Part shown: positions 1 through 64,000 of the stretch, in pieces
Numbering within the stretch: the stretch's first letter is position 1
Layout of the letters: the number at the start of each line of letters is the position of its first letter
Assembly (NCBI GenBank): GCA_965214705.1
Contig: OZ243972.1
Coordinates: 3,168,001 to 3,232,000 of the forward strand
Direction: 5' to 3'
From: Alphaproteobacteria bacterium
GTDB taxonomy: Bacteria; Pseudomonadota; Alphaproteobacteria; UBA828
Length of the DNA stretch: 64,000 bases
The notes under the pieces: generated by a model
What the model was told of the DNA's origin: nothing
The model's database searches: none
What the model saw: only the letters and a program-made list of their open reading frames with translations
Made by a program: the position numbers and the translations under genes

Positions 1-1175
1 CGGAGATGGAGCCGCTCGCGGAAGAGCTGTTCGCGCGCGTGCCACCCTTCCGGCCTGCGCCGACGCCCGAGCACGTCCGCGCCGCGCTCGACGCGATCGA
101 GGCGGCCGAACGGCCGGTGTTCGTCGCCGGCGGCGGGGTTCGCGCATCGGGCGCCGCGGCGGAGCTGGTGGCGCTCGCCGAGCGCCTCGCGGTCCCGGTC
201 GCGACCTCGCTCCACGGCAAGGACACCATTACAGGCGACCACCCTCTATCGGTGGGCGTGGTCGGGACCTACTCGCGCGAGACCGCCAACCGGGTCGTGG
301 GCGAGGCCGACCTCGTCTGCTTCGTCGGCAGCGAGACCGGCGGCATGACCACGCACTTCTGGCAGGTGCCGCCCATCGGCACACCGGCGGTGCAGATCGA
401 CATCGAGCCCCAGTCCCTCGGCCGCAACTACCCGCTTAAGGCGGCGGTCTGCGCCGATGCCAAGATGGCGTTGGCCTGGATGCTCGACCGCGCCGATCCC
501 GGATCGGCCGAACGTCGGACGGCGTGGACCGCCCGCGCCCGCCAGATCGTGGCGGAGTGGCACGATCGCTACCGGCCCCTCCTGGAGTCCGACGCCGTGC
601 CCATCCGGCCGGAGCGCATCTGCCACGAGCTCTCCCGGCACCTCCCCGACGACGCCATCGTCATGGCCGACACGGGTCACTCGGGCATGTGGATGGGCGG
701 GATGTACGACCTGCGCGCGCCCGCGCAGAGCTATATCCGCAGCGCCGGCCATCTCGGCTGGGCATTTCCGGCCGGCCTGGGCGCGAAATGCGCTGCGCCG
801 GAGCGCCCGGTCTTCGTCTTCACCGGCGACGCGGGCTTCTGGTACCACCTCAGCGAGATCGAGACCGCCGTGCGCTGCGGCATCAACACGGTCACGCTGG
901 TGAACAACAACAGCTCGGGCAATCAGGGATCGCCCGGCTTCGATCGGGCCTATGGCGGGAAGCAATCGGAGCAGGGGCGCGAGCTCTGGACCTACAACAA
1001 CGTCAACTTCGCCGCCGTTGCAGAAGCCATGGGGGCGCTGGGCCTGCGCGTCGAGAACCCCGCCGACATCCCCGGTGCCCTCGAGACGGCCTTCGCCGCC
1101 AAGCGGCCCGTGGTGATCGATGTGGTGAGCGACATCGAGGCCCAGGCGCCGCTCGCAGTAATCGGCGGATCCTGA
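1..1175 (+). CDS. Thiamine-diphosphate-dependent enzyme, acetolactate synthase-like (5'-truncated by window)
   Basis: Central domain 'PVFVAGGGV', TPP motif 'GDAGF...NN'; only the middle and C-terminal domains are present. Confidence 0.9.
   Translation, partial: EMEPLAEELFARVPPFRPAPTPEHVRAALDAIEAAERPVFVAGGGVRASGAAAELVALAERLAVPVATSLHGKDTITGDHPLSVGVVGTYSRETANRVVGEADLVCFVGSETGGMTTHFWQVPPIGTPAVQIDIEPQSLGRNYPLKAAVCADAKMALAWMLDRADPGSAERRTAWTARARQIVAEWHDRYRPLLESDAVPIRPERICHELSRHLPDDAIVMADTGHSGMWMGGMYDLRAPAQSYIRSAGHLGWAFPAGLGAKCAAPERPVFVFTGDAGFWYHLSEIETAVRCGINTVTLVNNNSSGNQGSPGFDRAYGGKQSEQGRELWTYNNVNFAAVAEAMGALGLRVENPADIPGALETAFAAKRPVVIDVVSDIEAQAPLAVIGGS
1140..1168 (+). repeat. Left border direct repeat (attL-like), 3' end of the TPP-enzyme gene
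   Basis: GCCCAGGCGCCGCTCGCAGTAATCGGCGG matches 9900-9928 at 27/29 nt, first 17 nt identical. Confidence 0.85.
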
Positions 1176-1289
1176 CGACCGATCCGGTCTGGATGTCTCA
1201 GCGCGGTCACGACTCGGCGCGGCTGATCGCCTCGATCTCGGCGTCGGAAAGGTCTTCCACGGCAAGCGCTTGACGGTCCCGCCGCTTGA

Positions 1290-3449
1290 CCCAAGTTGGC
1301 ACTTTTTCCGACCAGCCGAGCCTGTTCGAGCCAGTTTTGCGGCGCTGAACCACTAGATGTTGGGGTTGGAGGACACCTGAGACCCACATTTGCCATTCGT
1401 GGTCCTGGAAGCCAATTGTGGGGCCAGGACTTTGGAGTTGAGTCGATATCCCTCTTGCCAGATGCCGCGAACGCCGTGTATGCGAAACAGGCATCGCAGA
1501 AACGGCGCCGCCATGTACATCAAGGCAACCAGGACACACACCGACAAGGCCGGCCAGCCGGTCCGAAGCCATCGCCTCGTGCTCGCCCAGCGCGTCGGCG
1601 ACAAGGTGCGCCACAGGACGCTGCTCAATCTCGGCACCGACTATCCGGTGCCGCGCGAGAAGTGGAAGGCCGTCACCGAACTCGCCGAGGCGCTGCTTCA
1701 CGGCAAGCCGCCGCTGTTCGAGGGCGAGGCGGATGTGCGGGCCGCAGCCGAGGACATCGTCGCCAAGCTCAGGGCCAGGGGGTTCCGCGTCGAGGCGATG
1801 CAGGAAGAGGCGCGCAAGCCCGACATCGCCACCGTCGACCTCGATACCCTGGAGCACGAGAACCCGCGCACGGTCGGCTGCGAGCGCCTGTGCCTCAAGG
1901 CCCTCGACGCCCTCGGCTTCGCCGAAATCCTCCACGGCCTCGACATCAAGGGCCGCGACGGGCGCATCGCCAGCGCGCTGATCGTCGCCAGGATGGTCCA
2001 TCCCGCCAGCGAGCGTGATACCAGCCGCTGGCTCCGCCACGACAGCGCGGCCGCCGAGCTCCTGGGCCTGGAGGGCGACCGCAAGGCGCTGCGGCGCAAG
2101 ACGCTCTACCGCATCGGCGACCTGCTCTGGCGCCACCGCGCCGCCATCCAGCGGGAGCTGTTCAACCGTGAGCGCGCACTGCTCGACCTGCCCGAGACGA
2201 TCGCCTTCTACGATCTCACCAACGTCCACTACCACGGCCACACGGGCGGCGAGCTTCCCAGGTTCGGGCGCTCCAAGCAGAAGCGCGACGACTGTCCCCT
2301 CATCACGCTGGCGCTGGCGCTCGACGGCGCGGGCTTCCCGCGCAGTTGCGAGATCCTGCCGGGCAACGTGAGCGAGCCGGGCACGCTGCACGAGGCGCTG
2401 GCGCGGCTCGAGGCGGTGTGCGGCGGCACGGCGGCGAAGCCCACGGTGGTCATGGACGCGGGCATCGCCACCGAGAAAAACATCGCGTGGCTGGGCGAGC
2501 AGGGCTACGACTGGATCGCGGTCAGCCGCGGTGCCAGGCCTGCGCCGCCCGAGGGCGGACCCGAGGCCCTGCTGATCACCAGCGCGCGCCACGAGGTGCG
2601 GGCCTGGCGGCTTGCCAGCGAGGACGGCGAGGCGCGGCTCTACGTCGTCAGCGAGGGCAAGAAGAAGGCCGAGAACGCGATCATCGGCCTGAGGCGGAAC
2701 CGCTTCGAGGCGGCGCTGGAAAGGCTCCACGGCGGCCTCCCGGTCAAGGGCCGCCTCAAGCGCTACGACAAGGTGCTGGAGAGCATAGGCCGCCTCAAGC
2801 AGCGCTTCTCCGCCGTCGCCAGGCACTACGAGATCACGGTCGAGAGGGCGAAAACCGGCCCCAATGCCACCGCCGTGCGCTTCAAGCGCAGGCCGCGATA
2901 CGACGAGGCCGATGAGGGCGCCGGTGCCTATGTGCTGCGCACCAGCCACGTCGACTGGGACATCGAGACGGTCCTGCGGACGTACTGGCGGATCACGGAT
3001 ATCGAGGCGACATTCCGGAGCCTGAAATCCGAGCTCGGCCTTCGCCCGATCTGGCACCAGCTCGACCGGCGCATCGCGGCCCACCTGCTGATCGCCGTGC
3101 TGGCCTACCACGCCGTGCATCTGATCCGTACCCGGCTGGCCGCGCGCGGCATCCACAAGTGCTGGGCGTCGATCCGCGAGAGCATGCGGACCTGGGTGCG
3201 GATCACCACGCGCCTGCGCCAGACCGACGGCACCTTGATCGTCAACCGCCAGGACACGCGCCCGGCCGCCGAGGTTGCCGCAATCTCCTCGGCGGCGGGC
3301 GTGGACCCCGCCATCCACCGCACGAGGACCCGTCTGATGAGCTGACAGAATCTCACAAAATGTGGGGCCATGTTGGAATCGACCGAGAAAAATATCGCGT
3401 TGAATCAAACCAATAGGGAACACAGGCAGCGGAAAAGTGCCAACTTGGG
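1290..3449 (+). mobile_element. IS1634-family insertion sequence (copy A)
   Basis: 17-bp perfect terminal IR CCCAAGTTGGCACTTTT; TTGA duplicated at 1286-1289 and 3450-3453. Confidence 0.9.
1513..3345 (+). CDS. IS1634-family DDE transposase
   Basis: FYDLTN, GRSKQKR, VMDAG, IEATFRSLKSELGLRPIWH motifs; ATG at 1513 is the more likely start. Confidence 0.9.
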   Translation: MYIKATRTHTDKAGQPVRSHRLVLAQRVGDKVRHRTLLNLGTDYPVPREKWKAVTELAEALLHGKPPLFEGEADVRAAAEDIVAKLRARGFRVEAMQEEARKPDIATVDLDTLEHENPRTVGCERLCLKALDALGFAEILHGLDIKGRDGRIASALIVARMVHPASERDTSRWLRHDSAAAELLGLEGDRKALRRKTLYRIGDLLWRHRAAIQRELFNRERALLDLPETIAFYDLTNVHYHGHTGGELPRFGRSKQKRDDCPLITLALALDGAGFPRSCEILPGNVSEPGTLHEALARLEAVCGGTAAKPTVVMDAGIATEKNIAWLGEQGYDWIAVSRGARPAPPEGGPEALLITSARHEVRAWRLASEDGEARLYVVSEGKKKAENAIIGLRRNRFEAALERLHGGLPVKGRLKRYDKVLESIGRLKQRFSAVARHYEITVERAKTGPNATAVRFKRRPRYDEADEGAGAYVLRTSHVDWDIETVLRTYWRITDIEATFRSLKSELGLRPIWHQLDRRIAAHLLIAVLAYHAVHLIRTRLAARGIHKCWASIRESMRTWVRITTRLRQTDGTLIVNRQDTRPAAEVAAISSAAGVDPAIHRTRTRLMS

Positions 3450-3630
3450 TTGAGGCGCTCATACTCGTCGACCGAGAGAATCACGAGCCGGTCCCTACCG
3501 TTCCGGGTGATCGCCAACGGTGCCTTCAGCGCCTCGTCCTGACAGCGCCCGAAGTTGCGCTGGAACTCGCGTGACGTGACTCGCTGCATGCCCTTCACCC
3601 CAATCTGCATGATCTGCATAAAAAGGTTAA

Positions 3631-5724
3631 GCCGAACTTCCGTTAGCATCTGATTGCCGATCTGGCCGGATTTTGCCTGTTTCCGCCCTTTCTGCGCAGT
3701 TTAGCGCCCGGTTTGGCGCGAAATTCCCGAAATGATCGCCGAAACCGCCGCGATTCGGCGCTCCAGCGCTGGATCACGCCGTCCCGGCGCATCCACCAAA
3801 ACCTGAATACTAGTCAGTAGATAGTTTTCTCGTTACGATAATTGCTCCGCATTCCCAAGCCTTTCCGATATGATTGCCGCGATTCGCTAGGCAGATCGAT
3901 ATGCACATCGAAACCACCCGGTCCGGAAACTCCCGCTGCCACCTCCTCAGACAGTCCTACTGGCAGGACGGAAAACCCAAGAAGCGCACCCTGTGCAACC
4001 TCTCCGCCCTCCCGGAACACGCCATCGAAGCCCTCAAACGCGCCCTCAAGCGCGGACCCGCCCTCAATCCCGACAGCGCCGACGTCGAACTGCGCGCCAG
4101 CCGGGCGCACGGCGCCGTCAGCGCCGTTCTCGGCACCCTTCGCGACATCGGCCTCGACCGCGTCATCTTCCACCGGCCCGATCGCCGCAGGGCCCTCGTC
4201 ATCGCCATGATCGTCGCCCGCCTGATCCGGCCCGGCGCCAAGCTGCGCGTCGAGCGCGAACTGGGAGCGGCCGGCACAACCACCCTCGCCGCCCTGCTCG
4301 GCGTCGAAGGCGTCAGCGTCGACGAACTCTACGCCGCCATGGACTGGCTGGGCGCGCGACAGGGCGCGATCGAGCGCAAGCTCGCCCGGCGCCATCTCGG
4401 AGAGGACGATCTCGTCCTCTACGACGTGTCCTCGAGCTACATGGAGGGCAACGCCTGCCCCATGGCGAAGCGCGGCTATTCGAGGGATCGCCGGGGCGAC
4501 CGCCCGCAGATCGTCTACGGCCTCCTCTGCACCCGCGATGGCTGTCCGGTCTCGATCGAGGCCTTCGCCGGCAACACCGGCGACCCGATGACTCTGGCCA
4601 GCCAGGTGCGCAAGGTCCGCGACAGCTTCGGCATCCGGCGGGTGGTGTTGGTGGGGGACCGCGGCATGATCGCGCAGACCCGCATCGACCGCGACCTCGC
4701 GCCCAACGGCATCGACTGGATCACGGCGCTGCGCGCATCCTCGATCCGCAAGCTCGTCGACCGGGGGCATGTCACGCCCGGCCTGTTCGACACCTGGGGC
4801 CTCGCGCGGGTGACCACGCCGGACTATCCCGGCGAGAGGCTGATCGTCTGCTACAACCCGGTTCTGGCGGCCGAGCGCAAGCGCAACCGCGACGGGCTGC
4901 TCAATGCGACCGAGACGGACGCGCGCGATTTCGCCGCGCGCCACGCCGCCGGCGACATCGACCGCGACGAGTTGAACCGTCGGCTGGGAACCTTGCGCCG
5001 CCGCAAGATGGCCAAGCACTTCCGCTTCGAATTCGACGAGGGCAGCGGCACCTTCAGTTGCGAACGCGACCGGGCGTCGATCGACGCCGAGGCCGCCCTC
5101 GACGGTCTCTACGTCATACGCACCAACGTGGACGAGGACGAGATCGAGGACGTCGAGGCGGTCCGCGTCTACAAGAGCCTGTCACGCGTCGAGCGCGCCT
5201 TCCGCTCGCTCAAGACGGTGTCGTTGCGGATCCGCCCGATCTTCCACTGGCGCGACGACCGAGTACGGGCGCATCTTCTGATCTGCATGCTGGCTTGGTA
5301 TGTCGAGTGGCACATGCGCCGCAGGCTGGCGCCGCTGCTGTTCGCCGAGGAGGACGGAGCGCCGCTGTCCGCGAACCCGGTGGCGCCGCCGGAACGCTCG
5401 GAAAAGGCCCGGCGCAAGGACAAGCGCCGAAAGACGGATGATGGACTTGCGGTGTGCGACTTCCGCGATCTCCTCGGCCATCTCGGCACGCTTGCTGCCA
5501 CTGAGATCGCCACCGGAACCGACTTCGCCGTGCCCGCCCTGACCAAGCCGACCGAACTGCAGGAAAGGGCGTTCGCATTGCTCGGGCTGCGGCCCCATCC
5601 TGCGCCCGCGCTCACCGAAAAGGGGATGACCACCGCCAAACCTGTCCAGTAATCGTCGCTTCGAAACTCGCCGAAACCCCTGCCGCACAACGGTTCTTTG
5701 ACTATCCCACACTGGAAGTTCGGG
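3631..5724 (+). mobile_element. IS1634-family insertion sequence (copy B, distinct lineage)
   Basis: IRs GCCGAACTTCC / GGAAGTTCGGG; TTAA duplicated at 3627-3630 and 5725-5728. Confidence 0.85.
3901..5652 (+). CDS. IS1634-family DDE transposase
   Basis: LYDVSSSY, GYSRD, VGDRGM, VERAFRSLK..IRPIFH motifs. Confidence 0.9.
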   Translation: MHIETTRSGNSRCHLLRQSYWQDGKPKKRTLCNLSALPEHAIEALKRALKRGPALNPDSADVELRASRAHGAVSAVLGTLRDIGLDRVIFHRPDRRRALVIAMIVARLIRPGAKLRVERELGAAGTTTLAALLGVEGVSVDELYAAMDWLGARQGAIERKLARRHLGEDDLVLYDVSSSYMEGNACPMAKRGYSRDRRGDRPQIVYGLLCTRDGCPVSIEAFAGNTGDPMTLASQVRKVRDSFGIRRVVLVGDRGMIAQTRIDRDLAPNGIDWITALRASSIRKLVDRGHVTPGLFDTWGLARVTTPDYPGERLIVCYNPVLAAERKRNRDGLLNATETDARDFAARHAAGDIDRDELNRRLGTLRRRKMAKHFRFEFDEGSGTFSCERDRASIDAEAALDGLYVIRTNVDEDEIEDVEAVRVYKSLSRVERAFRSLKTVSLRIRPIFHWRDDRVRAHLLICMLAWYVEWHMRRRLAPLLFAEEDGAPLSANPVAPPERSEKARRKDKRRKTDDGLAVCDFRDLLGHLGTLAATEIATGTDFAVPALTKPTELQERAFALLGLRPHPAPALTEKGMTTAKPVQ

Positions 5725-5726
5725 TT

Positions 5727-5768
5727 AAGGGTTGGGCAGGCTCTCTCTCGAGAGCCTGCCCAACCCTT
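5727..5768. repeat. Perfect 19-bp-stem hairpin at the downstream end of the IS91-like element
   Basis: AAGGGTTGGGCAGGCTCTC-TCTC-GAGAGCCTGCCCAACCCTT. Confidence 0.9.
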
Positions 5769-6030
5769 TTGAACGAAGCCGCGGGCCACGAGAGGCGAAG
5801 TTGAGCTATGTGGAAAGTGCGCTGATGTCAGCGTCAGGCGGCATCCACCGGCAGCAGAGTTGCGCATAAAATCGACGCTCGCGCCGGTCTTTCGGCAGGC
5901 ATGCGGGCGCACGCTGCGAGGACTGAGCGGGGTGTGAGCCGAGGGCTGTCAGCCCGGCTCAAGCGGAGACAGGTTCGGTCGTGCGTCGGCGCTTTGGCGC
6001 CGTTGCGCGGGGCCGAAGCGAGCGGGCGTC

Positions 6031-7272
6031 TCACGGTTTCCCCCTGTGGGTCGGCGGCAGCGCCGGCGGGCCGCGCGTCGAGCGGGGCTCATGGCGGCGG
6101 CGGATTTCGCGGACGAGGCGCATGACGCCGCCGCAGTGGGGGCAGGCCACGGGCGCGGTGCCGATCTCGGGCTCTTCGTCGGGCTCGGCCCGAGCGCCGT
6201 CCACGCTTCCCTCGGGGGCGGCGCAGCCGAGGGCGCCGAGAGCCTGGCGTGCTCTCTCCAGCGTGCTGGCGCGGCAGCCGTTGGCGAGGATGCCGAAGTA
6301 GCGAATGCGGTGCATGCCGTCCGGCAGGACGTGCCTCAGGAAGCGGCGGATGAACTCGTCGGCGCTCACGGTGGCGATGCCGTAGCGCGGCTTTCTCTGC
6401 CCCGGCGCCTTGGGCTTTCGGTGGCGGAAGGAGACCGTCTCGCCGTCGAAGGAGACGATGCGGCTGTCGGAGATGGCGATCCTGTGCGTGTAGTGCGAGA
6501 GGTACCGGAAGACCTGCTCAGGCCCGCGGAAGGGCCGCTTGGCGTAGACCACCCAGTCCCTGGCCCGGGCGGCGGCAAGCGTGGCGTGGAACTCGCCGGG
6601 ATTGGCGAGGTGGGCGACGGTGCCGTGGAACTCCAGGTCCCCCCGGCCGTGGGCGCGGGCGAGCTCCTCGAGGAAGAGGCGGCGGAACAGGCTGCCGAGG
6701 ACCTTGACGGGGGCGAGGAAGGTGGTGCTCCCCGTCTTCCACTCGCCACTGTCTACGTCGAAGCCCGCGTTGGGCACGACCACGTGCAGGTGCGGGTGGA
6801 AGCGGAGCTTCTGATCCCAGGTATGGAGGACCGCGGTGCCGCCGATGCGCATGCCGCCGTGGCGGGGATCGGCGGCGATGGTGCGCAGGGTCTCGGCGAC
6901 GGCCCGGAAGAGGATGTCGAACACCACCCTGCGGTTGCAGAAGGCAATGGCGGCAACCTCCTTGGGCAGGGTGAAGACCACATGGAAGTAGGGCACCGGC
7001 AGGATGTCCCCGGCGCGCTCCTCGCTCCAGAGGTTGGCGGCGAGACCCTGGCAGGTGGGGCAGTGGCGGTTGCGGCAGGAGTTGAAGAGCGGATGCTCGC
7101 GCCCGCAGCCCTCGCAGGCGTACATGTGGCCGCCGAGCACGGCGGTGCGGCACGCCTCGATGGCGCCCATGACCTTGAGCCGGGCGGCGTCGATGCGCCC
7201 TTTGTGGCGCTCACGGAAAGCGGCGCCGGCGCGGCGGAAGATCTCCGCCACGCCCGCGCGTTCGGCCTCCAC
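6031..7272 (-). CDS. IS91-family rolling-circle (HUH/Y2) transposase
   Basis: Zn motif SCRNRHCPTC, HVVFTLP, HUH 'HPHLH', Y2 'YLSHY', RIRYFG. Confidence 0.93.
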   Translation of the reverse strand: MEAERAGVAEIFRRAGAAFRERHKGRIDAARLKVMGAIEACRTAVLGGHMYACEGCGREHPLFNSCRNRHCPTCQGLAANLWSEERAGDILPVPYFHVVFTLPKEVAAIAFCNRRVVFDILFRAVAETLRTIAADPRHGGMRIGGTAVLHTWDQKLRFHPHLHVVVPNAGFDVDSGEWKTGSTTFLAPVKVLGSLFRRLFLEELARAHGRGDLEFHGTVAHLANPGEFHATLAAARARDWVVYAKRPFRGPEQVFRYLSHYTHRIAISDSRIVSFDGETVSFRHRKPKAPGQRKPRYGIATVSADEFIRRFLRHVLPDGMHRIRYFGILANGCRASTLERARQALGALGCAAPEGSVDGARAEPDEEPEIGTAPVACPHCGGVMRLVREIRRRHEPRSTRGPPALPPTHRGKP

Positions 7273-7278
7273 GCGCCG

Positions 7279-8157
7279 TCAGTTGCGCAACGCTGCGAAG
7301 CCTGAGATCGGGTGGTCGAGGCCCTCGAACATCTTGCCGGTGACGCGGGCGTAGTGACGGGTCGTGTTCGCGCTTCGATGGCCGAGCATGTCCCGGATCA
7401 CCTCGATATCGCCGCCGCGCTCGAGGAGATGGGTCGCCGCCGAATGGCGCAGGCAATGGAAGGTGTAGCTGCGGTCGAGCTCGGCAATGTCGCGCGCCCT
7501 CCTGAAGGCGGCCTGCAAGGTCTCCGTTGCGATGGGCCTGTCGAGCGAGACGCCGTAGAAGAGCCAGTTCGTCGGACGCGGCCAGATGTTCCTGTAGTAG
7601 ACGCGCAAGTAGTGGATGACGATGTCCGGCAACGGTGCCATTCTCTCGGTGCCGCCTTTGCCGGAGGGGATGTGCAGCAGCTTCTTCTCCGACAGGATGT
7701 CGCCGACCTTGATGGCCAAGGTCTCGGAGATGCGGAGCCCGCCGCCATAGCCGGTGACAATGGCAGCACGGTGGCGGAGGTCGGGTGTCGCAAGGATGAG
7801 GTGCTCGACCTCCTGCTCCGACATGTAGCGCGGCAGCTTGCCGGGCTTCTTGCGGGAGCGCAGGCCGGCGACATGGTCAGGCCAGCCGAGTGTGTCGATG
7901 TAGAGGAAGTTCAGCGCGGCGAAGGAGACGTTGGTCGTGCCCGGACTGAGCCCCTTGTCGATCCGCCCCAGGTACCACTGGCGCACCTGCTCGGCGTCGA
8001 GCTCGTCCGGCGAGGCGTCGTAGTACCTGGCCAGGTTCTTGATCTCGCAGATGTAGGCCTTGGACGTGCTCGCGGCCAGATTGGCGATGCGGAGCTGCTC
8101 CTCCATGCGCTGGCGAAGAGGGGTGACGGTGTTCGTGTCGCACGCGGTCCCGGTCAT
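7279..8157 (-). CDS. Tyrosine recombinase (XerD-like integrase)
   Basis: GLRISE, GKG, HCLRHSAATHLLE, LGH...TTRHY catalytic set. Confidence 0.93.
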   Translation of the reverse strand: MTGTACDTNTVTPLRQRMEEQLRIANLAASTSKAYICEIKNLARYYDASPDELDAEQVRQWYLGRIDKGLSPGTTNVSFAALNFLYIDTLGWPDHVAGLRSRKKPGKLPRYMSEQEVEHLILATPDLRHRAAIVTGYGGGLRISETLAIKVGDILSEKKLLHIPSGKGGTERMAPLPDIVIHYLRVYYRNIWPRPTNWLFYGVSLDRPIATETLQAAFRRARDIAELDRSYTFHCLRHSAATHLLERGGDIEVIRDMLGHRSANTTRHYARVTGKMFEGLDHPISGFAALRN

Positions 8158-8477
8158 TATCGATCTCCCTGGATCGCGACGGCGCGCCGCCGGACCGATC
8201 CGGCGACGGTCCGTCGCAGGGGTCGATACTAACCACTGGTGATCGGGAGGCTGCTGGGGATCCGCCACCCGACGGGCGGAGCGCCACTGACGCAACCGGG
8301 AAGCGAACGCACAGAACAAACGGCACCCGCGACGCCTCGGAAATGAATGAACTCTACGCCGCTAACTCCGCGTAGCGGCTTCGTTCAATACGGATAAGGC
8401 TTATCCCCTTGACCCCGGTTTGACGACATCTTGTGTTTGGGTTGGCAGGGACGAGTTGTTCGTGTAATGTTCTCGCC

Positions 8478-9416
8478 ATGCCGAGCCGCTGGAAGCACGA
8501 CCGCCCGATGTCCCGCGCTGCCTTCGAGGCGCGCTTCCCCGATGAAGAGGCCTGCGCCAGACACCTCGCGGCAAAGCGTTGGCCCGACGGCTTCGTTTGC
8601 CCCGCTTGCGGCCATGACAAGGGTTGGGAGTTGAAGCGTCGCAGGGCGAGTTGGGAATGTGCGGGCTGCGGCAAGGAGACGTCGGTGACCGCGGGCACGA
8701 TCATGCATCGCAGCCACCTGCCGCTGAAGACCTGGTTCACCGCCATCCATATGGTGACCAGCCATTCGAACGGCATCTCCGCCCTGCAACTCCAGGCCCA
8801 GCTCGGGCTCGGCAGCTACAAGAGTGCGTGGCTGCTGCTGCACAAGCTGCGTCGCGCCATGGTCGATCCCGACCGCAGCCTGCTTGAGGATCTGGTTGAG
8901 ATCGACGAAGCCTCGTTGCCGCAGCGCACCGCGCAAGACCCGCCCACCGGCGGGCAAGGCCGCAGCGCGCAAGGCAAGATGCTCATCGCCGGAGCGGTCG
9001 AGCTGTCTCCCGAGGGTGAGCCGCGCCGCATCCGCCTCGCGCCGATCGTGGATTACTCCGCGCTCAGCCTGCACGCCTTCGTTGCCGCCACCTCGGCGTC
9101 GGGCGCGCTGGTGATCACCGACGGTTGGAGCGGCTATCCCGGCCTGTCCGGGCACGACCATGAGGCCAGGATCGTCGGCGACACGCCCGCCCATCTCGTG
9201 CTGAAGTGGACCCATCGCGTCTTCTCGAACCTGAAACGCTGGGCGCTCGGCACCTTTCACGGCCTGCGCCGCGCCCATTTGCGCCGTTACCTCGACGAGT
9301 TCGTCTTCCGTTGGAACCGACGCCGCCACACCGACGCCGCCTTCGACACCCTGCTCGGCATCGGCGCCGGCCTTCAACCCGCCAGCTACCGCGACTTCGT
9401 CGAACAACGCGCCTGA
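8478..9416 (+). CDS. IS1595-family transposase
   Basis: Zn ribbon CPAC..CAGC, VEIDE, ITDGW, YLDEFVFRWNRR. Confidence 0.93.
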   Translation: MPSRWKHDRPMSRAAFEARFPDEEACARHLAAKRWPDGFVCPACGHDKGWELKRRRASWECAGCGKETSVTAGTIMHRSHLPLKTWFTAIHMVTSHSNGISALQLQAQLGLGSYKSAWLLLHKLRRAMVDPDRSLLEDLVEIDEASLPQRTAQDPPTGGQGRSAQGKMLIAGAVELSPEGEPRRIRLAPIVDYSALSLHAFVAATSASGALVITDGWSGYPGLSGHDHEARIVGDTPAHLVLKWTHRVFSNLKRWALGTFHGLRRAHLRRYLDEFVFRWNRRRHTDAAFDTLLGIGAGLQPASYRDFVEQRA

Positions 9417-9701
9417 TCCCACCGGCCGGTCAACACCGTGCCGCAGCCAGCCATTCCGGCTGTCTCGGAGTCATTATACCGAACTCCGGCACCGCGTGAC
9501 GGGGCCGGGCAGCGCTCTCGCCAGTCCAAGATATCACGCGTGCGACGCGCGCCGATGCCGGCGACGATCAACATCTTGCGTCACCGGAACCAAGGGGAGA
9601 AGCCTTTACCTCAATTCGACGAAATCTGTTGAATGATCTTTCAAGAATTCGTCCAATTTTCCGGTGTAGTTCACATCACCATTTTTCTGATATTTCTCCC
9701 A

Positions 9702-9868
9702 AAGGCTTATCCCCTTACATCCGGCTTCTCCATATGTGGGGTGCCGGATCGCTGGGCACTTTACGGGCAACCCATTGAGACACGGAAGGAACTGCGACCG
9801 TGTCGGATACCGCCGCCGAGGTGGCCGGTACAACATGTTGGGGAACCGGAGCCAGAGGGATAAGCCTT
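9702..9868. mobile_element. IS1595-derived MITE (~167 bp)
   Basis: AAGGCTTATCCCCTTACATCCGG ... CCGGAGCCAGAGGGATAAGCCTT with no transposase. Confidence 0.8.
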
Positions 9869-9899
9869 ATACGGATTATCAGACAGTGTGTCGAGCAGC

Positions 9900-9938
9900 G
9901 CCCAGGCGCCGCTCGCGGTGATCGGCGGGGGCGGCTGA
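9900..9938 (+). repeat. Right border repeat (attR-like): displaced original 3' end of the TPP-enzyme gene
   Basis: Encodes AQAPLAVIGGGG-stop versus AQAPLAVIGGS-stop at 1140-1175. Confidence 0.85.
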
Positions 9939-9942
9939 AGCA

Positions 9943-9977
9943 CCGGGCGGCGCGCCCTCTGGTTGCACGCCGCCCGG
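9943..9977. terminator. GC-rich hairpin between the displaced gene end and the convergent SBP gene
   Basis: CCGGGCGGCG...CGCCGCCCGG. Confidence 0.5.
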
Positions 9978-9993
9978 CTTCAAATCGGAACGT

Positions 9994-11031
9994 CTACTTC
10001 TTCAGGCGGGTCCACATGGTGTCGTAGACCTCCTGGGTCGCCTGATCGCACACCGCGACGAATGTGCCGGCGGGTGCATCGGCAGGCGGAACGGACTCGG
10101 GCTGGCTGGCCAGTTCCGGATCGAGATGCGGGGTCACGCCCTCGACGCCCGCCGCATAGCGCGCGAAGTTGGTGACCGCGGCGATGTTCTCCGGCTCCAG
10201 CAGGAAGTCCATGAACTTGATCGCGCTGGCCCGGTTGGGCGCGTCCTTCAGCAGCACGACGTTGTCCATCCAGACGACATAGCCCTGGCGCGGATAGGCG
10301 TATTCGATGTTGGCGCCCTCCGCCCGCGCCTTGGCGCCGAAGCCGTTCCAGATCATCCCCACGGCGGCATCGCCGGAGACCAGCACGTCCTTGGCGCCGT
10401 CCGAGTTGAAGGAGGCCCAGTGCGGCTTGGCCGCCTGCAGCAGCGCATCGAGCTGCTTGAGCTGCTCGCGGTCGTTCGAGCACTGCGGAATGCCCAGATG
10501 CAGGGCGGCCAGTAGCATGACCTCACCTTGGGAATCGAGGACGTTGATCTTGCCCTTCAGCTCGTCCGGCGGGTCATAGACGATGCCGGTGTCGTTGATG
10601 TCGCCTTGATAGACGTCCCGGTTCACCGAGAAGCTGGTCGAACCCCACTGATAGGGGATCGAGTGCATCCGGCCCGGATCGAAGGGCACGTCCACCCATT
10701 GCGGCTCGATGTTGCCCCGATTGGCGAGCTCGCCCTCGGCAATGGTGTCGAGCATGCCTTCGCCGATCATGATCTCGACCATGTAGTCGCCCGGCACGGC
10801 CACATCGTAGGAGCCGAGCTTGCCGGCCTTGAGCGAGGCCAGCATCGCTTCGTTGGAATCGAAGGTGTCCATGGTCACCTCGATCCCGGTCTCGGCCGCG
10901 AACTTGTCGAGCAGCTCCTGCGGGATGTACTCGAACCAGTGGTAGATCGAGAGCTTCTCCTGCGCGTGAGCCGCGCTCACGACAAACGTCAGTGCTAACG
11001 CCGCTACTCCGGCTTTGAGTAAGGTCCGCAT
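9994..11031 (-). CDS. potD: Polyamine ABC transporter substrate-binding protein (PotD/PotF family)
   Basis: Signal peptide; WFEYIP, FDSNE, PYQWG, WMDN motifs. Confidence 0.88.
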   Translation of the reverse strand: MRTLLKAGVAALALTFVVSAAHAQEKLSIYHWFEYIPQELLDKFAAETGIEVTMDTFDSNEAMLASLKAGKLGSYDVAVPGDYMVEIMIGEGMLDTIAEGELANRGNIEPQWVDVPFDPGRMHSIPYQWGSTSFSVNRDVYQGDINDTGIVYDPPDELKGKINVLDSQGEVMLLAALHLGIPQCSNDREQLKQLDALLQAAKPHWASFNSDGAKDVLVSGDAAVGMIWNGFGAKARAEGANIEYAYPRQGYVVWMDNVVLLKDAPNRASAIKFMDFLLEPENIAAVTNFARYAAGVEGVTPHLDPELASQPESVPPADAPAGTFVAVCDQATQEVYDTMWTRLKK

Positions 11032-11066
11032 GTCTCCCTCCTTGGTTGCGGTGTTTACGGTGAGGA

Positions 11067-11888
11067 TTACGCCTCCGCCTTCGTTCCAGGCCGCCCGTAC
11101 CGACTGATGAAATAGGACAGCGTGACGATCAGGATCGAGACGGAGAGCATGATGGTGCTGAGCGCCATGATGTCGGGTTTGATGCCCTGCTTGACGGCTC
11201 CGAAGATCGCCGTGGGCAGGGTTTCGATCCCGGCGCCCTTGATGAAATTGGTGATGATGAAATCGTCCAGCGAGATGATGAACGCCAACAGAAAGCCCGC
11301 GAGAATTCCGGGCGCCATCAATGGCATGAGGACGCGCAGGAACGCCTGGAACCGGCTCGCGTACAAGTCCTGCGCGGCCTCTTCGTAACTGCCGTCGATC
11401 CCCTGCAGGCGGGCCGCAATCGGCAGGTACGCGAAGGGAATACAGAAGACGATATGCGCCACGAGTATCGAGAGATAACCGAGCGTGAAGCCGATGGCGC
11501 TGAAGAACACCAGCGTCGCCACGGCCGTGACGATCTCCGGCACCATGATCGGCATGCTGATGAGCGCGAGGTTCAGCGCCTTCCCTTTGAAAGCCCCGCC
11601 CCGCACCATCGCCACCGCGGCGGCCGTGGCGATGATGGTGCTGGCGACGGCGGCGCTGAGAGCGATGGTGAGCGAATTCCAGGCGGCGTCCTTGAACTTC
11701 GCCGATTCCGGCCCGGTGAAGATTTCCATGTACCAGCGGAAGCTGAACCCGCCCCAGCGGGTGATCGAGAGCGAGTCGTTGAAGCTGTAGACCATCACCA
11801 CCAGGAGCGGCGCGTAGAGCACCACCAGGCAGAGGATCGTGATCGGCAGGAAGCCGGGGTAGCGTTTGATGTTGATTCTTTGCCGCAT
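11067..11888 (-). CDS. potC: Polyamine ABC permease (PotC-like)
   Basis: [12 protein letters not shown] loop, ISLDDF. Confidence 0.88.
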
Positions 11889-11889
11889 C

Positions 11890-12816
11890 TCAGGCGGCCT
11901 GCGCGCTGCGCCGGGCTTGCCGGCGCGCATAGATGAAGAGCGCGATGAGCACGAGGGAGAGCAGGATCATCGATGCCGCCGCGCCGAAGGGCCAGTTGCC
12001 GGCGTTGCCCTTGAACTGCTCCTCGATGAGCGAGCCGATCAGGAAGTTCTTGGCGCCGCCGAGCAGGTCGGGCGCGAGGAAGGCGCCGAGGCTCGGCACG
12101 AAGACCAGGATGCACCCGGCCACGATGCCGGGCCACACGATCGGCAGGATGACCTTGTACAGGATCGTCCAGCGATTGGCGTAGAGGTCGGCGGCGGCTT
12201 CGGACAGCGCAAAGTCGTAGCGCTCCACCGAGGCATAGATGGGCAGCACCATGAAGGGCAGGTACGAGTAGAACAGGCCGAGCTGCACCGCGAAATCGGT
12301 GTTGATGAGCGCAATGGGCTCGCTGATGACGCCCAGGCCCATCAGGGCTTCGTTGAGCGGGCCGTTGTCCCGGATGAGGAACTTCATCGAGACCGTGCGG
12401 ATCAGCAGGTTCACCCAGTAGGGGACGGTCACCAGGAAGAGCCACATGGAGCGCGTCGCGGGCGAGCGCGTCGCGATGAAGTAGGCGGTCGGGAAGCCGA
12501 TGATCAGGCAGAGCAACGTGGCAACGGCAGCCTGGATGATCGAGCGCACGAAGATGACGATATAGGTCCACTCGATCTGCGGCGGCTCGTCGCCGAAGAG
12601 GCCGCGGTCGAAGATGAACTGGTCGTAAGCCGCGAGCGAGAACTCCCAGATCACGCCGCCCCGGAACTCCTTCGTCAGGAAGGAGTAAGCCAGCATCATC
12701 AGCACCGGCGCCACGAGGAAGAAGCCGATGATCACCCAGGTCGGAATCAGCAACGGGGTGCGCACCGGCGCGAAGGTGCGGGAGACCGCACGCGTGCTGG
12801 CGAGCTCGCCGGCCAT
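11890..12816 (-). CDS. potB: Polyamine ABC permease (PotB-like)
   Basis: [24 protein letters not shown]. Confidence 0.88.
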
Positions 12817-13904
12817 CAGTCCACCAGGAGCCGGGCGCCGCCGGGCGCGATGGCGAGACCGACCCGGTCTCCGTTGCGGAAGGATGTCGTGTCGCTGCCG
12901 ACGTTCTGCGCCCGCACCAGCACGTCCGGTCCTTCGTCCAGCCGCACGCCATACTGGATGTCGGTGCCGAGATAGACGATCTGGTCCACCACGCCGGTGA
13001 GGCCGCTGTCGCACGCCGCCTCGGGCACGAGCGAGAGCCGTTCCGGGCGGATCAGCACGTGGGCGGTGGCGCCGTCCTGCGGCGGCGTCCCCGCGGCCTC
13101 ACAGGGAAAGACCGCGCCGTTGGGCAGGCGGCTATGCCAGGCACCGTCCGGCCCGCGCTGCACGGTCACGTCGAGGACGTTGGTCTCGCCGATGAAGTCG
13201 GCCACGAAGCGGTCGTTGGGCGCCTCGTAGATTTCGTGCGGCGTGCCCACCTGCCGGATCTCGCCCGCCGACATGACGGCGATGCGGTCCGACATCGTCA
13301 GCGCCTCCTCCTGGTCGTGGGTGACGAAGACGAAGGTGATGCCGGTTTCCTCCTGAATCTGCTTCAGCTCGATGCGCATCGCCTGGCGGAGCTTGAGGTC
13401 GAGCGCGGACAGCGGCTCGTCGAGCAGGAGCACCTTGGGCCGGGGCGCCATGGCGCGGGCGAGCGCGACCCGCTGCTGCTGCCCGCCGGAAAGCTGCGCC
13501 GGCCTGCGCGCCGCGAGGTCGCCGAGCTTCACCAGGTCGAGAATGCGGCCGGTCTGGTCCTCGATATCGGCCTTGCTCCAGCCGAGCCTGCGCATGCCGA
13601 AGGCCACGTTCTCCGCCACCGTCATGTGCGGAAAGAGCGCGTAGTGCTGAAAGACCGTGTTGATCGGGCGCCGGTTGGGGGGCAGTGTCCCGATGTCCTC
13701 GCCGTAGAGCAGGATTTCGCCTTCGGTGATCTCCTCGAAGCCCGCGATCAGGCGGAGCAGGGTGGTCTTGCCGCAGCCGGACGGGCCGAGCAGGGTGAAG
13801 AACTCGTTGTCCCGAATCGTCAGGCTCACGCCGGCGAGCGCCGTCACCGCGCCGAAGCGCTTGACGGCGTTGCGCACGTCGATGGCGATGTCTTGCTCGG
13901 ACAA
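12816..13904 (-). CDS. potA: Polyamine ABC ATPase (PotA-like)
   Basis: GPSGCGKT, LSGGQQQR, LLDEP, TOBE-like tail. Confidence 0.9.
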   Translation of the reverse strand: MSEQDIAIDVRNAVKRFGAVTALAGVSLTIRDNEFFTLLGPSGCGKTTLLRLIAGFEEITEGEILLYGEDIGTLPPNRRPINTVFQHYALFPHMTVAENVAFGMRRLGWSKADIEDQTGRILDLVKLGDLAARRPAQLSGGQQQRVALARAMAPRPKVLLLDEPLSALDLKLRQAMRIELKQIQEETGITFVFVTHDQEEALTMSDRIAVMSAGEIRQVGTPHEIYEAPNDRFVADFIGETNVLDVTVQRGPDGAWHSRLPNGAVFPCEAAGTPPQDGATAHVLIRPERLSLVPEAACDSGLTGVVDQIVYLGTDIQYGVRLDEGPDVLVRAQNVGSDTTSFRNGDRVGLAIAPGGARLLVD

Positions 13905-13934
13905 CGGCGCCTCCCTTCGCCTGTCAATCCGCGC

Positions 13935-14873
13935 CTAGTGGAGAGGGATGTTCGGCCCGGTCAGGGTCTTGAGCGCGTAGTCGGGCTCATCCACTCTGGA
14001 GAAGCCGACCCTGGACAACCACTCGTCCGTGGAGAGCCCGAGGATCTCCGTCTCCGACGTCAAGTTGGTGAACGCGCCGGAGGGCAGGGTCACGTAGGGG
14101 GCGCAGGCCAGCGCACAGCCCACGTGATTCTTCGGAATGTGGGACGCCTTCCAGCCGATGTAGATCTTCTTGTAGCGCGCGCCCTGATTCTCGCCGCACA
14201 GATACGCCGCATAGGCGATCCTGTTGAGCCTGTTGTCGAGCCTGGTTCTCACCGACTCTTCCTCGTCTCCCGCGAGGTGCATGATTCCCGTGTCTTCCAT
14301 GAAGAGGCACGCGTGATTGTCGCGATCTTCCGCAATCGCAAAGCCCAGCGCGCACCAGATCCACATGTTGCCGTCCGAGACCATGCTCGTGCGGTACTTC
14401 TCCGCACAAACGACCATGGCCCCTTCCTGCGGCGGGAAGTGCCGTTCGTCGGCAACGCCGAAGAGTTGCCGGGTCGCATCGCGCAACGGAATGAGGGAGT
14501 AAATCGGAATGTTCTCGATGCGCCCGACGGGATACGTCTTGCCGATGCGGGAATCGACGGCCAGGTCGTAGCCCCAGATCGCCCCATTCACGCCGCTGAA
14601 CGACGACGCCTGCAGCATATTAACCTGGCCGATATAGGAATCGTTACATTCGGCGCGGTCGTAGGACACGATTTCGGCCATGCCTTGATCCAAATCCTCC
14701 TCGAACGGAAATCCGGGAAACTGTTCCAGGTTTACGGCGCCTGTCGAAAGCAGGATGGTCGAAATGTAGGACCCCGGCTGACCCGTCGCCGTCGGCTCCT
14801 GATACCCCCCGCAGCTGCTCGCCGTCGTGTTGCGACAATTCCGGACGATCTCTTCTATACGAGCGTCAGCCAT
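13935..14873 (-). CDS. hdcA: Pyruvoyl-dependent histidine decarboxylase proenzyme
   Basis: IVSYDRAE..YIGQVNMLQASSFSG (Ser-Ser self-cleavage site), FMED, APYV, as in Lactobacillus 30a HDC. Confidence 0.85.
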   Translation of the reverse strand: MADARIEEIVRNCRNTTASSCGGYQEPTATGQPGSYISTILLSTGAVNLEQFPGFPFEEDLDQGMAEIVSYDRAECNDSYIGQVNMLQASSFSGVNGAIWGYDLAVDSRIGKTYPVGRIENIPIYSLIPLRDATRQLFGVADERHFPPQEGAMVVCAEKYRTSMVSDGNMWIWCALGFAIAEDRDNHACLFMEDTGIMHLAGDEEESVRTRLDNRLNRIAYAAYLCGENQGARYKKIYIGWKASHIPKNHVGCALACAPYVTLPSGAFTNLTSETEILGLSTDEWLSRVGFSRVDEPDYALKTLTGPNIPLH

Positions 14874-14885
14874 CGCCTCGTTCCT

Positions 14886-15647
14886 TCAGGCCGTGAATCC
14901 GAGCCGCCTGCCGAGATCGTCAGCGGCCTCGGCCAGTTTCTGCTTGATGCGGGTGGGCTCCATGGGGCGGAAGCGGTCCGCGAGCCCGGTGATGCCGACC
15001 GAGTAGAGGACGTAGCCGCCGTTCACGCGGATCGGGTGGCCGTAGCTCAGCACACCGGCGTCCAGCTCGTTGTCGCAGACCGCCACGCCGTCCGCGCGGA
15101 TCTGCTCGAGCTCGTCGAGGATGTCGGCCTCCTCCACCTTGGTCTTGTCCGTGAAGCGCGGGCGCGGGCGCGACAGGTAGCGGGCCACGAACTCGTCGTC
15201 CTGAAACGCCAGGATCGCCTTGCCGCTGGCCGCCGCGTGCAACGGCAGCTGCCGGCCCGGCTGCACGAAGGCGCGGTCCGAGCCCGAGGGCTGCTCCATC
15301 AGCACGGACTCGGCGAAGTCGCCGTTGAGCCGGGCCAGATGGGCGGTCTCGCCGAACTCCGCCACGAGCCCGTCGAGGACGGATTTCGCCAGCCCCGCAT
15401 AGCCCGCCCGGTCCATGGTCGTGTGCAGCAGGGTCTGCAGGCGCGGCCCGGTCACGTAGCTCTTGGTGCCGGGCACGCTCCGCAGCATGTCGAGGTCCAC
15501 GAGCCCGCGAATCAGGCGATGCGCCGTCCCCGGCTGCAGGTCCATCTCCCGCGCGATCTCCGAGAGCGTCACGCCGGTCCTGGCGCGCGCGACCGTTTCC
15601 AGCACCCGGATGTACCGGCCCAGCGGCTTGTCGTTGCTATCGCTCAT
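14886..15647 (-). CDS. IclR-family transcriptional regulator
   Basis: N-terminal HTH (LSEIAREM..TAHRLI), LPLHAAASGKAILA. Confidence 0.9.
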   Translation of the reverse strand: MSDSNDKPLGRYIRVLETVARARTGVTLSEIAREMDLQPGTAHRLIRGLVDLDMLRSVPGTKSYVTGPRLQTLLHTTMDRAGYAGLAKSVLDGLVAEFGETAHLARLNGDFAESVLMEQPSGSDRAFVQPGRQLPLHAAASGKAILAFQDDEFVARYLSRPRPRFTDKTKVEEADILDELEQIRADGVAVCDNELDAGVLSYGHPIRVNGGYVLYSVGITGLADRFRPMEPTRIKQKLAEAADDLGRRLGFTA

Positions 15648-15667
15648 CGCCCGCGCCGTCGGGTTGG

Positions 15668-17989
15668 TCAGGAGACATCGCGCTGCTGCAGTGCCGTGAC
15701 CACGCGCTCCGGCGTGATCGGCATCTCGAACACGCGCACGCCGATGGCATCGGCGACCGCGTTGGCGATGGCGGGTGCGACGGCGGTCATGGCCGGCTCG
15801 CCGATGCCCTTGGCGCCGAAGGGGCCGACGCCGCTGCGGGATTCGAGGATGATGCACTCGACGTTGGGCATATCCATCGCCGTCGGCATCAGGTATTCGC
15901 TGAAGGACGGCGTGACCAGCCGGCCCTCCTCGTAGAGCATCTCCTCGCTGAGCGCGTAGCCCTGCCCGTTCTGCGCGCCGCCCTGGATCTGGCCCTCGAC
16001 CGCCGCCGGGTTGATGCACTGGCCGACATCGTGGGCGGCGACGCTCTTCAGCACCTCGACCTCGCCGGTCTCCACGTCGACCGAGACCTCGACCGCGTGC
16101 GCGCCGTAGGCGTAGTCCGGGTGGGCCTGGCCCTGCCCGGTCTCGGGATCGAGAAAGTCGCCGAAGGGCGCGCGGAAGATCGCGAGCTCCGAACGGTGGA
16201 TGCCCTCGGCCGCGCAGGTGCGCACCAGGTCCACCAGCGGCATGGTCTTTTCCGGGTTGTCGATGACGAAGACCTCGCTGAAGGCCATGTCGATCTCGTC
16301 CGGCGTGACGCCGAATTCTTGGGCCGCGCGTTCGGCGAGGCGGGCGCGCAGCCCCTCGGCCGCCTGCTTGGCGGCGTTGCCGGTCATGTAGAGCGCGCGC
16401 GTCGCCGTGGTGGTGCCGGCGAGCGGGGTCACGGCGGAATCGCTGTTGTAGATGACGACGTTGTCGAGGGTGACGCCCAGCACCTCCACCGCGATCTGGC
16501 CGAGCGCCGAGATCTGGCCGGCGCCGATGTCGGTGACGCCGGAGCGCACCACCACGGTGCCGTCCATCTCGACGCCGACCCAGGCCTCCGAGGTGTCGTG
16601 CAGGAAGGTGAGGCGGCCATAGCTCTGCTGGTAGCAGGCGAGGCCGCGGCCGGTGCGGATCGGCCCTTCCGCCGGCGTGGGCTCGCCCAGCCCGGCCCAG
16701 GCCTTCTCGGCGCACTGCTCGGTCCAGATCGCGCTCGGCGGCACGAAGCCCGTGGACATGGGCTCGCCGGTCTTGAGGAAGTTCCGGCGCCGGAGCTCCA
16801 GGCGGTCGATGCCGAGCGTGTTGGCGATCTCGTCCATCTGCTGCTCGTAGGCCGCGCAGGCCTGCAATGCGCCGAAGCCGCGAAAGGCACTCGTGTACAT
16901 GTTGTTGGTCGCGACCGCCCGGGCGAAGACGTTGAGGTTGTCGACCCGGTAGGGGCCGGGTGCCGCCACCAGCGCGTAAAGGATGACGTAGGGGCTGAGG
17001 AACACGTAGGCGCCGGCATCGGCGATCATGTTCACGTCGAGCGCCGTGATCTTGCCCTCCTTCGTGACCCCGGTGCGGTAGGTCAGGATGAAGGGGTGGC
17101 GCTTGCCGTGGCCCACGAAGGAATCCTCGCGCGAGTATTCCAGCCGCACCGGCCGCCCGGTCTGCTTGGCGAGCAGCGCGAGATAGACCTCGACGGTCAG
17201 GTCCTCCTTGCCGCCGAAGCCGCCGCCCACCAGCGCGCCGCGCACGCGCACCTTGTTGTGCGGCACGCCGAGGGCGTCCGCGATGGGCCGGAAGTGCTCG
17301 ATCACCTGGGTCGAGACCCGGATGTTGACCACGTCGTTCTCGTCCACCCAGGCGAGGCCGACCTCCGGCTCCAGGAAGGCGTGCTCCTGGAACGGCGTCC
17401 TGTAGGTGTTCTCGACGATCAGGTCGGCCCTGGCGAAGCCCGCCTCGACATCGCCCTTCTTGATCTTGCGCTCGGCGACGATATTGTCTTCGCCGTAGAC
17501 CAGCGGCGCGCCGGGCTTCAGCGCCTCCAGGGTGTCGTAGACGCCGGGGATCGGCTCCAGCTCGAACTCGATCAGCTCTGCCGCGTGGTCGGCGATGTCG
17601 CGGGTCTCCGCCGCGATCAGCGCCAGCGGCTCGCCGAAGTAGCGCACCCGGTCCCTCACCAGAATCGGCTGGTCGGTATCGAGGCGCTTCTGCCCGGTCT
17701 GGCCGGGGATGTCGGTAGCGGCCGTGCGGTCGGCGAGGTCGTCGGCGGTGAGCACGCAGGCGACGCCCCGGAGCGCCCGTGCCTTCGAGACATCGAGGCG
17801 CACGAGCCGTGCGCTCGCGATATCGGCGCGCAGCACCCGCATGTGCAGCATGTTCGGCATCACGTAATCGCCGGCGTAGGGGGTGCGGCCGGTAACCTTG
17901 CCCGGCGCATCGGTGCGGGTCAGCGGCTTGCCGACCTGCCGGAACTGGACGTTGGCCAGCGTCCCCGGATCGATGTCGGTGTGGGTCAT
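15668..17989 (-). CDS. Xanthine-dehydrogenase-family molybdopterin subunit
   Basis: GGGFGGK, AFRGFG, DIGAG, AKGIGEP. Confidence 0.92.
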   Translation of the reverse strand: MTHTDIDPGTLANVQFRQVGKPLTRTDAPGKVTGRTPYAGDYVMPNMLHMRVLRADIASARLVRLDVSKARALRGVACVLTADDLADRTAATDIPGQTGQKRLDTDQPILVRDRVRYFGEPLALIAAETRDIADHAAELIEFELEPIPGVYDTLEALKPGAPLVYGEDNIVAERKIKKGDVEAGFARADLIVENTYRTPFQEHAFLEPEVGLAWVDENDVVNIRVSTQVIEHFRPIADALGVPHNKVRVRGALVGGGFGGKEDLTVEVYLALLAKQTGRPVRLEYSREDSFVGHGKRHPFILTYRTGVTKEGKITALDVNMIADAGAYVFLSPYVILYALVAAPGPYRVDNLNVFARAVATNNMYTSAFRGFGALQACAAYEQQMDEIANTLGIDRLELRRRNFLKTGEPMSTGFVPPSAIWTEQCAEKAWAGLGEPTPAEGPIRTGRGLACYQQSYGRLTFLHDTSEAWVGVEMDGTVVVRSGVTDIGAGQISALGQIAVEVLGVTLDNVVIYNSDSAVTPLAGTTTATRALYMTGNAAKQAAEGLRARLAERAAQEFGVTPDEIDMAFSEVFVIDNPEKTMPLVDLVRTCAAEGIHRSELAIFRAPFGDFLDPETGQGQAHPDYAYGAHAVEVSVDVETGEVEVLKSVAAHDVGQCINPAAVEGQIQGGAQNGQGYALSEEMLYEEGRLVTPSFSEYLMPTAMDMPNVECIILESRSGVGPFGAKGIGEPAMTAVAPAIANAVADAIGVRVFEMPITPERVVTALQQRDVS

Positions 17990-18483
17990 GGTGCACCTCC
18001 CTCGGCGCGCATGTCGTCGGCCGCGTCGGCGATGGCCTCGAAAATCTTGGTGTAGCCGGTGCAGCGGCAGAGGTTGCCGCTCAGCCCTAGGCGAATGTCC
18101 TCTTCGCTCGGCTCCGGGTGCTCGTCGATGATCGCCTTGGCTGCGATGATGATGCCCGGAATGCAGTAGCCGCATTGCGCGGCGCCGCCGTCGGCGAACG
18201 CCTTCTGCAGCGGATGCGGCGAGTCCAGGTCGCCGAGGCCGGAGACGGTGGTGATCTCCTTGCCCGCCGCCATCCAGGCCAGCGTCAGGCAACTGTCCAC
18301 GGCCATGCCGTCGAGCAGCACGGCGCAGGCGCCGCAGTCGCCCTTCTCGCAGCCGCACTTCACCTCCATGTGGCCGAGGTGGCGCAGCGCCTCCAGCAGT
18401 GTGCGATGGGCCGGGAAGCGCCCTTCCTCCTCGCGGCCGTTGATGCGAAGCGTAATGATCCGTTCTTCAGGCATGAGCGTCAC
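17986..18483 (-). CDS. Mo-hydroxylase 2Fe-2S subunit
   Basis: GCEKGDCGAC, QCGYC, NLCRCTGY. Confidence 0.93.
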   Translation of the reverse strand: MTLMPEERIITLRINGREEEGRFPAHRTLLEALRHLGHMEVKCGCEKGDCGACAVLLDGMAVDSCLTLAWMAAGKEITTVSGLGDLDSPHPLQKAFADGGAAQCGYCIPGIIIAAKAIIDEHPEPSEEDIRLGLSGNLCRCTGYTKIFEAIADAADDMRAEGGAP

Positions 18484-18487
18484 TCCC

Positions 18488-19354
18488 TCAGGCCAGCCGG
18501 TCCCACGCCTGGGTCACCAGGCGCCGGGTCAGGGCTTCGACCGTGTGGCGGCGGTAGCCGGCGGAGGCCCGGATGTCGTCGATGGGCGTGCACGTACTCG
18601 CCGCCGCTTCGGCCGCCGCGTCGATCAGCGCTGGCGTCAGCGTCTGGCCTTCGAGCACCGCCTCCGCCTCCTTGACGCGGCGCACGACGGGCGCGACGGA
18701 CGCGAGCGCGATCCGCGCCCTGGTGCAGGTGCCGTCCGCCACCGACAGCGCCACCGCCACGCCGGTGACGGTGATGGCATCGCCCTTGCGCCGCGCCAGC
18801 TTGTAGAAGGTGTTCGCCGAGTTCTCCGGCAGCCGCGGCCATGAAATCCGGGTGATCAGCTCGTCCGGCCGGCGCGCATCCTGCTTGTAGCCGAGGTAGT
18901 AGTCGTCCAGCGCCAGCGTGCGCGTGCCGGATACGCTGGCCAGTTCCAACTCGGCGTCGAGCACGAGCAGCGGCGGCACCAGGTCCGCCGCCGGCGAGCC
19001 GCTCGCAATGTTGCCGGCGACCGTCCCGGTGTTGCGCACCATCAGGCCGCCGAAGAGGCGCGCGGCCTCGATCAGCGAAGGCGCTTCCCGTGCGATCTCC
19101 GGCGAGCGCAGCAGGTCGCTCACCGTGGTGCGCCCGCCGATGGAGATACGCTCCGGCCCGAACTCCATGCCGAGCAGCTCGTCCACCTCGCCAAGGCCCA
19201 CCATCCGGTCCGGCCGCTCGCGCTTCGCGCGAATGTCGACGATCAGGTTCGTGCCGCCCGCGATGGGCAGCACGGTCTCGCCGCCGCCGTTCGCCAGGGC
19301 CGCCAGGGCGCCGTCGAGATCGGTCGGAATGTCCAATTGAAACGGTGCGTACAT
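18488..19354 (-). CDS. Mo-hydroxylase FAD subunit
   Basis: IAGGTNL, VRNTGTVAGN, PIDDIRASAGYRR. Confidence 0.92.
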   Translation of the reverse strand: MYAPFQLDIPTDLDGALAALANGGGETVLPIAGGTNLIVDIRAKRERPDRMVGLGEVDELLGMEFGPERISIGGRTTVSDLLRSPEIAREAPSLIEAARLFGGLMVRNTGTVAGNIASGSPAADLVPPLLVLDAELELASVSGTRTLALDDYYLGYKQDARRPDELITRISWPRLPENSANTFYKLARRKGDAITVTGVAVALSVADGTCTRARIALASVAPVVRRVKEAEAVLEGQTLTPALIDAAAEAAASTCTPIDDIRASAGYRRHTVEALTRRLVTQAWDRLA

Positions 19355-19376
19355 CCTGACGCCTCCCGCTATTGCC

Positions 19377-20159
19377 TCACACGTCCCAGCCGCCGTCGAC
19401 CGTGATGGCCTGGCCGGTGATCTGGCGGCTGTCCTCGCTCGCCATGAACAGCACGGCGTTGGCCACGTCCTGGCAGGTGGTGACACGCTTCAGGCACATC
19501 TCCTGAACGTATTCGTCGTAGACCTCGTCGATGGTCCAGCCGCGCACGCGGGCTTTCTCTTCGCAGAGCTTCTGCATGCGCGGCGTCTCGACGATGCCGG
19601 GGCAGACCGCGTTGACGTTGACGTTGTACTTGCCGACCTCCAGCGCGACCGTGCGCGTGATGCCGCGCACCGCCCACTTCGACGCGCTGTAGGCTGTCCG
19701 CATGGCGTAGCCGCGCAGGCCCGAGGTGCCGCCGATGTTGACGATCTTGCCGCTCTTCTGCGCGATCATGGTCGGCACCACGTGCTTGATGGGCAGGAAG
19801 GTGCCGATCTCGTTGGCCCTGATGACGTAGTCGAAGTCGGCCACGTCGATGTCCTGCACCGGCGTCTCGATGGGCCCGGTGACGCCCGCGATGTTGACCA
19901 GGATGTCGATGCGCCCGTCGAAGGCCTCAAGGGCCTTGTCGACCACGGCCTTGACCTCGGCATCTTCGGTCACGTCGCAGGCCACGACGTGGGCCTCGCG
20001 CCCGAGCGCGCGCACGTCCGCAGCGACCTGCTCGAGCGGCTGGGTGTCGCGGGCGGTCAGCACGACATCGGCGCCCTCGCGCGCGAGTGTCGTCGTGATG
20101 GCCGCGCCCATGCCCTTCGCGGCGCCGGTGACGATCGCCTTCTTGCCGTCCACTTTCAC
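19377..20159 (-). CDS. SDR-family oxidoreductase
   Basis: TGAAKGMG, YSASK, VDGG. Confidence 0.92.
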   Translation of the reverse strand: MKVDGKKAIVTGAAKGMGAAITTTLAREGADVVLTARDTQPLEQVAADVRALGREAHVVACDVTEDAEVKAVVDKALEAFDGRIDILVNIAGVTGPIETPVQDIDVADFDYVIRANEIGTFLPIKHVVPTMIAQKSGKIVNIGGTSGLRGYAMRTAYSASKWAVRGITRTVALEVGKYNVNVNAVCPGIVETPRMQKLCEEKARVRGWTIDEVYDEYVQEMCLKRVTTCQDVANAVLFMASEDSRQITGQAITVDGGWDV

Positions 20160-20184
20160 TGCACTGTTCTCCTGCTTGCGTCGC

Positions 20185-21780
20185 TCATTGGCCTCTCGTC
20201 TCGGGCTGCCCGTAACCGCCGCCGCCGCAACTCTCGACAATCACCACGTCGTCCCTGTCGAGGCGCAGGTTCGCCTTGCCCGGCATGTCCTCCCGGCGGC
20301 CGTCGGCGTGCGCGATGGTCACGCGGAAGGGCGCGCCGTCTTCGCCTCCTTGCAGGCCGTAAGGCGGCACCACACGCCGCTCGAACATCGAGGTCACCGA
20401 CATGTCGTCGGTGAGCACCCGGTAGGCGCGGTGCAGACCCTCGCCGCCCTGCTGCCGGCCAGCGCCGCCCGAGCCCTGGCGCAGGCGCTGGCACTCGATG
20501 CGGATCGGGAACTCGGCCTCCACCACCTCGGCCGGCGTGTTCATCACGTTGGACATGTGCACGCGCACCACCGGCGCGCCGTCGCGGTCGTGCCGCGCGC
20601 CTTCGCCGCCGCCGTGGACCTCGTAGAGCGTGGTCCAGGCGCCGTCCGCCCGCCTGCCGCCGAACAGCACGAGGCCCGACGTGGTCGGCCCGCCGGCGGA
20701 GATGCGCTCGGGCCCCACGGCTTCGAAGGCCTTGAACACGGCATCGGCGATCCGCTGCGAGGTCTCGTGATTGCCGCCCACCACGGGGCTCTCCGGGCCT
20801 GGATCGAGCAGGGAGCCGGGCCGGGTCACGATCTCCAGCGGCCGGTAGCAGCCGCCGCTCGGCTGGATCTCGGGGCCGAACAGGGTCTTCACCACGTAGA
20901 AGACCGAGGCCGCGGCGATGAAGGGCGTGGTGTTCACCGGCCCCCGCGCCGCGTCGTCGGTTTCGGAGAAGTCGAAGCGCGCGCCGTCACTTGCGATGGT
21001 GACGCGCACACGAACGGCGACCGGCCCGCCGCCGCCGGCATCGTCGTCGAGCCAGTCCGCGCCTTCGTAGGTGCCGTCAGGAATCGCGGCGAGGGCCGCG
21101 CGCATCTGCGCCTCGGCCCGGTCGTGGATCGCGCCGATGGCGGCCAATACTGTCTCCCGCCCGTGCTCCGCGCAGATGTGCTGCACGCGCTCGTCTGCGG
21201 CCCGGCTGGCGGCGACCTGCGCCAGGATGTCGCCCTCGCGCTCGTCGGCGCCCCGCACGTTGGCGCAGATCATGTCGAGCTTCTCGCGGTCGGGGCCGGC
21301 GGCGGTGAAGAGGCGGAAGGGCGGGATGCGCAGGCCTTCCTGCCAGGCGTCGGTGGCGCCGGCGACGTAGCTGCCGGGCACAGCGCCGCCGATATCCGCC
21401 CAGTGCGCGAGGCTCGCCGCGAAGGCCACGATGGAGCCATCCACGAAGATCGGCCGGATCGCCTTCACATCGGGCAGGTGGTTGCCGCCGACCTCGGGCA
21501 GATTGAGGAACCAGACATCGCCCGGTTCCAGCCTTTCCCTGGGCACCCGCTTCAGGAACTCGCGCACGGTGAAGCTCATCACCCCCATGTGCATGGGGAT
21601 GTCGCGGCCCTGGGCGATGAGGTGGCCGTCGGCATCGGTCAGCGCCGAGGAGAGATCGCCGGCCTCGCGCAGCAGCGGCGAGCGGGCCGAGCGCATGACC
21701 ACGAGCGACATCTCCTCCGCCGTCGCCGACAACGCATGGCGGATGACCTCGAGGGTCACCGGGTCCACGGCGCGGCTCAC
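20185..21780 (-). CDS. Hydantoinase B / oxoprolinase family protein
   Basis: DPVTLEV, GGNHLPD, HWADIGG, GGGGYG. Confidence 0.92.
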   Translation of the reverse strand: MSRAVDPVTLEVIRHALSATAEEMSLVVMRSARSPLLREAGDLSSALTDADGHLIAQGRDIPMHMGVMSFTVREFLKRVPRERLEPGDVWFLNLPEVGGNHLPDVKAIRPIFVDGSIVAFAASLAHWADIGGAVPGSYVAGATDAWQEGLRIPPFRLFTAAGPDREKLDMICANVRGADEREGDILAQVAASRAADERVQHICAEHGRETVLAAIGAIHDRAEAQMRAALAAIPDGTYEGADWLDDDAGGGGPVAVRVRVTIASDGARFDFSETDDAARGPVNTTPFIAAASVFYVVKTLFGPEIQPSGGCYRPLEIVTRPGSLLDPGPESPVVGGNHETSQRIADAVFKAFEAVGPERISAGGPTTSGLVLFGGRRADGAWTTLYEVHGGGEGARHDRDGAPVVRVHMSNVMNTPAEVVEAEFPIRIECQRLRQGSGGAGRQQGGEGLHRAYRVLTDDMSVTSMFERRVVPPYGLQGGEDGAPFRVTIAHADGRREDMPGKANLRLDRDDVVIVESCGGGGYGQPETRGQ

Positions 21781-23792
21781 GGGGCGGCTCCGGTAGCGAT
21801 GTGGAGGTGGCCAGCATCGTCGGCGGTGAGCGTGGCGCCGGGCGGCACGACCACGGTCGACCACGCATCGTCGACGATGACCGGCCCATCCAGCGAACTA
21901 TCCGGGCTCAGGCCCGCGCGGTCGTAGCGCGGCGTCGGCACCGATCCGCCGGAATCGAAGGTGCAGGGCTGCGTCTTGGTGGGGGAGGGCGGCTCGTTCG
22001 CCTTGGTCGCAGGGGCACGAACCTCGCCGTTGCGGGGCGCCGCGACGCGCATCCGGATCGAGACCAGCTCCCACGGCTCCTCCGTGGCGAAGCCGTAGAG
22101 CACCCGGTGGCGCTCCATGAAGGTGCGGCCCAGCTCCAGCGGGTCGTCGAGCGCCGCATCCGCGATCTCGATGGCGTAGCTCTGGCCGCTGTAGCGGACC
22201 GACGCCACTTCCTCGACCGTGAGCGTTGCGTCCTCGTGGCCGGCCGCCGAGAGCGGCGCGACGAGGGTCGCGCGGAGCTCCCGCCGCACGCCGTCCACGC
22301 GCGCCTGATCCCAGGCCTCTGCGGCCATGCGCAGCGTGCGCTGCTGCGCGTAGCTCATCTCCGCGCCGACGCAGCCCAATGCCGAGAACATGCTGGAATG
22401 GGCGGGGACCACCACCGTGCCGATGGAGAAGGCGCGGGCCAGCGCCACGGCGTGCATGGGCCCCGCGCCGCCGAAGGCGAGCAGCGTGCAGGTGCGTCCG
22501 TCGACGCCGCGCTCCACCGTGACCCGGCGCAGCGCTCGCAGCATCGCCGCGTTGGCCACCCTGGCCACGCCCAGAGCCGCAGCCTCCGGCGTCATGCCCA
22601 TGGCCGTACCGAGCGGCGCGATCACGTCGTGGGCCGCGCGCGCATCCAGGTGCACGTCGCCGCCCAGCACGCGGTCAGCGTCCATGTAGCCGAGCGCGAG
22701 GTTGGCGTCGGTCACGGTGGGCCGGTTTCCACCCTTGGCGTAGCAGGCGGGTCCGGGGATGGCGCCGGCGCTCTCCGGCCCCACCATGAGCGAGCCGTGA
22801 TCGAGCCGGGCAATGGAGCCGCCGCCCGCCCCGATGGACTCCACCGCCACCATGGGCTGGCGCAGGGGCCGCCCGCCGAGGGAGCGGTCGCTCGCGATCT
22901 GCGCCGCGCCGCCCAGGATCAGGCAGACATCGGTGGTGGTGCCGCCCATGTCGAAGCTGATGGCGCGTTCGATTCCCAGCGCGCGGGCCATGCGGCCGGC
23001 GGCAGCGACGCCGGCGGCGGGGCCCGAGGCGGCGAGCCCGAGGGGCAGGTCTCGGAGCGCCGCGGGCGAGGCCATGCCGCCGGCGGAGTGGAAGAGGTGC
23101 AGCCGGGAGGCCTCCGGTTTCGCCGCTTCCAGATCGTCCATGTACGCGGCGGCCAGCGGCATGACGCCGGCGCTCAGCGCCGTGGTCGCCGTCCGCTCGT
23201 ACTCGCGGGCCTCGGGATTGACCCGGTGCGAGAGCGCGACGAAGGGAAAGCGCGCGCGCAGCCGCGCGCCCAAGGCCTCCTCGTGGGCGGGGTTGGCGTA
23301 GGAATGCAGCAGCGAGACGGCGACCGCCTCGGCATCGCTCGCAGCGACGCGTCCGATCGCCTCCTCCACCGAGTCCGGGTCCAGCGCGGTCATGACCCGG
23401 CCGTCGTGGTCGAGCCGCTCGGTCACCTCGAAGCGGCGTTCGGCCGGCACCTGGGGTGTGAGCTTCGGCGGCAGGTCTAGCCGGTAGAGGTGGCGCCGGT
23501 TCTGGCGCCCGATGGCGAGCGTGTCCGAGAAGCCGCGCGTGGCGATCAGCGCGACCTTCGCGTGTGCACCCTGGATGATGGCGTTGGTGACGATGGTGGT
23601 GCCGTGGATCAGGTCGTCCACGTCCGCCCATTGGAGATCGACCGCGCCGAGCGCCGCCACCAGGCCCGCGATGCGGTCGTCGGTGCGGGAGGGGACCTTC
23701 GCGGCTCTCACCTCGCCGCGCGCCCGGTGATGGGCGATCACGTCGGTAAACGTGCCGCCGACATCGATACCGACTTGCCATCCCTTCGGCAC
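21777..23792 (-). CDS. Hydantoinase A / oxoprolinase family protein (ATP-binding)
   Basis: DVGGTFTD, SGPAAG, DMGGTTTD, GAGGGS, FGGAGPMH. Confidence 0.92.
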   Translation of the reverse strand: MPKGWQVGIDVGGTFTDVIAHHRARGEVRAAKVPSRTDDRIAGLVAALGAVDLQWADVDDLIHGTTIVTNAIIQGAHAKVALIATRGFSDTLAIGRQNRRHLYRLDLPPKLTPQVPAERRFEVTERLDHDGRVMTALDPDSVEEAIGRVAASDAEAVAVSLLHSYANPAHEEALGARLRARFPFVALSHRVNPEAREYERTATTALSAGVMPLAAAYMDDLEAAKPEASRLHLFHSAGGMASPAALRDLPLGLAASGPAAGVAAAGRMARALGIERAISFDMGGTTTDVCLILGGAAQIASDRSLGGRPLRQPMVAVESIGAGGGSIARLDHGSLMVGPESAGAIPGPACYAKGGNRPTVTDANLALGYMDADRVLGGDVHLDARAAHDVIAPLGTAMGMTPEAAALGVARVANAAMLRALRRVTVERGVDGRTCTLLAFGGAGPMHAVALARAFSIGTVVVPAHSSMFSALGCVGAEMSYAQQRTLRMAAEAWDQARVDGVRRELRATLVAPLSAAGHEDATLTVEEVASVRYSGQSYAIEIADAALDDPLELGRTFMERHRVLYGFATEEPWELVSIRMRVAAPRNGEVRAPATKANEPPSPTKTQPCTFDSGGSVPTPRYDRAGLSPDSSLDGPVIVDDAWSTVVVPPGATLTADDAGHLHIATGAAP

Positions 23793-23855
23793 AGGCCTGC
23801 CTCCGGATGCCGGGTCGCCGGGCGGCCTTTCTTGCGGACCGTTACGGCGACCGAA

Positions 23856-23921
23856 GTTATCGAATATCGAAAGTTATTTCGATAACTCGATAAAGATGCG
23901 CCGTCTCCGGGCGTCCGTCAA
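23856..23921 (-). promoter_or_regulatory. Putative sigma70 promoter with overlapping palindromic operator
   Basis: TTGACG-N17-CATCTT on the minus strand; GTTATCGAA...TTCGATAAC palindrome at 23856-23886. Confidence 0.6.
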
Positions 23922-24070
23922 CAGGAAATTTCGACAGTGCGGTGGAGTGGCCGGTGACAGGGTGACCCCCTGTCGCGCCGGAAGGCGCGCGGAATCGCAG
24001 GACGGCCGGCTGCCGTGAGCGATAAAGAAGCCGGAGCGTTTCCGTGCAAAACGGAAACGCTCCGGAGGAG

Positions 24071-25303
24071 CTAAGACGCTCCTTGTCCAGGCTCCGTCGC
24101 GTTGACGAGCGCGGCCATGTTTCCATACGGGTGGCGGTTCTCGTACATCTGCTGATGCGCCTCGCCAATTTCGTCGAACGAGAAGGTGTGAGACAGGCAG
24201 GGGTCGACCTTCCGGTCCATGATCATCCGGTTTACGGCCGCAGCCTGCTCGTCGTTCGAAAGGTGGCTGCCCTGAAACCGCTTCTGCCGCATCCAGTGGT
24301 AGCGAAGGTCAAGTGTCGCGGTGTACCCGGTCGTTCCGGCGCAAATGACGATCATGCCGCCCGTCGCACACAGGAATCCCGAGGTCGGCAGCGTCGCCTC
24401 GCCCGGGTGCTCAAAGACGATGCGGGGGCTCGCCTTCTCGCCAGCCGCTTCCCAGAAGGCCTTGCCGAACGCCCGGGCGCCCTTGAACCACTGCCCCCAA
24501 TCCTTGCTGCTCGTGTCAGGCATCGGACCCCAGTGGTCGAAATCGTTCCGGTTGATCACGCCGACGGCGCCGTGGTCGAGACAGAACTGCCGTTTCTCTT
24601 CATCGGACACCACTGCCACCGGTTTGCCGCCGTTTGCCGTCACGATCTGGAGCGCCAGCGCGCCGAGCCCGCCGGCGGCGCCCCACACCAGCACATAGTC
24701 GCCCTCTTCGACGACGTTCGGCGACCAACCCATGAGCATTCGGTACGCAGTCGACGCGCAAAGCAGGTAGCAGCCGGCGGCCTCCCATGAGAGATGCTTG
24801 GGCTTCGGCTGACACTGGTGGGATTGGGCCCGGGCAAACTGGCAGTAGCTGCCGTAATTGGTCTGGTAGCCCCAGATGCGCGTGCTTTCGGCGAGCATGG
24901 GGTCGCGTCCGGACAGCACCCACGGGTCGTCCGGCTCCCACCAACCGCTATGGACGACGACTTCGTCACCGGGGCGGACGTTTGTCACCTGATCGCCGAC
25001 TGCGATCACGATGCCCGAGCAGTCGCTGCCACCCGCATGAAAGTCCTCCGGCTCTCCCTTCCTCTGCCGGTCGGCGATGACATCGACGGGCGTGCCGAGG
25101 GCCGCCCAGACGTTGTTGTAGTTGATTCCGGTTGCCATGACGTAGACGAGCACGTCGAGCGGACCGATTTCGGGGGTGTCGATGACTTCTCGCTGCCATG
25201 CGTCCTTGGGTTCGCCGAAACGATCCTGGCGCACGGCGAACGCATGCATCTTTTCCGGCACCTCACCCAGCGGCGGGCGGTCGCCGAGATCACATAGCTC
25301 CAT
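24071..25303 (-). CDS. ccr: Crotonyl-CoA carboxylase/reductase-family enoyl-thioester reductase
   Basis: [37 protein letters not shown]. Confidence 0.82.
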
Positions 25304-25402
25304 TTGCTTCCTCCCCTCACGCTCCGCTATCCACATTGGGGACGAAGCCGCAGGCACTAGGTCTTCACGCGATAACCTGCCATCAGCAGCGCGTGTGTGC
25401 TT

Positions 25403-25426
25403 AAGCTATTTCGATATCTCGCTAAT
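25403..25426. promoter_or_regulatory. Operator-like motif shared with the hydantoinase operon promoter
   Basis: AAGCTATTTCGATATCTCGCTAAT vs AAGTTATTTCGATAACTCGATAAA (23871-23894), 20/24 identical. Confidence 0.55.
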
Positions 25427-25589
25427 TGTCGAGTAAATCTGCTGCCGTGCTCTCCCCAGAATTCGAGTTATTGCCGAAACCCCGTTTTCCAGCACCACCG
25501 GCTTCGCCGGTGCGGTCCCCGACTCCGCAGCGCCGGTGTACCGGATCGCCGCATGGGCTCTCGAATCGGAAACCAAAGCCTCTTCGGTT

Positions 25590-25740
25590 TGGAGTTGCCC
25601 CGCTTTGGCGGACACCTGATCAGTTGGGAGAAAGGGGTCCACGATGTCGATGACACCTCCGCCCTATGTATCTGCGTTCCGTGAACGGATGGTCGAGCTG
25701 GTTCGCTCGGGCCGCTCACCGGAGGAGCTGGCTAGGTTCG
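25590..25740 (+). pseudogene. IS3-family remnant (left IR and start of OrfA)
   Basis: TGGAGTTGCCCCGCTTTGGCGGACAC end; MSMTPPPYVSAFRERMVELVRSGRSPEELAR. Confidence 0.75.
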
Positions 25741-25748
25741 GGCCGGGG

Positions 25749-26432
25749 TCATCCTGACTGAGGGGGCGGCAGTCCGAACAGGAAACGACGGCTGCCCGCC
25801 AGCTCGCGGCGGCGCTTCAGGTCCATGGTGCAATCCTCGGCGGCATCCAGGGCGCGCACGGCGCTCTCGTAGAGCGGGAGGGCTGCGGCGACGGCGATGG
25901 AGGGCCGGATGCGCTCCACGGTGAAGTCCAGCTTTTCGCGCGCCTGCGCGATGGTGTAGCGGCCGTCCCGCACCCAATCGACGGTGATCCAGTCCAGCGT
26001 CTCCAGAAACGAGAGCGAATCCGCCGCCTGCACGAAGTCGGCCTCCCAGCCGCCGCCGATCTCGTGCCGCAGGATGAGCCGGCGCACCCGTCGGATGAAC
26101 GCCTCGTCCGGCGCCGGCGTGCGGCTGCGCAGCCACTCCTCGACGATATTGGCGGAGCGGGTGGAGTGGGCAAAGAGATAGTCGGGATCGTCGAAGCCGT
26201 TGCTCGGCGTGCTGGAAGGGCCGCCGGGGAAGAACCGCTCGGCATCGTGCGTCAGCGCCGCGAACCTGAGTTCTGGCGAGGCCTCGGGGCAGATCTTGAT
26301 CGCCCACATCCGCGTCGCGATCAGGTGCTCCAGTTGGTAGAAGCCGTCCAGCCATTCCATCGCGTCGTCTTCCAGCGGCGAGAGCGCAGCGTTCGCGTAG
26401 CGGCCGCGGGCGGGATACTCCATGTCGGTCAC
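25749..26432 (-). CDS. HD-domain / DUF4202-like putative metal phosphohydrolase
   Basis: H...LTHDAER...HS...RHE...ADSLSF pattern. Confidence 0.7.
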   Translation of the reverse strand: MTDMEYPARGRYANAALSPLEDDAMEWLDGFYQLEHLIATRMWAIKICPEASPELRFAALTHDAERFFPGGPSSTPSNGFDDPDYLFAHSTRSANIVEEWLRSRTPAPDEAFIRRVRRLILRHEIGGGWEADFVQAADSLSFLETLDWITVDWVRDGRYTIAQAREKLDFTVERIRPSIAVAAALPLYESAVRALDAAEDCTMDLKRRRELAGSRRFLFGLPPPQSG

Positions 26433-28804
26433 CTCTTCCTGGCACCGGAGCCGCGCGCGTCCCGTGCGTCCGCCAGCGCTTGCCAGACGCGCTCCGGCGT
26501 GAGCGGCAGGGTCGAGATTTCGACGCCATAGTCCGCCAGCGCATCGCAGACGGCGTTGGCGACCGCCGCCGCCGGCGGGATCGTGCCGACCTCGCCCACG
26601 CCGCGCACGCCGAAGGGCGTGACATGGGAGGGGACCTCGGTGTGCAGCAGGTCGATGGGCGGCACGTCCATGATGGTGGGCGCGAAGTAGTCCAGCATGC
26701 TACCGCTCACGAGCTGGCCCGTGCTCTCGTCGTAACGCAGCTCCTCCGCGAGCGCCGCGCCCAGCCCCTGCACCAGGCCACCCCGCACCTGGCCTTCGAC
26801 GAGCGGCGGGTTGACCACCACGCCGCAGTCGTGCGCCATCACGAAGCGCTCAACGTCGAACTCGCCGCTCTCGTCATCGACCGAGACGACGGCAGCGGCG
26901 GTCCCGAACGAGAACGATGCGTGCGAGGGCTCGAAGTGCGCGGACGCCTCCAAACCCGGCTCCTCGTCCTCCGGAATCCCCTGCCCGATCATCGCGCGGG
27001 TGAAGATGTCGGCGAGCGGCACGGTGCGGCCCGGCTCGTCCCTCACGCGCACGACGCGCCCGCGCACCTCCAGCGCTGCAGGCGTCGATTGCAGCACCAT
27101 GGCCGCGATGCGAAGGGTCTTGTCGCGCAGCGCACCCGCCGCCTCGCGGATGGCGCCGGCGGCGGCGATCAGGGTGCGCGAGGCGAAGGCCCCGGTGTTG
27201 AGCGGCGATGCGCCGCTGTCGCCGGCGTGGACCGTAATCGCCTCGTAGTCGATGCCGAAGACCTCTGCGCAGACTTGCGCGAACGCCGTCTCGCTGCCTT
27301 GCCCGAAGGTCGAGACGCCGGTGTAGAGGTCGATGCCGCCGGATCGGTTGGCCCGCAACGTCACGCTCTCGTGGGCGCCAAAGCGGGAGCCGCGGCCCGC
27401 GAGGAAGCGCGCGCTGGCATAGCCCGTGCGCTCGACGAAGGAGGCGAAGCCGATGCCGGTCAGCCGCTCGTCGTCCCGGCATTCCCGGCCTTCGGCGCGG
27501 TGGGTGTCGTAATCCACCGCGTCGGCGGCCATCTCCAGCGTCTTCAGGTAATCGCCGTTGTCGTAGACCGCGCGGCTCGGCGTGGTCCAGGGCAGGTCCT
27601 CCGGCCGCAGCATGTTCTGCCGCCGCAGCTCCAGCGGGTCGACGTCCAGCCGCCGCGCCAGCCGGTCAAGCAGAACCTCCAGCGCGAAGTTCACCTCCGG
27701 CTGGCCGTAGCCGCGATAGGCTCCGATCGGCGTCTTGTTGGTGAGCGCGACCCAGCGTTCGACCGTCGCATCGGCCACCTTGTAGGGGCCGGTGAAGACC
27801 ACGCTGGAAAGCTGCGCCGAGCCGTAGGTCGAGTTCCAGGCGCCGAGGTCGGTGGTGTACCGGTTGGTGATCGCGACGATGCGGCCGTCGGCCTCGGCAC
27901 CGATGCGGACGTCATGCACGGCCTCGCGCGCCTGAGTGCTGGCGCGGAAGAACTCGAGGCGGTCCTCGATCCACTTGACCGGACGCCGCAGCGCCATCGC
28001 GTGCAGCACCGCCAGCACGTCCTCGGGGTAGAGCCCGAGCTTCATGCCGAAGCCGCCGCCGACATCGGAGGCGATGACGCGGATGCAGCCCTCGTCGAGT
28101 GGCAGGCACTCCGCCAGCTGCTGCCGGATCAGGTGCGGCGTCTGGGTGGAGGCGTGGACCTCTAGCGTGCGGGCGCCGGCGCGCCAATGGGCGACGATGC
28201 CGCGCGCCTCCATCGGCAGCGCGCTCACCCGGTTCACGTGGAAGCGCCCCTCGACGACGACCGGGGCCGCTTCCATGCGGCTCTCCGGCTCGCCCGCGCG
28301 GTCCACGTTGCTGGTCAGCAGGTTCGAGGGCAGCGTTTCCGGATGCAGCACCGGCGCGTCGTCGGCGAGCGCGCCGAGCGTGTCGGTCACATGCGGCAGG
28401 GGCTCGTAGTCGATGTCGATCAGCTCCAGCGCGTCCTCGGCGACCGCGCGGCTGGTCGCGACCACGCTCACCACCGGCTGCCCCTCGTGGATCGCCTCCT
28501 CGCCTGCCAGCGCGTAGTAGGGCAGCAGCGGCGCGCCGGGCACGGGCCTCAGCACTGTCAGCGGCTCGCTCGCGGCCCGCACGTCGGCGCCGGTCAGGAT
28601 GTGCCGCACGCCGGCGAGCGCGCGGGCTTGCGCCACGTCGATCGCGCCGATGGCGGCGCGGGGGAAGGGGCAGCGGCCCACCGCCATCTCAAGCTGATGG
28701 GCAAGCTGTACGTCGTCGGTGAAGAGGCCGTCGCCGCGCAGCAGGCGGTCGTCCTCCTTGCGCGGGAGCGCGGCCCCGATGAGGCTACGGCGGGGTACGC
28801 TCAC
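26429..28804 (-). CDS. CoxL/xanthine-dehydrogenase-family molybdopterin subunit
   Basis: RKED.RLL, GGGFGMK, AYRGYGQPE, GQGSET, GVGE. Confidence 0.92.
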   Translation of the reverse strand: MSVPRRSLIGAALPRKEDDRLLRGDGLFTDDVQLAHQLEMAVGRCPFPRAAIGAIDVAQARALAGVRHILTGADVRAASEPLTVLRPVPGAPLLPYYALAGEEAIHEGQPVVSVVATSRAVAEDALELIDIDYEPLPHVTDTLGALADDAPVLHPETLPSNLLTSNVDRAGEPESRMEAAPVVVEGRFHVNRVSALPMEARGIVAHWRAGARTLEVHASTQTPHLIRQQLAECLPLDEGCIRVIASDVGGGFGMKLGLYPEDVLAVLHAMALRRPVKWIEDRLEFFRASTQAREAVHDVRIGAEADGRIVAITNRYTTDLGAWNSTYGSAQLSSVVFTGPYKVADATVERWVALTNKTPIGAYRGYGQPEVNFALEVLLDRLARRLDVDPLELRRQNMLRPEDLPWTTPSRAVYDNGDYLKTLEMAADAVDYDTHRAEGRECRDDERLTGIGFASFVERTGYASARFLAGRGSRFGAHESVTLRANRSGGIDLYTGVSTFGQGSETAFAQVCAEVFGIDYEAITVHAGDSGASPLNTGAFASRTLIAAAGAIREAAGALRDKTLRIAAMVLQSTPAALEVRGRVVRVRDEPGRTVPLADIFTRAMIGQGIPEDEEPGLEASAHFEPSHASFSFGTAAAVVSVDDESGEFDVERFVMAHDCGVVVNPPLVEGQVRGGLVQGLGAALAEELRYDESTGQLVSGSMLDYFAPTIMDVPPIDLLHTEVPSHVTPFGVRGVGEVGTIPPAAAVANAVCDALADYGVEISTLPLTPERVWQALADARDARGSGARKR

Positions 28805-29292
28805 GGTGAGGTCTCGGACTCGTCCACGCCCAGGTACGCCTCCACCGCGCGCCGGATGTTCTCGTAGCCGGTGCAGCGGCAGAGCACGCCGACAAGCTCC
28901 TCGCGGATCTCCGCGCGGGAGAGCGTCCGCCCGCTCGCCTTCAGGCTCTCCGCCAGCATCAGGAAGCCCGGCGTGCAGTAGCCGCATTGCAGCGCGTGGT
29001 GCCGCTTGAAGGCTTCTTGCGCGGCGTTCAGGCGGTCGCCCTCGGCCAGGGCCTCGACCGTCGTGACATCCGCGCCGTCCAGCTGCACGGCGAGCATGAG
29101 GCAGGACTTGATGGCCGCGCCGTCCACCAGGATCGTGCACATGCCGCAGACGCCCTGCTCGCAGCCGACGTGGGTGCCGGTCCAGCCCAGCCGATGGCGC
29201 AGGAAGTCGGCCGCGTGCATGCGGACGGGCGCCTCCGACGACACCGCCTCGCCGTTCAGGCGGAAGGCGATGGCAAGCTCATTGCCGCTCAA
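28801..29292 (-). CDS. Mo-hydroxylase 2Fe-2S subunit (CoxS-like)
   Basis: GCEQGVCGMC, QCGYCTPG, LCRCTGY. Confidence 0.92.
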   Translation of the reverse strand: MSGNELAIAFRLNGEAVSSEAPVRMHAADFLRHRLGWTGTHVGCEQGVCGMCTILVDGAAIKSCLMLAVQLDGADVTTVEALAEGDRLNAAQEAFKRHHALQCGYCTPGFLMLAESLKASGRTLSRAEIREELVGVLCRCTGYENIRRAVEAYLGVDESETSP

Positions 29293-29785
29293 CGGCGGCC
29301 TCCTTGGGTCGTGGCGCCGCGCCGGGCGCATCGGCGGCCGAAAGCGCCTGCTCCAGGTTGCCGGCGAACTCCGCGGTCACCTTCGCGGCGTGCTTGTTGA
29401 TCACGGCGCTTCCGACGGTGCCGAGCACGCCAGCGAGCGCGACCTCGCCCTCCACCGCGACGCAGGTTTCGCCGCCCTCGTCGGTCAGCGTGACCGCGTT
29501 CTGCGCCCGGAAATTGCCGACCGCGCCGCGCACCGCCTTGCCGGTCGCCGTGAACGCGATGCGCGCGCCGGCGACGCGTTCGGTGATGCGGACCTTGGCC
29601 TGGAAGGTCGTCGACATGGGCCCGAGTTTCTGGGTCGCGCGGACTGAATAACTGTCATCCTCGCCCTCCAGTGGCTCGGCCTCTTCGACGCCGGGCATGC
29701 ACTGCGCAACCTCCAGCGGCCGCTCGAAGAAGCGCCAGACCTCGTCGCCGCTCGCCCGGAGGCGGAACTCGTGGCGATATTTCAT
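29279..29785 (-). CDS. coxG: CoxG-like SRPBCC accessory protein
   Basis: VW....VAQCMPG; lies between the FAD and FeS subunit genes. Confidence 0.85.
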   Translation of the reverse strand: MKYRHEFRLRASGDEVWRFFERPLEVAQCMPGVEEAEPLEGEDDSYSVRATQKLGPMSTTFQAKVRITERVAGARIAFTATGKAVRGAVGNFRAQNAVTLTDEGGETCVAVEGEVALAGVLGTVGSAVINKHAAKVTAEFAGNLEQALSAADAPGAAPRPKEAAVERQ

Positions 29786-30654
29786 CGCACGGCCGCCAGC
29801 GCCGAGGCGCGCAGGTCGCGCAGCACCCGCGCGACGTAGATCGGCACCAGGTGGGCGCGGTACGCGGCCGAGCCCCGGATATCGTCGGGCGGGTCGATGG
29901 CGTCGAGCGCGGCTTCGCCCGCCGCCGCGATGTCCACGTCGTCGAGGCGGCTCCCCTCCAGCAACGCCATGCTGGCCTCGGCCAGAACCGGCGTGTCGTT
30001 GACCCCGCCGAGTCCGATGCGGAGCCCGCCCCAGCGGCCGTCATCGGCGATCCGTCCGGTCGCCGCCACCGAGAGCACGCAGAAATCGTTGTGCCGGCGG
30101 CAGCACTCGCGGAAGGCGAAGTGCGGCGGATGCGGAGGAAAGTGAACCTCGGTCAGCACCTCGTCGGGCGCGAGGGTGGCGGCGTAGGCGCCTTCGTAAA
30201 GGTCTTCCATTGCTATGGCGCGCGCGCCAGTTGGCCCGAGCACGTGGACCGTTGCGCCTAGAACCAGACAGCCCAGGGGCATCTCGCCCGTCGGGTCGCC
30301 CTGCACCAGGCTGCCGCCGATGGTGCCGCGATTGCGCACCTGGCGGTCGCCGACGAAGGCCACCATCGCCTTCAGCAGCGGCAGCCGTTCCGCGATCAGC
30401 GGCGAGAATTCGAGCGTGCTGTAGCGCACCGGCGCGCCGATGCGCGTCTCGTCTCCTTCTGCCGTCAGCCGGGCGAGGTCGGTGAGCCCGTTGATGTCGA
30501 CCACCGCGTCCGGGCGCCAGAGCCGCATGTTCATCATCGGCATCAGGCTCTGGCCGCCGGCCAGGATGCGGGCGCCGCCGTCGTAGTCCTGCAGGTAGCG
30601 CACCGCTTCGGCGATGTCGCCCGGCCGGTGGTAGGCGAAGTCGGCGCTCTTCAC
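29782..30654 (-). CDS. Mo-hydroxylase FAD subunit (CoxM-like)
   Basis: LAGGQSL, QVRNRGTIGGS, DDIRGSAAYR. Confidence 0.92.
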   Translation of the reverse strand: MKSADFAYHRPGDIAEAVRYLQDYDGGARILAGGQSLMPMMNMRLWRPDAVVDINGLTDLARLTAEGDETRIGAPVRYSTLEFSPLIAERLPLLKAMVAFVGDRQVRNRGTIGGSLVQGDPTGEMPLGCLVLGATVHVLGPTGARAIAMEDLYEGAYAATLAPDEVLTEVHFPPHPPHFAFRECCRRHNDFCVLSVAATGRIADDGRWGGLRIGLGGVNDTPVLAEASMALLEGSRLDDVDIAAAGEAALDAIDPPDDIRGSAAYRAHLVPIYVARVLRDLRASALAAVR

Positions 30655-31748
30655 CGGTCTCGGTGTCCGGGGCCCGCCGTCGCCACCCGGCCGCCCGAAA
30701 GCCGGGCGAGCACGTGCCCGACCGCGCTCCGGCTCTCGGAGACGAGGCCGGCACTCTCCCGCTGGCTCCACACCGTCTCGGGCCGGACCTGGAGGACGCG
30801 CACCGCGCCGTCAGCGCCGATGGCCCACTCGATGTCCTGCGCGGCGCCGCGATGCTCCTCGATCCGCTTGGCAAGCCGCGCCAGCGCGAGCGCCTCGGCA
30901 TCGTCGATGCAGGCGGCGTGCCCCCGCTCGGGCGCGGGCGGCATCAGGCGCACCGCGCCTGCAGCGGGATCGAAGCGGTATTCCTCGGCTTGGGGCACGA
31001 TGTCTCGCTTGACGATCTCCAGCGTCACCTTGTCGACGGTGAAGCGGCTCGGCGTCACGTCGCCCTTCACTACCCCCTCGCCGAGGCCCCAGCAGGCCTC
31101 CATGACGATCTTCGAGCGATCGCCGTTGAGCGGGTCAAGGGTGAACATGACGCCTGCGGCCCGCGCCTCCACCATCTGCTGGATGCCGACGCAGATGCCG
31201 TCGCCGCCCGCAGCCGCAGCGTCGCCGCAACCGGCGCGGTAGGAGAGGGCCGCGTCGCCGAACATGCTGGCCCAGCACGCGCGCACATGACGCAGCACCG
31301 CCTCGGCGCCACTGATCCAGAGGTAGGTGTCGTACTGGCCGGCGAAGCTCGCATCGGCGAGATCCTCCGCCTCTCCGCTGGAGCGCACCGCCACGGGCAC
31401 GCCGGCCCGGCCGGTCTTCTCTTCCAGAATCGCGTAGTTGCGCCGGATTGCCGTCTCCAGCCTATCCGGCATCGGGGCCGCGCCGATGGCCTCCACCAGC
31501 TGCGCCCGTGCGCTGCCGATCTCCGCGAGGGCCGCGCGGCGAGCGGCCTCCCGCACGAACGCGGCCTTATCGTCAAGGTCCGCGTGGGCCATGAAGACGC
31601 GATAGGCCGTGGTGGTCACGCCGAACCCCATAGGGACCGCGAAGCCGGCCGCCGTCATCTCGGCGAGGCTCGCGAACTTGCCGCCGAGCAGCGGGTTTTC
31701 CGGCGCGCCTTCCTGATCCAGCCACAGAATGTGGGGATCGTTGGTCAC
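30651..31748 (-). CDS. PEP synthase/PPDK N-terminal ATP-grasp subunit (PpsB/CreI-like)
   Basis: GGKFASL, VAVRSS..EDL..ASFAGQ, GLGE, QDIEW, QVRPET. Confidence 0.9.
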   Translation of the reverse strand: MTNDPHILWLDQEGAPENPLLGGKFASLAEMTAAGFAVPMGFGVTTTAYRVFMAHADLDDKAAFVREAARRAALAEIGSARAQLVEAIGAAPMPDRLETAIRRNYAILEEKTGRAGVPVAVRSSGEAEDLADASFAGQYDTYLWISGAEAVLRHVRACWASMFGDAALSYRAGCGDAAAAGGDGICVGIQQMVEARAAGVMFTLDPLNGDRSKIVMEACWGLGEGVVKGDVTPSRFTVDKVTLEIVKRDIVPQAEEYRFDPAAGAVRLMPPAPERGHAACIDDAEALALARLAKRIEEHRGAAQDIEWAIGADGAVRVLQVRPETVWSQRESAGLVSESRSAVGHVLARLSGGRVATAGPGHRDR

Positions 31749-33640
31749 GGCGCGACCCGCTCCAGAACCGTGACCGTGCCCTCGTTGCCGTCGACCTCGA
31801 CACGGTCGCCGGTCCGGATCGTCGCCGTCGCAAAGCCCACACCGACCACCGCAGGCAGCCCGTACTCGCGCGAGATAATCGCGGTATGGGCCATCATGCC
31901 GCCCACGTCGGAGACTGCCGCGCCAATACGGCCGAAGACGGTCGCCCAGCTTGGCGCTGTGATCCGGCAGACCAGGATCTCGCCCTCGTTGACGCTGTAG
32001 AGGTCTTCGGTGCGGGTAATCACACGGGCCGGACCGGTCACCTTGCCGGCGCACGCGGGCACGCCGCGCAGGACATCGCCGGCGGCGGCGGGATCGACCC
32101 CGAGCCACTCCTCGATCGTCTTTTCGGTGATACCCCAGAGCATGATGGTGATGGGCTCGGTGACGACCTCCGGCGGGGTTCCCAGCGCCGGCGGCGGCGT
32201 CCACTTGCAGAGCGAGTCCCGGATGCGCCGGCGCCGCTCGACGATGGGCCGCCAGTAGACCTCGCCGCGCGGCGGCGAGCCCGTCGCCCAGCCGATCAGC
32301 AGGTCGTAGAGCGCGTCATAGACCTCGTGGCGATGCAGGTAGAAGAGGTCCTCGCGGTCGTCGAGGAAGCCGTGGGCGACGAAGACATCCGCAAGCTCCC
32401 GCACCTTCGACCAGAAGATCGTGTGGTGCCAATGCTCGACGTAGAAGTTGTGGTCCTCGACGTAGGGAAAGACCTTGCAGGTGAGCGCGAGCAGGCCGTC
32501 GAACGCCTCGCGGTCCTGATCGGTGGGCAGCAGGGCGCGGTATTCCGCCGTCACCCGCTGCCGCTCCGCCAGCAGCCGCTCGAGCGGACGGCGGATGTCC
32601 TCGCCCCGCTGCAACGCCTCGACGTAGCCCCGCAGCGCGATGAAGGGCAGCCGCAGGTCGTCGATCCATACCGGATCCGAATGGTCGTAGCCGACGCCCG
32701 TGGAGAAGTGGAACCACGGCTCCTTCGCCGCCTCGAAGGCCTCCAGCCATTCGGCTCCGCCCGGTGCCTTCGCCATGGCCGCCAGCAGCGCGTCGGGGTC
32801 GTCGTGCTGCAGGACGATGCCGGCGAGGTTCCGCTCGACCGCCAGTTCGGCCAGCTCGCGCACCTTGTCGTCGGGCCGCAGCAGCAGGTTGTCGATGCCG
32901 CAGACGATTTGCGTCAGCGTGCGATCGGTGATGCCGGGAAACGCCCGCTGACAGAATTCGCGGAAGGTCAGGTAGGCGCCGTAGCCCAGGTTCAGCATCT
33001 CGAAATGGTAGGAGCCCATCTCGAGCATGTTCTCGATCAGCCGGTTGTAGGCGCTGAGCAGGTCGTGCGAGGAGTAGACGCCGCGGTGGCCGAAGACGTT
33101 CTCCTCGGGCTCCAGCTCCGGCAGCGGGCGGAACTCGATCTCGGTCAGGCGCGCGATGCAGTCCTTCGCCTTCTTGGCCCAGTTGCCGTAGATCTCGTCC
33201 CAGTTCTCGAAGTAATGGCCGGCGCGGCAGGTGAAGTGCTCGTTGCGCGCGGCGATCTGGTCTGGGTCGGTGACGCTGTTGGGGCTGACGTAGATGTAGC
33301 CGTTGACCAGCCGCTGATCGATGCCCATGGCGACCGGAATGGGCCAGACCCGGCTCGCCATCTGGCTGGCCGCCACCCACCAGTTCTCGGTCATGATGGT
33401 GTCGAAGGGATAGAGCGGCTCCGGGTTGTGCATCCCATCGAAGAACCAGAACTTTCCCTCCTCCATCGCGCGGCGTTCGTCGCTGATCAGGCAGTAATAG
33501 GGATATAGCTCCTCCCAGCCCTCGGCGCCGTCGGGCGTGGGCAGTTCGAACGGGCTCGGGAAGCCCCGGTTGAGGGGCGGCGTCGCCGCGGCCTCCGGGC
33601 CTGTCCCGGCGCTCTCGGGTGTGTCACTCATACGTGGCAC
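31745..33640 (-). CDS. PEP-utilising phosphohistidine subunit (PpsA/CreH-like)
   Basis: C-terminal swivel domain GGMMAHTAIISREYGLPAVVG; no pyruvate-binding domain. Confidence 0.88.
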   Translation of the reverse strand: MPRMSDTPESAGTGPEAAATPPLNRGFPSPFELPTPDGAEGWEELYPYYCLISDERRAMEEGKFWFFDGMHNPEPLYPFDTIMTENWWVAASQMASRVWPIPVAMGIDQRLVNGYIYVSPNSVTDPDQIAARNEHFTCRAGHYFENWDEIYGNWAKKAKDCIARLTEIEFRPLPELEPEENVFGHRGVYSSHDLLSAYNRLIENMLEMGSYHFEMLNLGYGAYLTFREFCQRAFPGITDRTLTQIVCGIDNLLLRPDDKVRELAELAVERNLAGIVLQHDDPDALLAAMAKAPGGAEWLEAFEAAKEPWFHFSTGVGYDHSDPVWIDDLRLPFIALRGYVEALQRGEDIRRPLERLLAERQRVTAEYRALLPTDQDREAFDGLLALTCKVFPYVEDHNFYVEHWHHTIFWSKVRELADVFVAHGFLDDREDLFYLHRHEVYDALYDLLIGWATGSPPRGEVYWRPIVERRRRIRDSLCKWTPPPALGTPPEVVTEPITIMLWGITEKTIEEWLGVDPAAAGDVLRGVPACAGKVTGPARVITRTEDLYSVNEGEILVCRITAPSWATVFGRIGAAVSDVGGMMAHTAIISREYGLPAVVGVGFATATIRTGDRVEVDGNEGTVTVLERVAP

Positions 33641-33722
33641 CTCGCGTCCTGCCGCCCGGCATCATGCCACGCGTGCGCCCAACGGTTCACGACCATAGGG
33701 CGAGGCGGATCGTGCGCCGGCG

Positions 33723-33893
33723 CTACTCGGCGGCGGCCGCGGCCTCCTGCGGCTCCCACTCGGGGATGCGGCCGTCGTAGTAGGGCATCTGCTCGACCCG
33801 CGGCGTCCACGAGCCGTTGTCGATGCAGGCGCGGACGTGGCGCGCGATCTCGTCCGGCCACGGCACCGGGTTCTCGATCAGCTTGAGCGTCAT
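33723..33893 (-). pseudogene. Internally deleted polysaccharide-deacetylase/PuuE-like gene (56 aa N- plus C-terminal fusion)
   Basis: MTLKLIENPVPWPD joined directly to EIARHVRACIDNGSWTPRVEQMPYY; good RBS (GAGGAGGG). Confidence 0.7.
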
Positions 33894-33958
33894 CGCTTCC
33901 CTCCTCGCGGCAACCGCCGCAGCGGACCTTACACGCGGCCAGGAACGAAGCCAAGAAT

Positions 33959-34015
33959 ACGAAATTCGTGAATTCACGGGCTTACATTGACGGATTTCCG
34001 GGTCATAGCTAAACT
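33959..34015 (+). promoter_or_regulatory. sigma70 promoter of lrp and overlapping palindromes in the divergent intergenic region
   Basis: TTGACG-N17-TAAACT (33987-34015); ACGAAATTCGT and CGTGAATTCACG palindromes. Confidence 0.65.
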
Positions 34016-34083
34016 GCCGTGAGGATTTCGGTGGACTTGGACGTTCTGGGAGCCGGAATCCGCTGGCCGCACGAGAGGTTGGC

Positions 34084-34737
34084 ATGAGCGCCTCGAAACC
34101 ATCCTCGCAGGCGAAGGGGAACAGCCGGGAGCCTCGGCTTCGCGCGCTGGCGGAGGGCGAGCCCGCGCCGGTCATGGGCCTGCGCCAGGTCGGGATGGCG
34201 GACCTGCAGGGCGATGCGGTCGCCCCTGCCTCGATCCCTCATATCGAAGGGCTTAACCGGGAGATCGTCGCCCTGCTGCAGGAGGACGGCCGGACGCCGT
34301 TCTCCAGCATTGCGCGCACGCTGGGCGTCTCGGAAGGGACCGTGCGCTCCCGTGTGGGCCAGATGCACAAGGCCAACCTGATCCACTTCATCACGGTGGT
34401 GAACCCGCTGGCGCTGGGCTACACGGCCTGGTCGATGCTCGGCATCAAGGTCGCCCGCGGCGCCAGCGCCCATGAGGTGGCGTCCCACTTCCGCGATCGG
34501 CCGGAGGTCGTCTATGTCATGCGCGTCGCCGCGCGCTTCGACCTGCTGGCTGAGGTGGTGTGCGGCTCGCCCGACGAGCTGCGCGAATTCCTCGATGACC
34601 ATTGCTACGGCTCGGACGACATCGCCCAGGTCGAGCCGATGATGGGGCTGGGCCTCTACAAGAGCCTGTTCAAGTGGGACAAGCCGCTCGGCGCCGGCGA
34701 TGGCCGCGGCAAGTCGGCCGGACGCAGCAGCCGGTAG
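34084..34737 (+). CDS. Lrp/AsnC-family regulator
   Basis: LQEDGRTPFSSIARTLGVSEGTVRSRV HTH plus RAM domain. Confidence 0.9.
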   Translation: MSASKPSSQAKGNSREPRLRALAEGEPAPVMGLRQVGMADLQGDAVAPASIPHIEGLNREIVALLQEDGRTPFSSIARTLGVSEGTVRSRVGQMHKANLIHFITVVNPLALGYTAWSMLGIKVARGASAHEVASHFRDRPEVVYVMRVAARFDLLAEVVCGSPDELREFLDDHCYGSDDIAQVEPMMGLGLYKSLFKWDKPLGAGDGRGKSAGRSSR

Positions 34738-34774
34738 CGGCCAACGCATAAGAAGAAAGGGGAGACCAACCGCC

Positions 34775-36010
34775 ATGAGCAAGCGCCGCATCATGCCTAC
34801 CGGACACTGGGACTGGAGCATGCCGGTCACGCTCTCCCAGGGCTGGCGGCTGGGCGATCTGGTCGTGGTCGGCGGCCAGATTTCGGCGGATGATAAGGGC
34901 CGCACGGTCGGCGGCGACATCGAGACCCAGACCCGCAACATCATGGAGTTCATCGGCCGGGTGTTGCGCGAGTCGGGCGCCGACTTCGGCGATGTGGTGA
35001 AGCAGAACGTCTACTACGTGGTCGATGACGAGAGCCCGCCGGCGGACGAGATCGTGCGGCGCATCGACGCGGTGCAGGCCGAGTATTTTGCGGCGCCGGG
35101 CCCAGTCACGACCGAGACGCCGGTCTCCGGCCTCGCCTACGAGGGGCTGCTGCTGGAGATCGACGCCTTCGCCGTGGTGGGTGCAAACAAGCGCCCGCTC
35201 ACGCCCGAGGGCCACTGGTCGCGTGGCAACGGCATCGCCTGCGTCCAGGGCTGGCAGGCGGGCGACTGGGTCTTCGTCGGCGGCCAGCGCTCGCTCAACG
35301 GAGACGGCTCGCTCAGGGATGCCGGCGACATCGCAGCCCAGACCCGCAATTGCTTCAACGGCATGGCGGGCGTCCTTGCCGAGGCCGGCGCCTCGATGAA
35401 CGACCTCTTGCGCCTCAACACCTACTACCGGCACGAGACCGCGGGCGCCGACGTGACCGCGTTCTGGGAGGCGCTGACTCGGGTGCGCATGGAGCACCTG
35501 CCGAACCCGGGGCCCGCCGGCACGGGGCTCAGGGTCAAGGATTTCTCTCATCCGGGCGAGCTGATTCAGATCGAGGGCGTTGCTCATCTCGGCCAGGAGC
35601 GCCGGCGCATCATGCCGGCAGGCCACTGGGACTGGAGCATGCCGGTACCCTTCTCCCAGGGCTGGCGGGTCGGCAACGTCGTCTTCGCGGGCGGTCAGAT
35701 CTCCGCCGACCGGAAGGGGCGGACGGTCGGCCCCGGCGACATCGCCCAGCAGACCGAGAACGTGTTCGAGAGCCTGATCGCGGTGCTGGGCGAGGCCGGC
35801 GCCGAGATGAGCGACGTGGTCAAGCTCAACACCTATTACCAGTACGACGACGGCAGCGCCTCGCCCACGGAGTACTGGGAGAAGATGACCGAAGTGCGGC
35901 GGCGCTACTTCCCGCCGCTCGGGCCGGCGGCGACGGCGGTCCGCGTGGACGGCTACGCCTTCGAGGACCTGCTGATCGAGATCGAGGCAATTGCCGTGGT
36001 GGGCGAGTGA
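34775..36010 (+). CDS. Three-domain RidA/YjgF-family protein
   Basis: Three repeats of GH/W..QGW..GGQ..DI..QT..EI[DE]. Confidence 0.88.
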   Translation: MSKRRIMPTGHWDWSMPVTLSQGWRLGDLVVVGGQISADDKGRTVGGDIETQTRNIMEFIGRVLRESGADFGDVVKQNVYYVVDDESPPADEIVRRIDAVQAEYFAAPGPVTTETPVSGLAYEGLLLEIDAFAVVGANKRPLTPEGHWSRGNGIACVQGWQAGDWVFVGGQRSLNGDGSLRDAGDIAAQTRNCFNGMAGVLAEAGASMNDLLRLNTYYRHETAGADVTAFWEALTRVRMEHLPNPGPAGTGLRVKDFSHPGELIQIEGVAHLGQERRRIMPAGHWDWSMPVPFSQGWRVGNVVFAGGQISADRKGRTVGPGDIAQQTENVFESLIAVLGEAGAEMSDVVKLNTYYQYDDGSASPTEYWEKMTEVRRRYFPPLGPAATAVRVDGYAFEDLLIEIEAIAVVGE

Positions 36011-36059
36011 TGCTGTCAGGGTGCTTTTCTCACCACCGCCGGCCTCCGGGGTGACATGA

Positions 36060-36941
36060 ATGGCCCAGGGACAAGCCGGGGGCTCACCGCCGTCCGATGC
36101 GAATGCGCATCCGGGCGACACCGCTCCCGCGCCGGTCTTCAAGCCGCCCCGCCAGCCCTTCCTGGAGGTGCTCGGCTCGCTCACGCAACGGCGCACCGTG
36201 GTGCTGGGCGTCGCGGGCGTCATCATCTTCTTCGCCGTCTGGGAGGTCGCCCACTACGTCACGCCCGAGGAGAAGCAGCGCTTTCTGCCCGCCGTCGAGC
36301 AAGTGGTGGCCGAGATCGCCTTTCTCTTCGCCGAGAAGAACTTCATCGCCGATGTCGGTACCAGCCTCTACCGCATCTACGCCAGTTTCTTCGTCGCCAG
36401 CCTGATCGCCGTGCCGCTCGGCGTCTTCATGGGCTGCTTCGTCAAGGCACGCGCGCTGATCAGCCCCACCACGGGGGGCTGGCGCTATCTGCCGGCGGCC
36501 TCCTTCGCGCCGCTCCTGCTGGTGTGGTTCGGGCCCACCGACTTCGCCAAGATGGCGCTGCTCTTCCTCGGCTGCTTCTTCTTTCTCGTGGCGCTGATCC
36601 TCGACAACACGCTCGCGGTCCAGCGCGAGCTGATCGAATCCGGCCTCACCATGGGGGCCAAGCGGCGGCAGGTGGTGGGCATCACGTTCCGGGCCGCCGC
36701 ACCCGCCATCCTCGATTCCATGCGCAACATGATCGCGGTCGCCTGGACCTACCTGGTGATCGCCGAGATCATCGTGGCGACCGACGGCATCGGCGCGGTG
36801 ATGATGCGGGCCGCGCGCTTCCTCCACGTCGACATCATGATGGGCGGCATCCTCACCATCGGCGTGCTCGGCGTGCTGACCGACATCACGTTCCGCATCG
36901 CGAGCCGGCTGCTCTTCCCGTACCTGCGGGTCAGGCGCTAG
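36060..36941 (+). CDS. ABC permease (TauC/SsuC type)
   Basis: AWTYLVIAE..ATDGIG. Confidence 0.88.
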   Translation: MAQGQAGGSPPSDANAHPGDTAPAPVFKPPRQPFLEVLGSLTQRRTVVLGVAGVIIFFAVWEVAHYVTPEEKQRFLPAVEQVVAEIAFLFAEKNFIADVGTSLYRIYASFFVASLIAVPLGVFMGCFVKARALISPTTGGWRYLPAASFAPLLLVWFGPTDFAKMALLFLGCFFFLVALILDNTLAVQRELIESGLTMGAKRRQVVGITFRAAAPAILDSMRNMIAVAWTYLVIAEIIVATDGIGAVMMRAARFLHVDIMMGGILTIGVLGVLTDITFRIASRLLFPYLRVRR

Positions 36942-36952
36942 GAGGCGGCGGG

Positions 36953-37798
36953 ATGGCGGTCTTCGGCTTGGGGAGAACGGCGGCGGCGCAGGCGGGAGCG
37001 AATGCCCCGGTGCCGGGCACGCCCCCGTTGCGCGCCAACCGGGTCACCAAGAGCTATCTCAAGGGCAGCGTGATTGCTCTCGACGACGTTTCCTTCGACG
37101 TTCATGCCAACCAGGTCACGGCGATGATCGGCCCGTCGGGCTGCGGCAAGACGACGATGCTGCGGCTGATGGCGGGCCTCGAATACCCCTCGCGGGGCGA
37201 CGTGACCATGTTCGGCCAGCCGATCATGGGGCCGGGGCCGGAGCGCGGCATGGTGTTCCAGGCCTACACGTCTTTCCCGTGGCTCACGACGCGGGCCAAC
37301 ATCGAGTACGGGCTGAAGCTCCAGGGGCTTGCGAAGGCGGAGCGGCGCGAACGCGCCGAGCACTTCCTCGAGCTGGTTCATCTGGAGGGGTTCGCCAATG
37401 CCTATCCGGCCGAGCTATCCGGCGGCATGAAGCAGCGCGTCTCCATCGCGCGCACGCTGGCGCAGAACCCGGCGCTGCTGTTGCTGGATGAGCCCTTCGG
37501 CGCGCTCGACGCCCAGGTCACCTGGGAAATGGAGGAGATGATCATCGAGATCATCGAGCGTGAGAACAAGACGGTGGTGGTAGTGACCCACGACATCCAG
37601 GAGGCGATCTACCTCGCCGACAGGATCATCTTCTACACACGGCAGCCGGGGCGGATCAAAGCCGACCTCCCTATGGCGTTCAAGGAAGGCCGCCGCTTCC
37701 GCAAGAAGGAGGAGATGCTCGTGCATCCGGGCTATGTGGACATGGAGCGGCGGCTCTACGCGATGATGCGCGAGGAAATCCGGGGGCGGGTCAGCTAG
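36953..37798 (+). CDS. ABC ATPase (TauB/SsuB type)
   Basis: GPSGCGKT, LSGGMKQR, DEPFGALD. Confidence 0.9.
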   Translation: MAVFGLGRTAAAQAGANAPVPGTPPLRANRVTKSYLKGSVIALDDVSFDVHANQVTAMIGPSGCGKTTMLRLMAGLEYPSRGDVTMFGQPIMGPGPERGMVFQAYTSFPWLTTRANIEYGLKLQGLAKAERRERAEHFLELVHLEGFANAYPAELSGGMKQRVSIARTLAQNPALLLLDEPFGALDAQVTWEMEEMIIEIIERENKTVVVVTHDIQEAIYLADRIIFYTRQPGRIKADLPMAFKEGRRFRKKEEMLVHPGYVDMERRLYAMMREEIRGRVS

Positions 37799-37841
37799 GG
37801 ACCGCCTCCACGGTCAAACCGAAGCAGAGGGAGAATCGAAC

Positions 37842-38882
37842 ATGCTGTGGCGAACATCCATCATAACACTGGCGGCCTGCGCGCTCGCGTTCGGCGTCGT
37901 CAGTGCCGCGAGCGCGAAGGACACCGTCCGGGTCGCGCACTTCAGCTGGCCGGGCTACGGCTTCCTCCATATCGCCAAGGCGAAGGGCATGCTGCCCGAG
38001 AACATGGACCTCGAAATCTCGATCATCGAGGACCCGGTGCAGAGCATGGGCCTGCTCGCGAGCGGCCAGCTCGACGTCGTGACCAGCACCATCGAGTTCG
38101 GCCCGATCGCGCTAGCCGAGGACATGCCGGTGAAGCTGCTCGGCCTCACCAATCTCGGCAACGGCTCGGACCGCATCATCGTGGGGCCCGACATCAAGGA
38201 GCCGGGGGATCTCAGGGGCAAGAAGGTCGGTGTCATCGAAGGCGGGCTTTCGCAGATCTACATGGCGATCTGGCTGGAGCAGCAGGGCATCAAGTGGGAC
38301 GAGGTGGAGATGGTGAACCTCTTCCCGGATGCCGCCGCAGCCGCGATGATCGCGGGTCAGCTCGACGCCGCCGAGCTCTGGGACCCCTACGGCCCGCAGG
38401 TGCTGGAAGAGCTCGCGGGCTCGCGCGAGATGAGCCATTCCGGCGAGGAATACTGGCTCAAGGAAGGCCTGATCGCCGACGCGATCTTCGTCTCCGACGC
38501 GTTCATTGCGGAAAACCGCGACCTGCTGGTGGCGCTGATCAAGTCCCGCTACGAGGCGGTCGAGTGGTGGCGTCAGAACCCCACCGAGGGCAATGAAATG
38601 ATCGCCGGGATCCTGCAGTGGGGCGTGCCGGACGTGGAGCCCATCCTCGGTGGCGTGAACAACCCCGACGACGGTACCCTCTACATGTATAGTCTGGAGG
38701 AATCGGCGCAATTCTGCGGCGTTGCCGAGGGCGAGCCGCCCTTCGGCCAGCGCAACGGCCAGCTCGCCGACCATTGGGAGCTCACCAACAAGTGGTGGTT
38801 GACCTTTGGCCTGATGACCGAGACGGTCGCTCCGGCGGAGGGGATCGATTGCTCGATCCTCAAGGACGCGCTCGGCGGGTAA
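37842..38882 (+). CDS. ABC substrate-binding protein (SsuA/THI5-like)
   Basis: Signal peptide, WPGY, DLRGKKVG, WDPY. Confidence 0.85.
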   Translation: MLWRTSIITLAACALAFGVVSAASAKDTVRVAHFSWPGYGFLHIAKAKGMLPENMDLEISIIEDPVQSMGLLASGQLDVVTSTIEFGPIALAEDMPVKLLGLTNLGNGSDRIIVGPDIKEPGDLRGKKVGVIEGGLSQIYMAIWLEQQGIKWDEVEMVNLFPDAAAAAMIAGQLDAAELWDPYGPQVLEELAGSREMSHSGEEYWLKEGLIADAIFVSDAFIAENRDLLVALIKSRYEAVEWWRQNPTEGNEMIAGILQWGVPDVEPILGGVNNPDDGTLYMYSLEESAQFCGVAEGEPPFGQRNGQLADHWELTNKWWLTFGLMTETVAPAEGIDCSILKDALGG

Positions 38883-38951
38883 GGTTGGGGTGCGGGCGGC
38901 GTCATCGGGGCGCTGCCCGTATCGCCCGGTACGGACCAGGGAGACGATCGA

Positions 38952-40472
38952 ATGGCGCTGCTTGAGATGCACGAATGGTACGACCTCGCGCGGGATACCA
39001 ACTGGACTCCCGGCTACGTCGCCGAGGAGGAGATCTTTCCGCCCGAACTCAGCGATCCCTACGGGATTTCGGTCGAGCAGTGGGAGACCTTCGACGAGCC
39101 CTACAAGGTCTGCTACCGGGACTATGTCGAGACCCAGCGCGACAAGGACATCGGCGCCTATTCGGTGAAGTCGGCGCTGGCGCGCGCGGACTTCTTCAAG
39201 AAGGCCACACCGCACTGGAAGGCGCTGCTCGCGCTGCACTTCAGCCCGATCGGCTTCGCCGAATTCCACTCGGCGTCCGCCTTCGCGCGGATGACCCGGT
39301 TCAGCCGGGCGCCGGGTATGCGCAACATGGCGACCTTCGGCACGCTGGACGAAATGCGTCACGGCCAGATCCAGATGTATTTCGCCTACGAGTTCATCAA
39401 GCAGGACCGCGTCTTCGATTGGGCGCACAAGTCGTCCAAGACCGAGAACTGGATCATCATCAGCCTGCGTCATGCGCTGGACGACATCGAGCACACGCGC
39501 GATGCGATCAGCGCCGCGATCATGACCAACTTCGCCTTCGAGCAGGGCTTCACCAACCTGCAGTTCATCGGCCTCTCGGCGGACGCCGCCAAGGCCGGCG
39601 ATCACACCTTCGCCACCATGCTGCAGAGTATCCAGACCGACGAGGCGCGCCATGCGCAGATCGGCACGCCGCTCATCAGCATCATGATCGAGAACGGGCG
39701 CAAGGCGGAGGCGCAGCAGCTGGTCGATATCGGCTTCTGGCGCATCTGGAAGCAGTTCTCGGCGCTCAGCGGCATCTCCATGGACTACTACACGCCGCTG
39801 GAGTTCCGCGAGCACTCGCTCAAGGAGTTCATGCACGAGTGGGTGGTCGATCAATTCGCCCGCAACATGAAGGCGATCGGCCTCGACCTGCCCTGGTACT
39901 GGGACTACTTCCTCCACGATATCGAGACCTTCCACCATTGCCAGCAGATCGGCATCTACGTCTACCGCGCGACGCAGTGGTGGCGGCCCATCGCCTGCGT
40001 CTCGCCGGCCGAGCGCGACTGGCTGGAGGAGAAGTATCCGGGCTGGAACGACACCTACGGCAAGTGCTGGGACGTGGTGATCGACAATATCCGAGGCGGC
40101 CGCTTCGAGAAGACGGTGCCCGAGGTGCCGCCGCTGATCTGCAACATGTGCGGGCTGGAGGTGACCGGGATTGCGGGCGTCGGGCGCCAGGTGAACGGCC
40201 GCACATGGAACGCGACGAACTTCCACCTCGATCACGAAGGCCGGCGCTATCACTTCTGCTCCGAGCCCTGCAAGTGGGTCTTCGAGCTGGAGCCCGCCCG
40301 CTACCAGGGACACCGCAGCATCATAGACCGGTTGCTGGACGGCACCGTGCCGCCCGGCCCCGACGGCTTCTATGAGTACATGGGCCAAAGCTTCGAGGAA
40401 CGCGGCGTCTGCGGCTACGACTATCAGTGGGTCGACGGCTACGACGTGCCGCGCGCCGCGGCGGCGGAGTAG
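38952..40472 (+). CDS. Soluble diiron monooxygenase hydroxylase alpha subunit (TmoA-like, YHS tail)
   Basis: WYDLARDTNWTP, DEMRH, FEQGFTNLQF, DEARH, FCSEPCKW. Confidence 0.93.
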   Translation: MALLEMHEWYDLARDTNWTPGYVAEEEIFPPELSDPYGISVEQWETFDEPYKVCYRDYVETQRDKDIGAYSVKSALARADFFKKATPHWKALLALHFSPIGFAEFHSASAFARMTRFSRAPGMRNMATFGTLDEMRHGQIQMYFAYEFIKQDRVFDWAHKSSKTENWIIISLRHALDDIEHTRDAISAAIMTNFAFEQGFTNLQFIGLSADAAKAGDHTFATMLQSIQTDEARHAQIGTPLISIMIENGRKAEAQQLVDIGFWRIWKQFSALSGISMDYYTPLEFREHSLKEFMHEWVVDQFARNMKAIGLDLPWYWDYFLHDIETFHHCQQIGIYVYRATQWWRPIACVSPAERDWLEEKYPGWNDTYGKCWDVVIDNIRGGRFEKTVPEVPPLICNMCGLEVTGIAGVGRQVNGRTWNATNFHLDHEGRRYHFCSEPCKWVFELEPARYQGHRSIIDRLLDGTVPPGPDGFYEYMGQSFEERGVCGYDYQWVDGYDVPRAAAAE

Positions 40473-40481
40473 GCGCGTATC

Positions 40482-40742
40482 ATGGCCGACATCCCGCTCG
40501 CCGTGCTGCTCGAAGGCGACTACGGCTACAAGGTGCAGGTCTTCGACACCGGCGACACCATGGCGGTGCTGGCGGAGAAGGTCGCCGACCAGGTCGCGGG
40601 CGTCCTGGTGGCGTCGTTCCCGCCCGAGGCCGTCCTCAAGGTCCGCGTGCAGGGCAGCGCAGACCCGTTGCCCGACGAGCTGACCATCGCCGACGCCGGC
40701 TTCGTCGAGATGGAATCCGTGGAAATCTACCGCGCCGGCTGA
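40482..40742 (+). CDS. SDIMO gamma subunit (TmoB-like)
   Basis: PL...EGDY, DTM..LA, ubiquitin-like size; follows alpha. Confidence 0.85.
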   Translation: MADIPLAVLLEGDYGYKVQVFDTGDTMAVLAEKVADQVAGVLVASFPPEAVLKVRVQGSADPLPDELTIADAGFVEMESVEIYRAG

Positions 40743-40773
40743 GCAGGCCACGGCGGGTAAGGAGACGTCGAGC

Positions 40774-41067
40774 ATGACGACGGCAGACGACGCCGGCAAT
40801 CTCGTGGGCCCGGTGATGCGCGCGGGCGACATCGCCGATGCGGTGCTCGAAGCGATCCAGGAGGACAACGAGGGGCGCGAGGTCATCACCGAGGAACACG
40901 CGTCCTACATCCGGATCAAGGTCGCGGACGAGTGCTTCGTGCGCTTCGAGACGGTGGGCGACGTGCTGGGCCGCACGGTCACCCGCGGCGACATCGAGGC
41001 GAACATGCCGAGCTTCGCAGGGTTCATTCGCACCGAACCGGACGGCATCCGGTTCGTCGCGCGCTAG
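40774..41067 (+). CDS. SDIMO effector/coupling protein (TmoD/MmoB/DmpM)
   Basis: NLVGPVMRAGDIA..AI.EDN, YIRI, SFAG.I. Confidence 0.9.
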   Translation: MTTADDAGNLVGPVMRAGDIADAVLEAIQEDNEGREVITEEHASYIRIKVADECFVRFETVGDVLGRTVTRGDIEANMPSFAGFIRTEPDGIRFVAR

Positions 41068-41078
41068 GGAGTACGGAC

Positions 41079-42068
41079 GTGGCGGTCGAAGTCAAAGGCA
41101 TGAAGACGTGGAGCGGCCTCGCCGAGAAGCGGCGGCGGCCCAGCGAGTACGAAGTCGTCACTACCAATCTGCAGACCCGCACGCGGCACCCGGATCAGGC
41201 CTACGAGCTTTCGCCGGCGCCGGACCTGGGGATGAACGAATTCTACAAGCAGAACGTCTCGGAGAGCCCGTTCCAGCACCCGGACTGGGAGGGATATCGC
41301 GACCCCGACGAGATGATCTACCGCGTCTACACGCGAATTCAGGACCAGCAGGAGCAGTACGTCGACGGTCTGCTCGACGAGCACAACGAGATCGGCCACG
41401 ACGCGACGCTCAGTGACGCCTGGCTCGACGCGCTGGAGCGACTCTACACGCCCCGACGCTTCCTGCAGATGGCGCTGCAGATGGGCGCGGCCTATCTGGT
41501 GCAGATTGCGCCCGCGAGCACGATTACGGCCTGCGCCGGGTTTCAGGACGGCGACGAGTTTCGCTGGCTTTCCCGCTGCGCCTACCGGGCGCGCGAGCTG
41601 CAGCGCGCGCATCCTTCGCGCGGCTTCGGCCAGACCGAGCGCCGCACCTGGGAGGAGGAGCCCGCCTGGCAGGGCTTCCGCGAGTTGCTGGAGAGGACGC
41701 TCTCCACCTACGACTGGGGCGAGCACTTCGTGGCGCTCAACCTGGTGGCGAAACCGGCGGCGGACGAGGCGCATCGCCAGCTCGGCCGCGTCGGGCGGCG
41801 CTTCGACGACGGTCTGCTCGGGCTGCTAGCCGACAACCAGATGCGGGACAGCGAGCGTTCGCGGCGCTGGAGCGCGGCGCTCGTCGCCTTCTCGCTGGAG
41901 AACGAGGCGAACGCCGCCGTCCTCAGCGGCTGGATCGAGAAGTGGATGCCACTCGCGCGCCAGGCGGTCGATACCTATTGCGGCGCGCTGCCGGAGCAGG
42001 ACGACGCAGCGGACGCCACTCTCGCGGCAGTCGAGGCCTTCCACCGGAGCCTCGGTCTCGACGCTTAG
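41079..42068 (+). CDS. SDIMO hydroxylase beta subunit (TmoE-like)
   Basis: KTWS.L..RRRPSEYEVVT, DWEGYRDPD, YDWGE.FVALNLV.KP. Confidence 0.92.
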   Translation: MAVEVKGMKTWSGLAEKRRRPSEYEVVTTNLQTRTRHPDQAYELSPAPDLGMNEFYKQNVSESPFQHPDWEGYRDPDEMIYRVYTRIQDQQEQYVDGLLDEHNEIGHDATLSDAWLDALERLYTPRRFLQMALQMGAAYLVQIAPASTITACAGFQDGDEFRWLSRCAYRARELQRAHPSRGFGQTERRTWEEEPAWQGFRELLERTLSTYDWGEHFVALNLVAKPAADEAHRQLGRVGRRFDDGLLGLLADNQMRDSERSRRWSAALVAFSLENEANAAVLSGWIEKWMPLARQAVDTYCGALPEQDDAADATLAAVEAFHRSLGLDA

Positions 42069-42095
42069 GGCGATTCCGCCTTCGGCGGAAACGCC
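42068..42095 (+). terminator. Hairpin immediately after the SDIMO operon
   Basis: GGGCG-A-TTCCGC-CTTCG-GCGGAA-A-CGCCC. Confidence 0.55.
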
Positions 42096-42253
42096 CACGC
42101 CATTATTCGCTCACGGCAGCCGGCCGTCGCGCGAGTCAGCGCGCCTATGGGCGCGACGACCGGCGCCTCCGCGAGGGCGCCGCATAAGCGGCGGGCCGCG
42201 GTCGCGGCCTGTCGCGAACCCGTCGAAGACGGGTTCGCTCCCGCCCTACGCCC

Positions 42254-42943
42254 TCACCACGGGATGATCGTGCGCTCGGGCGCGTGCCAGAAGGCGGGCT
42301 GAGCGCCGGGCTCGGCAGGCTCGACCTGATCGATGCGCTCGATCAGGGCGGCGGCGGCGTCCTCCGGCGGGCGTGCTTCCTGGCGTTCGTCGTCGAAGGT
42401 CATGGCGGTCGCGACCATGCCGGGGTGCAGGACCACCGCGGCGATGCCGCGCTTCCCAAGATCGTGGGCGAGGTTGACCGCCACCATATTGGCCGCGCAC
42501 TTGGAGACGCGATAGCCGTAGAGCCCGCCCGAGCGGTTGTCGCCGAGCGAGCCGATGCGGCTGGTGATGAAGGCGACCGTCGACCCCGGCTTCAGCCGAC
42601 CCAGCAGGGCCTCCGTCACACGGAGCGGACCCAGCGTGTTGACCTCGAACTGCCGGCGGATGGCGTCGTAGTCGAGCGCGCCCAACTCGTCGCGCGCGGC
42701 AATCCCGGCGTTGTTGATGAGCAGATCGAGCGTCGTGCTGGAGTCCGCGAGCCGCTCGGCAAGGCCTTGCACCGCATCGTCGGAGGTCACGTCCACGCCG
42801 GGCTCGACCCTGATGCCGAGCGCCCGCAGCTCGTCGGAATCGCCCAGACAGGCCGCGATGACGGCGTCGCCGCGTGCGTGACAGGCGCGGCAGAGCGCGT
42901 TGCCGATGCCGCGATCGGCGCCCGTGACCAGAACGGTGCTCAC
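42254..42943 (-). CDS. SDR oxidoreductase (C-signal/CsgA-like)
   Basis: TGADRGIG, NNAG, YRVSK, LHPG. Confidence 0.88.
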   Translation of the reverse strand: MSTVLVTGADRGIGNALCRACHARGDAVIAACLGDSDELRALGIRVEPGVDVTSDDAVQGLAERLADSSTTLDLLINNAGIAARDELGALDYDAIRRQFEVNTLGPLRVTEALLGRLKPGSTVAFITSRIGSLGDNRSGGLYGYRVSKCAANMVAVNLAHDLGKRGIAAVVLHPGMVATAMTFDDERQEARPPEDAAAALIERIDQVEPAEPGAQPAFWHAPERTIIPW

Positions 42944-42973
42944 GGCACAGCCTGCCGCCCCGGCCTGCGTCGT

Positions 42974-44989
42974 TCAGGCGACCCGGAGCGTCGGCTGCTC
43001 ATTGCGCGCCTGCCCCGGCACCTCCCAGTGGGCCGCGGTGCGGCGGCGCAGCATGTCGCGGAACTGCCGGGTGGTGTTGGGTAGAAGCTCGCCCGTGCCC
43101 CAGTCCACGATCACGCCGTACTGGCGAATCAGGTCGAGCGCGTCGAGCTCCTTGCTGCGGTACTTGGCTGCGATGTCCTCCGCATCCACGTCGAGCCAGG
43201 CGTGGCGCTGGGTGCGGATGCGCTCGCGCTCAGCCGCGGTCGCTGCTTCATCCACCTCGTATTCGGCGAGGTCGGCATCGATCTCGCGGACCACGACGCC
43301 ATAGTCCTTCTTCGCCCGCTCGATGGAGACGTAGCCGTCGGCCACGTCCTCGCACACCGTTGCGGGATCGCGCGTGAGGGGGTCGCCGAGCCCGCCGCCG
43401 CCGGCCGACGGCCGGGTCACGGTGTCGCCGGCCTCCACCGGCACGCCCGAGAAGATCGAGCCCAGGTAGCGTTCGCCCTGCGTGCCGGGATTGACCCAGA
43501 CCCCGTGCGGAATCGACGGCAGCCCGCCCCAGAGCCCCCAGGTCACCGAGCGCTCGCGGTCGCAGCAGTAAGAGACCACCGAGCGCTCCGCCTTGGTGAG
43601 GATCGCGCCCTTCTCGACGCCGAGGCCGCCGCGCGAGTTGCCGGGCCCGCCGGAATCGACGATGAGCTCGTGGCCGGTGGTCAGCACCGGGGCGAGCCGC
43701 TCCTGCCCCTCGAAGGGCTGGGTGCCGAGCTGGACGCCGAAGACCGGCCCGGTGGCGCCCCAGCCGTCGCGGCCGTTGCGCGCGCCCCAGCCGCCCACCA
43801 TCCAGTCGTACCACATGAAGTAGGGGCGGTCCTCCTTGCGGCCGTCGCGCCCGCCGATCAGCAGGTACTCGAGGTTGAAGGTGCAGGCCATGGCGCGCTC
43901 GGGCAGGATTTCGGCCCAGAGCTCGAACACCGAGTTCATGATCTTCTCGAACGGGCCCGAGCAGAAGCCCGCGACAGGCGTCGGCCAGTCCGCGTTGACC
44001 ACGGTGCCCTTGGGTCCGAGATCGACCGTGACCACCCGGTAGAAGCCGGAGTTCAGCGGGATGTCGGGCGATTGCATCTTGGTGCCGGCGACGATGGCCG
44101 CGAAGGCGCCGCCGTAGCAGCAGTTGAGGAAGGTCGAGATCGTCTTCGGGTGCGAGCCGGAGAGATCGTAGTGCACGCTGTCGCCGTCGATGGTCATCTT
44201 GATGCGGATCGGGATCAGCCCCTCGCCGGCGACCGGGTCCACGTCGATGTAGTCCTCGGTCTCCCACACGCCGTCGGGCAGCCTGGCGATGCGCTGGCGA
44301 GTCAGCGTCTCCACGTAATCCTGCACCTCGGCGAAGGAGGTCTGGATCACGTCGACGCCGTACTTGTCGCAGAGCCGGCCGACCTCCCGCTCCGCGACGT
44401 TGCAGGCCTCGGCCTGGGCCTGGAGGTCGCCGATGATGTCGGCGGGCGCGCGGGTGTTGTTGGCGATCAGCTCCGCCACGTCCGAGAGGTACTCGCCCTT
44501 GCTGTAGACCCGTACCGGCGTGATGCGGAGCCCCTCGGCCATGTGGTCGAGCGCGCTCACGTTGAACGAGCCCGGCACCGCGCCGCCGACATCGGCCCAG
44601 TGCCCGTTGGCCTGGGAGAAGCCGAGGTGGATGCCCTTGTAGAAAATGGGGCGGACGATGCGCGTGTCGTTGAAGTGGGTGCCGCCCTGGTAGACGTCGT
44701 TCACGACGAAGGTATCGCCGGGGTGGATGTCGTCGCCGAACTTGTTGATGACGGCCTGGGCGGTGTAGTGCAGCGTGCCCACGTGGGCGGCGATGTCGCC
44801 CGAGCCCTGCATGATGGTGTTGCCTTCGGTGTCGCAGATCGCCGAGGAAAAATCCCGCGACCAGATCACGAAGGAGTAGCAGGTGCGGAAAATCTGCTCC
44901 GCCATCTGGTCGACGATGTTGACGTAGGCGTTCTTGAGCACCTCGAAGGTCACGGGGTCGAGCGTGTAGCCTTCTCCGTTCTTGCTCAT
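42974..44989 (-). CDS. Hydantoinase B / oxoprolinase / carboxylase-family subunit
   Basis: LDPVTFEV, GGTHFND, HWADVGG, GGGGLGDP. Confidence 0.92.
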   Translation of the reverse strand: MSKNGEGYTLDPVTFEVLKNAYVNIVDQMAEQIFRTCYSFVIWSRDFSSAICDTEGNTIMQGSGDIAAHVGTLHYTAQAVINKFGDDIHPGDTFVVNDVYQGGTHFNDTRIVRPIFYKGIHLGFSQANGHWADVGGAVPGSFNVSALDHMAEGLRITPVRVYSKGEYLSDVAELIANNTRAPADIIGDLQAQAEACNVAEREVGRLCDKYGVDVIQTSFAEVQDYVETLTRQRIARLPDGVWETEDYIDVDPVAGEGLIPIRIKMTIDGDSVHYDLSGSHPKTISTFLNCCYGGAFAAIVAGTKMQSPDIPLNSGFYRVVTVDLGPKGTVVNADWPTPVAGFCSGPFEKIMNSVFELWAEILPERAMACTFNLEYLLIGGRDGRKEDRPYFMWYDWMVGGWGARNGRDGWGATGPVFGVQLGTQPFEGQERLAPVLTTGHELIVDSGGPGNSRGGLGVEKGAILTKAERSVVSYCCDRERSVTWGLWGGLPSIPHGVWVNPGTQGERYLGSIFSGVPVEAGDTVTRPSAGGGGLGDPLTRDPATVCEDVADGYVSIERAKKDYGVVVREIDADLAEYEVDEAATAAERERIRTQRHAWLDVDAEDIAAKYRSKELDALDLIRQYGVIVDWGTGELLPNTTRQFRDMLRRRTAAHWEVPGQARNEQPTLRVA

Positions 44990-45011
44990 TGTCTCTTCCT
45001 CGCTCTCTGCA

Positions 45012-47066
45012 TCAGCCTTCGGCCTGCGGAATGTGCATGACGATGGTGTGCCAGGGGTCGACCTCGGCCTTGAGGCCGGGCGGCACCAGCACCGTGGAAT
45101 CGAGCTGCTCGATGATCGCCGGCCCTTCGACCACCGCGCCGGCGTGCAGGGCGTCGCGGTCGTAGATGGGCGTCATGATCGCGTCAGGCGCCTCGTCGAA
45201 GACCACCGGCCGCTCGGTCTCGGGCGCCGGCGCCGAGCGGTCCATCTCTTCCCTCGCGAACTCCGCCTTCTGCGAAAGCCCGGTGGCGGTGACCGTGAGG
45301 CGGTAGATCTCGACCGGCGCATCGGGCCTGGAATAGTTGTGCTCGCGGCCGTGCTCCTCGTGGAACTGGGCGATCGCCGCATCCAGCGAGCCGGCAGTCG
45401 CGTCCACCTTGATCGACATGGAGCGCCACTGGCCGAGGTAGCGCATGTCGACGAAGCGCTCGAACTGCATGCGGTCCTCGGTCACGCCCTCGTGTAGGAG
45501 CCGCTCGCGGCCCTCGTCCTCCAGCGTGCTGAAGGTCTGCTCGACCTCCTCGATCTTCGCATCGTCGGTAGAGCGCAGATACATCTGCGACATGTCGTGC
45601 TTGATATCCACCAGCAGGCAGCCGAGCGCGGAGGTGACGCCGGGGTTCGGCGGTACCAGCACGGTCGGGATCGAAAGGTCGCGGGCGAGCGCCACGCCAT
45701 GCAGCGGCCCGGCGCCGCCGAACACTGTCAGCGCGAAGTCGCGCGGGTCGTAGCCCCGCCGGATCGAGACCAGGCGCACGGCGTCCGCCATGTTGGCGTT
45801 GGCCACCTGGAGTATGGAGACAGCCGCCTCCTGCACCGTGAGCCCGAGCGGGTCGGCGATGCGGCGCTTGATCGCCTCTTCGGCGAGCGAGCGGTCCAGG
45901 GTGACGGCGCCGCCCGCGAGCCTGTCGCTGATGCGGCCGAGGACGATGTTGGCGTCGGAGTTGGTGGGCTCCACGCCGCCCCGGCCGTAGCAGGCGGGAC
46001 CGGGCGACGAGCCTGCCGACTGCGGGCCGTTGCGGAGCGAGTTGGCCTCGTCGATCCAGGCGAGCGAGCCGCCGCCCGCGCCGATGGTCAGCACCTCGAT
46101 GCTAGGGAAGCAGATCGGGTAGCCGTACTGCACGTACCAGTCGGTGGTGACCCGCAGGTTGCCCCGGTCGCAGAGCGAGACGTCGGTGCTGGTGCCGCCC
46201 ATGTCCAGGCTGATCGAGTTCTCGTAGCCAGCGAGCTGGGCGACGAAGCGGCTCGCGATGGCGCCCGCCGCGATGCCAGAAGCGGCGAGCCGGGCCGCGA
46301 ACTTGGACGCCGTGCTCTCGGTCATCACGCCGCCACCGGAGTGCAGCAGCAGAATGTCCTCTTCGTAGCCGCCTTCGCGGAGCCGCGTGGCGAGGCGCCC
46401 CACGTAGTCGCCGGCGACCGGCGCGAGCACGGCGTTGGCCACCGTCGTCGAGAAGCGCTCGTGCTCGAAGATCTCGGGCATGATCTCGCTGGAGAGCGAG
46501 ATGGAGGCGCCGGGGACTTCCTCTTCGAGGATGTCGCGCATGCGGCGCTCGTTCTCGGGATTGGCGAAGGCGTTGGCGAAGCAGACGGCGATGGTCGTCA
46601 CGCCGCGCTTGTTGATGATGCGGGCGGCCTCCCGCGCCTCCGCCTCGTTCACCGGCTCGATGACCGCGCCGCTGTAGTCGATGCGCTCGCTGACCACCAG
46701 GCGGTTGCGGCGCTGGATGTAGGGCGGCGCCATCTCCTTATAGGTGTCCCACAGGTCGTCGCGGGTGCCTCGGCGGATCTCGATCACGTCGCGGAAGCCC
46801 TTGGTGGTGACCATGATCGCGGGCGGGAAGTTGCGCGTGATCAGCGCGTTGGTGGCGAGCGTGGTGCCGTGAGCGAAGAGCACCATGTCCTGGAGGTCCA
46901 CCCCGCCGGCCCTGATGCCCTCCAGCACGCCGTCGATGGGGTCGGGCGTCGTCGGGGTCTTGGCGACGCGCATCTGGCCGGACGCTTCGTCTAGGACGCA
47001 CACGTCGGTGAAGGTGCCGCCGACATCACACGCGACGCGAACGGCCGCCCTCGACACGTCATTCAT
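45012..47066 (-). CDS. Hydantoinase A / oxoprolinase family subunit
   Basis: DVGGTFTD, DMGGTSTD, GAGGGS, FGGAGPLH. Confidence 0.92.
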   Translation of the reverse strand: MNDVSRAAVRVACDVGGTFTDVCVLDEASGQMRVAKTPTTPDPIDGVLEGIRAGGVDLQDMVLFAHGTTLATNALITRNFPPAIMVTTKGFRDVIEIRRGTRDDLWDTYKEMAPPYIQRRNRLVVSERIDYSGAVIEPVNEAEAREAARIINKRGVTTIAVCFANAFANPENERRMRDILEEEVPGASISLSSEIMPEIFEHERFSTTVANAVLAPVAGDYVGRLATRLREGGYEEDILLLHSGGGVMTESTASKFAARLAASGIAAGAIASRFVAQLAGYENSISLDMGGTSTDVSLCDRGNLRVTTDWYVQYGYPICFPSIEVLTIGAGGGSLAWIDEANSLRNGPQSAGSSPGPACYGRGGVEPTNSDANIVLGRISDRLAGGAVTLDRSLAEEAIKRRIADPLGLTVQEAAVSILQVANANMADAVRLVSIRRGYDPRDFALTVFGGAGPLHGVALARDLSIPTVLVPPNPGVTSALGCLLVDIKHDMSQMYLRSTDDAKIEEVEQTFSTLEDEGRERLLHEGVTEDRMQFERFVDMRYLGQWRSMSIKVDATAGSLDAAIAQFHEEHGREHNYSRPDAPVEIYRLTVTATGLSQKAEFAREEMDRSAPAPETERPVVFDEAPDAIMTPIYDRDALHAGAVVEGPAIIEQLDSTVLVPPGLKAEVDPWHTIVMHIPQAEG

Positions 47067-47172
47067 TCCTAACGGTCCTCTCCCTTATGTCCCTGCAACC
47101 GACGGCTGCCGCCGCGCGCGGCGGCACAGCTTATTCGGAAGGCGCCCCGAGACCTAGGGTGAGAAAGGCGCC

Positions 47173-48051
47173 CTAACACTTGAGGATGGGGCGGGCGTTC
47201 TTGCCGGCGATGGCGGGGCGGAGCGCGCCCCACGCGTTGAACAGAGCCTCGTGAGCCTGCCAGGTTTCGTGGCTCAGGATGCGGACGATCACCAGGTTGC
47301 CGATGCGGGTGACGCCGGCCTCGGTGCCGTCCACGCCTTCGATCGCCTCGTGCACGTCGTCCTCGACATCCGGCGGCAGATCAGGCGCGTAGCCGAACGC
47401 CATTGCCATGTGCAGCCGGCCGAGCCAGAGCCGCTGCAGCGCGGCGATAGTCTCGGGCGTGGTCGCCACCAGGCGGTCGAGAGCGACCAGGCGGCCGCCG
47501 ATGACGATGCGGAACTCCGAGACCAGATGGTGGAAGCGAAAGACCTCGCCGTCGCCGTAGTGCACGCGGCCGGCCGAGACCATGTCGGTGGCGAAGAGCC
47601 GGGACGAGGGCTCCAGCGCGATCCGGTTGATCCGGTGCACCCGGCTGCGGGCGAAGGGGATCGCCTCGTCCGGGCAGAACTCCAGCAGCGCATTCTCGCC
47701 CACGTGGAGGTCCACGATCTCGCGCGAAATGGCGCCGCCGGGGCACTTGTAGAACTTGCTCGACGCGGTGGTGGTGAAGAGGGCGCGGGTGCCGGGCTCC
47801 AGCACGCCGTGGAAGTGCGAGACGTCGCCCTCGACGAAGCCGCCGCCGCTGTTCACCAGCAGCATGAACGGCTGGTCGTCGTGGTCCTGGTAGTGGTAGC
47901 CCTGCCACTGGAAGGGAATGCGCCAGCAGAGCGGGTCGATTTCCGTGCGCCCGAGCCTGCTCGACGCGCGGACGTTCATCAGCGCGTACTTACCGACGAT
48001 CCATTCGGGATCAGGCTGTACCGGCGCGCTGCTCGGCTCCGTCATGCCCAT
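47173..48051 (-). CDS. ureD: Urease accessory protein UreD
   Basis: [33 protein letters not shown]. Confidence 0.85.
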
Positions 48052-48655
48052 CCATCAGGAGAACGTCGCGCTCGATCCAGGCGATCACCTCGGCAAGGCC
48101 ATCGCCGGCGCGCAGGTTGGTGAAGAGGAAAGGCCGCGTGCCCCGCATCTTCCTGGAATCGCGCTCCATCACGCCGAGGTCGGCGCCTACCATCGGCGCG
48201 AGGTCGATCTTGTTGATGACCAGCAGCGGCGACTTGGTTATGCCGGGTCCGCCCTTGCGCGGGATCTTGTCGCCCTCGGCCACGTCGATCACGTAGATGT
48301 AGCTGTCCACCAGCTCGGGGCTGAAGGTCGCCGCGAGATTGTCGCCGCCGCTCTCGACGAAGACGATGTCGAGGTCGGGATGCAGCGCCGCCATCTCCTC
48401 GATGGCGTGGGCGTTCATCGAGACATCCTCGCGGATCGCCGTGTGCGGGCAGCCGCCGGTCTCGACCCCGGCCACGCGCTCGGGCGCGATGGCGCCCGAC
48501 TTGATGACGAACTCGGCGTCTTCTTTGGTGTAGATGTCGTTGGTGATGGCGGCCAGCGAATGGTTCGGCCCCATGCTGCGGCAGAGCGACACCAGCAGCG
48601 CCGTCTTGCCCGACCCCACCGGCCCGCCGATGCCGATCCTGACCGGCTTGCGCAT
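48011..48655 (-). CDS. ureG: Urease accessory GTPase UreG
   Basis: [27 protein letters not shown]. Confidence 0.97.
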
Positions 48656-48730
48656 CCACAAGTCTCCCCGTTTTCCTGCGTCTAACGTCGCGTTTCCGAA
48701 ACGAAAGAGTAGAGTGCTCCCGTCCCCGTC

Positions 48731-48822
48731 TCGTCATGGCCGGGCTTGACCCGGCCATCCACTCGCGCATCCCGGTCTTGCTTGGACCGACTGGATGCCC
48801 GGATCAAGTCCGGGCATGACGA
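48731..48822. repeat. Alphaproteobacterial palindromic intergenic repeat (REP/REPIN-like)
   Basis: TCGTCATGGCCGGGCTTGACCCGGCCATCCA ... TGGATGCCCGGATCAAGTCCGGGCATGACGA. Confidence 0.8.
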
Positions 48823-48872
48823 CAGGAGGTCGATGGCACCCGTGCGCATTTTCAAGACACGACGCCAGACTA

Positions 48873-49571
48873 TCACGACATGCAGAGCCGCGTGTGCAGG
48901 CGCTCGTGGCGCATGCTGGCGACATCGAGGCCGGCGGTGGCGCTGCCGAGTGTGTCCAGCTCCATGGCGCAGGCGTTCTCGGTGCCCTGTGTCAGCAGCG
49001 GCCAGGCCTCCCTGACGATGCGCTGGCTCTCGATCTGGCCGAGCGGGATCAGCCGTGCCCCGACGCTGACGAGGTTGGAGAGCGCGGCGTGTAGGAAGGC
49101 GAGCACCGCGTCGTCGGAGCCGATCCCCTGCGCCTCCGCCGCCGCGCCGAAGATCACCGCCTGATGTCCCTCGCAGCGCCCGTCGCGCACCGCCTCCGCA
49201 AAGGGCGCGAGGGACTCCGCCGAGAAGACGTCGCGATAGGCGCCCAGCAGCGCGCGCCCGGTCTTGAACGAGGCCTCGCGCGCTTCCCGACTGAGCTTGA
49301 GCGCGCCCACGACGTGGTCGAGGTCCACCAGCCCGTCGAGATCGCCTGCGGCGGCGCGGCGATGGGCATGGGCGACCGCGGCGCCATCCGTCGGCACGGC
49401 GGCGTAGCCGAGCCAGTCCCGGCAGGCGCTCTCGAAGCTCGCGGCGTCGTCCAGCGCGCCCGAGTCGATCCAGGTCTCGAAGCCGTAGGAGTGGTTGAAC
49501 GCGCCGGTCGGGAACGAGGCGTTCGCAACTTGCAGCAGGTAGAGGAGCCGGTCGGGCGCGTCAGTGCTCAT
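48873..49571 (-). CDS. ureF: Urease accessory protein UreF
   Basis: FPTGAFNHSYGFE, RLIPLGQ, HERLHTRLCMS. Confidence 0.93.
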   Translation of the reverse strand: MSTDAPDRLLYLLQVANASFPTGAFNHSYGFETWIDSGALDDAASFESACRDWLGYAAVPTDGAAVAHAHRRAAAGDLDGLVDLDHVVGALKLSREAREASFKTGRALLGAYRDVFSAESLAPFAEAVRDGRCEGHQAVIFGAAAEAQGIGSDDAVLAFLHAALSNLVSVGARLIPLGQIESQRIVREAWPLLTQGTENACAMELDTLGSATAGLDVASMRHERLHTRLCMS

Positions 49572-50052
49572 GGTGATGGTCGTGGTGGCCGTGGTGATCG
49601 TGATGGTGGTGGGCGCCGTGAGCGCCGTAGCGGCGGCCGACGAAGGGGATGGTGCGCTCCTCGTAGGAGATGCCGAGACGCGTGAGCAGATCCGCCACCA
49701 TGGGATCGGCCGGGGTCAGCATCCCCTCGTCGGTGAAGCGGACCGGCCGGTGCAGGTTGCCGAGCTGATAGCCGGCGACGCCCCAGGTGTACGCGTCGTC
49801 CGGGCTGACGACGTAGAGCGCCTCCGGCGCGGCGCGCGCCACCACCGCCGTGGTGCCTTCCAGCGCGAGCACGTCGCCGTCGTTGATCTCGGTGCCGCGC
49901 GGGAGCGAGATGCGCACGTCGCGCCCCCCTTCGGAGCGTCCCACCAGATGGGCGCTGGCACGCTCCTCCGAGTTGAGCAGCACCGGGTCCTCGCTCTCGA
50001 ATCGGCTGCGCAGGGACTCGATCGTGCCGAGGACCTCGGTGACGACCGCCAT
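49561..50052 (-). CDS. ureE: Urease nickel chaperone UreE
   Basis: GYQLGNLH, His-rich C-terminus. Confidence 0.9.
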   Translation of the reverse strand: MAVVTEVLGTIESLRSRFESEDPVLLNSEERASAHLVGRSEGGRDVRISLPRGTEINDGDVLALEGTTAVVARAAPEALYVVSPDDAYTWGVAGYQLGNLHRPVRFTDEGMLTPADPMVADLLTRLGISYEERTIPFVGRRYGAHGAHHHHDHHGHHDHHHEH

Positions 50053-50076
50053 GCGTGCCGTCGCCTCCGCCGCCCC

Positions 50077-51783
50077 TTAGCGGAAGTAGAAGAGCTGGGT
50101 CAGCGGCAGGGTCTTCGCCGGCTTCACCGTGATGCGCTCGCCATCGACGTAGACGTTGTAGGTCTCCGGGTCGATCTCGATATCCGGCAGCGCGTCGTTG
50201 TGGATCATGTCGCGCTTGGAGATGGTGCGGCAGCGCTTCACCGGCACCAGCCTCTGGGTCTCGATCTGGTCCGCAAGCCCGTTGTCGAGCGCCGCCTTGG
50301 TGACGAAGGAGTAGCTCGTCCGCTTCGGGTTGACGCCGAGGGAGCCGTACTGCGGCCGGTACTTGAGCGGCTGGCCGGTCATCAGCGAGCCCGCCGGGTC
50401 GCCCATCACCGCGTGCGAGATGAAGCCGCCCTTCAGCGTCACCTCGGGCTTCGCGATGAAGAACTCGGGCCGCCAGAACACCAGGTCCGCGAGCTTGCCC
50501 GGCGTGATCGAGCCCACGTAGGAATCGACGCCGAAGCAGATCGACGGGTTGATCGTCACCTTGGCGAGGTAGCGCTTGATCCTGAAGTTGTCGTTGCCCG
50601 AGCCGTCCTCCGAGAGCCGTCCGAAGCGCACCTTGTTGACAGCCGCGAGTTGGAAGGAGCGCTGCGCGCTCTCTGCCGCGCGGCCCACGCCCTGGCTGTC
50701 GGAGCCGATCATGCTGATCGCGCCCATGTCGTGCAGCACGTCCTCGGCCCGCATGGTCTCCGCGCGAGCGCGGCCCTGAATGAAGGCGATGTCCGTCGGC
50801 ACGCTCTTGTTCAGGTTGTGGCAGGTGATCAACATGTCGATCTCTTCGTCGTACGTGTTGATCGAGAACGGGTTGGTCGGGTTGGTCGAGCTCGGAAGCA
50901 GGTTGGGCTCGCCGCAGACCCGCATCATGTCCGGCGCGTTGCCGCCGCCCGCGCCCTCGCAGTGGTAGATGTGCATGACGCGGCCGTTGATGGCCGCGAT
51001 GGTGTCCTCGTAGTAGCCGGTCTCGTTGAGCGTGTCGGCGTGAATCTGGACCTGAAAGTCGTACTCGTCCGCAAGCTCCATGGTGGTCTCGATGGCGGCG
51101 GGCGAGGACGACCAGTCCTCGTGGATCTTGAGCCCCGTGGCGCCGGCCAGGATCTGCTCCACCAGAGAGCCCGGCGTCGCCGCGTTGCCCTTGCCGAAGT
51201 TGCCGAAGTTGAGCGGGATGTCCGCCATCGCCTCCAGCATCCGCTGGATGTTGAAGACGCCGGGACACTCGATGCCCACCGTCTTCGGCCCCGAGCCGCC
51301 GCCGATCACCGTGGTGAAGCCCGCGTTCTGGTACTCGTAGAGCTGCTGCACGGAATCGAAGTGGGGGTGGATGTCTACGAAGCCCGGCGTGCAGATCATG
51401 CCCTCGACCGAGAGGATGTCGGTGTTGGGCGAGACGATCAGCCCCGGCGTGATGTTCATGGTGTCCGGGTTGCCGGACTTGCCGACGCCGACGATCTCGC
51501 CGTCCAGCACGCCGATGTCGCCCTTCACGACGCCGAGGATCGGATCGATGATCACGGCGTTGGTGATCACCATGTCGAGCCCGCCGTCGCTCTGCTTCCA
51601 CTTCGACGCCTGGCCCATGCCGTCGCGGATGGTCTTGCCGCCGCCGAAGACGAGCTCGTCGCCGTAGGTGGTGTAGTCGTGCTCGATCTCGGCCACGAGG
51701 CCGGTGTCGGCGAGGTGAATCTTGTCCCCGGTGGTCGGCCCGTACTGCGCGGCGTAGTCCGGGCGGGCGATCTTCATGCTCAT
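50077..51783 (-). CDS. ureC: Urease alpha subunit, divergent active-site pocket
   Basis: YGPTTGD, DIHPH, GLKIHEDW, HADTLNE, HCEGAGGG, CH, SDSQ. Confidence 0.93.
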   Translation of the reverse strand: MSMKIARPDYAAQYGPTTGDKIHLADTGLVAEIEHDYTTYGDELVFGGGKTIRDGMGQASKWKQSDGGLDMVITNAVIIDPILGVVKGDIGVLDGEIVGVGKSGNPDTMNITPGLIVSPNTDILSVEGMICTPGFVDIHPHFDSVQQLYEYQNAGFTTVIGGGSGPKTVGIECPGVFNIQRMLEAMADIPLNFGNFGKGNAATPGSLVEQILAGATGLKIHEDWSSSPAAIETTMELADEYDFQVQIHADTLNETGYYEDTIAAINGRVMHIYHCEGAGGGNAPDMMRVCGEPNLLPSSTNPTNPFSINTYDEEIDMLITCHNLNKSVPTDIAFIQGRARAETMRAEDVLHDMGAISMIGSDSQGVGRAAESAQRSFQLAAVNKVRFGRLSEDGSGNDNFRIKRYLAKVTINPSICFGVDSYVGSITPGKLADLVFWRPEFFIAKPEVTLKGGFISHAVMGDPAGSLMTGQPLKYRPQYGSLGVNPKRTSYSFVTKAALDNGLADQIETQRLVPVKRCRTISKRDMIHNDALPDIEIDPETYNVYVDGERITVKPAKTLPLTQLFYFR

Positions 51784-51806
51784 GCTCTGGCTCCCTGCTC
51801 CTGCCC

Positions 51807-52313
51807 TCAGTCGCCGTCCTTGCCGCCGAACTTCTCGTCGGGCGGGGTCTGGACCGGATAGCGCTCGCCCTCGAAGCAGTAGCCCTCGGCCCTGAGGCGG
51901 CGCATGGTCTGCTCCTTGATGATGCCGGAGCGGACCGAGCCGTTGGTCATGTTGTTCATGCCGTAGGCGACCTGGCGGCCGACGTAGCCGGTGATCTGCA
52001 CCTTGCGGCTCTGGCCGGGCTCGAAGCGCACGGCGCTGCCGGAAGGCACGTCGAGGCGCATGCCGAACGCCGCCTCGCGATCGAAGGCCATCGCCCTGTT
52101 GCACTCGGCGAGGTGATAGTGGGCGCCGATCTGGATCGGCCGGTCGCCGGTGTTGACCATGACGATCTCGATCGCGGGGCGATCCGCATTGATCTCGATG
52201 TCGCCCTCGGCGAAGTCGATGGCGCCGCACTTCTCCGGCTCGCCCACCTCGAACGCCTCGTCCGGCACGATCGATTCCGGCAGCGGCGGCGGGCTCCATT
52301 TTCTCTTAGCCAT
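51807..52313 (-). CDS. ureB: Urease beta subunit with N-terminal extension
   Basis: NTGDRPIQIGAHYH, G.RLDVPSG.AVRFEPG. Confidence 0.93.
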   Translation of the reverse strand: MAKRKWSPPPLPESIVPDEAFEVGEPEKCGAIDFAEGDIEINADRPAIEIVMVNTGDRPIQIGAHYHLAECNRAMAFDREAAFGMRLDVPSGSAVRFEPGQSRKVQITGYVGRQVAYGMNNMTNGSVRSGIIKEQTMRRLRAEGYCFEGERYPVQTPPDEKFGGKDGD

Positions 52314-52338
52314 GGCTGTTCTCCACGCTTGGCCCGCG

Positions 52339-52650
52339 CTACTCGCGGATCGGGTTCATCACCGTGACGAGCTTGGTCCCGTCCGGGAACATGGCCTCGA
52401 CCTGGACGATCTTCATCATCTCGGGCACGCCCGTCATCACGTCCTCGCGCTTCAGGATGGTGGCGCCGTACTCCATCATGTCTGTCAGCATGGGGATGCT
52501 GCCCTCGCGTGCGCGCTCTAGAATCTCGTCGCAGATCAGCGCAATCGCCTCGGGGTAGTTCAGCTTGACGCCGCGATCGAGGCGCCGCCGGGCCATCTCC
52601 GCCGCGGCCCAAATCTGTATCCGTTCTTCTTCACGTACAGTGAGATGCAT
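52339..52650 (-). CDS. ureA: Urease gamma subunit
   Basis: MHLT.RE, KLNYPEA, QVEAMFPDGTKLVTV. Confidence 0.95.
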   Translation of the reverse strand: MHLTVREEERIQIWAAAEMARRRLDRGVKLNYPEAIALICDEILERAREGSIPMLTDMMEYGATILKREDVMTGVPEMMKIVQVEAMFPDGTKLVTVMNPIRE

Positions 52651-52985
52651 GAGCCCCCGCTCCCTCTAACGCGCGACATCCGCATAATTTGAGCGACGAC
52701 ACGATTCCATGTGACCGGCGCCCCTAAGAAAAGTCCCCGAAAGGATATACCCGAACGAGTAGTATGTCCCGAGCGGCTGGAGTGGCACAGCCGTCAGGCT
52801 CATCTATTGTTCGTGCCTTCCCCCTGATTGACACAACGTTGCTCCCGACCCCACGTCCGGCCGACCTTGCGCCTGTTGGATGCGCGTGCCGAAGGCGGTA
52901 GGCTTGATCCAAAATACTCCATGATGTTGACCTGCGGGTCCGAGCAGTCGCAGGACGCCGCCGAGCGCGGCAGGGAGGGCTGGCC

Positions 52986-53741
52986 GTGGACAGCCAGATG
53001 GAGTGGTTTTCGGGAGAGCTGGACAAGGCAAGCTCCTTCGATCAGGCGCTGGACATCCTCGCCCAAATTACCGCCGACATGGGTTACACGCAGGTCCTCT
53101 ACGCCTATCAGCGAACAGCGCGTCTCGCGGACGGCGAGTGGGTTCCACTCAAGCTCAACGTCCGTAACTTTCCTGCAGGCTGGGAGCGTCAGTGGGAGGC
53201 CTTCGGCTCTCACGATCCGTACTACCGGGCATGCTTCGAGACGACCCTGCCCTTCGATTGGCACGACGTTCAACGACGCGAACATCTTCACCCGGCCCAG
53301 GCAAAAGCATGGCGCTATCTCGCGGACCTCGGGCTCGGTCGCGGTATGACCATACCTGTCCATCTTCCCTGGGGGCGGTTCGCGGTGGTCAGCGCCATCG
53401 TCGACCGGTCGACGAGCAATTGGTCGCACATCAAGGATGCGACGCGGGATCCCATGTTTCACCTCACCCACCTCTTTCACGACACCGTGCGACGCAATGG
53501 ATTCGAGGATCAGGTGCAGGTCGCGTCATGCGTCCGACTCAGTCCGCGAGAAACGGAATGCCTGCAATGGGCGGCGGCGGGCAAGACCTCACCCGAGATA
53601 GCCCGGATCATCGACCGATCGGTCGAAACCGTGCGCCTCCACCTCAAGAACGCCTTCCACAAGCTTGGTGCGAACAACAAGGGACATGCGATTGGCAAGG
53701 CCGTGCAACTCGGATTGGTCGAGCCGATCGACCGGCATTGA
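52986..53741 (+). CDS. LuxR solo (autoinducer-binding domain plus HTH)
   Basis: NFPAGW...HDP, FDW, GMTIPVH; LSPRETECL.W.AAGKTS.EIA; no luxI in the window. Confidence 0.92.
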   Translation: MDSQMEWFSGELDKASSFDQALDILAQITADMGYTQVLYAYQRTARLADGEWVPLKLNVRNFPAGWERQWEAFGSHDPYYRACFETTLPFDWHDVQRREHLHPAQAKAWRYLADLGLGRGMTIPVHLPWGRFAVVSAIVDRSTSNWSHIKDATRDPMFHLTHLFHDTVRRNGFEDQVQVASCVRLSPRETECLQWAAAGKTSPEIARIIDRSVETVRLHLKNAFHKLGANNKGHAIGKAVQLGLVEPIDRH

Positions 53742-53890
53742 CTACCCAATTATGTTAACCTGTTTATGGAGCCTCGTTCGGGGAGTGTCCGTCGACTAGA
53801 TTATTCCCTAGCCTGCCAACTCGATGGCCGTGCCAGGCCGGCTGACGGAGCAGGCTGGGCGGTTGTAACCGGAAATCAGGGAGGTGGTCG

Positions 53891-55198
53891 ATGCGGCGCA
53901 AACTCACATTAGGGAAGGCCGTTGGCGCGGCCCTTGCAGCGATAGGCATGGTGGCGCTGGCCGGTCTGGCGAACAATTCGGCGCAGGCCGCGACGGACGA
54001 GGAGATCATCCTTTGCACGATCGATGATCTTTCCGGCGATTTCTCGATCATGGCGACACCCAAGACCTACGGCTATCAGCTGGCGGTCAAGGAGGTGAAC
54101 GAGGCTGGCGGCATCATGGTGGATGGCGCCCAGAAGATGATCAAGCTGATCACCTACGATGGGCAGTCCCAGGTCAAACGCTATCAGGAGCTTGCACAAA
54201 AGTGCATTTTCGACGACGAGGCCGATGTCGTCATGGCAGCGTACACGGGCGCCGAGCGTGAGGCGGCCCGCCGCGAAGTGGTCCGCAACGAGGTCATCTA
54301 CTGGCATAACAATCAGGGCGAGGGCGGGATTGCCGACAGGTACTCGTTCTTCTCCGGCCCCACGCCTGAGCAGCAGGTCCTGCCGGCGCTCAAGTGGATG
54401 ATCGAGAATTACGGCACGCGGATGATTTACATCGGTGCTGACTACAACTTCTGCCGGGCGATCGGTATGTGGACCCGAACGGCCGCCAATCTCTATGGCG
54501 GAACCATCGAGTATGAGGAGTACTTCCCGTTCGGTGTCTCGCAATGGCAGGCGACGATCGACAGAATTCAGAAGGTCGCGCCGGACTTCCAGGTCCATTG
54601 TCTCGTCGGTGCCGAGCATGTGCAGTTCTATCCGCAGGCGCAGTCGGCAGGCCTGTCGACGCCGACATGGTCAAACGTGACTATCGCGGACGGCTACGAG
54701 CACAAGCGTTTCGCGCCGCCCTCGCTGGCGAACATGCATGTCTCGCCGGGCTACATCGAGGATGTGCCCCACGAGAACAGCGTGGAGTTCGTCCGCAAGC
54801 TGCGCGAAATGTTCCCAGACATGCTGTACGCAAACGAGCACGCGGGCTTCGGTTATGTGGCGGTGAAGGCAATGGCTAACGCCTGGGCCAAGGCCGGCAC
54901 GACGGACACCGACGCGGTGATCGACGCCTTGCAGTCGGATATCGAGGTACCGGAGGCGCCGGGGGGTCCGTGGAAGCTCCATGGCGACCAGCATCACGGC
55001 GCCATGCATTCATACCTGTTCAAGGTGAACGACGATCACAGCCTGACGCTGATCGCTGACCTCGGTTACACCGAGCCAACATTCCTCAGCGACATCGGCG
55101 TGAACATGCGTGAGAAGGCGCCGGGTCGTCAGTATCTGCCGCCGGACAATCCGGCATGGGCGCCCTTCTTCGAGGGTCAGGAACGCGTCGGGCAGTGA
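53891..55198 (+). CDS. Urea/short-chain amide ABC substrate-binding protein (UrtA/AmiC-like)
   Basis: Signal peptide, DLSG, EVNEAGG, QGEGG, PEQQ, GADYNF. Confidence 0.8.
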   Translation: MRRKLTLGKAVGAALAAIGMVALAGLANNSAQAATDEEIILCTIDDLSGDFSIMATPKTYGYQLAVKEVNEAGGIMVDGAQKMIKLITYDGQSQVKRYQELAQKCIFDDEADVVMAAYTGAEREAARREVVRNEVIYWHNNQGEGGIADRYSFFSGPTPEQQVLPALKWMIENYGTRMIYIGADYNFCRAIGMWTRTAANLYGGTIEYEEYFPFGVSQWQATIDRIQKVAPDFQVHCLVGAEHVQFYPQAQSAGLSTPTWSNVTIADGYEHKRFAPPSLANMHVSPGYIEDVPHENSVEFVRKLREMFPDMLYANEHAGFGYVAVKAMANAWAKAGTTDTDAVIDALQSDIEVPEAPGGPWKLHGDQHHGAMHSYLFKVNDDHSLTLIADLGYTEPTFLSDIGVNMREKAPGRQYLPPDNPAWAPFFEGQERVGQ

Positions 55199-55293
55199 AT
55201 TGCCCCGGCGCTGGCGGCCGGCATAATGCCGGCCGCCCCGCCCTGCCCCGCGGCGGGGCGCCGGCACGTAGCAGCGGGAGCGGATAGGGCGCC

Positions 55294-56205
55294 ATGGATG
55301 TCGCGGCCGACGTCTTCAGCTACGCCTATCAGTATTTCGACAATATCGGATTTCTGATTCTCTCGGCGTCCGGCCTCATCATCATTTTCGGGATGATGGG
55401 CGTCATCAACATGGCTCATGGCGAGTTGATGATGATCGGCGCCTACATAACGGCGTTCTCCTATCATGCCGGTGTTCCAGCCCCCTTGGCCATCATCTTC
55501 GCTGGCATCGGTGCCGGCCTAGCCGGCATGGTTCTGGAGCGCCTGGTCATCCGGCACTTTTACAAGCAGCTCCTCTCGTCGCTGGTGGTGACATGGGGGC
55601 TGAGCCTGATGATCAGCCAAGGATTCCTGCTGATATTCGGGCCGACGATACTTAACGTGCCGACTCCGTTCGGCAACTTTCCAGTGGCAGAGCAGACCTT
55701 CGGGATCTATCGGCTTGTCCTGTTCGGTGGTGCACTGGCCATCGTCGCCGGAGTCTGGGCCGTGTTCACCTTCACCAAGTTCGGCACTCACGCCCGGGCC
55801 ACGATGGAAGACCCGGACATGGCCGACGCGCTGGGCGTGAACACGCGCAACATCTACGTCCTCACTTTCGGCATTGGTGCCGCCATGGGCGGCGTCGCAG
55901 GCGGCATGTTCGCGCTGACGGCGACGATTTCGCCGTTCTTCGGCATCAACTACACGCCGCTCGCATTCATCACCGTCGTGGTCGGCGGTGGTGCCAACGT
56001 CATCACCGGGCTGCTGTCGAGCGTGATGGCGCTCGCCGGCGTACAGACCGCAGTCAACAACTTGGTCAATGTCTATGTCGGCTACATTGCCATGATGGGC
56101 GCGGCTTTCTTCATCCTGCTCCTGCTCCCCAGGGGAATTTCGGAGTATCTCGAGCGCCGCAAGATACGGACGGAGCGGAAGGTGAGCCGCAGTGCGCCAG
56201 CATAG
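55294..56205 (+). CDS. Urea/amide ABC permease (UrtB-like)
   Basis: FGMMGVINMAHGELMMIGAY. Confidence 0.88.
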   Translation: MDVAADVFSYAYQYFDNIGFLILSASGLIIIFGMMGVINMAHGELMMIGAYITAFSYHAGVPAPLAIIFAGIGAGLAGMVLERLVIRHFYKQLLSSLVVTWGLSLMISQGFLLIFGPTILNVPTPFGNFPVAEQTFGIYRLVLFGGALAIVAGVWAVFTFTKFGTHARATMEDPDMADALGVNTRNIYVLTFGIGAAMGGVAGGMFALTATISPFFGINYTPLAFITVVVGGGANVITGLLSSVMALAGVQTAVNNLVNVYVGYIAMMGAAFFILLLLPRGISEYLERRKIRTERKVSRSAPA

Positions 56206-57292
56206 CGTTTTGGACCGCTACCTCGGCCCGCTGAACGGTCCTCACACGATGGGCCGCGGAGTCGCCTTCTGGGTCGGTTTCGTGGTCGTGGTTGCCGTGC
56301 TCGCGAGCTTTCCCGAGTACATGCGCCGCTACGATATTATAAATCTCAGCAACTTCCTGATTTCGGGCTTCCTCGCCCTTAGCCTCGGCCTGATCTGGGG
56401 TTATTGCGGCGTTCTCAGCCTTGGCCAGGCCGCGTTCCACGGAATCGGCGGCTATGCCTACGGTATCGTTGCGCTCAATCTCTTCAACGCGCACGGCAAT
56501 ACCGACATCGCGTTCTTCGCCGGTATTGTGGTCCCCGTTGTCTTTGCCGCAATCATTGGCGGGATCATGTTCTTCGCGCGATTGCGCGGCGTCTATATCG
56601 CGATCTTGATGCTCGTGGTCTCGCTGCTGATCGGCACGTTCATGCGTCAGACTGCCGATCCGAGCTACACAATCGGTGCGGCCTATTTGGGAGGAATGAA
56701 CGGACTCAGGCCCGCCTCCGTCGACGACCCGTTGCTCCCCAGCCTAATTTTTGGCCTCGGCGAGACGGTGATCGAGTTGGACGGCCGCCGCCCTGCCTTC
56801 TTCTACTTCGTTCTGGGGCTGCTGGTGGCAGTCTATCTGGGCCTCCGCTGCTTGGTGAACTCCAGCTACGGCTACTTGTTGATCGGCTGCCGGGAAGATC
56901 CTAACAGGACGGAGACTTTCGGTTACGATGTGCGTCTGATCCAGCTCGGCGTCTTCTGCATTGCTGCCGCGATCGCGGGGCTCTCGGGAGTGCTCTACAC
57001 GGCGTGGGGAACCTACATTCATCCGGACGGTTTCGGCGTCGCGCCCAACATTCTTGTCGTCATCTGGGTCGCGGTCGGCGGCCGCAAGGATCTCGGCGCC
57101 GCGATCGCGGGTGCGATCGTGCTCGAATGGGTATCGCTCAGACTTGCGGCCGAAGGCGAAATTGCGTTCCTTGTGCTGGGCGCCATTCTAGTCGGCGTTA
57201 TGCTGATCGCGCCGAACGGCCTCGGCATCACTATCGGCGACTACATCCGGCGAGGCCACGATCGGGCGATCGACTGGGTGCGTGCGCGGTGA
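56192..57292 (+). CDS. Urea/amide ABC permease (UrtC-like)
   Basis: LIWGYCGVLSLGQ, IWVAVGGR. Confidence 0.88.
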   Translation: MRQHSVLDRYLGPLNGPHTMGRGVAFWVGFVVVVAVLASFPEYMRRYDIINLSNFLISGFLALSLGLIWGYCGVLSLGQAAFHGIGGYAYGIVALNLFNAHGNTDIAFFAGIVVPVVFAAIIGGIMFFARLRGVYIAILMLVVSLLIGTFMRQTADPSYTIGAAYLGGMNGLRPASVDDPLLPSLIFGLGETVIELDGRRPAFFYFVLGLLVAVYLGLRCLVNSSYGYLLIGCREDPNRTETFGYDVRLIQLGVFCIAAAIAGLSGVLYTAWGTYIHPDGFGVAPNILVVIWVAVGGRKDLGAAIAGAIVLEWVSLRLAAEGEIAFLVLGAILVGVMLIAPNGLGITIGDYIRRGHDRAIDWVRAR

Positions 57293-58032
57293 GCGCGCTA
57301 GCCGAAAGGAGCGCCGCCACGGGCGTCATCGTGGAGACCCGGTCGCTAAGCAAGATATTCGGCGGCGTGCGGGCCGTGGATGGGCTCGATCTCTCCATCC
57401 AGGAGGGCGAAATCCATTGCATCATCGGTCCTAACGGCGCCGGCAAGAGCACCTTGTTCAAGCTCCTCATGGGGATCGAGCGGCCGACGGCAGGCGCGAT
57501 CGTTCTCGACGATCACGACATCACGCACATGGCGCCGCACCTTCGTGCGCGTCGCGGATTGGCCATCAAGTTCCAGTCAATGCAGGTCTATCAGGACCTC
57601 ACCGTCTATCAGAACCTCTTCATTCCTCTGCGCCGCCACCATCGGCCGCGCGAGATCCCCGATCGCTGTGCCGACTTGCTTACCCAGCTACAGCTTACGG
57701 ACACCGAAGAGCGGATCGTAGGCGATCTCTCGCACGGGCAGCAGCAGTGGCTTGCCATCGGCATGTCGATGGCGGTGGATCCCAAGGTGCTGCTCCTCGA
57801 CGAGCCGACCGCTGGCATGTCGCCAGAGGAGACGCGGCAGACTGCGGCAATCGTGCGTCAGCTCAACGAGGCGGGCGTGACAATCGCCGTGATCGAGCAC
57901 GACATGGCGTTCGTGCGCGACCTCGATACGCGAACGACGGTATTGCACTACGGCAAGGTGTTTGCTCAGGGCGCGTTCGCAGACATCGAGCGGGACGACG
58001 ACGTGCACCGCATCTATCTCGGGAAGATCTGA
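57289..58032 (+). CDS. ABC ATPase (UrtD-like)
   Basis: GPNGAGKS, LSHGQQQWL, LDEPTAGM. Confidence 0.9.
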   Translation: MSALAERSAATGVIVETRSLSKIFGGVRAVDGLDLSIQEGEIHCIIGPNGAGKSTLFKLLMGIERPTAGAIVLDDHDITHMAPHLRARRGLAIKFQSMQVYQDLTVYQNLFIPLRRHHRPREIPDRCADLLTQLQLTDTEERIVGDLSHGQQQWLAIGMSMAVDPKVLLLDEPTAGMSPEETRQTAAIVRQLNEAGVTIAVIEHDMAFVRDLDTRTTVLHYGKVFAQGAFADIERDDDVHRIYLGKI

Positions 58033-58045
58033 GGAGCCCGGCGCG

Positions 58046-58747
58046 ATGCTCCTCGATGTCAGTGGCCTGACCTCCGGTTACGGCAAGGTGCGCATCGTCA
58101 ACGACGTCTCGCTCAGTGTGGAGGAGCAGGAGATCGTCGCAGTGATCGGCCGCAATGGTGTCGGCAAGACCACGCTGATGAAAACTCTGGTCGGGCTGAT
58201 CCGGGGACTTGCCGGCACTGTTGAGTTTCGCAGCCAGGATGTGACTCGGATGCGCGCTGCCGAACGGGCGCAGCTAGGTATCGGCTACGTGCCGCAGGGG
58301 CGTGGCATCTTCGCCCGCCTGTCAGTCGCCGACAATTTGCGGATGGGTGAGCAGATCGGTGGCAGGGGCAAGGCGCCTGATTATGACCGCGTGCACGAGT
58401 ACTTTCCGATCCTGAAGGAGCGTCAGGCGCAGAAGGCAGGCTCACTCAGCGGCGGAGAGCAGCAGCAACTCGCGATAGGTCGCGTCCTCGTGGGCCATCC
58501 CGAACTCGTGTTGCTGGACGAGCCCTCGGAGGGGATCCAGCCCAACATCGTTCAGTCGATCGGCGAGATCATCAAGCGGCTGCGGACCGAAGTTGGATTG
58601 ACCTTCGTAATCGTGGAGCAAAACCTTGATCTCATAAATGCTGTGGCCGACCGTTGCCTGGTTATCGACAAGGGTTCGATTATCGCACGCCTGGACCCCG
58701 CGGAGCTGGCGGACCCAGAGATCGCCCGCAAATACCTAGCAATCTAA
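58046..58747 (+). CDS. ABC ATPase (UrtE-like)
   Basis: GRNGVGKT, LSGGEQQQL, LDEPSEGIQP. Confidence 0.9.
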   Translation: MLLDVSGLTSGYGKVRIVNDVSLSVEEQEIVAVIGRNGVGKTTLMKTLVGLIRGLAGTVEFRSQDVTRMRAAERAQLGIGYVPQGRGIFARLSVADNLRMGEQIGGRGKAPDYDRVHEYFPILKERQAQKAGSLSGGEQQQLAIGRVLVGHPELVLLDEPSEGIQPNIVQSIGEIIKRLRTEVGLTFVIVEQNLDLINAVADRCLVIDKGSIIARLDPAELADPEIARKYLAI

Positions 58748-58874
58748 TCGATCTTCCGATCGCCCGATTGCCAGTGCAAAGCGGGTGAGGGGACGGCGGT
58801 CTTCCCATGTACGCAGCACCTCTGGAACCCTAGAATCACGCGGCTAGCAACTCTTCCAACGGAGTCACGCTTTC

Positions 58875-60164
58875 ATGACAGACGGTTCAACCGGCAACGG
58901 CGCCCAAGGCCCGCGCGTTGTCGTCGTCGGCGGGTCGATGGGCGGCTTGCTCGCCGGCAGCATGCTCTACCGCGCCGGCTGCGACGTGACGGTGCACGAG
59001 CGCATCGGCACCGAGCTCGCCGAGCGGGGCGTCGGCATCGCGACCCACCCGGAGCTTCACGCCGCGCTCGAGAGTCTGGGGCTTTCCATCGACGGGGCGT
59101 ATGGCGCGCGGCTCGAGGAGCGCATCACCCTCGGCACCGACGGCAGCATCCTCGCGCGCTATCACTGTCCTCAAATCCAGGCATCCTGGGGGCACCTCTA
59201 CGGCCTGCTGCGCAGCAACTTTCCCGATGAGCGCTACATCGCCGGCGCCAACTTCACAGGCTTCGAGCCCCACGGCGACAGCGTGCGTGCGCACTTCGAG
59301 GACGGCACGATTATCGAGGCCGATCTCCTGATCGGCGCCGACGGCGTGCGCTCCACCGTTCGTCCCCAGCTTTGGCCGGATGCGGTGCCCAAGTACGCAG
59401 GCTATGTGGCCTGGCGCGGCATCGTCGATGAGGACCAGCTCTCGGCGGAGTGGCGCGACATGCTGATGGCGCACTTCATCGTTTACCTGCCGCCAGGCGA
59501 GCACGTGGTCGCCTACCCGGTGGCGGGCGCGAACGGCGACCTGAGCCCCGGCAAGCGCCGCTTCAACATCGTCTGGTACACGCTGACCACGGCCGAGAAG
59601 CTGCGGCAGATGCAGACCGACGCCACCGGCCACCATCATGAGGCGGGGATCGCGCCGCACCTCATCCTCCCGTCGTTCATCGATGAGGTCCATCAAGCGG
59701 CGGCCGAGCGCCTGCCGCCCTGCCTCGCCGAGCCGATGACGCTCGCGCAAGGGCTCTTCTTCCAGACAATCGTGGATCTGGAGGTGCCCCGGATGGTGCA
59801 GGGGCGCGTGGCGATGCTGGGCGATTCGGCGTTCTCTGCCAGGCCCCATACCGGCATGGGCGTGGTCAAGGCGACCGGCGATGCGAACTCCCTCGCCCGG
59901 GCCATCGAGGGCCATCCCGGCGATCTCGCGGGCGCGCTCTCGGCCTACGACGAGGAGCGGACCCTCTACGGCCGCTCCCTGGTCCGCTTCGGCCGCCGCC
60001 TGGGCACGCATATCGAGACCCCGGAGCGGAGCGCCGAGGACTGCGCCTTCGGCGACTATCTGCGCGAGCCTTTGACGGTGATCCAGGCCATCTCGATCCC
60101 GCCGCCCTGCTCGCCGCTCGCGGCGTTCAGAGAGGACCCGGAGATCGTCTGCGAACGCCGTTAG
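58875..60164 (+). CDS. FAD-dependent monooxygenase (2,6-dihydroxypyridine hydroxylase-like)
   Basis: GGSMGG, GADG.RS, YAGYVAWRG, GDSAF.ARPHTGMG. Confidence 0.82.
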   Translation: MTDGSTGNGAQGPRVVVVGGSMGGLLAGSMLYRAGCDVTVHERIGTELAERGVGIATHPELHAALESLGLSIDGAYGARLEERITLGTDGSILARYHCPQIQASWGHLYGLLRSNFPDERYIAGANFTGFEPHGDSVRAHFEDGTIIEADLLIGADGVRSTVRPQLWPDAVPKYAGYVAWRGIVDEDQLSAEWRDMLMAHFIVYLPPGEHVVAYPVAGANGDLSPGKRRFNIVWYTLTTAEKLRQMQTDATGHHHEAGIAPHLILPSFIDEVHQAAAERLPPCLAEPMTLAQGLFFQTIVDLEVPRMVQGRVAMLGDSAFSARPHTGMGVVKATGDANSLARAIEGHPGDLAGALSAYDEERTLYGRSLVRFGRRLGTHIETPERSAEDCAFGDYLREPLTVIQAISIPPPCSPLAAFREDPEIVCERR

Positions 60165-60317
60165 GGTGCGTCCGTCTTTGACGAACGCGGTGGGCCACGG
60201 CCCTGGTGAGAAATGCCGGCCAACCCCGGATAACCCTTCGCGTCTGGCTCGGCATTCGCCTATATAGTCGCCGCAGCGGCGGCCGAGGCCCCGCAGGGAA
60301 AACCTAGGGAGATCGAC

Positions 60318-61985
60318 ATGACGAATTCGACGGGTAACCGCTGGTCATTGGACCGGCGCACCTTCCTCAAGGGCACGACGGCGGCCGCGGCAGCGGCGAC
60401 GGTGCCGGGAGCGCTCGCAACCCGCGACGCCATGGCGCAAGACCGGGCGTCGACGCTGGTGCTCGCTTCGCCGGCGACGCCGCAGAGCCTCGACAGCGAA
60501 TACGACGTGAGCCTCGGGACCTTCGAGACGGTTGCCGCCTGCTACGATTCGCTCGTCGAATACGTGAAGATCCCGGATCCTGGTGTGCCGACGGCTCTTC
60601 GCGAGGACATCCAGGACTATCCGGATCTCCCCGGCCGCGTGAACATGAAGGGCAAGCTCGCCGAAAGCTGGGAGATCGACCCCAACAGCCAGTGGATCCG
60701 CTTCAAGCTGCGCGAAGGCGTGATGAGCAACTGGGGCAACGAGCTCACGGCCGAGGACGTGGTCTGGACCTGGCACCGCAAGCTGGGGCTCGGCGCCATC
60801 GGCGGCTTCTTCACCAACACCATCAGCCTCAGGCGGGAGGAGCAGATCAAGGCCGAGGGCAAGTACGTCTGCTCGATCAACCTCGACCATCCGAACCCGC
60901 TGCTGCTGAAGCTGCAGCCGAACCTCTACAGCCCGATCTACGATTCCACCAAGTGCAAGGAGGTCGGCGGCGCGGACGACCCCTGGGCCACGGAGTTCCT
61001 GAAGAACGAGACGGCAGGCTACGGCCCTTATCGCATCGAGCAGCTCACCCGCGGCGCTCAGGCGGTCTTCAAGGCGCGGGACGACTACTATGGCGGCAAG
61101 GCGCCGATGGAGACGGTGATCATGCGCGAGGTGCCGACCTCGGCCAACCGTGCCCAGCTGCTGCAGGGTGGCGCGGTGGACATCGCGCAGTACCTGCAGC
61201 CGCTCGAGCTGGTGCAGCTCGCCAAGGCGCCGGGCGTGACCGTGGAGACGATCCCCGCGACCTTCATGCTCTGGATCGAGCTCAACGCCAAGATTCCGCC
61301 CTTCGACAGCATCGACGTGCGCCGCGCGATGAACTTCGCGTTCCCGCAGGAGCAGGTGATCTCGACGGTGTTCCAGAACCTGGCGAGCCCGCTCACCGGC
61401 TGCATGCCCGACATCTATCCGGGCTTCAACGACAGCTACTGGGAATACGGCACCCAGGACCTCGACCACGCGCGTGAGCTGCTCAAGGGAGCCGGCTACG
61501 GCGACGGATTCGAGACCGTGCTCGGCTACAACGCCGCGGACGCGACGCAGGAGACCACGGCGATCCTCTTCCAAAGCGCGCTCAGGGAGATCGGCGTCAC
61601 CCTGCAGCTCAAGAAGATCCCGGCGGCGACGTTCTACAACAACGTCTCCGAGCGGAAGCAGCCGATGATCTTCTACTACGATTCGCCGTGGTGCCCGGAT
61701 CCCGGCTACTCGATGAACCTCTACTTCCACTCCAAGTCGTTCATCAACTACTCCAACTACGAGAACCTGCGGGTGGACGAGCTGATCGACGGCGCAGCGC
61801 AGACCGGCGACATGGACGCCCGGCTCGCGGCGATGGACGAGGTGCAGCAGATCGTGATGCGCGAGGCGCCCTGGGTGTTCGGCGTCTTCACCAACTACTC
61901 GATGGCGCGCCGCTCCGACATCCAGGGGTGGACCTACTACACGTCCAACAACATCCGCTTCCAGGACTTTCGCCGGGAGGCGTAG
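60318..61985 (+). CDS. Family-5 (Dpp/Opp) ABC substrate-binding protein with Tat signal
   Basis: DRRTFLK, LAESW, GYGPY, VRRAM. Confidence 0.9.
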   Translation: MTNSTGNRWSLDRRTFLKGTTAAAAAATVPGALATRDAMAQDRASTLVLASPATPQSLDSEYDVSLGTFETVAACYDSLVEYVKIPDPGVPTALREDIQDYPDLPGRVNMKGKLAESWEIDPNSQWIRFKLREGVMSNWGNELTAEDVVWTWHRKLGLGAIGGFFTNTISLRREEQIKAEGKYVCSINLDHPNPLLLKLQPNLYSPIYDSTKCKEVGGADDPWATEFLKNETAGYGPYRIEQLTRGAQAVFKARDDYYGGKAPMETVIMREVPTSANRAQLLQGGAVDIAQYLQPLELVQLAKAPGVTVETIPATFMLWIELNAKIPPFDSIDVRRAMNFAFPQEQVISTVFQNLASPLTGCMPDIYPGFNDSYWEYGTQDLDHARELLKGAGYGDGFETVLGYNAADATQETTAILFQSALREIGVTLQLKKIPAATFYNNVSERKQPMIFYYDSPWCPDPGYSMNLYFHSKSFINYSNYENLRVDELIDGAAQTGDMDARLAAMDEVQQIVMREAPWVFGVFTNYSMARRSDIQGWTYYTSNNIRFQDFRREA

Positions 61986-62091
61986 GGACGGCGTTCTGCG
62001 GGCCGCGTCGTTCTCCACGGCAGCGCGGCCCGCCCGCATCCCACATTTCTGATCGAAGCATTGATCACGCCACGGGCGTGAAGCGCGAGCG

Positions 62092-63042
62092 ATGACGGAC
62101 ATCACCGCCGGACATTCCGAGCGCAGCCGTTGGGAAGCCTTCGTCCATGCGCTCCGGTTCCTGCTGGCCGTGCTGCGGGCGCGGCCGCTGTTAGCGCTCG
62201 GCTACATCATTGTTCTCCTGGTTTTCGTTCTCGCCATCTTCGCGCCGCTGATTGCGCCCTACGAGCCCGAGGTTGCGAACCCGGTCGACTTCCTGCAGGG
62301 GCCGAGCTGGCGGCATCTCTTCGGCACCGATGCGACCGGCATGGATATCTTCAGCCGCATCGTTTACGCGCCGCGCATCGATCTCACGATCGCGCTCGCG
62401 GGCACGATGATCTCGGCCGTTGTGGGCTCCTTCATCGGCGCGGTGGTGGGCTACTACCAGGAAGGCGGCGGCTTCGGCTCCTTCGGCGCGGGCTTCGTCA
62501 TGCGCGCGGCGGACGTGCTGCAGGCCTTCCCCGTCTTCGTCTTCGCCATCGCGCTGGTCGCCATCTTCGGCCAGAGCCTGGAGAGCATCATCGCCGCCAT
62601 CGCCTTCGTGAACGCGCCGATCTACCTCCGCCTCATGCGGAGCCAGGTGCTCGCAATCCGCAACATGCGCTACGTCGAGGCGTCTTACGTCTCCGGCGCC
62701 TCCGACCTGATGATCATGCTGCGCCACATCATCCCGAATTCGATGGCGCCGATCCTGGCCCAGCTCTCGGTCAACATCGGCTGGTCGATCCTGCTGACGG
62801 CGGCGCTCAGCTTCGTCGGCGCCGGCGTGGTCGCGCCGACGCCCGAGTGGGGCAGCATGATCGCCATGGGTTTCCAGAACATCATCACCGGCCAATGGTG
62901 GCCGTCCGTCTTCCCCGGCATCGCGCTCGCGGTCACCGTGTTCGGGTTCGCGCTTGTCGGCGCGAGCGTCGAGGTGCTGGCGGACCCGGCGCGCAGGCGT
63001 GCGCTCGCCGGCACGCTGCGCGAGAGCAAGAGGCCGGCCTAG
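62092..63042 (+). CDS. Dpp/Opp ABC permease (DppC-like)
   Basis: HLFGTD..G.DIFSR, HIIPN, PEWG.MI. Confidence 0.9.
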   Translation: MTDITAGHSERSRWEAFVHALRFLLAVLRARPLLALGYIIVLLVFVLAIFAPLIAPYEPEVANPVDFLQGPSWRHLFGTDATGMDIFSRIVYAPRIDLTIALAGTMISAVVGSFIGAVVGYYQEGGGFGSFGAGFVMRAADVLQAFPVFVFAIALVAIFGQSLESIIAAIAFVNAPIYLRLMRSQVLAIRNMRYVEASYVSGASDLMIMLRHIIPNSMAPILAQLSVNIGWSILLTAALSFVGAGVVAPTPEWGSMIAMGFQNIITGQWWPSVFPGIALAVTVFGFALVGASVEVLADPARRRALAGTLRESKRPA

Positions 63043-63051
63043 GGGCGAGCG

Positions 63052-64000
63052 ATGCGCATCCTCCGCTACATCGGCCGCCGCTTCCTCTTCATCGGTCCGC
63101 AGCTCTTCGGGATCATCCTGGTGAGCTTCCTGCTGGTAAAGCTGATCCCCGGCGATCCGGCGGTGATGATGCTGGGCCCGTTCGCGACCGAGCAGCAGAT
63201 TGCCATGCTCAACGCGGAGATGGGGCTCGAAGGCACGATCATCGACCAGTTCTGGATTTACCTGCAGAACTTGGTGCAGGGCGACCTCGGCACCTCTTGG
63301 CAGACCACGAAGCCCGTCTTCGACGATCTCGCCATCCGCTTCCCGGCGACGCTGGAGCTGATCACGCTCTCGCTCCTGCTCGCGCTGCTGATCGGCATCC
63401 CGCTCGGCGTCGCCGCCGCCTACTTCAAGCGCTCGATCGTCAAGAAGTTCTCCGACTACTACGGCCTGCTCGCCGGCTCGCTGCCGGACTTCTGGCTGGG
63501 GCTGATCCTGATCTACCTGTTCTACACGATCATGCAGGTGGCGCCCGCGCCGCTCGGGCGCATCGACTTCGCGGTGCTGCCGCCGGCGCCGGTCACCAAC
63601 TTCCTGATCATCGACAGCCTGATCGCCGGCAACTGGCAGGCGCTCTGGTCGACGTTGGGCCACCTGGTGCTGCCGGTGGTCACGCTGGCCGTCATCAACG
63701 CCGGGCCGATCCTCAAGATGACCCAGGCGACCATGGAGCGGATGCTGGAATCCGACCTGATCCGCTACGCCGAAATGTGCGGGCTGCCGAAGCGGATCGT
63801 CATCCGCAAGGCGTTCCGCAACTCGCTGCCCTCGGTGGTCACCATCGTCAGCGTGCTCTACGGCTTCCTCATCGGCGGCGCGGTGCTGGTGGAGATCGTC
63901 TTCAGCTGGGGCGGTGCCGGACAGTATGCGGTGCAGGGCGTGCTCAACGCCGACATCAACCCGGTGCTGGGCTTCGTGCTCTTCTCGGCGATCCTCTCGC
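63052..64000 (+). CDS. Dpp/Opp ABC permease (DppB-like), 3'-truncated by window
   Basis: MRILRYIGRR, LIPGDPA, GDLGTS, RFPATLEL, HLVLP; absent from the ORF track because there is no stop. Confidence 0.88.
   Translation, partial: MRILRYIGRRFLFIGPQLFGIILVSFLLVKLIPGDPAVMMLGPFATEQQIAMLNAEMGLEGTIIDQFWIYLQNLVQGDLGTSWQTTKPVFDDLAIRFPATLELITLSLLLALLIGIPLGVAAAYFKRSIVKKFSDYYGLLAGSLPDFWLGLILIYLFYTIMQVAPAPLGRIDFAVLPPAPVTNFLIIDSLIAGNWQALWSTLGHLVLPVVTLAVINAGPILKMTQATMERMLESDLIRYAEMCGLPKRIVIRKAFRNSLPSVVTIVSVLYGFLIGGAVLVEIVFSWGGAGQYAVQGVLNADINPVLGFVLFSAILS

Follow-up and report, generated by a model that had tools for sequence, protein, structure and literature searches.

A pyruvoyl-type histidine decarboxylase family gene in an alphaproteobacterial catabolic operon with a PotABCD-type importer

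A gene of the pyruvoyl-type histidine decarboxylase family (HDC) was located within a catabolic operon that also encodes a PotABCD-type importer, in a 64,000-nucleotide stretch of alphaproteobacterial DNA (the window). We lean somewhat towards a reading in which this single 12-gene operon, together with its importer, would serve the conversion of histidine to histamine and the dehydrogenase-led catabolism of the latter. Pyruvoyl HDCs have been studied almost only as exporter-coupled histamine producers, in the context of food spoilage, acid resistance and gut immunology. The wiring is the opposite here: the gene belongs to a catabolic operon that also encodes an importer and, among sister species, a histamine dehydrogenase. 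If the proposed route is true, it would define decarboxylase-first histidine catabolism in bacteria without Hut, and it would give a physiological context to histamine dehydrogenases, so far isolated enzymes used in sensors. Candidates for imidazole-ring degradation would then be the molybdenum hydroxylase and the ATP-dependent lactamase, and for histamine binding the PotD-family protein. The cluster would be a new arrangement of known parts.

The operon comprises twelve minus-strand genes running from 23792 down to 9994, separated by gaps of at most 35 nt. A simple scan of 9400-16000 detected no promoter-like or terminator-like sites. Gene order and profile matches bore out the original prediction that the HDC gene precedes a PotABCD-type importer within a catabolic operon. 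The features of the region, in the order of transcription, are as follows.

21777..23792, minus strand: hydantoinase A-family subunit (nearest named model caprolactamase alpha, below cut-off)
20185..21864, minus strand: hydantoinase B/oxoprolinase-family subunit (nearest named model caprolactamase beta, below cut-off)
19377..20150, minus strand: short-chain dehydrogenase (start approximate)
18488..19360, minus strand: molybdenum hydroxylase FAD subunit (start approximate)
17986..18483, minus strand: molybdenum hydroxylase 2Fe-2S subunit
15668..17992, minus strand: molybdenum hydroxylase large subunit, xanthine dehydrogenase family (PF02738, PF20256, PF01315; under every equivalog cut-off)
14886..15647, minus strand: IclR-family regulator, 253 aa (PF09339 and PF01614; ATG at 15647)
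14874..14904, minus strand: direct repeat, first copy, consisting of the iclR 3' end, its stop and the HDC ribosome-binding site
13935..14873, minus strand: pyruvoyl-type histidine decarboxylase family proenzyme (HDC), 312 aa, ATG start (PF02329)
14601..14606, minus strand: Ser90-Ser91 codons, predicted self-cleavage site, aligned to Ser81-Ser82 of solved HdcA
13908..13934, minus strand: direct repeat, second copy, a non-coding degenerate iclR 3' end and ribosome-binding site between the HDC stop and potA
12816..13904, minus strand: PotA-type ABC ATPase, TTG start (TIGR01187, 379 bits, above the cut-off of 355.6)
11890..12852, minus strand: PotB-type permease (PF00528; start approximate; stop-free in-frame translation)
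11067..11930, minus strand: PotC-type permease (profile matches)
9994..11031, minus strand: PotD-type periplasmic binding protein (PotD model, 206 bits, below the cut-off of 582)
1166..9899, no strand assigned: transposase/integrase block of 8.7 kb after potD (Pfam; absent from the closest relative, L014)

The HDC protein matched the PF02329 profile (histidine carboxylase PI chain) with 156.2 bits (cut-off 25), above the curated threshold, and its residues 19-292 align to profile positions 18-292 of 294. Against TIGR00541, the NCBIfam HdcA equivalog, it reached 152.9 bits, below the cut-off of 346.65. By these profile scores, HDC is best classed as a PF02329 family member and not as an HdcA equivalog. 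Because the score lies so far under the equivalog cut-off, the identity of the substrate is not assured. The same cut-off was passed by only two of 114 family representatives, P0184 (581 bits) and P0167 (460 bits), which calls for caution in taking a metagenomic pyruvoyl HDC gene automatically for a histamine secretor. The alpha and beta chains of solved Lactobacillus HdcA (1pya, 1hq6) matched HDC with E-values of 2.4e-22 and 2e-3.

The serinolysis site of the solved enzyme, Ser81-Ser82, is present in HDC as a Ser-Ser pair and is identical in P0184 and P0167. Ser91 is conserved in 119 of 122 rows of the family alignment and is predicted to become the pyruvoyl group upon cleavage. Nine residues of solved HdcA (I59, Y62, D63, S81, S82, F83, K155, F195 and E197), whose catalytic and substrate roles we take to be those given in the HdcA literature, were mapped onto HDC, where their counterparts are I68, Y71, D72, S90, S91, F92, K159, F191 and E193. 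All nine are the same as in the equivalog-level representatives P0184 and P0167. In this alignment, all the residues by which the solved enzyme holds the imidazole ring and the carboxylate (Asp63, Ser81, Glu197, Tyr62, Ile59 and Phe195) are conserved. The motifs on which the assignment to pyruvoyl-type HDC had been based were all recovered, with IVSYD at 68, ASSF at 89, CAEK at 156, FMED at 191 and APY at 258. HDC shares Pfam family, length class, cleavage site and all nine mapped residues with the HdcA of Lactobacillus saerimneri 30a and other Firmicutes (1PYA, 1HQ6). However, it is only about 29-33% identical to the equivalog-level representatives, falls into a separate clade, and its gene shares a catabolic operon with an ABC importer rather than adjoining an HdcP-type antiporter.

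The importer is the only transporter of the operon. The PDB PotD sequence matched the PotD homologue with an E-value of 6e-58, and 9 of 12 ligand-contact residues are conserved, the exceptions being T35 to F, S83 to G and D168 to S; the contact residues were matched to the chain by letter and number only. The PotD homologue may be regarded as a candidate histamine binder. Among the operon genes and the flanking ORFs scanned, no match to the AA_permease family, and hence no amino-acid permease or antiporter, was detected, in agreement with the expectation that an HdcP-type antiporter would be missing. In a classical hdc locus, hdcA is accompanied by an hdcP-type antiporter and often by hdcB and hisS. 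In a sponge metatranscriptome (X20), contigs of 86-90% identity fell on the HDC gene. One of them covers 14802-15023, bridging the iclR-HDC junction; the contigs stem from a relative and may reflect DNA carry-over, and we treat them as a hint of expression only. Upstream of the operon, a second three-subunit molybdenum hydroxylase set is encoded at 26429-30771 on the minus strand, its large subunit being about 29% identical to the first. A crotonyl-CoA carboxylase/reductase gene (24071-25357; TIGR01751, 544 bits, above cut-off) lies between the two molybdenum sets.

A link to histamine catabolism comes from relatives; those with a name are metagenome-derived genomes of uncultured Alphaproteobacteria or Rhodospirillales. 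Synteny was compared in 17 rows, namely the window, the genome G003 and 15 loci. Of the 16 rows extending beyond potD, nine (G003, L020, L022, L023, L024, L025, L026, L046 and L047) have potD followed by a gene for a 706-aa protein that matches the histamine dehydrogenases 6de6 (893 bits) and 3k30 (882 bits) with an E-value of 1e-267; trimethylamine dehydrogenase reached only 535 bits. In L026 this gene lies directly between potD and HDC. No dehydrogenase gene follows potD in the seven rows of the window's clade. At the level of genomes, 15 of the 16 HDC-bearing members of the genus carry a histamine-dehydrogenase homologue, the exception being G001 (92% complete, 460 contigs). In the window's own genome it is found at G000:C1:1247069-1249135 (880 bits to 6de6). 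The window's clade and G012 carry their dehydrogenase elsewhere in the genome, as a type 75% identical to the in-cluster one, and the other genomes have the in-cluster type only. G012 holds the 75%-identical type, yet neither the cluster nor HDC. Four dehydrogenase loci in other genera of the order contain no pot, iclR or hyu genes.

The cluster dehydrogenase matches the enzymes of Nocardioides simplex (3K30) and Rhizobium sp. 4-9 (6DE6) over its full length. In the alignment it conserves the FMN-linking Cys35, the Tyr176-His179-Asp270 triad and the Fe-S cysteines. Eight residues have been proposed to bind histamine, Gln65, Ile74, Phe77, Glu79, Asn115, Tyr181, Trp267 and Asp358 (PMC10180351). 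Six of them are conserved, and the cluster enzyme differs from both solved enzymes at the other two, with Asn115 replaced by His and Tyr181 by Leu. In the Rhizobium enzyme, substitution at the Tyr181 position was not tolerated (PMC10180351).

In the route that we favour, HDC would process itself and, as a pyruvoyl-dependent enzyme, would make histamine from intracellular histidine. Histamine would stay in the cell, without export, and would be oxidised by the histamine dehydrogenase to imidazole acetaldehyde, which would then be degraded further. Candidates for the later steps are the three-subunit molybdenum hydroxylase, the short-chain dehydrogenase and the ATP-dependent hydantoinase-family lactamase. 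The molybdenum enzyme and the lactamase might attack the ring, roles which chemistry alone suggests. The PotABCD-type importer would bring external histamine in, and the IclR regulator would control the whole operon. HDC could then be an add-on by which a cluster for histamine utilisation would consume histidine as well, in a lineage mostly without Hut. Among the points against a catabolic route, making and then destroying histamine would cost the carboxyl group with no obvious gain over Hut, the dehydrogenase sits outside the cluster in the window's clade (7 loci), and homologues in this dehydrogenase family act on other amines. A bolder version, which we hold to be tentative and rather doubtful, would have the sponge-associated genus mineralise both histidine and histamine by a complete, so far undescribed and oxygenase-free route in place of Hut. 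Here, the decarboxylase and the dehydrogenase would be joined by molybdenum-dependent ring hydroxylation with water-derived oxygen, the lactamase would open the cyclic amide so formed, and a PotD-family protein would have evolved to bind histamine. Host signalling and catabolism had both been put forward as purposes of the gene; of these, catabolism gains from the histamine dehydrogenase encoded in the same cluster in relatives, whereas host signalling gains nothing.

The distribution of the Hut pathway is compatible with a decarboxylase-first route, although the pattern is suggestive and not clean. Urocanase was absent from the search of the window's genome (98.5% complete), in which HutH gave no match at cut-off either. 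Across the genus, urocanase was found in 3 of 21 genomes, one of them without HDC (G003) and two with it (G006 and G007). Neither urocanase nor HDC was found in G012, G015 and G016. Clean complementarity between HDC and Hut in the genus is thus contradicted in both directions, by the two genomes that have both and the three that have neither.

Catabolism of amino acids that begins with a decarboxylase is known for arginine, which is converted via agmatine to putrescine, and for lysine, which is converted to cadaverine. These routes follow the same logic as the one proposed here, decarboxylation first and amine oxidation thereafter. To our knowledge, such a decarboxylase-first catabolism has not been described for histidine. 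In open-access full text we found no report that links a histamine dehydrogenase or an ABC importer with a histidine decarboxylase in one locus. The nearest known system by task is the Hin pathway of Pseudomonas putida U and P. aeruginosa, which leads from histamine via imidazole acetaldehyde and imidazole acetate to central metabolism (PMC8231116). It shares with the HDC cluster the proposed overall task of histamine breakdown. Hin, however, proceeds through a permease, an aminotransferase, an NAD aldehyde dehydrogenase and an oxygenase-based ring attack, is controlled in LysR-type fashion and lacks a decarboxylase (PMC8231116). The HDC cluster, in contrast, has a flavin/Fe-S dehydrogenase, a molybdenum hydroxylase, a hydantoinase-family lactamase, an IclR regulator and an ABC importer, and both Hin reports describe enzymes different from these (PMC8231116, PMC6467879).

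The enzymes of the cluster might instead act on another compound. HDC could decarboxylate a histidine derivative or another amino acid, and the neighbouring dehydrogenase would then oxidise the corresponding amine. Both proteins offer grounds for this reading: HDC scores far under the equivalog cut-off, the family tree sets its clade apart from HdcA, 112 of the 114 family representatives are uncharacterised by the equivalog criterion, and two pocket residues of the dehydrogenase are unlike those of the solved enzymes. Nevertheless, the residues that would hold the imidazole ring and the carboxylate are all conserved in HDC, and the two characterised histamine dehydrogenases are, by a wide margin, the best matches of the dehydrogenase. 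We consider a different substrate unlikely.

The family tree places the genus clade with P0022, its nearest outgroup (68% identity), and with a group at 47-51% identity, one sequence of which takes its name from a Theionarchaea genome. The clade formed by these is fully supported and stands apart from the HdcA clade. The PF02329 family as a whole is small: clustering at 50% identity leaves 282 groups among 1.84 billion representatives. The premise that this enzyme class belongs to Gram-positives proved dated, as pyruvoyl HDCs are reported in six phyla including Proteobacteria (PMC8465708), and HdcA equivalogs make up only the two representatives named above.

How distant homologues are embedded was assessed in a metagenome scan that returned 80 loci, one in the genus clade and 79 distant. 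Recurrent neighbours were clustered by BLAST and one member per group was scanned in Pfam. An amino-acid permease is adjacent in 22 of the 79 distant loci, a Ser/Thr kinase with TPR repeats occurs in 15, an Orn/Lys/Arg decarboxylase in 14 and a pyruvoyl arginine decarboxylase in 7. DUF885 and peptidase genes lie beside the HDC homologue in a few. The numbers for permease and decarboxylases reproduce the picture drawn in PMC8465708, of pyruvoyl HDC and antiporter modules and of systems with two decarboxylases and one transporter, in Proteobacteria too. The genus clade contains the same enzyme family without the partners named there; it has a regulator, an importer and oxidative enzymes instead. 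Because the distant loci fit these published decarboxylase-antiporter modules, the catabolic setting of the genus clade is an exception within the family. A family-wide link between HDC and histamine dehydrogenase was rejected, since none of the 79 distant loci encodes a histamine-dehydrogenase homologue within the locus DNA, many of these loci being short. Some distant homologues, as noted for L068 (9032-12030), L108 (4227-5870) and L049 (6586-7986), adjoin genes for DUF885, serine carboxypeptidase S10, peptidase C69 or phospholipase-B-like proteins.

These neighbourhoods bear on whether histamine might be made for export, as a signal to a sponge host or for proton consumption, the position of the gene in a catabolic operon being incidental. 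The catalytic residues of HDC are those of histamine-forming HdcA, relatives of the window stretch occur in sponge metagenomes, and the dehydrogenase has left the operon in the window's clade. Histamine from symbionts has moreover been proposed as a sponge signal, though in connection with PLP-type enzymes (PMC10570526). Export is nonetheless hard to reconcile with an operon that has no antiporter or permease, compared with the 22 of 79 distant loci in which one adjoins, and whose sole transporter is an ABC importer. A histamine-dehydrogenase homologue in 15 of 16 HDC-bearing genomes, adjoining HDC itself in L026, argues in the same direction. We judge production for export to be quite improbable, and return to histamine catabolism as the preferred reading.

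HDC is no newcomer to the genus. It was found in 15 of 20 other species, with 82-98% identity and mostly in the same slot, and in 16 of 21 genomes when the window's is included. HDC was detected neither in 28 genomes covering 13 further genera of the order nor in 20 genomes of other genera in a first sample, and PF02329 had no match in 400 other sampled genomes of the class. The gene is under strong purifying selection, the median pairwise dN/dS being 0.093 (120 pairs), compared with 0.12-0.19 for six neighbour genes. Its divergence parallels that of its neighbours.

The lower GC content ascribed to HDC was found in comparison with iclR and potA (0.61 versus 0.70 and 0.69), but potC (0.62) and potD (0.64) are nearly as low. 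In the clades of the window and of L024, GC3 of HDC amounts to 0.69-0.81. In L020, L022, L023, L026 and L046 it is neighbour-like, at 0.89-0.93. Because GC3 resembles that of the neighbours in these five loci, the low GC of HDC is lineage-specific and no mark of recent arrival. The HDC DNA tree pairs the window's clade with the L024 clade (85/82), whereas the cluster tree pairs it with L020, L022 and L023 (95/95); the two low-GC3 clades may attract each other in the HDC tree, and we do not take the conflict as a sign of transfer. It was also noted that HDC GC3 differs by about 0.15 between clades (L024, L025, L047 and the window's clade versus L020, L022, L023, L026 and L046), with neighbours constant. 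The GC3 split and the tree conflict could reflect an exchange of alleles between members of the genus or an artefact of composition.

At the junctions, the predicted spacing was exact. The iclR stop (14886-14888) and the HDC start at 14873 are 12 nt apart, and the HDC stop (13935-13937) is 30 nt from the TTG start of potA at 13904. The degenerate copy of the iclR 3' end was likewise recovered, with a local alignment score of 13 that 3 of 5000 random same-length locus segments attained and that is inflated, part of the match being ribosome-binding-site-like sequence. The repeat also directly follows the HDC stop in most relatives (0/5000 in L016, 10/5000 in L014, about 3% in L024, L020 and L022); in L046, L018 and L027 it was below significance in the random-segment test. 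Because a copy of coding sequence sits in a non-coding spacer, the repeat argues that HDC probably once inserted into the iclR-potA junction. In L024, L025 and L047 the HDC-potA spacer holds the repeat copy, then a GTG with a few codons resembling the potA start, and then a GC-rich stretch resembling a hairpin, before the actual ribosome-binding site of potA. This spacer looks like the relic of a duplicated potA 5' end.

The order iclR-HDC-potA is kept in 15 of the 17 rows. Relatives with an empty iclR-potA junction, for which the original prediction had suggested looking, were found in G003 and L026 (from G018). G003, a 100% complete genome, has the whole cluster and HDC nowhere, with an iclR-potA gap of 73 nt. 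In L026 the gap is 21 nt and HDC is placed after potD and one further gene. Because this HDC adjoins the dehydrogenase after potD, HDC holds two different slots in one cluster. The junction is occupied in four of five deep lineages of the cluster tree, which is unrooted, and the empty G003 and the relocated L026 are single tips. Because of the occupied junction in these four lineages, the simplest account is an old gain with one relocation and one loss. The cluster tree has no outgroup, however, and the state of either tip could be ancestral, or could be the product of recombination between the repeat copies. Two diverged cluster copies were noted in G002, at C2:160000-179999 (L046) and on C7 (L023), with HDC copies 86% and 88% identical to that of the window; G002 has an estimated 7% contamination and may be a mixed bin rather than a case of duplication.

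The claim that HDC is an acquired gene therefore stands in part. The acquisition was not recent, given the presence in 15 of 20 species, the parallel divergence and the low dN/dS, and conservation within the genus comes close to the vertical conservation across the lineage that had been named as speaking against it. An old gain is still likely, because HDC is confined to this genus within the order. Recent horizontal transfer was rejected in view of conservation, synteny, dN/dS and the ameliorated GC3 in five loci. That HDC is a recently transferred passenger, a foreign low-GC gene that came to lie between iclR and potA and plays no part in the operon, might be read from its GC and GC3 below those of the flanking genes, the duplicated target-like sequence, the two relatives with an empty junction and the restriction to one genus, but it is already contradicted by the conservation and selection data just given, including the neighbour-like GC3 of five loci, and no mobile-element gene adjoins HDC, which makes it highly improbable.

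The 8.7-kb block at 1166-9899 contains two IS4-like DDE transposases, an IS91-type Y2 transposase, a tyrosine integrase and an IS1595 transposase, and it lies between potD and a gene for a thiamine-pyrophosphate enzyme. This is the site at which nine relatives carry the histamine dehydrogenase gene. The genome of the window, G000, has a size of 7.9 Mb with an estimated contamination of 8.7%, compared with 2.8-6.3 Mb in other species of the genus; its size and the IS block suggest IS expansion or some assembly redundancy. G000 further encodes eight full-length or near-full-length homologues from the histamine/trimethylamine dehydrogenase family, with 42-75% identity to the cluster enzyme; a TAG codon interrupts one of the eight. 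This set points to a broad amine oxidation capacity.

Follow-up and report, generated by a model that had tools for sequence, protein, structure and literature searches.

We have found that the region at 25749-42068 of an alphaproteobacterial contig (OZ243972.1) probably consists of two catabolic modules that lie side by side, each conserved independently of the other. All positions are those of the window, the whole stretch of 64,000 nucleotides that was analyzed. Judged by its sequence, the leftward operon is a member of the published 3hpd/HpdA family, a known hydroxypyridine hydroxylase type. The rightward cluster is widespread, common in marine bacteria and apparently undescribed. The neighborhood of the two modules arose within this genus, and it is possible that they cooperate there. 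Every gene type that had been named in a preliminary description of the region was found at its coordinates using Pfam (Table 1).

Table 1. Genes and gene remnant of the two modules, with positions in the window.
Feature	Positions	Strand	Matches and remarks
DUF4202-like HD-fold protein	25749-26423/26432	-	Pfam DUF4202 20.6 bits, cut-off 35.1 (weak); last gene
CoxL/HpdA1-like Mo-cofactor-binding large subunit	26429-28804	-	Pfam MoCoBD_1, MoCoBD_2, Ald_Xan_dh_C
CoxS/HpdA2-like [2Fe-2S] small subunit	28801-29292	-	Pfam Fer2_2, Fer2
CoxG/SRPBCC separate subunit, HpdA3-like	29279-29785	-	Pfam COXG 60.2 bits
CoxM/HpdA4-like FAD-binding medium subunit	29782-30654	-	Pfam FAD_binding_5, CO_deh_flav_C
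PPDK N-terminal (ATP-grasp) protein, orf9-like	30651-31748	-	Pfam PPDK_N 301 bits
PEP-utilising mobile-domain protein, orf10-like	31745-33631/33640	-	Pfam PEP-utilizers; NCBIfam PRK08296 subfamily 792 bits, above cut-off
Polysaccharide-deacetylase-family (PF01522) remnant	33747-33893	-	tblastn, blastn
Lrp/AsnC-type regulator	34084-34737	+	Pfam HTH_AsnC-type, AsnC_trans_reg
Triple Rid-domain protein, 411 aa	34775-36010	+	Three L-PSP stretches (Pfam)
ABC permease	36060-36941	+	Pfam BPD_transp_1
ABC ATPase	36953-37798	+	Pfam ABC_tran
NMT1/SsuA/TauA-like binding protein	37842-38882	+	Pfam NMT1
TmoA	38952-40472	+	Pfam
TmoB	40482-40742	+	Pfam
TmoD	40774-41067	+	Pfam
TmoE	41079-42068	+	Pfam

The leftward genes had been described as all having overlapping stops and starts. 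This holds for the CoxS/CoxL, CoxM/CoxG, PPDK-N/CoxM and PEP-mobile/PPDK-N junctions, which overlap by 4 bp, and for CoxG/CoxS, where the overlap is 14 bp; at the CoxL/DUF4202-like junction it holds, again with 4 bp, provided that translation begins with the GTG at 26432. CoxL begins with a GTG at 28804 that overlaps the CoxS stop, the PPDK-N gene with a GTG at 31748 that overlaps the stop of the gene upstream, and CoxS with a TTG at 29292 that is preceded by AAGGAGG. The HD protein indeed ends this operon. Its residues H33, H59-D60, H86, H120-E121 and D135 are the same in all 21 sequences compared, its AlphaFold model has a pLDDT of 89.7, and the top Foldseek matches of the model are nearly all HD-superfamily hydrolases, with a best E-value of just 0.022. 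The product of 25749-26432 is likely a phosphohydrolase, and both the HD-type motif and the predicted fold fit a cycle of phosphorylation, hydroxylation and dephosphorylation.

The proposed kinship of the leftward operon with Ensifer HpdA was borne out by an identical gene order and by homologues in the strains of the HpdA preprint, since 13 homologue loci and two proteins belong to strains given in the legend of its Figure 8 on orthologous 3hpd clusters (bioRxiv 10.1101/2020.01.08.898148). According to the same source, the 3hpd cluster of Ensifer adhaerens HP1 encodes the 3-hydroxypyridine dehydrogenase HpdA1A2A3A4 with orf9 and orf10, an SRPBCC subunit that forms a separate protein is the hallmark of HpdA, and the adjoining PEP-utilising mobile-domain and PPDK-type proteins proved essential. 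Every match of CoxL to NCBIfam lay under its cut-off, and no match to CoxL above 40% was found in plasmid records. The entire PEP/Mo module, scored by six marker genes, was present in 53 of the 78 loci retrieved (9 near-identical and 44 more distant), which span Alpha-, Beta- and Gammaproteobacteria as well as Actinomycetota; the HD-fold gene occurs in 53/53 of these because it is one of the six markers. The orf8 of the Ensifer cluster is the putative counterpart of the HD protein. NicX (PDB 7cn3, E 3e-88) accompanies 35 of the 44 distant module loci, and an a/b-hydrolase and a GntR regulator accompany 33 each, whereas all three are absent from the near loci (0/9). With NicX and the hydrolase next to the module in most other lineages, the product there would therefore be 2,5-dihydroxypyridine.

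In Module 1 (25749-33640, minus strand), a His carrier of 70 kDa and an ATP-grasp protein of 40 kDa would act as a phenylphosphate-synthase-like pair on a ring hydroxyl, which they would phosphorylate. The CoxL/CoxS/CoxM/SRPBCC Mo hydroxylase would then add a water-derived hydroxyl beside the ring nitrogen, and the phosphate would finally be removed by the HD-fold protein. The mobile-domain H585 of the PEP-utilising protein is invariant in 20 sequences.

Module 2 (33747-42068) comprises the Lrp-type regulator, the ABC importer, a TMO-type diiron hydroxylase whose pocket is remodelled and polar, the triple Rid protein and a deacetylase-family amidohydrolase. The rightward genes do not overlap and are separated by spacers of 9-69 bp, that between TmoB and TmoD being 31 bp. 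The Lrp gene had been seen as a lone regulator separating two operons; it instead opens the rightward unit, with a promoter-like site 5' of it at 33987-34015. Lrp and the PEP-utilising gene are 443 bp apart, and the deacetylase-family remnant lies in this gap. Of the 341-aa protein of the relatives, it retains no more than residues 33-46 and 299-334 (tblastn); relative to its nearest relatives, the gene was destroyed by a 754-bp deletion with its junction at 33851-33855 (blastn). In related metagenome contigs (TmoA identity 60-79%), TmoE is followed by Rid3 and the deacetylase in all 28 that extend at least 3.5 kb downstream. Another 4.5 kb or more of upstream sequence is available in 20 contigs, of which 13 carry Lrp and 12 the ABC genes. 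Lrp also accompanies the monooxygenase cluster in genomes G077 and G108. The regulator goes with the monooxygenase cluster, and the HpdA-like module is found elsewhere with a GntR regulator.

The preliminary description had joined both operons in a single linear pathway, which our results do not support. In a version restricted to this genus and controlled by Lrp, the diiron enzyme would convert an imported heteroaromatic into a 3-hydroxypyridine-type intermediate, on which the PEP pair, the Mo hydroxylase and a dephosphorylation step would then act in turn; we regard this as rather unlikely. Outside one genus the two operons did not co-occur: the PEP pair was found in 0/65 related monooxygenase contigs, the rightward genes in 0/68 more distant HpdA-like loci, and a PEP-utilising orthologue in none of three genomes outside the genus that carry the monooxygenase cluster (G077, G108 and G252; 99-100% complete). 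A sample of 401 genomes of the class held TmoA-like genes in 11 and PEP-mobile-like genes in 2, with both only in G000 (0/400 others). Even among the 21 genomes of the genus, 11 have both modules, 5 the monooxygenase only, 1 the Mo module only and 4 neither. The monooxygenase stands without the Mo module in G002, G015, G016 and G018 (98-100% complete) and in one genome that is 62% complete, while G013 has kept the Mo module after loss of the monooxygenase, with a truncated Rid3 and permease remnants alongside. The monooxygenase cluster also brings its own regulator, Lrp, and its own downstream enzymes, and the window has no dihydroxypyridine ring-cleavage gene; the sole NicX homologue (47%) sits on contig C3, next to a Rieske oxygenase. 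What speaks for one pathway, and against two modules, is that the operons are neighbors not just in the window but in 9 further genomes of the genus. There, the HpdA-like module immediately follows the deacetylase gene, in divergent orientation to Lrp, and no terminator-like site was found between module and deacetylase gene in L030. This position, together with the loss of the usual regulator and ring-cleavage genes, fits capture of the module into the Lrp-controlled unit, and hence cooperation. Diiron monooxygenases that act on pyridine rings have, moreover, been published, namely HpdABCDE of Burkholderia sp. MAK1 and PmlABCDEF (PMC8313251).

A reading of the diiron enzyme as an ordinary hydrocarbon monooxygenase of the toluene, alkene or isoprene type, with unrelated neighbors, is quite improbable. 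In its favor, TmoA matches the alpha subunit of ToMO with 627 bits and T4MO with 599 bits, its ligand positions E104, E134, H137, E197, E231 and H234 are all aligned, and a 2025 review assumes aromatic hydrocarbons as substrates for uncharacterised TMO subgroups (PMC11825192). A convergent SDR gene at 42254-42943 also resembles IsoH, with 278 bits where the cut-off is 350. On the other side, the window yielded no gene for a glutathione transferase. The association of the enzyme with Rid3 and the deacetylase also argues against hydrocarbons, being constant in the clade (28/28) and absent from contigs with TmoA below 60% identity (0/5), and so do the dedicated importer and the amino-acid-type regulator. 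A further counter-argument is that clade-specific polar residues replace hydrophobic ones in the pocket: the clade is marked by S107, E180, H181, T192, Q198 and Q225, where other TMO-type sequences have A, M, M/N/F, L, T and S/T, respectively. The polar pocket and the dedicated importer suggest an imported polar nitrogen compound as the substrate of the diiron cluster. The nearest solved structures of the binding protein are taurine, sulfonate and formylaminopyrimidine binding proteins (E 7e-10 to 9e-6). In Module 2, such a compound would be imported and oxygenated at the diiron center, after which an amide would be hydrolyzed and the Rid protein would process the product. None of the three Rid domains has an Arg aligned with the PAR-motif Arg of PDB 2dyy; without this catalytic residue, the deaminase step of the scheme is weak. 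The amidohydrolase gene has been lost in this genome, and the ferredoxin and reductase at the level of the family.

The monooxygenase operon contains neither a Rieske ferredoxin (TmoC) nor a reductase (TmoF), as searched with Pfam in the window, and the enzyme's need for electrons from elsewhere also counts against the reading as two modules. Since any Mo hydroxylase needs an electron acceptor, the Mo hydroxylase could stand in for the missing proteins by passing electrons from its substrate to the diiron center, with two hydroxylations per O2 and no NADH, and other CoxL/S/M-like genes do lie near the monooxygenase in the ferredoxin-less contig L119 and in G002. We nevertheless give this scheme very little credence, as ferredoxin-less operons occur without Cox genes in L132 and L133 (10-kb flanks) and in G077, G015, G016 and G018, and a TmoC-like ferredoxin (on C3) and a TmoF-like reductase (on C2, 38%), each the only one elsewhere in the genome, exist in trans.

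As two neighboring modules, the region can be set beside several known systems. The order PEP-mobile, PPDK-N, FAD, SRPBCC, FeS and Moco equals orf10-orf9-hpdA4-A3-A2-A1 in Ensifer 3hpd as described. In both, the Mo hydroxylase has four components, one of them an SRPBCC protein of its own, and the PEP-utilising mobile-domain and PPDK-type proteins adjoin it; the likeness is one of gene order and homologue set. Unlike 3hpd, the module in the window has no NicX, deformylase-like hydrolase or GntR regulator and adjoins a diiron monooxygenase cluster. Split PEP-synthase-like pairs that phosphorylate an aromatic hydroxyl are known from the phenylphosphate synthase of Thauera and CreHI of Corynebacterium (cited in bioRxiv 10.1101/2020.01.08.898148). 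By description rather than homology score, these resemble the pair in the window in their ~70 + ~40 kDa split and conserved mobile-domain His, but in the window the pair comes with a Mo hydroxylase and with an HD-fold protein. The MAK1 cluster reportedly carries maleamate-pathway genes, and we know of no Rid or deacetylase-family gene in it. By their published descriptions, HpdABCDE and PmlABCDEF are soluble diiron monooxygenases, like the enzyme in the window, and they act on a nitrogen heteroaromatic. With ToMO and T4MO (PDB 1t0q, 3dhg), the enzyme in the window shares the alpha, gamma (TmoB), effector (TmoD) and beta subunits, the six ligand positions and the C-terminal YHS domain of the alpha subunit. 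It differs from them in that its operon lacks the Rieske ferredoxin and reductase, and in that its clade has polar substitutions at the aligned pocket positions and occurs together with genes for an importer, a triple Rid protein and a deacetylase-family protein.

The evidence best fits two separable modules that came to lie side by side recently, and only in one genus of uncultured Alphaproteobacteria. Because the G+C content of the window is ~68%, most of its long open reading frames (ORFs) are shadows; genes were chosen by codon-position G+C and then confirmed with Pfam. All of the gene types named in the preliminary description were recovered in this way, with corrections to the layout (table below). 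The overlapping stops and starts it described are found in the leftward operon, where refined start codons give 4-bp overlaps at PEP-mobile/PPDK-N, PPDK-N/CoxM, CoxM/CoxG and CoxS/CoxL and a 14-bp overlap at CoxG/CoxS; the CoxL/DUF4202-like junction is a fifth 4-bp overlap if the start is the GTG at 26432. The rightward genes, in contrast, are separated by short spacers without overlaps. The "Lrp-centered divergon" proved to be an appearance created by loss of 754 bp from the window's deacetylase-family gene, which is a remnant relative to loci L009 and L013 of the relatives; five bases at the deletion junction (33851-33855) are common to both sides.

Positions of features in the window and elsewhere in its genome (G000, contigs C1 to C3)
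Position	Strand	Feature	Remark
1381-9416		Two DDE_Tnp_1 transposases, IS91-type Y2 transposase, phage-type integrase, IS1595-type transposase	Left border of catabolic gene block
11067-14885	minus	Pyruvoyl-type histidine-decarboxylase-like gene	153 bits, cut-off 347; adjoins PotA-type ABC transporter
15668-23792	minus	Second Mo-hydroxylase set: CoxL, CoxS, CoxM	Best NCBIfam for CoxL pucD/XdhA, below cut-off; then SDR and caprolactamase-like hydantoinase A/B pair
24071-25357	minus	Zn-ADH-like gene after HD gene	Crotonyl-CoA carboxylase/reductase, 544.6 bits, above cut-off of 378.6
25749-33640	minus	PEP-utilizers mobile-domain protein, PPDK_N, CoxM, CoxG (SRPBCC), CoxS, CoxL, sub-threshold DUF4202 (HD) protein	Transcription order
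33747-33893		Deacetylase-family gene remnant	Internal deletion
34084-42068	plus	Lrp/AsnC, 411-aa three-Rid-domain protein (Rid3), ABC permease, ATPase, NMT1-type binding protein, TmoA, TmoB, TmoD, TmoE	
42254-42943	minus	SDR convergent on monooxygenase operon	Closest to IsoH (isoprene catabolism), 278 bits, cut-off 350; adjoins TmoE in 12/12 in-genus loci examined
42254-47066		SDR and hydantoinase A/B trio, the second in the window	
47173-52665	minus	Complete urease operon (ureABC and ureEFGD)	Directly after second hydantoinase pair
G000:C3:842276-843286		NicX homologue, 47%	Beside Rieske oxygenase and sugar-type ABC system
G000:C3:1536048-1538526		TMO-type alpha, gamma, Rieske ferredoxin, effector	Behind IS110 transposase
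C1:2677692-2678651		TMO-type beta subunit	Beside thiolase and acyl-CoA dehydrogenase genes
C2:357106-358104		TmoF-like reductase (38%)	

Adjacency of the two modules was verified in nine genomes besides the window. Both modules occur in 11 of 21 genomes of the genus, the monooxygenase only in five (G002, G015, G016, G018 and the 62%-complete G010), the PEP module only in one (G013) and neither in four. At the G013 locus (L028) the monooxygenase has been lost, and a truncated Rid3 and a permease remain alongside the PEP module. Two further loci are disrupted: in L012 (genome G012) an insertion of ~2.8 kb interrupts the PEP-mobile gene and only a remnant is left of the deacetylase gene, and L014 (genome G009) has no ABC genes in the stretch from Rid3 to TmoA. 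A deacetylase-family gene is divergent to Lrp in all, including genomes without the Mo module, and the HpdA-like module, where present, follows that gene on the same strand. The nearest loci that carry names are metagenome-assembled genomes labelled Alphaproteobacteria or Rhodospirillales.

The preliminary description took both operons to be one Lrp-controlled heteroaromatic pathway, and its expectation of co-occurrence failed beyond the genus. None of 68 more distant HpdA-like loci, 37 of them with at least 9 kb upstream, carried any rightward gene, and none of 65 metagenome contigs with TmoA at 60-79% identity carried the PEP pair. Of 401 genomes sampled across the class, 11 had TmoA-like genes and two had PEP-mobile-like genes, with both only in the window's own genome. 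That the two modules cooperate within this genus is a reading that we regard as unlikely: it would suit a Mo module that no longer has a regulator or ring-cleavage genes of its own and that sits downstream of the gene divergent to Lrp, locus L030 showing no terminator-like site in between, and it has to be set beside the genomes that carry either module singly. On the reading of two separable modules, even a striking divergent layout can come about as an accident of neighborhood in a single lineage.

Contigs from RNA libraries (four runs) matched parts of both modules, the longest listed pieces being ~91-99% alike and covering Lrp, Rid3, permease, binding protein, TmoA, TmoE and HydB2. A piece of 1,481 nt in TmoA runs into TmoB; PEP-mobile and CoxS/CoxG were among the listed pieces in X17 only. 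Such contigs are blind to level, strand and co-induction, RNA libraries may hold DNA, and the matches have no bearing on co-regulation. As a habitat lead only, 29-34% of the words sampled from window positions 32000-41900 recur in DNA runs labelled sponge or coral metagenome.

TmoA scored 627 bits against ToMO and 599 against T4MO, and the six positions that we take to be the diiron ligands were aligned. As judged from sequence it is a bona fide TMO-type alpha subunit; it has the two E...EXXH diiron motifs, and gamma, effector and beta subunits are present. Relatives 62-82% identical occur in other Alphaproteobacteria, and three genomes from other genera, complete or nearly so (G077, G108, G252), have the monooxygenase together with Lrp, triple Rid, ABC importer and a polysaccharide-deacetylase-family gene, with no PEP-mobile orthologue at E <= 1e-20 in any of the three. 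A metagenome-contig scan with an alignment of this TmoA clade (A4) returned 80 loci, five near-identical, 65 at 60-79% and 10 at <60% identity. In the group of 65, TmoE is followed by Rid3 and the deacetylase-family gene in every one of the 28 contigs whose downstream flank reaches 3.5 kb; of the 20 with an upstream flank of 4.5 kb or more, 13 have Lrp and 12 have ABC genes. A Rieske ferredoxin gene separates TmoB from TmoD in 44/53, and a reductase follows TmoE in 20/28. Outside the clade, Rid3 and deacetylase were found in 0/5 of the <60% loci with enough flank. As a separate observation, contig L119 has a CoxL/S/M-like set after its deacetylase gene.

At aligned positions that presumably line the TmoA pocket, the clade has S107, E180, H181, T192, Q198 and Q225, in place of the Ala, Met, Met/Asn/Phe, Leu, Thr and Ser/Thr seen in ToMO and other TMO-type sequences. 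The binding protein is distant kin of taurine, sulfonate and formylaminopyrimidine binders. RidA proteins have a conserved active-site arginine, Arg105; the three Rid domains have T, G and A where the "PAR" of structure 2dyy has this residue type (Arg). The intact deacetylase-family gene of the relatives belongs to Pfam PF01522. Its protein shows only distant kinship to PuuE-type allantoinase (NCBIfam PuuE, 81.9 bits, cut-off 424.6), and its nearest solved structure, 3rxz, is uncharacterized. A 72% paralogue of the gene adjoins a Rid3 paralogue on contig C3.

We tentatively hypothesize, as a possible rather than a probable case, that the TmoA clade represents a soluble diiron monooxygenase class with a new function, its substrate being a polar nitrogen compound brought in by the importer, such as a heterocycle or cyclic amine, and not a hydrocarbon. 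Going by what is known of the families in both modules, the deacetylase-family enzyme would hydrolyze a C-N bond after the oxygenation step, and the triple, arginine-less Rid protein would act next. In this genus the cluster would have been joined by a captured, phospho-dependent HpdA-type Mo hydroxylase, by then without the regulator and ring-cleavage genes it once had, giving a hybrid route like the one in the preliminary description. The clade's fixed partnership with the genes for a triple Rid, a deacetylase-family hydrolase, Lrp and an ABC importer, its polar pocket and the wide occurrence of the cluster in marine metagenomes, where it is common, make its substrate directly testable.

According to a 2025 review of these monooxygenases (PMC11825192), the function of most TMO-type sequences is unknown, and aromatic hydrocarbons are assumed as substrates of uncharacterized subgroups; its main text contains no "deacetylase," "endoribonuclease" or "hydroxypyridine." Literature searches, in which few subscription journals were covered, found, among the papers listed, none in which a diiron monooxygenase is tied to genes of the Rid or deacetylase families or to a PEP-synthase-like pair and molybdenum, and none joining PEP-utilizing, PPDK, molybdenum hydroxylase and SRPBCC proteins; a search on CreHI/CreD found nothing useful. 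Among the literature searched, 3-hydroxypyridine, dihydroxypyridine and phosphoenolpyruvate came together in the HpdA preprint alone.

The TMO six-gene operon encodes a Rieske ferredoxin and an NADH reductase (PMC11825192, section 3.1). The rightward operon of the window has neither gene: its TmoB-TmoD spacer of 31 bp has no room for a ferredoxin, and no gene of the operon follows TmoE. More distant clade members carry both. At least nine other clade contigs lack the ferredoxin (L119, L122, L123, L125, L126, L130, L132, L133 and L180; TmoB-TmoD gaps of 7-88 bp), and in the six of these that extend as far as Rid3 a reductase would not fit either. A second TMO-type set, spread across three contigs of the window's own genome, provides candidates that may serve the window's hydroxylase in trans. 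That the neighboring Mo hydroxylase donates electrons to the ferredoxin-less monooxygenase seems very improbable, since ferredoxin-less operons exist without nearby Cox genes.

In the preprint on Ensifer adhaerens HP1 (bioRxiv 10.1101/2020.01.08.898148), the Mo hydroxylase has a separate SRPBCC subunit, converts 3-hydroxypyridine to 2,5-dihydroxypyridine only with the adjoining PEP-utilizing (orf10) and PPDK-type (orf9) genes, and in a heterologous host does so without orf7-orf8. The orf8 of that paper probably corresponds to the HD gene of the window's module. A one-genome-per-species scan with a PEP-mobile alignment (A1) returned 78 loci, 53 with the whole module (nine in which PEP-mobile identity is 90% or more, and 44 distant ones), and PEP-mobile is strongly conserved, with 67-75% identity across phyla. 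Thirteen loci and two proteins came from strains in the part of the preprint's Figure 8 legend that lists orthologous 3hpd clusters, including Salinicola peritrichatus JCM 18795, Pusillimonas caeni KCTC 42353 and Geodermatophilus sabuli DSM 46844 (PEP-mobile 65-72%, CoxL 62-72% identity). A plasmid search with CoxL, aimed at the Ensifer HP1 plasmid, gave no match above 40% identity among the best 30 of 1035, and all 1035 were below 60%.

The HD gene is the constant seventh gene of the module, present in all 53 whole-module loci, for which it is itself a scoring marker. Its alignment has invariant H33, H59-D60, H86, H120-E121 and D135, an H...HD...H...D motif. The structure model (pLDDT 89.7) supports "HD protein" as a fold: the best Foldseek matches were almost all HD-superfamily hydrolases, none better than E 0.02 and thus none at E <= 0.001, and DUF4202-like sequence and profile searches of the PDB gave no match. 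A phosphatase role is putative. In the closest of the more distant relatives (loci L038, L044 and L050), CoxG and CoxS are separated by two genes, one strongly similar (E 3e-88) to NicX, the 2,5-dihydroxypyridine dioxygenase of PDB 7cn3, the other, in L044 and L050, an alpha/beta hydrolase; next to the HD gene, on its downstream side, is a GntR gene. Across the 44 distant loci, NicX-like genes were found in 35, the hydrolase in 33 and GntR in 33, and each in none of the nine near-identical loci. Since the HD protein is constant and NicX, in most lineages, is embedded in the module, a cycle of phosphorylation and dephosphorylation gains support. Both features help explain why the Mo hydroxylase needs a PEP-synthase-like pair, a question left open in the preprint (bioRxiv 10.1101/2020.01.08.898148).

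The window's own genome has a single NicX homologue, away from the module; two sub-threshold Peptidase_M29 ORFs considered as NicX were dropped, being 21-24% identical to module-borne NicX. The likeness to the Ensifer HpdA system that had been drawn for the leftward operon is incomplete in one respect, because linked maleamate-pathway genes such as the NicX-like 2,5-dihydroxypyridine dioxygenase are missing beside the window's module. It stands in the others: the Mo hydroxylase comprises four separate ORFs (CoxL, CoxS, CoxG and CoxM) including a stand-alone SRPBCC/CoxG, and the PEP-utilizing mobile-domain and PPDK-type genes adjoin the FAD subunit gene. By gene order and homologue set, the comparisons made here in place of identity to the Ensifer proteins themselves, membership of the leftward operon of this genus in the HpdA family is clear, and its gene order is identical to that of the HP1 3hpd cluster as given in the preprint.

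Follow-up and report, generated by a model that had tools for sequence, protein, structure and literature searches.

A six-gene operon is the usual description of a group-1 SDIMO, and searches for such genes often demand the full set. In the window (the whole 64,000-nucleotide stretch of DNA analyzed here), positions 38952-42068 hold an intact four-gene group-1 (toluene-type) SDIMO operon without a ferredoxin gene of its own. The question raised by this locus is how its hydroxylase, here called hydroxylase 1, obtains electrons, and we infer that proteins encoded in trans reduce it.

An intact four-gene operon

All four genes are on the forward strand, in the order alpha-gamma-effector-beta. 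The alpha subunit gene alpha1 (38952..40472) encodes 506 amino acids with Pfam matches to Phenol_Hydrox (3e-70) and YHS. It is followed by gamma1 (40482..40742), of the TmoB type (Pfam TmoB, 3.2e-17), by the gene for an effector or coupling protein of the MmoB/DmpM family (40774..41067; Pfam MmoB_DmpM, 7.7e-21), and by the hydroxylase beta gene beta1 (41079..42068; Pfam Phenol_Hydrox, 1.4e-58). Translation of beta1, whose open reading frame is listed from 40932, likely begins at the GTG at 41079, which is in frame and preceded by GGGAG, or else at the ATG at 41100. By Pfam, the group-1 order of alpha-gamma-(ferredoxin)-effector-beta is kept apart from the ferredoxin.

The ferredoxin gene of related operons lies between gamma and effector, where the window has a gap of 31 bp (40743..40773) containing an AAGGAG ribosome site and no in-operon Rieske ferredoxin. 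A scan of the genome gave 20 Rieske matches, none of which is in the window. A Fer2-FAD-NAD reductase gene is likewise absent from the end of the operon, where a GC-rich hairpin (42068..42096, forward strand) right behind the beta stop codon is followed by a convergent SDR gene. The hairpin has 12 pairs (-31.1 kcal/mol over 42060-42130, z -2.5) and no T-run behind it; since a terminator scan of 38700-42400 gave 0 sites, it is not established as a terminator.

Each of the four frames is open, and alpha1 has both iron motifs, LDEMRHG (E134, H137) and TDEARHA (E231, H234), as well as E104 and E197; these six diiron ligands are invariant alignment columns, and their numbering agrees with that of TouA. 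The best PDB matches of alpha1 are TouA (2e-187) and T4moA (9e-179), with phenol hydroxylase far behind at 3e-35. The initial annotation had described this layout, with its order, 31-bp gap, hairpin, convergent gene, intact genes and paired iron motifs, and had claimed that neither a Rieske nor a reductase gene belongs to the operon; Pfam, translation and fold agree with it on these points. Contigs from the RNA libraries of four studies fall, with 90-99% likeness, on the genes for the substrate-binding protein, alpha, gamma, the effector and beta, which is not proof of transcription. One of these contigs joins gamma to effector with no ferredoxin gene in between.

Conservation and loss of the ferredoxin gene

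In an alpha tree rooted on phenol hydroxylase alphas, the ferredoxin-less operons formed a clade of nine rows (support 99), eight of which read alpha-gamma-effector-beta while the ninth (L030) ends after gamma. This clade was nested in a larger one of 21 rows (support 100), and the other 12 rows all have a ferredoxin gene, between gamma and effector or, in L032, between gamma and beta. Because the ferredoxin-less rows are nested among rows that keep the gene, the tree shows a single loss, in which the shared ancestor of several closely related species shed the operon's own ferredoxin gene.

The ferredoxin-less layout is found in loci from eight GTDB species representatives, seven of which extend past beta and one of which is cut short. 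It is present in all seven complete clade loci, each from a different species representative. The initial annotation had allowed for a recent loss, with tmoC and tmoF still present in close relatives. This is only half right. The tmoC gene is indeed there in relatives whose alpha is 59-76% identical, but its loss is common to the eight species representatives and the remaining genes are under selection.

Ferredoxin and reductase genes elsewhere in the genome

By tblastn across the whole genome, we found two genes each for the alpha, gamma, effector and beta subunits. The sole strong TmoC-like match (110-142 bits) is at 1537880-1538212 of contig C3, and the next Rieske match in the genome reaches at most 53 bits. 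The encoded protein has a Pfam Rieske domain with the ligands CPH...C..H intact, and its best PDB match is T4moC (3e-36), dioxygenase ferredoxins matching at 1.5e-16 or weaker. Its gene is in a second, partial SDIMO cluster, alpha2-gamma2-ferredoxin-effector2, which adjoins an IS110 transposase and has neither beta nor reductase, the missing genes being elsewhere in the genome. In a beta tree, the orphan beta2 on contig C1 formed a group (support 99) with betas that alpha2-type relatives carry in their operons, and beta1 took a place consistent with the alpha-tree position of alpha1. Each of the genome's two partial clusters complements the other. The C3 ferredoxin descends from the alpha2 lineage and shares only 37-55% identity with the ferredoxins found in the clade of alpha1.

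Three TmoF-type queries had the same sole reductase match at E<=1e-3, a lone gene at 357106-358104 of contig C2 with 38-40% identity. Its product has the Pfam domains Fer2, FAD_binding_6 and NAD_binding_1, and T4moF is its best PDB match (5e-52). The gene could nevertheless mainly serve the many Rieske oxygenases of the genome (20 Rieske matches). It is on a long branch, in a tree that warns of long branches meeting, and may descend from the ancestral operon of either alpha1 or alpha2. Its identity to the reductase inside the operon of an alpha1-clade relative (L132) is only 35%. SDIMO genes adjoin only three (L119, L124 and L132) of the 29 matches that score best outside the genus, and NCBIfam gives it a slightly higher score for BenC (184 bits) than for MmoC (175 bits), both under the cut-offs. 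Operons without a reductase are common, in-operon reductase genes being absent from 38 of 70 untruncated loci. Among five more distant genomes whose operons are of this kind, three gave matches of 30-36% identity and two (G006 and G010) gave none at E<=1e-20, which is not evidence of absence.

The dispersed set is common to all five close relatives examined, and in one of them (G003) all of the parts are on one chromosome. Each relative has one ferredoxin (91-100% identity), adjoining alpha2, and one ortholog of the reductase (77-93% identity). Exactly four Phenol_Hydrox matches, arranged as in the window genome, were found in four of the five. Conservation of the ferredoxin is already accounted for by the need of hydroxylase 2. 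The initial annotation had named a dedicated pair elsewhere in the genome as the observation that would tell against its reading, and a pair of the cognate type is indeed there, TmoC-like on C3 and TmoF-like on C2.

Electron supply

In the explanation we propose, alpha1, beta1 and gamma1 encode a working hydroxylase from an uncharacterized group-1 SDIMO subgroup, and the fourth gene encodes its effector. The most likely redox partners of this hydroxylase are the one TmoC-like ferredoxin of the genome, from C3, and the one TmoF-like reductase, from C2, a reading in which our confidence is somewhat better than even. Electrons would pass from NADH to the TmoF-type reductase, then to the TmoC-type Rieske ferredoxin and on to the diiron centre. 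One ferredoxin and one reductase would serve two hydroxylases, an arrangement suggested by the fact that the beta gene of alpha2 is also a lone gene, on C1. The idea in the initial annotation that electrons arrive in trans gains support from these results, but the source would be ordinary partners of the cognate type, both present in all five relatives, and not a Mo-hydroxylase.

A reductase with a plant-type 2Fe-2S domain might instead reduce the diiron centre directly, with no Rieske ferredoxin, in the three-component mode of the phenol hydroxylases and sMMO. The C2 reductase has an N-terminal Fer2 domain, and two loci outside the clade (L045 and L099) also read alpha-gamma-effector-beta with no ferredoxin gene in the stretch covered. 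We think this mode unlikely, given that the ferredoxin gene persists in all 12 other rows of the 21-row clade, that it is in the chain of 60 of the 70 untruncated loci (absence, in 10, being the rarer case), that a TmoC-like ferredoxin is found in every examined genome with a ferredoxin-less operon (five of five), and that the TmoB-type gamma and TMO-type alpha are unchanged. No TMO-type enzyme is known to us to work without the ferredoxin.

Slightly less probable still is a non-cognate partner, that is, one of the other small Rieske ferredoxins or reductases that belong to the Rieske oxygenases of this genome. Three of the 20 Rieske matches are in short frames of 121-149 aa (C3:2155836, C1:3966733 and C1:2199371), and two of them show 30-35% identity to the ferredoxin of L041, the nearest operon that is complete. 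These matches reach only 50-53 bits, however, where the same query gives 110 bits with the TmoC-like protein of C3, and none of them is in the window.

The initial annotation had suggested that the FAD and 2Fe-2S subunits of a neighbouring Mo-hydroxylase pass substrate electrons to the SDIMO, in a redox-neutral coupling. Two CoxLMS-type sets do lie 8-23 kb upstream in the window, and the nearer one holds the same position relative to the SDIMO module in three of the five relatives. An ortholog of its large subunit (at least 90% identity) is present in only three of the five relatives with the ferredoxin-less operon, which argues against a role as electron donor. The other two (G002 and G003) keep the operon and have only paralogs of at most 39% identity, with none in the 15-20 kb upstream. 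Homologs of TmoC and TmoF of the cognate type, moreover, exist and are conserved, and no case in which CoxM/CoxS subunits act on an SDIMO is known to us. The coupling is not borne out, and we consider it very improbable. Just as improbable is that the operon is an inactive relic of a tmoC deletion, as might be supposed from the missing essential gene of the canonical six-gene set and from the abundance of mobile elements in the genome (five genes for transposases or integrases at 1390-9416 of the window, and the IS110 transposase beside the alpha2 cluster), for the four frames are open with all iron ligands there, the layout recurs across the seven complete clade loci, and dN/dS values of 0.06-0.33 for all four genes against the five relatives (dS 0.12-0.48) indicate purifying selection.

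Neighbouring genes and the probable substrate

Upstream of the operon and on the same strand are an AsnC/Lrp-type regulator gene (34084..34737; Pfam HTH_AsnC-type and AsnC_trans_reg), whose family is found by the SDIMO in four of 12 clade loci, and a gene for a protein with three RidA (enamine/imine deaminase) domains (34700..36010; Pfam Ribonuc_L-PSP, three stretches; NCBIfam Rid family 1.6e-38, RutC 1.5e-24). A RidA gene is present in 11 of the 12 clade loci. Three genes for an ABC importer come next: a TauC/SsuC-like permease (36060..36941; Pfam BPD_transp_1; NCBIfam TauC 2e-28), an ATPase (36938..37798; Pfam ABC_tran; NCBIfam taurine/SaoA-type 7.5e-67) and a substrate-binding protein of the NMT1/SsuA family (37842..38882; Pfam NMT1 1.9e-16; NCBIfam SsuA_fam 4e-28), the three NCBIfam scores all being under cut-off. 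The binding protein is found in seven of the 12 clade loci.

The genes downstream are on the reverse strand. The convergent SDR (42254..42943; Pfam adh_short) is closest to IsoH-type dehydrogenases (NCBIfam IsoH 4.7e-83) and is kept in all seven complete close relatives. Behind it are a hydantoinase B or caprolactamase-beta-like subunit gene (42974..44989; Pfam Hydantoinase_B 1e-146; NCBIfam CapB 2.7e-100, under cut-off), present in six of those seven, and a hydantoinase A or caprolactamase-alpha-like subunit gene (45012..47066; Pfam Hydantoinase_A, Hydant_A_N and Hydant_A_C; NCBIfam CapA 1.4e-159, under cut-off). The pair might also be read as an acetone/acetophenone carboxylase, an enzyme that joins hydantoinase A/B-type subunits to a small gamma subunit. 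Its best NCBIfam matches are CapA (533 bits) and CapB (336 bits), against a cut-off of 1000 and above the acetophenone carboxylase subunits, and the two genes have no small third gene between them or next to them.

The pocket segment of alpha1, residues 100-107, reads IGFAEFHS. The numbering is right, since residues 100-107 of ToMO TouA are IALEEYAA; for T4MO the initial annotation gave IALGEYAA and took the alpha1 segment to be more polar. Where TouA has E103, A106, A107, F176, M180 and M181, alpha1 has A103, H106, S107, L176, E180 and H181, so that positions 106/107/180/181 are H/S/E/H. The conserved neighbours in the clade are RidA, deacylases and the sulfonate/taurine-type ABC importer. 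From these pocket residues and neighbours, the substrate is probably an imported polar compound containing nitrogen rather than a hydrocarbon, and the polar substrate proposed in the initial annotation thereby gains indirect support.

A more specific proposal is tentative, and we would not give it even chances. The 21-row clade, a TMO subgroup which has no characterized member, may be no hydrocarbon oxygenase and may instead carry out the opening step of a conserved pathway whose starting compound, brought in by import, is a polar ring rich in nitrogen (pyrimidine-, hydantoin-, imidazole- or pyridone-like). Deacylase or amidohydrolase steps and RidA-type deamination would follow. In the window lineage this pathway would be scattered over the genome, with two hydroxylases (three in one relative) on one shared ferredoxin-reductase hub.

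Implications

A conserved and selected hydroxylase can last for a long time without ferredoxin and reductase genes of its own. One genome can hold partial clusters that complement each other, so operon-based surveys undercount such enzymes. If one ferredoxin does serve two hydroxylases, the pair is a natural test of ferredoxin-hydroxylase docking specificity. The neighbours and the polar pocket suggest that part of the uncharacterized TMO diversity works on nitrogen compounds, not hydrocarbons; this would alter the reading of such genes in metagenomic data, host-associated bacteria included.

Comparison with known systems

The phenol hydroxylases and sMMO (groups 2 and 3, three-component) work without a Rieske ferredoxin, but the window alpha is far removed from them and its gamma is of the TmoB type. 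The isoprene monooxygenase cluster (isoABCDEF with isoGHIJ) is also a group-1 SDIMO, and IsoH is the best NCBIfam match of the convergent SDR. Unlike in that cluster, the IsoH score (278 bits) is below the cut-off of 350, alpha1 is in another clade, and, of the isoGHIJ set (a CoA-transferase, the IsoH dehydrogenase and two glutathione transferases), no glutathione transferase or CoA-transferase Pfam match was found among the 54 window open reading frames scanned. HpdABCDE of Burkholderia sp. MAK1 is reportedly a 2-hydroxypyridine 5-monooxygenase, a diiron monooxygenase acting on a polar N-heterocycle. By description rather than by sequence, it is a precedent for the kind of substrate proposed here.

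The review of Yang et al. 2025 (PMC11825192) describes TMO subgroups A and B, which are uncharacterized, have no substrate shown by experiment and are known from genomes and MAGs only, Binatota among them. The 21-row clade resembles them in holding a Binatia MAG (L043) and in having no characterized member among its rows. That the clade is subgroup A or B is a guess. The substrates suggested in the review are aromatic hydrocarbons; polar nitrogen compounds are what the conserved neighbours of this clade indicate. The text of PMC13603553, as far as it is available, deals with complete operons only. A full-text literature search returned nothing on ferredoxin-less TMO operons, sponge-symbiont SDIMOs or RidA-linked SDIMOs.

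The closest characterized systems are TouABCDEF (ToMO) and TmoABCDEF (T4MO), which alpha1 matches over its full length with the same numbering of iron ligands. They also have a TmoB-type gamma, an MmoB/DmpM effector and a beta subunit, in the same order except for the missing genes. The window operon differs in having no ferredoxin and reductase genes, and its neighbours are importer, RidA and amidohydrolase-type genes in place of the aromatic ring-cleavage genes found by TouABCDEF and TmoABCDEF. It is a variant gene organization of a known enzyme.

SDIMO operon in the window

We identified four same-strand genes at 38952-42068, with gene calling by GC3 and naming by Pfam in a window of high G+C content (61-72% in 2-kb steps). 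They encode an alpha subunit (alpha1, 506 aa; Phenol_Hydrox 3e-70 plus a YHS domain), a gamma subunit of the TmoB type (86 aa), an MmoB/DmpM effector (97 aa), and a beta subunit (beta1; Phenol_Hydrox 1e-58) that likely starts at an in-frame GTG at 41079 with GGGAG ahead of it. As the initial annotation had stated, both iron motifs are intact, all six alpha1 ligands being present (E104, E134, H137, E197, E231, and H234). Only 31 bp separate gamma from effector, and all 20 Rieske matches in the genome fall outside the window, which upholds the description of an alpha-gamma-effector-beta operon without a ferredoxin or reductase gene. The hairpin and convergent gene reported 3' of beta are also found: a 12-pair hairpin lacking a T-run follows the beta stop codon at 42068-42096, where a consensus scan for terminators called none, and downstream are a convergent SDR gene and a HyuB/HyuA pair.

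Compared with five relatives, the four genes have dN/dS values of 0.06-0.33 (dS 0.12-0.48). Metatranscriptomic contigs from four studies match the binding-protein gene, alpha, gamma, effector, and beta at 90-99% likeness, with one contig each bridging alpha-gamma, gamma-effector, and effector-beta. These contigs are no proof of transcription, since such libraries can contain DNA.

The SDR-HyuB-HyuA module occurs in two minus-strand copies (19377-23792 and 42254-47066); both HyuA/HyuB pairs best match caprolactamase subunits, below cut-off, and their SDRs fall into separate subfamilies. A truncated gene for a TPP enzyme (6-1175) is separated from the island by a mobile-element run at 1390-9416, which comprises two DDE_Tnp_1 transposases, one IS91-type Y2 transposase accompanied by a tyrosine integrase, and one IS1595-type transposase. 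A pyruvoyl-type histidine-decarboxylase-like gene at 13935-14873 (Pfam HDC 1e-45; under the NCBIfam cut-off) adjoins a polyamine-type ABC importer and a second Mo-hydroxylase, and a crotonyl-CoA carboxylase/reductase gene at 24071-25357 (NCBIfam 545 bits vs a cut-off of 379) sits between the two Mo-hydroxylase sets. The regions 47173-52650 and 53891-56205 are consistent with a nitrogen-scavenging island.

Dispersed SDIMO genes

The source genome (G000; 7.92 Mb in three contigs, C1 to C3) has exactly four Phenol_Hydrox matches. Its SDIMO genes were inventoried by tblastn with queries from the genome itself and from three complete, Pfam-checked operons (L041, L048, and L082). The window operon belongs to C1. 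A second partial cluster, alpha2-gamma2-Rieske ferredoxin-effector2, is on C3 (about 9878-12548 of locus L025, G000:C3:1526000-1545999), with an IS110 transposase upstream and bolA downstream, and has neither a beta nor a reductase gene; alpha2 is 53% identical to alpha1. This layout recurs in seven untruncated loci (L049, L080, L088, L094, L101, L105, and L106) and in L068 and L100, both of which end right after the effector. A lone beta2 (358 aa; C1:2677665-2678657, in locus L026, G000:C1:2668000-2687999, at 9585-10661) lies among thiolase, enoyl-CoA hydratase, acyl-CoA dehydrogenase, and FAA-hydrolase genes.

A search of the genome for orphan Rieske and reductase genes, proposed at the outset, returned one TmoC-like ferredoxin, that of the C3 cluster, and one TmoF-like reductase, on C2 (C2:357106-358104; Fer2, FAD_binding_6, and NAD_binding_1), flanked by an alpha/beta hydrolase gene and a gene without family. 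The ferredoxin (111 aa) has intact cluster ligands, and its best solved relative is T4moC (3e-36, vs 1.5e-16 or weaker for dioxygenase ferredoxins). The reductase has T4moF as its best solved relative (5e-52), and three TmoF-type tblastn queries hit nothing else in the genome at E<=1e-3.

Beta2 groups (support 99) with betas encoded inside the operons of L072, L085, and L052, which are alpha2-type relatives, and on phylogeny is the cognate beta of alpha2, and the position of beta1 in the beta tree follows that of alpha1. Both hydroxylases thus have an alpha, beta, gamma, and effector of their own, whereas ferredoxin and reductase are single in the genome.

In each of five close relatives (G001-G005), reached via their loci, the lone reductase has a single ortholog (77-93% identity), and one ferredoxin (91-100%) is next to alpha2. 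Exactly four Phenol_Hydrox matches, laid out as in the source genome, occur in four of the five; G003 has six. Its extra pair belongs to a third cluster, alpha-gamma-beta without ferredoxin or effector (L060, OY763937.1, 5259-10843), which is divergent to the alpha2-gamma2-ferredoxin-effector2 cluster, and the two halves look as if parts are shared. Every part in G003 is on a single 4.15-Mb chromosome, so that the dispersed picture is independent of the 8.7% contamination estimated for the G000 assembly.

Loss of the ferredoxin gene

Eighty loci from a scan with one genome per species were typed by tblastn with SDIMO parts, and 70 were untruncated (the last SDIMO gene followed by 1200 nt or more). 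A ferredoxin gene is in the chain in 60 of these 70, a reductase gene in only 32. The ten lacking ferredoxin are the seven nearest relatives of the window operon (alpha identity 94-98%), L045, L099, and L060, whose ferredoxin gene is in the divergent neighbouring cluster; an eighth near relative, L030, ends after gamma. The gene order and convergent SDR are kept in all seven, and HyuB/HyuA in six.

Our alpha tree was made by a quick method with SH-aLRT as the only support. Its 65 rows comprise 59 of the 80 loci, second alphas of L060 and L062, the two G000 alphas, and two phenol-hydroxylase outgroups; the 21 loci left out were for the most part canonical operons from Beta- and Gammaproteobacteria that nearly duplicated others, together with three cut loci. 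The window alpha falls in a nine-row ferredoxin-less clade (99), whose seven-row sister (100) has ferredoxin in six rows, L038 ending after alpha. Next outward are L032, then L042/L043/L051 and L041, all with ferredoxin, completing a 21-row clade (100). Because the ferredoxin-less rows are nested among ferredoxin-bearing ones, the simplest reading is that tmoC was deleted once. The recent loss considered in the initial annotation, with tmoC and tmoF kept by all close relatives, is borne out only in part: ferredoxin-bearing kin do occur in the alpha clade, but the seven nearest relatives share the ferredoxin-less layout, which is a real, conserved feature.

Electron supply

An intact, selected hydroxylase 1 and effector, without carrier genes in their operon, are accompanied in every group genome examined by one ferredoxin and one reductase, both cognate-type, kept elsewhere. 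We infer that the C3 ferredoxin and C2 reductase would feed hydroxylase 1 by the canonical route. The carriers are probably shared, and the mechanism is most likely ordinary, a known enzyme type with dispersed genes. Several observations weaken this assignment. The ferredoxin is of the alpha2 lineage, with 37-55% identity to ferredoxins of alpha1's clade, and hydroxylase 2 alone would account for its retention. The reductase is on a long branch without resolved placement and shares 35% identity with the reductase encoded within the operon of L132, which is related to alpha1's clade; outside the genus, SDIMO genes adjoin only three of the 29 best reductase matches, and in NCBIfam BenC is about level with MmoC.

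Electrons had first been suggested to come possibly from the neighbouring Mo-hydroxylase. It is the nearer of two CoxLMS-type sets upstream of the operon, and a CoxG/SRPBCC gene accompanies it together with a split pair of PEP-utilising genes; a syntenic ortholog (90-93% identity) occurs in three of the five relatives, but G002 and G003 keep the ferredoxin-less operon with only paralogs (<=39%), which argues against an obligate link.

The set at 26429-33640 consists of Mo-hydroxylase large, 2Fe-2S, CoxG/SRPBCC, and FAD subunits followed directly by the PEP-synthase-like pair (PPDK_N and a PEP-utilising mobile domain, the latter above the NCBIfam cut-off). It resembles four-component 3-hydroxypyridine dehydrogenase clusters, which are said to need PEP-utilising proteins.

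Substrate and comparison with known systems

The substrate of this clade is a more interesting question than the mechanism. In place of E103, A106, A107, F176, M180, and M181 of ToMO TouA (numbering verified), alpha1 has A, H, S, L, E, and H; positions 100, 103, 107, 176, and 180 of ToMO/T4MO presumably line the pocket. S107 and H181 are common to the whole 21-row clade, and E180 is characteristic of the group with the window operon and of the outer group. Among 12 clade loci surveyed for neighbours, 11 have a RidA gene (mostly three domains), eight a polysaccharide-deacetylase/PuuE-like hydrolase, eight an ArgE/DapE-family deacylase, and seven an NMT1/SsuA-type binding protein; some have agmatinase-like enzymes, an arylformamidase-like protein, or an NCS1 permease. 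The deacetylase and deacylase orthologs of the source genome are on C3 (77%) and C1 (54%), respectively, so that the pathway, like the SDIMO genes, is scattered. The polar substrate first suggested from the pocket gains from these patterns, which agree better with uptake of a polar nitrogen compound than with a hydrocarbon substrate. An open alternative is an alcohol to ketone to carboxylase route, through an IsoH-like SDR and then HyuA/HyuB. A second, independent link between hydantoinase-type and TMO-type genes is found in Actinomadura and Pseudonocardia (L054, L059, L063, and L064), where hyuA-hyuB is directly upstream of, and co-directional with, the alpha-gamma-ferredoxin-effector-beta genes of a different TMO clade.

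In the accessible text of a 2025 review (PMC11825192), where we found no discussion of partial or complementary clusters, a six-gene order is the rule for group 1 SDIMOs, and large uncharacterised TMO subgroups from MAGs are noted.

Follow-up and report, generated by a model that had tools for sequence, protein, structure and literature searches.

The window, that is, the whole 64-kb stretch of DNA (64,000 nucleotides) that was analysed, carries a ureC gene within an intact ureABCEFGD operon on the minus strand. A LuxR-family regulator gene and the genes of an ABC importer lie on the opposite strand beyond ureA, and a hyuA-hyuB-SDR tail follows ureD. The urease genes are as follows.

52339..52650, minus strand: ureA, gamma subunit of 103 aa (TIGR00193 135 bits, cut-off 82.3; NF009712 140 bits, cut-off 123)
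51807..52313, minus strand: ureB, beta subunit of 168 aa (TIGR00192 126 bits, cut-off 90.3; PF00699)
50077..51783, minus strand: ureC, alpha subunit of 568 aa, with all six nickel ligands and H219, D221, C319, H320 and R336 intact, and with H280N, H312E, M364V and a block of flap positions specific to its clade
49561..50052, minus strand: ureE, nickel chaperone with a His-rich C-terminus (several UreE NCBIfam models at 1e-21 to 1e-5, all under their cut-offs)
48873..49571, minus strand: ureF, 232 aa, assigned from its position, its conservation (66 of 69 loci) and its resemblance (31% identity) to the PF01730 UreF of locus L086
48011..48661, minus strand: ureG, GTPase for nickel insertion (TIGR00101 334 bits, cut-off 204)
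47173..48051, minus strand: ureD, 292 aa, assigned from its position, its conservation (64 of 69 loci) and its resemblance (26% identity) to the PF01774 UreD of locus L087

The NCBIfam profile search gave no match for ureF or ureD. The ureEFGD accessory set was complete in all 48 well-flanked loci. UreB carries N- and C-terminal extensions around its Pfam core (30-125), and the median ORF across 65 related loci is 170 aa. A scan of 42000-54000 detected no promoter-like site and 3 terminator-like ones, counts that do not exceed those in shuffled sequence. The product of the locus is probably a complete and functional nickel urease from a distinct lineage that has spread horizontally, in which UreABC would be matured by its own UreE, UreF, UreG and UreD.

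UreC reached 748.8 bits against TIGR01792, above the curated equivalog cut-off of 680. Across the ureC genes of 11 genomes, the variants occupied the lowest band of scores for this model (734-755), while the others ranged from 806 to 1029. Identity to solved ureases was about 55% (E 1e-188). Residues are numbered hereafter as in Klebsiella aerogenes urease (KAU), following the review PMC7433671. The KAU residues H134/H136 correspond to H139/H141 in the window string DIHPHFDS; K217, H219 and D221 to K219, H221 and D223 in LKIHEDW; H246 to H248 in QIHADTLNE; H272, G277 and H280 to H274, G279 and N282 in IYHCEGAGGGNAPD; H312 and C319/H320/H321 to E314 and C321/H322/N323 in DEEIDMLITCHNL; R336 to R338 in IQGRARAET; and D360, A363 and M364 to D362, G365 and V366 in GSDSQGVGR. 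The offset from KAU is +5 ahead of the A167 loop, whose string GGGSGPKTVGIECPG starts at residue 161, and +2 past it. This change of offset, together with the same gaps in the HMMER alignments to 4z42 and 8hc1, establishes a 3-residue deletion in the loop.

The original prediction had described this deletion, the retention of the metal ligands and of H219, C319, H320 and R336, and the replacement of GGGHAPD by GGGNAPD and of SDSQAMGR by SDSQGVGR. Every motif string that it quoted was found in the 568-aa ORF at 50077-51783 on the minus strand, the retained residues are all present in the translation, and N282 (H280N) and G365/V366 (A363G/M364V) stand as described. N280 recurs in 32 and V364 in 35 of 40 non-redundant clade members, while the six nickel ligands (H134, H136, K217, H246, H272 and D360) are kept in the window and in 40/40 of them. 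Because the same states recur in these 40 sequences, the UreC changes are not due to chance or sequencing error. Since every ligand and catalytic residue is in place, the standard urease mechanism is to be expected: the substrate would bind with its carbonyl oxygen on Ni1 and one NH2 on Ni2, the bridging hydroxide would attack, and His320 on the mobile flap would protonate the leaving distal nitrogen.

The description of the substrate pocket as rebuilt proved overstated. The urea pocket of KAU comprises ten residues (A167, H219, E220, D221, G277, C319, H320, R336, A363 and M364) in the list given in PMC7433671. Seven of them (H219, E220, D221, G277, C319, H320 and R336) are unchanged in the window, and the remaining ones read A167G, A363G and M364V. 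Two of these changes are common to ordinary ureases: glycine occurs at A167 in 14 and at A363 in 13 of 34 non-redundant other ureases, and the short loop with A363G is found in both other ureases of the host genome as well. The combination of loop deletion and A363G was therefore rejected as the key novelty, being common to a large group of ordinary ureases. M364V is the sole clade-specific change among the ten residues, as methionine is present in 34/34 of the other ureases.

The fixed differences of the clade concentrate in the mobile flap: of the conserved positions, 10 of 26 have changed there and 8 of 181 in the rest of the protein (Fisher p=3.9e-6). H280 is invariant in the 34 non-redundant other ureases. 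Within the clade, E312 occurs in 33 of 40 non-redundant members and M364 is replaced in 36 (by V in 35 and by C in 1). This pattern supports a directed divergence of the clade around the active-site lid. The positions of H280N and M364V adjoin G277 and A363, the residues that, according to PMC7433671, bind the distal nitrogen of urea through their carbonyls, and several clade changes, including T247A, S335G, I337A, M364V and H280N, are toward smaller residues.

These observations raise the possibility that the enzyme is a nickel amidohydrolase applying urease chemistry to a small urea-like compound, such as an N-substituted urea (e.g. methylurea, giving amine and carbamate) or a short amide. 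We hold this reading tentatively, at clearly less than an even chance. On this reading, the substituent on the distal nitrogen would face the remodelled flap and the side of the cavity that carries M364V and H280N. The focus of the changes in the flap, their position beside the groups holding the distal nitrogen and their trend to smaller side chains all argue for such a shift. On the other hand, most first-shell contacts are made by backbone atoms and these contacts are retained, M364V is conservative, and H280 and M364 are still present in the basal clade members. Moreover, urea is the only physiological substrate known to us in the urease family.

In the UreC phylogeny, a check that the original prediction had called for, the window protein falls into a distinct, well-supported clade (SH-aLRT 100) on a stem of 0.38, which exceeds every other inner branch of the urease tree in length. 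At 50% clustering the clade merges into the general urease cluster, the representatives of which served as outgroups. The clade is present in at least 76 species genomes of Alpha-, Beta- and Gammaproteobacteria, Actinomycetota and Chloroflexota, and also in ocean and soil metagenomes, with motifs invariant across phyla. A search through 400 genomes of the phylum from which the window comes gave no match above 65% identity for the sister group (P0098 type). Literature searches found no paper on this clade, no experimental report on any of its members, no LuxR-controlled urease and no urease-family enzyme for substituted ureas.

UreC of the clade is under purifying selection (dN/dS 0.12-0.17), with values of 0.06-0.19 for all pairs tested, and pseudogene decay was rejected on this ground. 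Some members lack residues of the catalytic core: among the 40 non-redundant sequences, 8 have V or A in place of C319, 4 have F or Q in place of H320, and 4 have N in place of D221. Some sub-branches that lost C319, H320 and D221 are still under purifying selection (dN/dS 0.08), and selection on those without H320 or D221 counts in favour of a changed substrate. The flanks of the sub-branches without C319 or H320, on short contigs, showed unrelated neighbours only and no importer or regulator. The missing residues, together with the presence of three ureC genes in the host genome, would also fit a redundant or non-catalytic copy, the protein drifting or serving in a non-enzymatic role. We regard this as very unlikely, given the dN/dS range of all pairs tested, the motifs invariant across phyla, the accessory genes that are always kept and the intact set of catalytic residues in the window protein.

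Compared with the ureases of K. aerogenes (UreABC) and Sporosarcina pasteurii (PDB 1ejw, 4ceu), the window enzyme has the same three subunits, accessory genes and metal ligands, but differs in the A167 loop shorter by three residues, in H280N, H312E and M364V, and in ten changed flap positions. The best-scoring solved relative is the urease of Yersinia enterocolitica (PDB 4z42, 6yl3; E 1e-188), an enzyme with an acid optimum and a low Km. Its flap likewise reads CHN; the HMMER alignment places Asn at the KAU H321 column, and shows Leu where KAU has H312 and Phe where it has L313. Judged by this alignment, H321N and the replacement of H312 are not peculiar to the clade. Unlike the window protein, however, the Yersinia urease keeps the long loop, GGGHAPD and SDSQAMGR. 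According to PMC2806259, an acidic pH optimum in ureases goes with Asn one residue after the catalytic His (+1) and Phe seven residues before it (-7); the window has Ile at -7, where the acid-optimum type has Phe.

Two other loci of the host (L086 and L087) encode second ureases with a fused gamma-beta subunit (NF009671 type), which resemble the window enzyme in the short loop and in A363G. Neither locus has a full accessory set, with ureF only at one and ureD only at the other. Ureases of the NF009671 type occur alongside other ureases within a single genome and fall into the same half of the tree as the clade; unlike the clade, they keep H280, M364 and the canonical flap. Further ureC genes scoring higher than the variant were found in the host genome and in 8 of 10 other clade host genomes, and in one of the genomes (G001) about 8 kb separate an ordinary ureC from a canonical UrtA. 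This co-existence with ordinary urease and UrtA systems favours a substrate other than urea, whereas the remaining two of the ten genomes (the complete genome G006, and G008) have the variant as their sole ureC, which argues against it. No urea carboxylase above cut-off was found in G006 or G008.

The following features lie upstream of the operon.

52747..52762, no strand assigned: imperfect palindrome CTACTCGTTCGGGTAT (minus-strand reading), 97-112 nt upstream of ureA, a conserved block in 16 aligned luxR-ureA spacers
52986..53741, plus strand: LuxR-family regulator of 251 aa, divergent from ureA (PF03472 82.5 bits, PF00196 53.6 bits)
53891..55198, plus strand: periplasmic binding protein of the amide/urea (UrtA/FmdD/AmiC) family (TIGR03669 340 bits, cut-off 494.8; TIGR03407 156 bits, cut-off 492.75)
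55294..56205, plus strand: ABC permease, UrtB-like (TIGR03622 253 bits, under the cut-off of 374)
56192..57292, plus strand: ABC permease, UrtC-like (TIGR03727 328 bits, under the cut-off of 576)
57004..58032, plus strand: ABC ATPase, UrtD-like, listed ORF of 342 aa (TIGR03411 237 bits, under the cut-off of 304)
57962..58747, plus strand: ABC ATPase, UrtE-like (TIGR03410 267 bits, under the cut-off of 286)

The family match of the UrtD-like protein begins at residue 109 of the listed ORF, so that translation probably starts near 57320. Where canonical three-subunit ureases have UrtABCDE, this locus has an importer of the amide family and a LuxR-type regulator. Eight residues of UrtA are reported to be strictly conserved for urea binding, and mutation of W120, S122 or N246 to abolish or strongly lower it (PMC10392092). 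The canonical UrtA proteins beside ordinary ureases keep all eight (5 loci), whereas the window protein, which scores far under the TIGR03407 cut-off, keeps 3 of 8. It belongs to the same fold family as the Prochlorococcus/cyanobacterial UrtA (E 1e-31 to 1e-28 to solved UrtA chains) and retains the equivalents of Q144, E146, Y190 and F192, but differs by W120Y, S122G, Y141H, N246V and S274T, the alignment columns for N246 and S274 being less certain than the other motifs. Affinities reported for UrtA and urea range from nM to low µM. It also stands apart from TIGR03669 ('urea_ABC_arch'), six true members of which score 574-626 bits with the site signature F/S/Y/Q/Y/E/Y/V; relative to them it carries S122G, Y141H and Y145G, by which side chains contacting or packing around urea are lost.

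This altered ligand site is invariant in 38/38 non-redundant sequences of the linked binding protein, and the true TIGR03669 members are encoded within AmiC/ANTAR/FmdA/CN-hydrolase amide operons at the three alphaproteobacterial and related loci examined (3/3). Both facts favour a changed substrate, for which the altered binding protein would serve in uptake and the LuxR solo as sensor. FmdD-like amide/urea uptake systems have the same binding-protein family and ABC parts; here these are linked to a urease and not to a formamidase. The Methylophilus methylotrophus member of the importer family is described as taking up short-chain amides and urea (PMC10781810).

The regulator has an autoinducer-binding domain and a GerE helix-turn-helix domain, both over their Pfam cut-offs. 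In an alignment to LasR/RhlR, it keeps the equivalents of the ligand-site hallmarks W60, D73, P74 and W88 of LasR, and has F at that of Y56. No synthase gene was noticed next to it, and no synthase family is among the recurrent neighbours of the clade loci. The palindrome at 52747..52762 is the only match to CTACCC-N4-GGGTAG (at most 2 mismatches) in the 64-kb window, with a second short palindrome beside it at 52735-52744. Matches within 350 nt upstream of ureA were found in 24 of 68 loci. It is the probable operator of the LuxR-type regulator.

Outside the window's close kin, the clade travels with the LuxR solo and the amide/urea-type ABC importer, and the regulator is present in 24 of 35 well-flanked loci there. 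These associations support the view that the clade is wired to its own regulator and to its own importer, with a predicted ligand site unlike that of urea binders. Weighing against an imported new substrate, the importer-regulator cassette is absent from 11 of 12 close-kin loci, and five such genomes contain no binding protein above 52% identity anywhere. In addition, no gene of the conserved module points to a candidate substrate.

The operon tail downstream of ureD is specific to the window's lineage and consists of three genes on the same strand as ure (42254..47066).

45012-47066, minus strand: hyuA-like gene (PF01968/PF05378/PF19278)
42974-44989, minus strand: hyuB-like gene (PF02538)
42254-42943, minus strand: SDR gene

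The gap from ureD to the hyuA-like gene is 106 nt, with no terminator-like site. The same hyuA-hyuB-SDR layout occurs at five loci (L008, L012, L014, L016 and L051). Two more (L007 and L009) have another hyuA paralog (40% identity) about 1.7-2 kb downstream of ureD, and an FAD monooxygenase gene is divergent from ureA in 6 kin loci. This arrangement would agree with a ureide route in the window's species group: a HyuAB-type ATP-dependent enzyme would open a cyclic ureide (e.g. hydantoin) to an N-carbamoyl compound, which the urease-like enzyme would decarbamoylate, with the adjacent FAD monooxygenase, the SDR and an Opp-type importer in the same route. We consider this quite unlikely. The Pfam domains of HyuAB are complete, but the caprolactamase alpha/beta models gave 533 and 336 bits against cut-offs of 1000, and the scores fall far under the curated cut-off of each named family member. 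The almost unchanged urea pocket is also far smaller than an N-carbamoyl amino acid. Furthermore, 4 of 12 close-kin loci have hyuA in the neighbourhood of the variant ureC, but just 1 of 35 well-flanked loci from outside the kin group does; HyuAB is therefore not part of the conserved system, and was rejected as a conserved partner. Of the substrates named in the original prediction, the bulky N-carbamoyl amino acids are the least likely.

The single most likely reading, to which we give an even chance, is that the enzyme still splits urea and is an isozyme with different gating and control. The remodelled flap would alter the gating or kinetics of urea splitting, and the substrate would be supplied via the private ABC importer of the amide/urea family. 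The ure operon would have been removed from general nitrogen control and placed under a LuxR-type ligand-binding activator, probably at the conserved palindrome upstream of ureA. Counted for the urea reading are the TIGR01792 score, the kept catalytic core, the precedents of the Yersinia and acid ureases, the complete ureEFGD sets, the dN/dS values, the two genomes with this urease only, and an importer family that includes amide and urea uptake. Counted against it are the long stem, the flap-focused changes, the replacement of H280 and M364, the binding protein with 3 of 8 urea residues, the co-existing ordinary ureases, and the sub-branches that lack C319, H320 and D221 but are under purifying selection.

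A shift to substituted ureas is nevertheless plausible. Many of the named hosts (Hyphomicrobium, Methylopila, Hansschlegelia and Pontibaca methylaminivorans) are from methylotrophic genera, which would suit such a shift. In its widest form, the clade would be the first nickel-urease branch with a physiological substrate other than urea, with a co-evolved binding protein and LuxR-solo sensor, running parallel to ordinary urea systems in soil and marine bacteria, many of them from methylotrophic genera; the sub-branches that replace the catalytic His320 and Asp221 would have moved further. For this we see somewhat less than an even chance.

Urease, the founding nickel enzyme, is regarded as a family with a single substrate, and genome and metagenome surveys score every ureC as a capacity for urea use. 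The present clade is a widespread urease branch whose active-site lid, linked importer lacking several urea-site residues and LuxR solo in place of nitrogen control are all unlike ordinary urea systems, and which, judged from its genes, may act on a urea-like compound. If the substrate differs, it would bring a new reaction class for urease chemistry, a natural route for substituted ureas and corrected nitrogen-cycle gene counts. If it is still a urease, it would offer a natural experiment on how flap residues tune gating, and a urease under a LuxR-type receptor that may sense a signal.

Cultured isolates carrying all urease types exist, for example in Hansschlegelia, Methylopila and Chelatococcus.

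Among solved structures, the best matches of the 568-aa UreC protein were catalytic subunits of ureases, with 33 distinct sequences at E values up to 1e-10. The Yersinia enterocolitica enzyme led (4z42 and 6yl3, 1e-188), closely followed by those of H. pylori, S. pasteurii, jack bean and K. aerogenes. The protein also scored 748.8 bits against TIGR01792, the curated equivalog model of the urease alpha subunit, and passed its cut-off of 680. The operon is arranged as follows:

52339-52650, minus strand: ureA
51807-52313, minus strand: ureB
50077-51783, minus strand: ureC, urease alpha subunit, 568 aa
49561-50052, minus strand: ureE, with a His-rich tail
48873-49571, minus strand: ureF
48011-48661, minus strand: ureG
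47173-48051, minus strand: ureD

The NCBIfam search gave no match for ureF or ureD of the window; their assignment relies on position, on conservation across 69 related loci (ureF in 66, ureD in 64) and on weak identity to the UreF and UreD proteins that Pfam confirms at the genome's other urease loci.

All sequence strings quoted in the original prediction were found in this protein. Under the K. aerogenes urease (KAU) numbering used in the accessible text of PMC7433671, the six metal ligands, H219, C319, H320 and R336 are retained as had been claimed, and E220, D221 and G277 are intact as well. The proposed three-residue loop deletion appeared as a shift of the KAU offset from +5 before the loop to +2 after it, with the same HMMER gaps against 4z42 and 8hc1; H280N, H312E, H321N, A363G and M364V are likewise present, and the A167 column holds Gly within the short loop. 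As the same text lists the KAU pocket as A167, H219, E220, D221, G277, C319, H320, R336, A363 and M364, seven of its ten residues are unchanged. The claim of a changed urea site thus had to be narrowed: the short loop and A363G occur in other ureases (of 34 non-redundant sequences, 14 have Gly at the A167 column and 13 have it at A363). What is left as clade-specific is a block of flap positions together with H280N and M364V, two sites at which all 34 sequences are invariant. The H312A and H321A variants of K. aerogenes urease are reportedly near wild-type. The solved Yersinia urease also has CHN in its flap, with Leu at the H312 column and Phe at the L313 column in the HMMER alignment, and, according to PMC2806259, Asn at +1 and Phe at -7 relative to the catalytic His are features of acid-optimum ureases. 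Since the catalytic set is intact, the first shell is nearly intact and real ureases carry similar flap changes, we favour the reading that the variant enzyme would be a urea isozyme, a reading to which we give an even chance. A further point for it is that no precedent is known for a non-urea substrate in the urease family.

The variant is a discrete lineage. The best 120 clusters listed by a word-indexed protein search comprised 95 at 68-100% identity, with the variant motifs throughout, followed by a step to 25 at 61-62%, which have the short loop yet retain canonical H280, H312, H321 and M364. Relatives were found in 249 stretches (one genome per species), and 76 of the 79 retained loci were of the variant type. 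Their hosts include Hansschlegelia, Methylopila, Hyphomicrobium, Mesorhizobium, Chelatococcus, Camelimonas, Pseudaminobacter, Roseovarius, Planktomarina, Aquabacterium, Burkholderiaceae, Mycobacterium, Thermoleophilia and a Dehalococcoidales MAG, a spread that implies horizontal transfer of the variant urease. A full-text literature search, with subscription journals outside its coverage, found no paper on this clade.

A maximum-likelihood tree was built from 71 rows (LG+G4, quick search, SH-aLRT as the only support measure), obtained by reducing 265 sequences to 80 at 88% identity and dropping nine fragmentary rows (P0133, P0135, P0141, P0146, P0152, P0155, P0157, P0245 and P0249). This phylogeny, proposed as a check in the original prediction, separated the variant clade with 100% support; no inner branch among the ureases is longer than the stem of this clade, at 0.38 changes per site. 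The sister of the clade is the 61-62% group, both being nested among short-loop ureases. In the basal members P0088, P0090, P0092 and P0047 the flap is already changed while H280 and M364 are still present. Pairwise dN/dS between the window's ureC and three distant clade members was 0.12-0.17.

Divergence was then counted between 40 non-redundant clade members and 34 other ureases, a qualifying position being conserved in at least 85% of the others and different in at least 70% of the clade, with the clade residue in at most 5% of the others. Eighteen of 207 conserved positions qualified (KAU 146, 223, 247, 267, 268, 280, 305, 312, 313, 317, 333, 334, 335, 337, 342, 343, 364 and 441), with 10 of 26 in the flap region (KAU 305-343) compared with 8 of 181 elsewhere (Fisher p=3.9e-6). 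In the accessible text of PMC7433671, the distal urea nitrogen is held by the carbonyls of S. pasteurii G280 and A366 (KAU 277 and 363), and a distal nitrogen is directed at the flap His. Given this geometry, the clade changes at 280, 364 and in the flap would surround the spot that a distal-N substituent would occupy. Such directed, flap-centred and then frozen divergence, with H280N and M364V at positions otherwise invariant, argues for a shifted substrate, possibly a small substituted urea or amide, which we consider a serious candidate at somewhat under even odds.

Two sub-branches of the clade have lost catalytic residues. One reads ..ITVHNL (C319V), and the other reads DEANDIIITVFNL with HENW, that is, C319V, H320F and D221N (proteins P0069, P0071-P0074, P0079 and P0094, and locus L108). 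Accessory genes are retained at loci of both as far as the short contigs extend, and ureA, ureB, ureC and ureF are present at L108. As dN/dS between L108 and two relatives was 0.08, the H320F-type genes are maintained. Because of the role of H320 described in the accessible text of PMC7433671, a urease lacking this general acid should be very poor on urea; the maintenance of such sub-branches is a further point for a shifted substrate.

Upstream of ureA and divergent from it lie a regulator gene and an importer:

52747-52762: palindrome copy, the sole match in the 64-kb window (at most 2 mismatches)
52986-53741, plus strand: LuxR-family gene, 251 aa, autoinducer-binding and GerE domains
53891-58747, plus strand: five-gene ABC importer after the LuxR gene, best match urea-transporter models

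In an alignment with LasR, the regulator retains the hallmark Trp, Asp, Pro and Trp, and one Tyr is changed to Phe. The luxR-ureA spacers of 16 loci share a single conserved block, the palindrome CTACCC-N4-GGGTAG followed by a second short palindrome. With at most 2 mismatches, 24 of 68 loci have the former in the 350 nt that precede ureA; the remaining sequence of these loci gave 84 double-counted matches in 1.2 Mb. A dedicated, predicted ligand-binding regulator would suit a shifted substrate.

All five importer genes score under the curated cut-offs of the urea-transporter models. Among well-flanked loci (at least 8 kb either side) outside the close kin (UreC below 95% identity to the window's), the binding protein was present in 30 of 35 and the LuxR gene in 24 of 35, whereas both were present in just 1 of 12 loci of the close kin. 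In six kin loci the FAD monooxygenase gene directly adjoins ureA instead, and five kin genomes contain no binding protein above 52% identity anywhere. The importer-regulator cassette is thus typical of the clade yet dispensable. Comparison of the window with loci L009, L010, L011, L013, L014 and L051 (UreC 97-100% identical) shows a clean indel polymorphism: this 5.9-kb cassette (52986-58747) is either present or absent between the FAD monooxygenase gene and ureA. Loci L078 (19056-20318) and L120 (16638-17900) have a second, 46%-identical binding protein with its own permease downstream of ureD, so that at these loci the variant urease has an importer on either side.

According to the accessible text of PMC10392092, nine residues surround urea in Prochlorococcus UrtA, eight of them strictly conserved (W120, S122, Y141, Q144, E146, Y190, N246 and S274), and mutants of S122, Q144, Y190, N246 or W120 lose urea binding or show it strongly reduced. 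Canonical UrtA beside ordinary ureases (five loci) retained all eight, whereas 38 non-redundant variant-linked binding proteins have invariant Y, G, H, Q, E, Y, V and T at these columns and retain three, the W-x-S, Y-x-x-Q-x-E and Y-x-F blocks aligning unambiguously and the N246 and S274 columns less certainly (22-30% identity). True members of the nearest curated model, TIGR03669, numbered six (574-626 bits, in 6 of 301 genomes searched) and have F, S, Y, Q, (Y145), E, Y and V; compared with them, the specific changes are S122G, Y141H and Y145G. The three TIGR03669 loci examined (L194, L195 and L196; genomes G300, G154 and G272) are amide operons: ABC parts are present, an ANTAR regulator gene stands beside the binding-protein gene in all three, L194 and L195 carry an AmiC-like gene, FmdA/AmdA and CN-hydrolase, L196 has an amidase further downstream, and no urease gene adjoins the binding-protein gene at any of them. 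The family name, urea ABC transporter substrate-binding protein, may be misleading for bacteria. A 46%-identical paralog in the window's genome adjoins an amidase, and the characterised family member, from M. methylotrophus, takes up short-chain amides and urea, as described in PMC10781810. From these relatives, the importer is predicted to be of the amide/urea type, its site made more open by two or three smaller residues. That this family can carry urea favours the plain-urea reading; a site without some of the known urea contacts points to a shifted substrate.

Variant and ordinary systems coexist, which would also be expected of a shifted substrate. Eight of ten other variant-carrying genomes have one to three further ureC copies with higher scores (806-1029 bits, compared with 734-755 for the variant). 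In genome G001 the distance between an ordinary ureC and a canonical UrtA (562 bits) is about 8 kb, so this genome has both systems next to each other, each served by its own importer. The variant is the only ureC in G006 (a complete Rhodobacteraceae genome) and G008 (a Thermoleophilia MAG), where neither a canonical UrtA nor a urea carboxylase above its cut-off was found. The reliance of these two genomes on the variant copy alone is a point for the plain-urea reading.

The window's own genome has three ureC genes and no binding protein above the cut-off of either urea model. The other two lie on contig C2: L086, close to IS91 transposase and integrase genes, is arranged as ureF-ureAB-ureC-amidohydrolase, and L087 as ureAB-ureC-ureD, both with fused gamma-beta subunits. 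They share the short loop and G363 with the window's protein but retain GGGHAPD and SDSQGMGR; one flap is canonical (DEHLDM..CHHL) and the other reads DEQLDM..CHLL. Their accessory sets are incomplete at these truncated loci (one has ureF alone, the other ureD alone), and a second ureG lies away from them (contig C3, 204440-205027). Only the window's operon has the full accessory set beside ureC.

Further genes flank the operon:

36056-38882: ABC ATPase and NMT1-type binding protein, upstream of the di-iron monooxygenase set
38952-40472, plus strand: di-iron monooxygenase alpha subunit with a C-terminal YHS domain
40774-41067, plus strand: MmoB/DmpM coupling protein
about 41046-42068, plus strand: di-iron monooxygenase beta subunit
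42254-47066, minus strand: hyuA-like (684 aa), hyuB-like (671 aa) and IsoH-like SDR genes, following ureD
58875-64000, plus strand: FAD monooxygenase (NF005566, 438 bits, over cut-off) and Opp/Nik-type ABC importer
60318-61985, plus strand: its binding protein, with permeases from 62092

A terminator scan found no terminator-like site in the 106-nt gap after ureD, and five kin loci likewise have the hyuA-hyuB-SDR trio after ureD. A HyuAB-coupled ureide route in the window's lineage or a non-catalytic role would together take up the small remaining share of probability. None of the three proteins matched a named equivalog, every score being far under the cut-offs, and the hyuB-like protein exceeds the length of the caprolactamase beta model by about 100 aa. 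Two more kin loci (L007 and L009) carry a different hyuA paralog about 1.7-2 kb downstream of ureD. Outside the kin, hyuA was near the variant ureC in only 1 of 35 well-flanked loci; the trio was therefore rejected as part of the conserved system and treated as a lineage-specific addition. The Opp/Nik-type permeases recur in nine related loci, so this importer may serve nickel or substrate uptake. The soluble di-iron monooxygenase set (38952-42068, plus strand) converges on the SDR gene.
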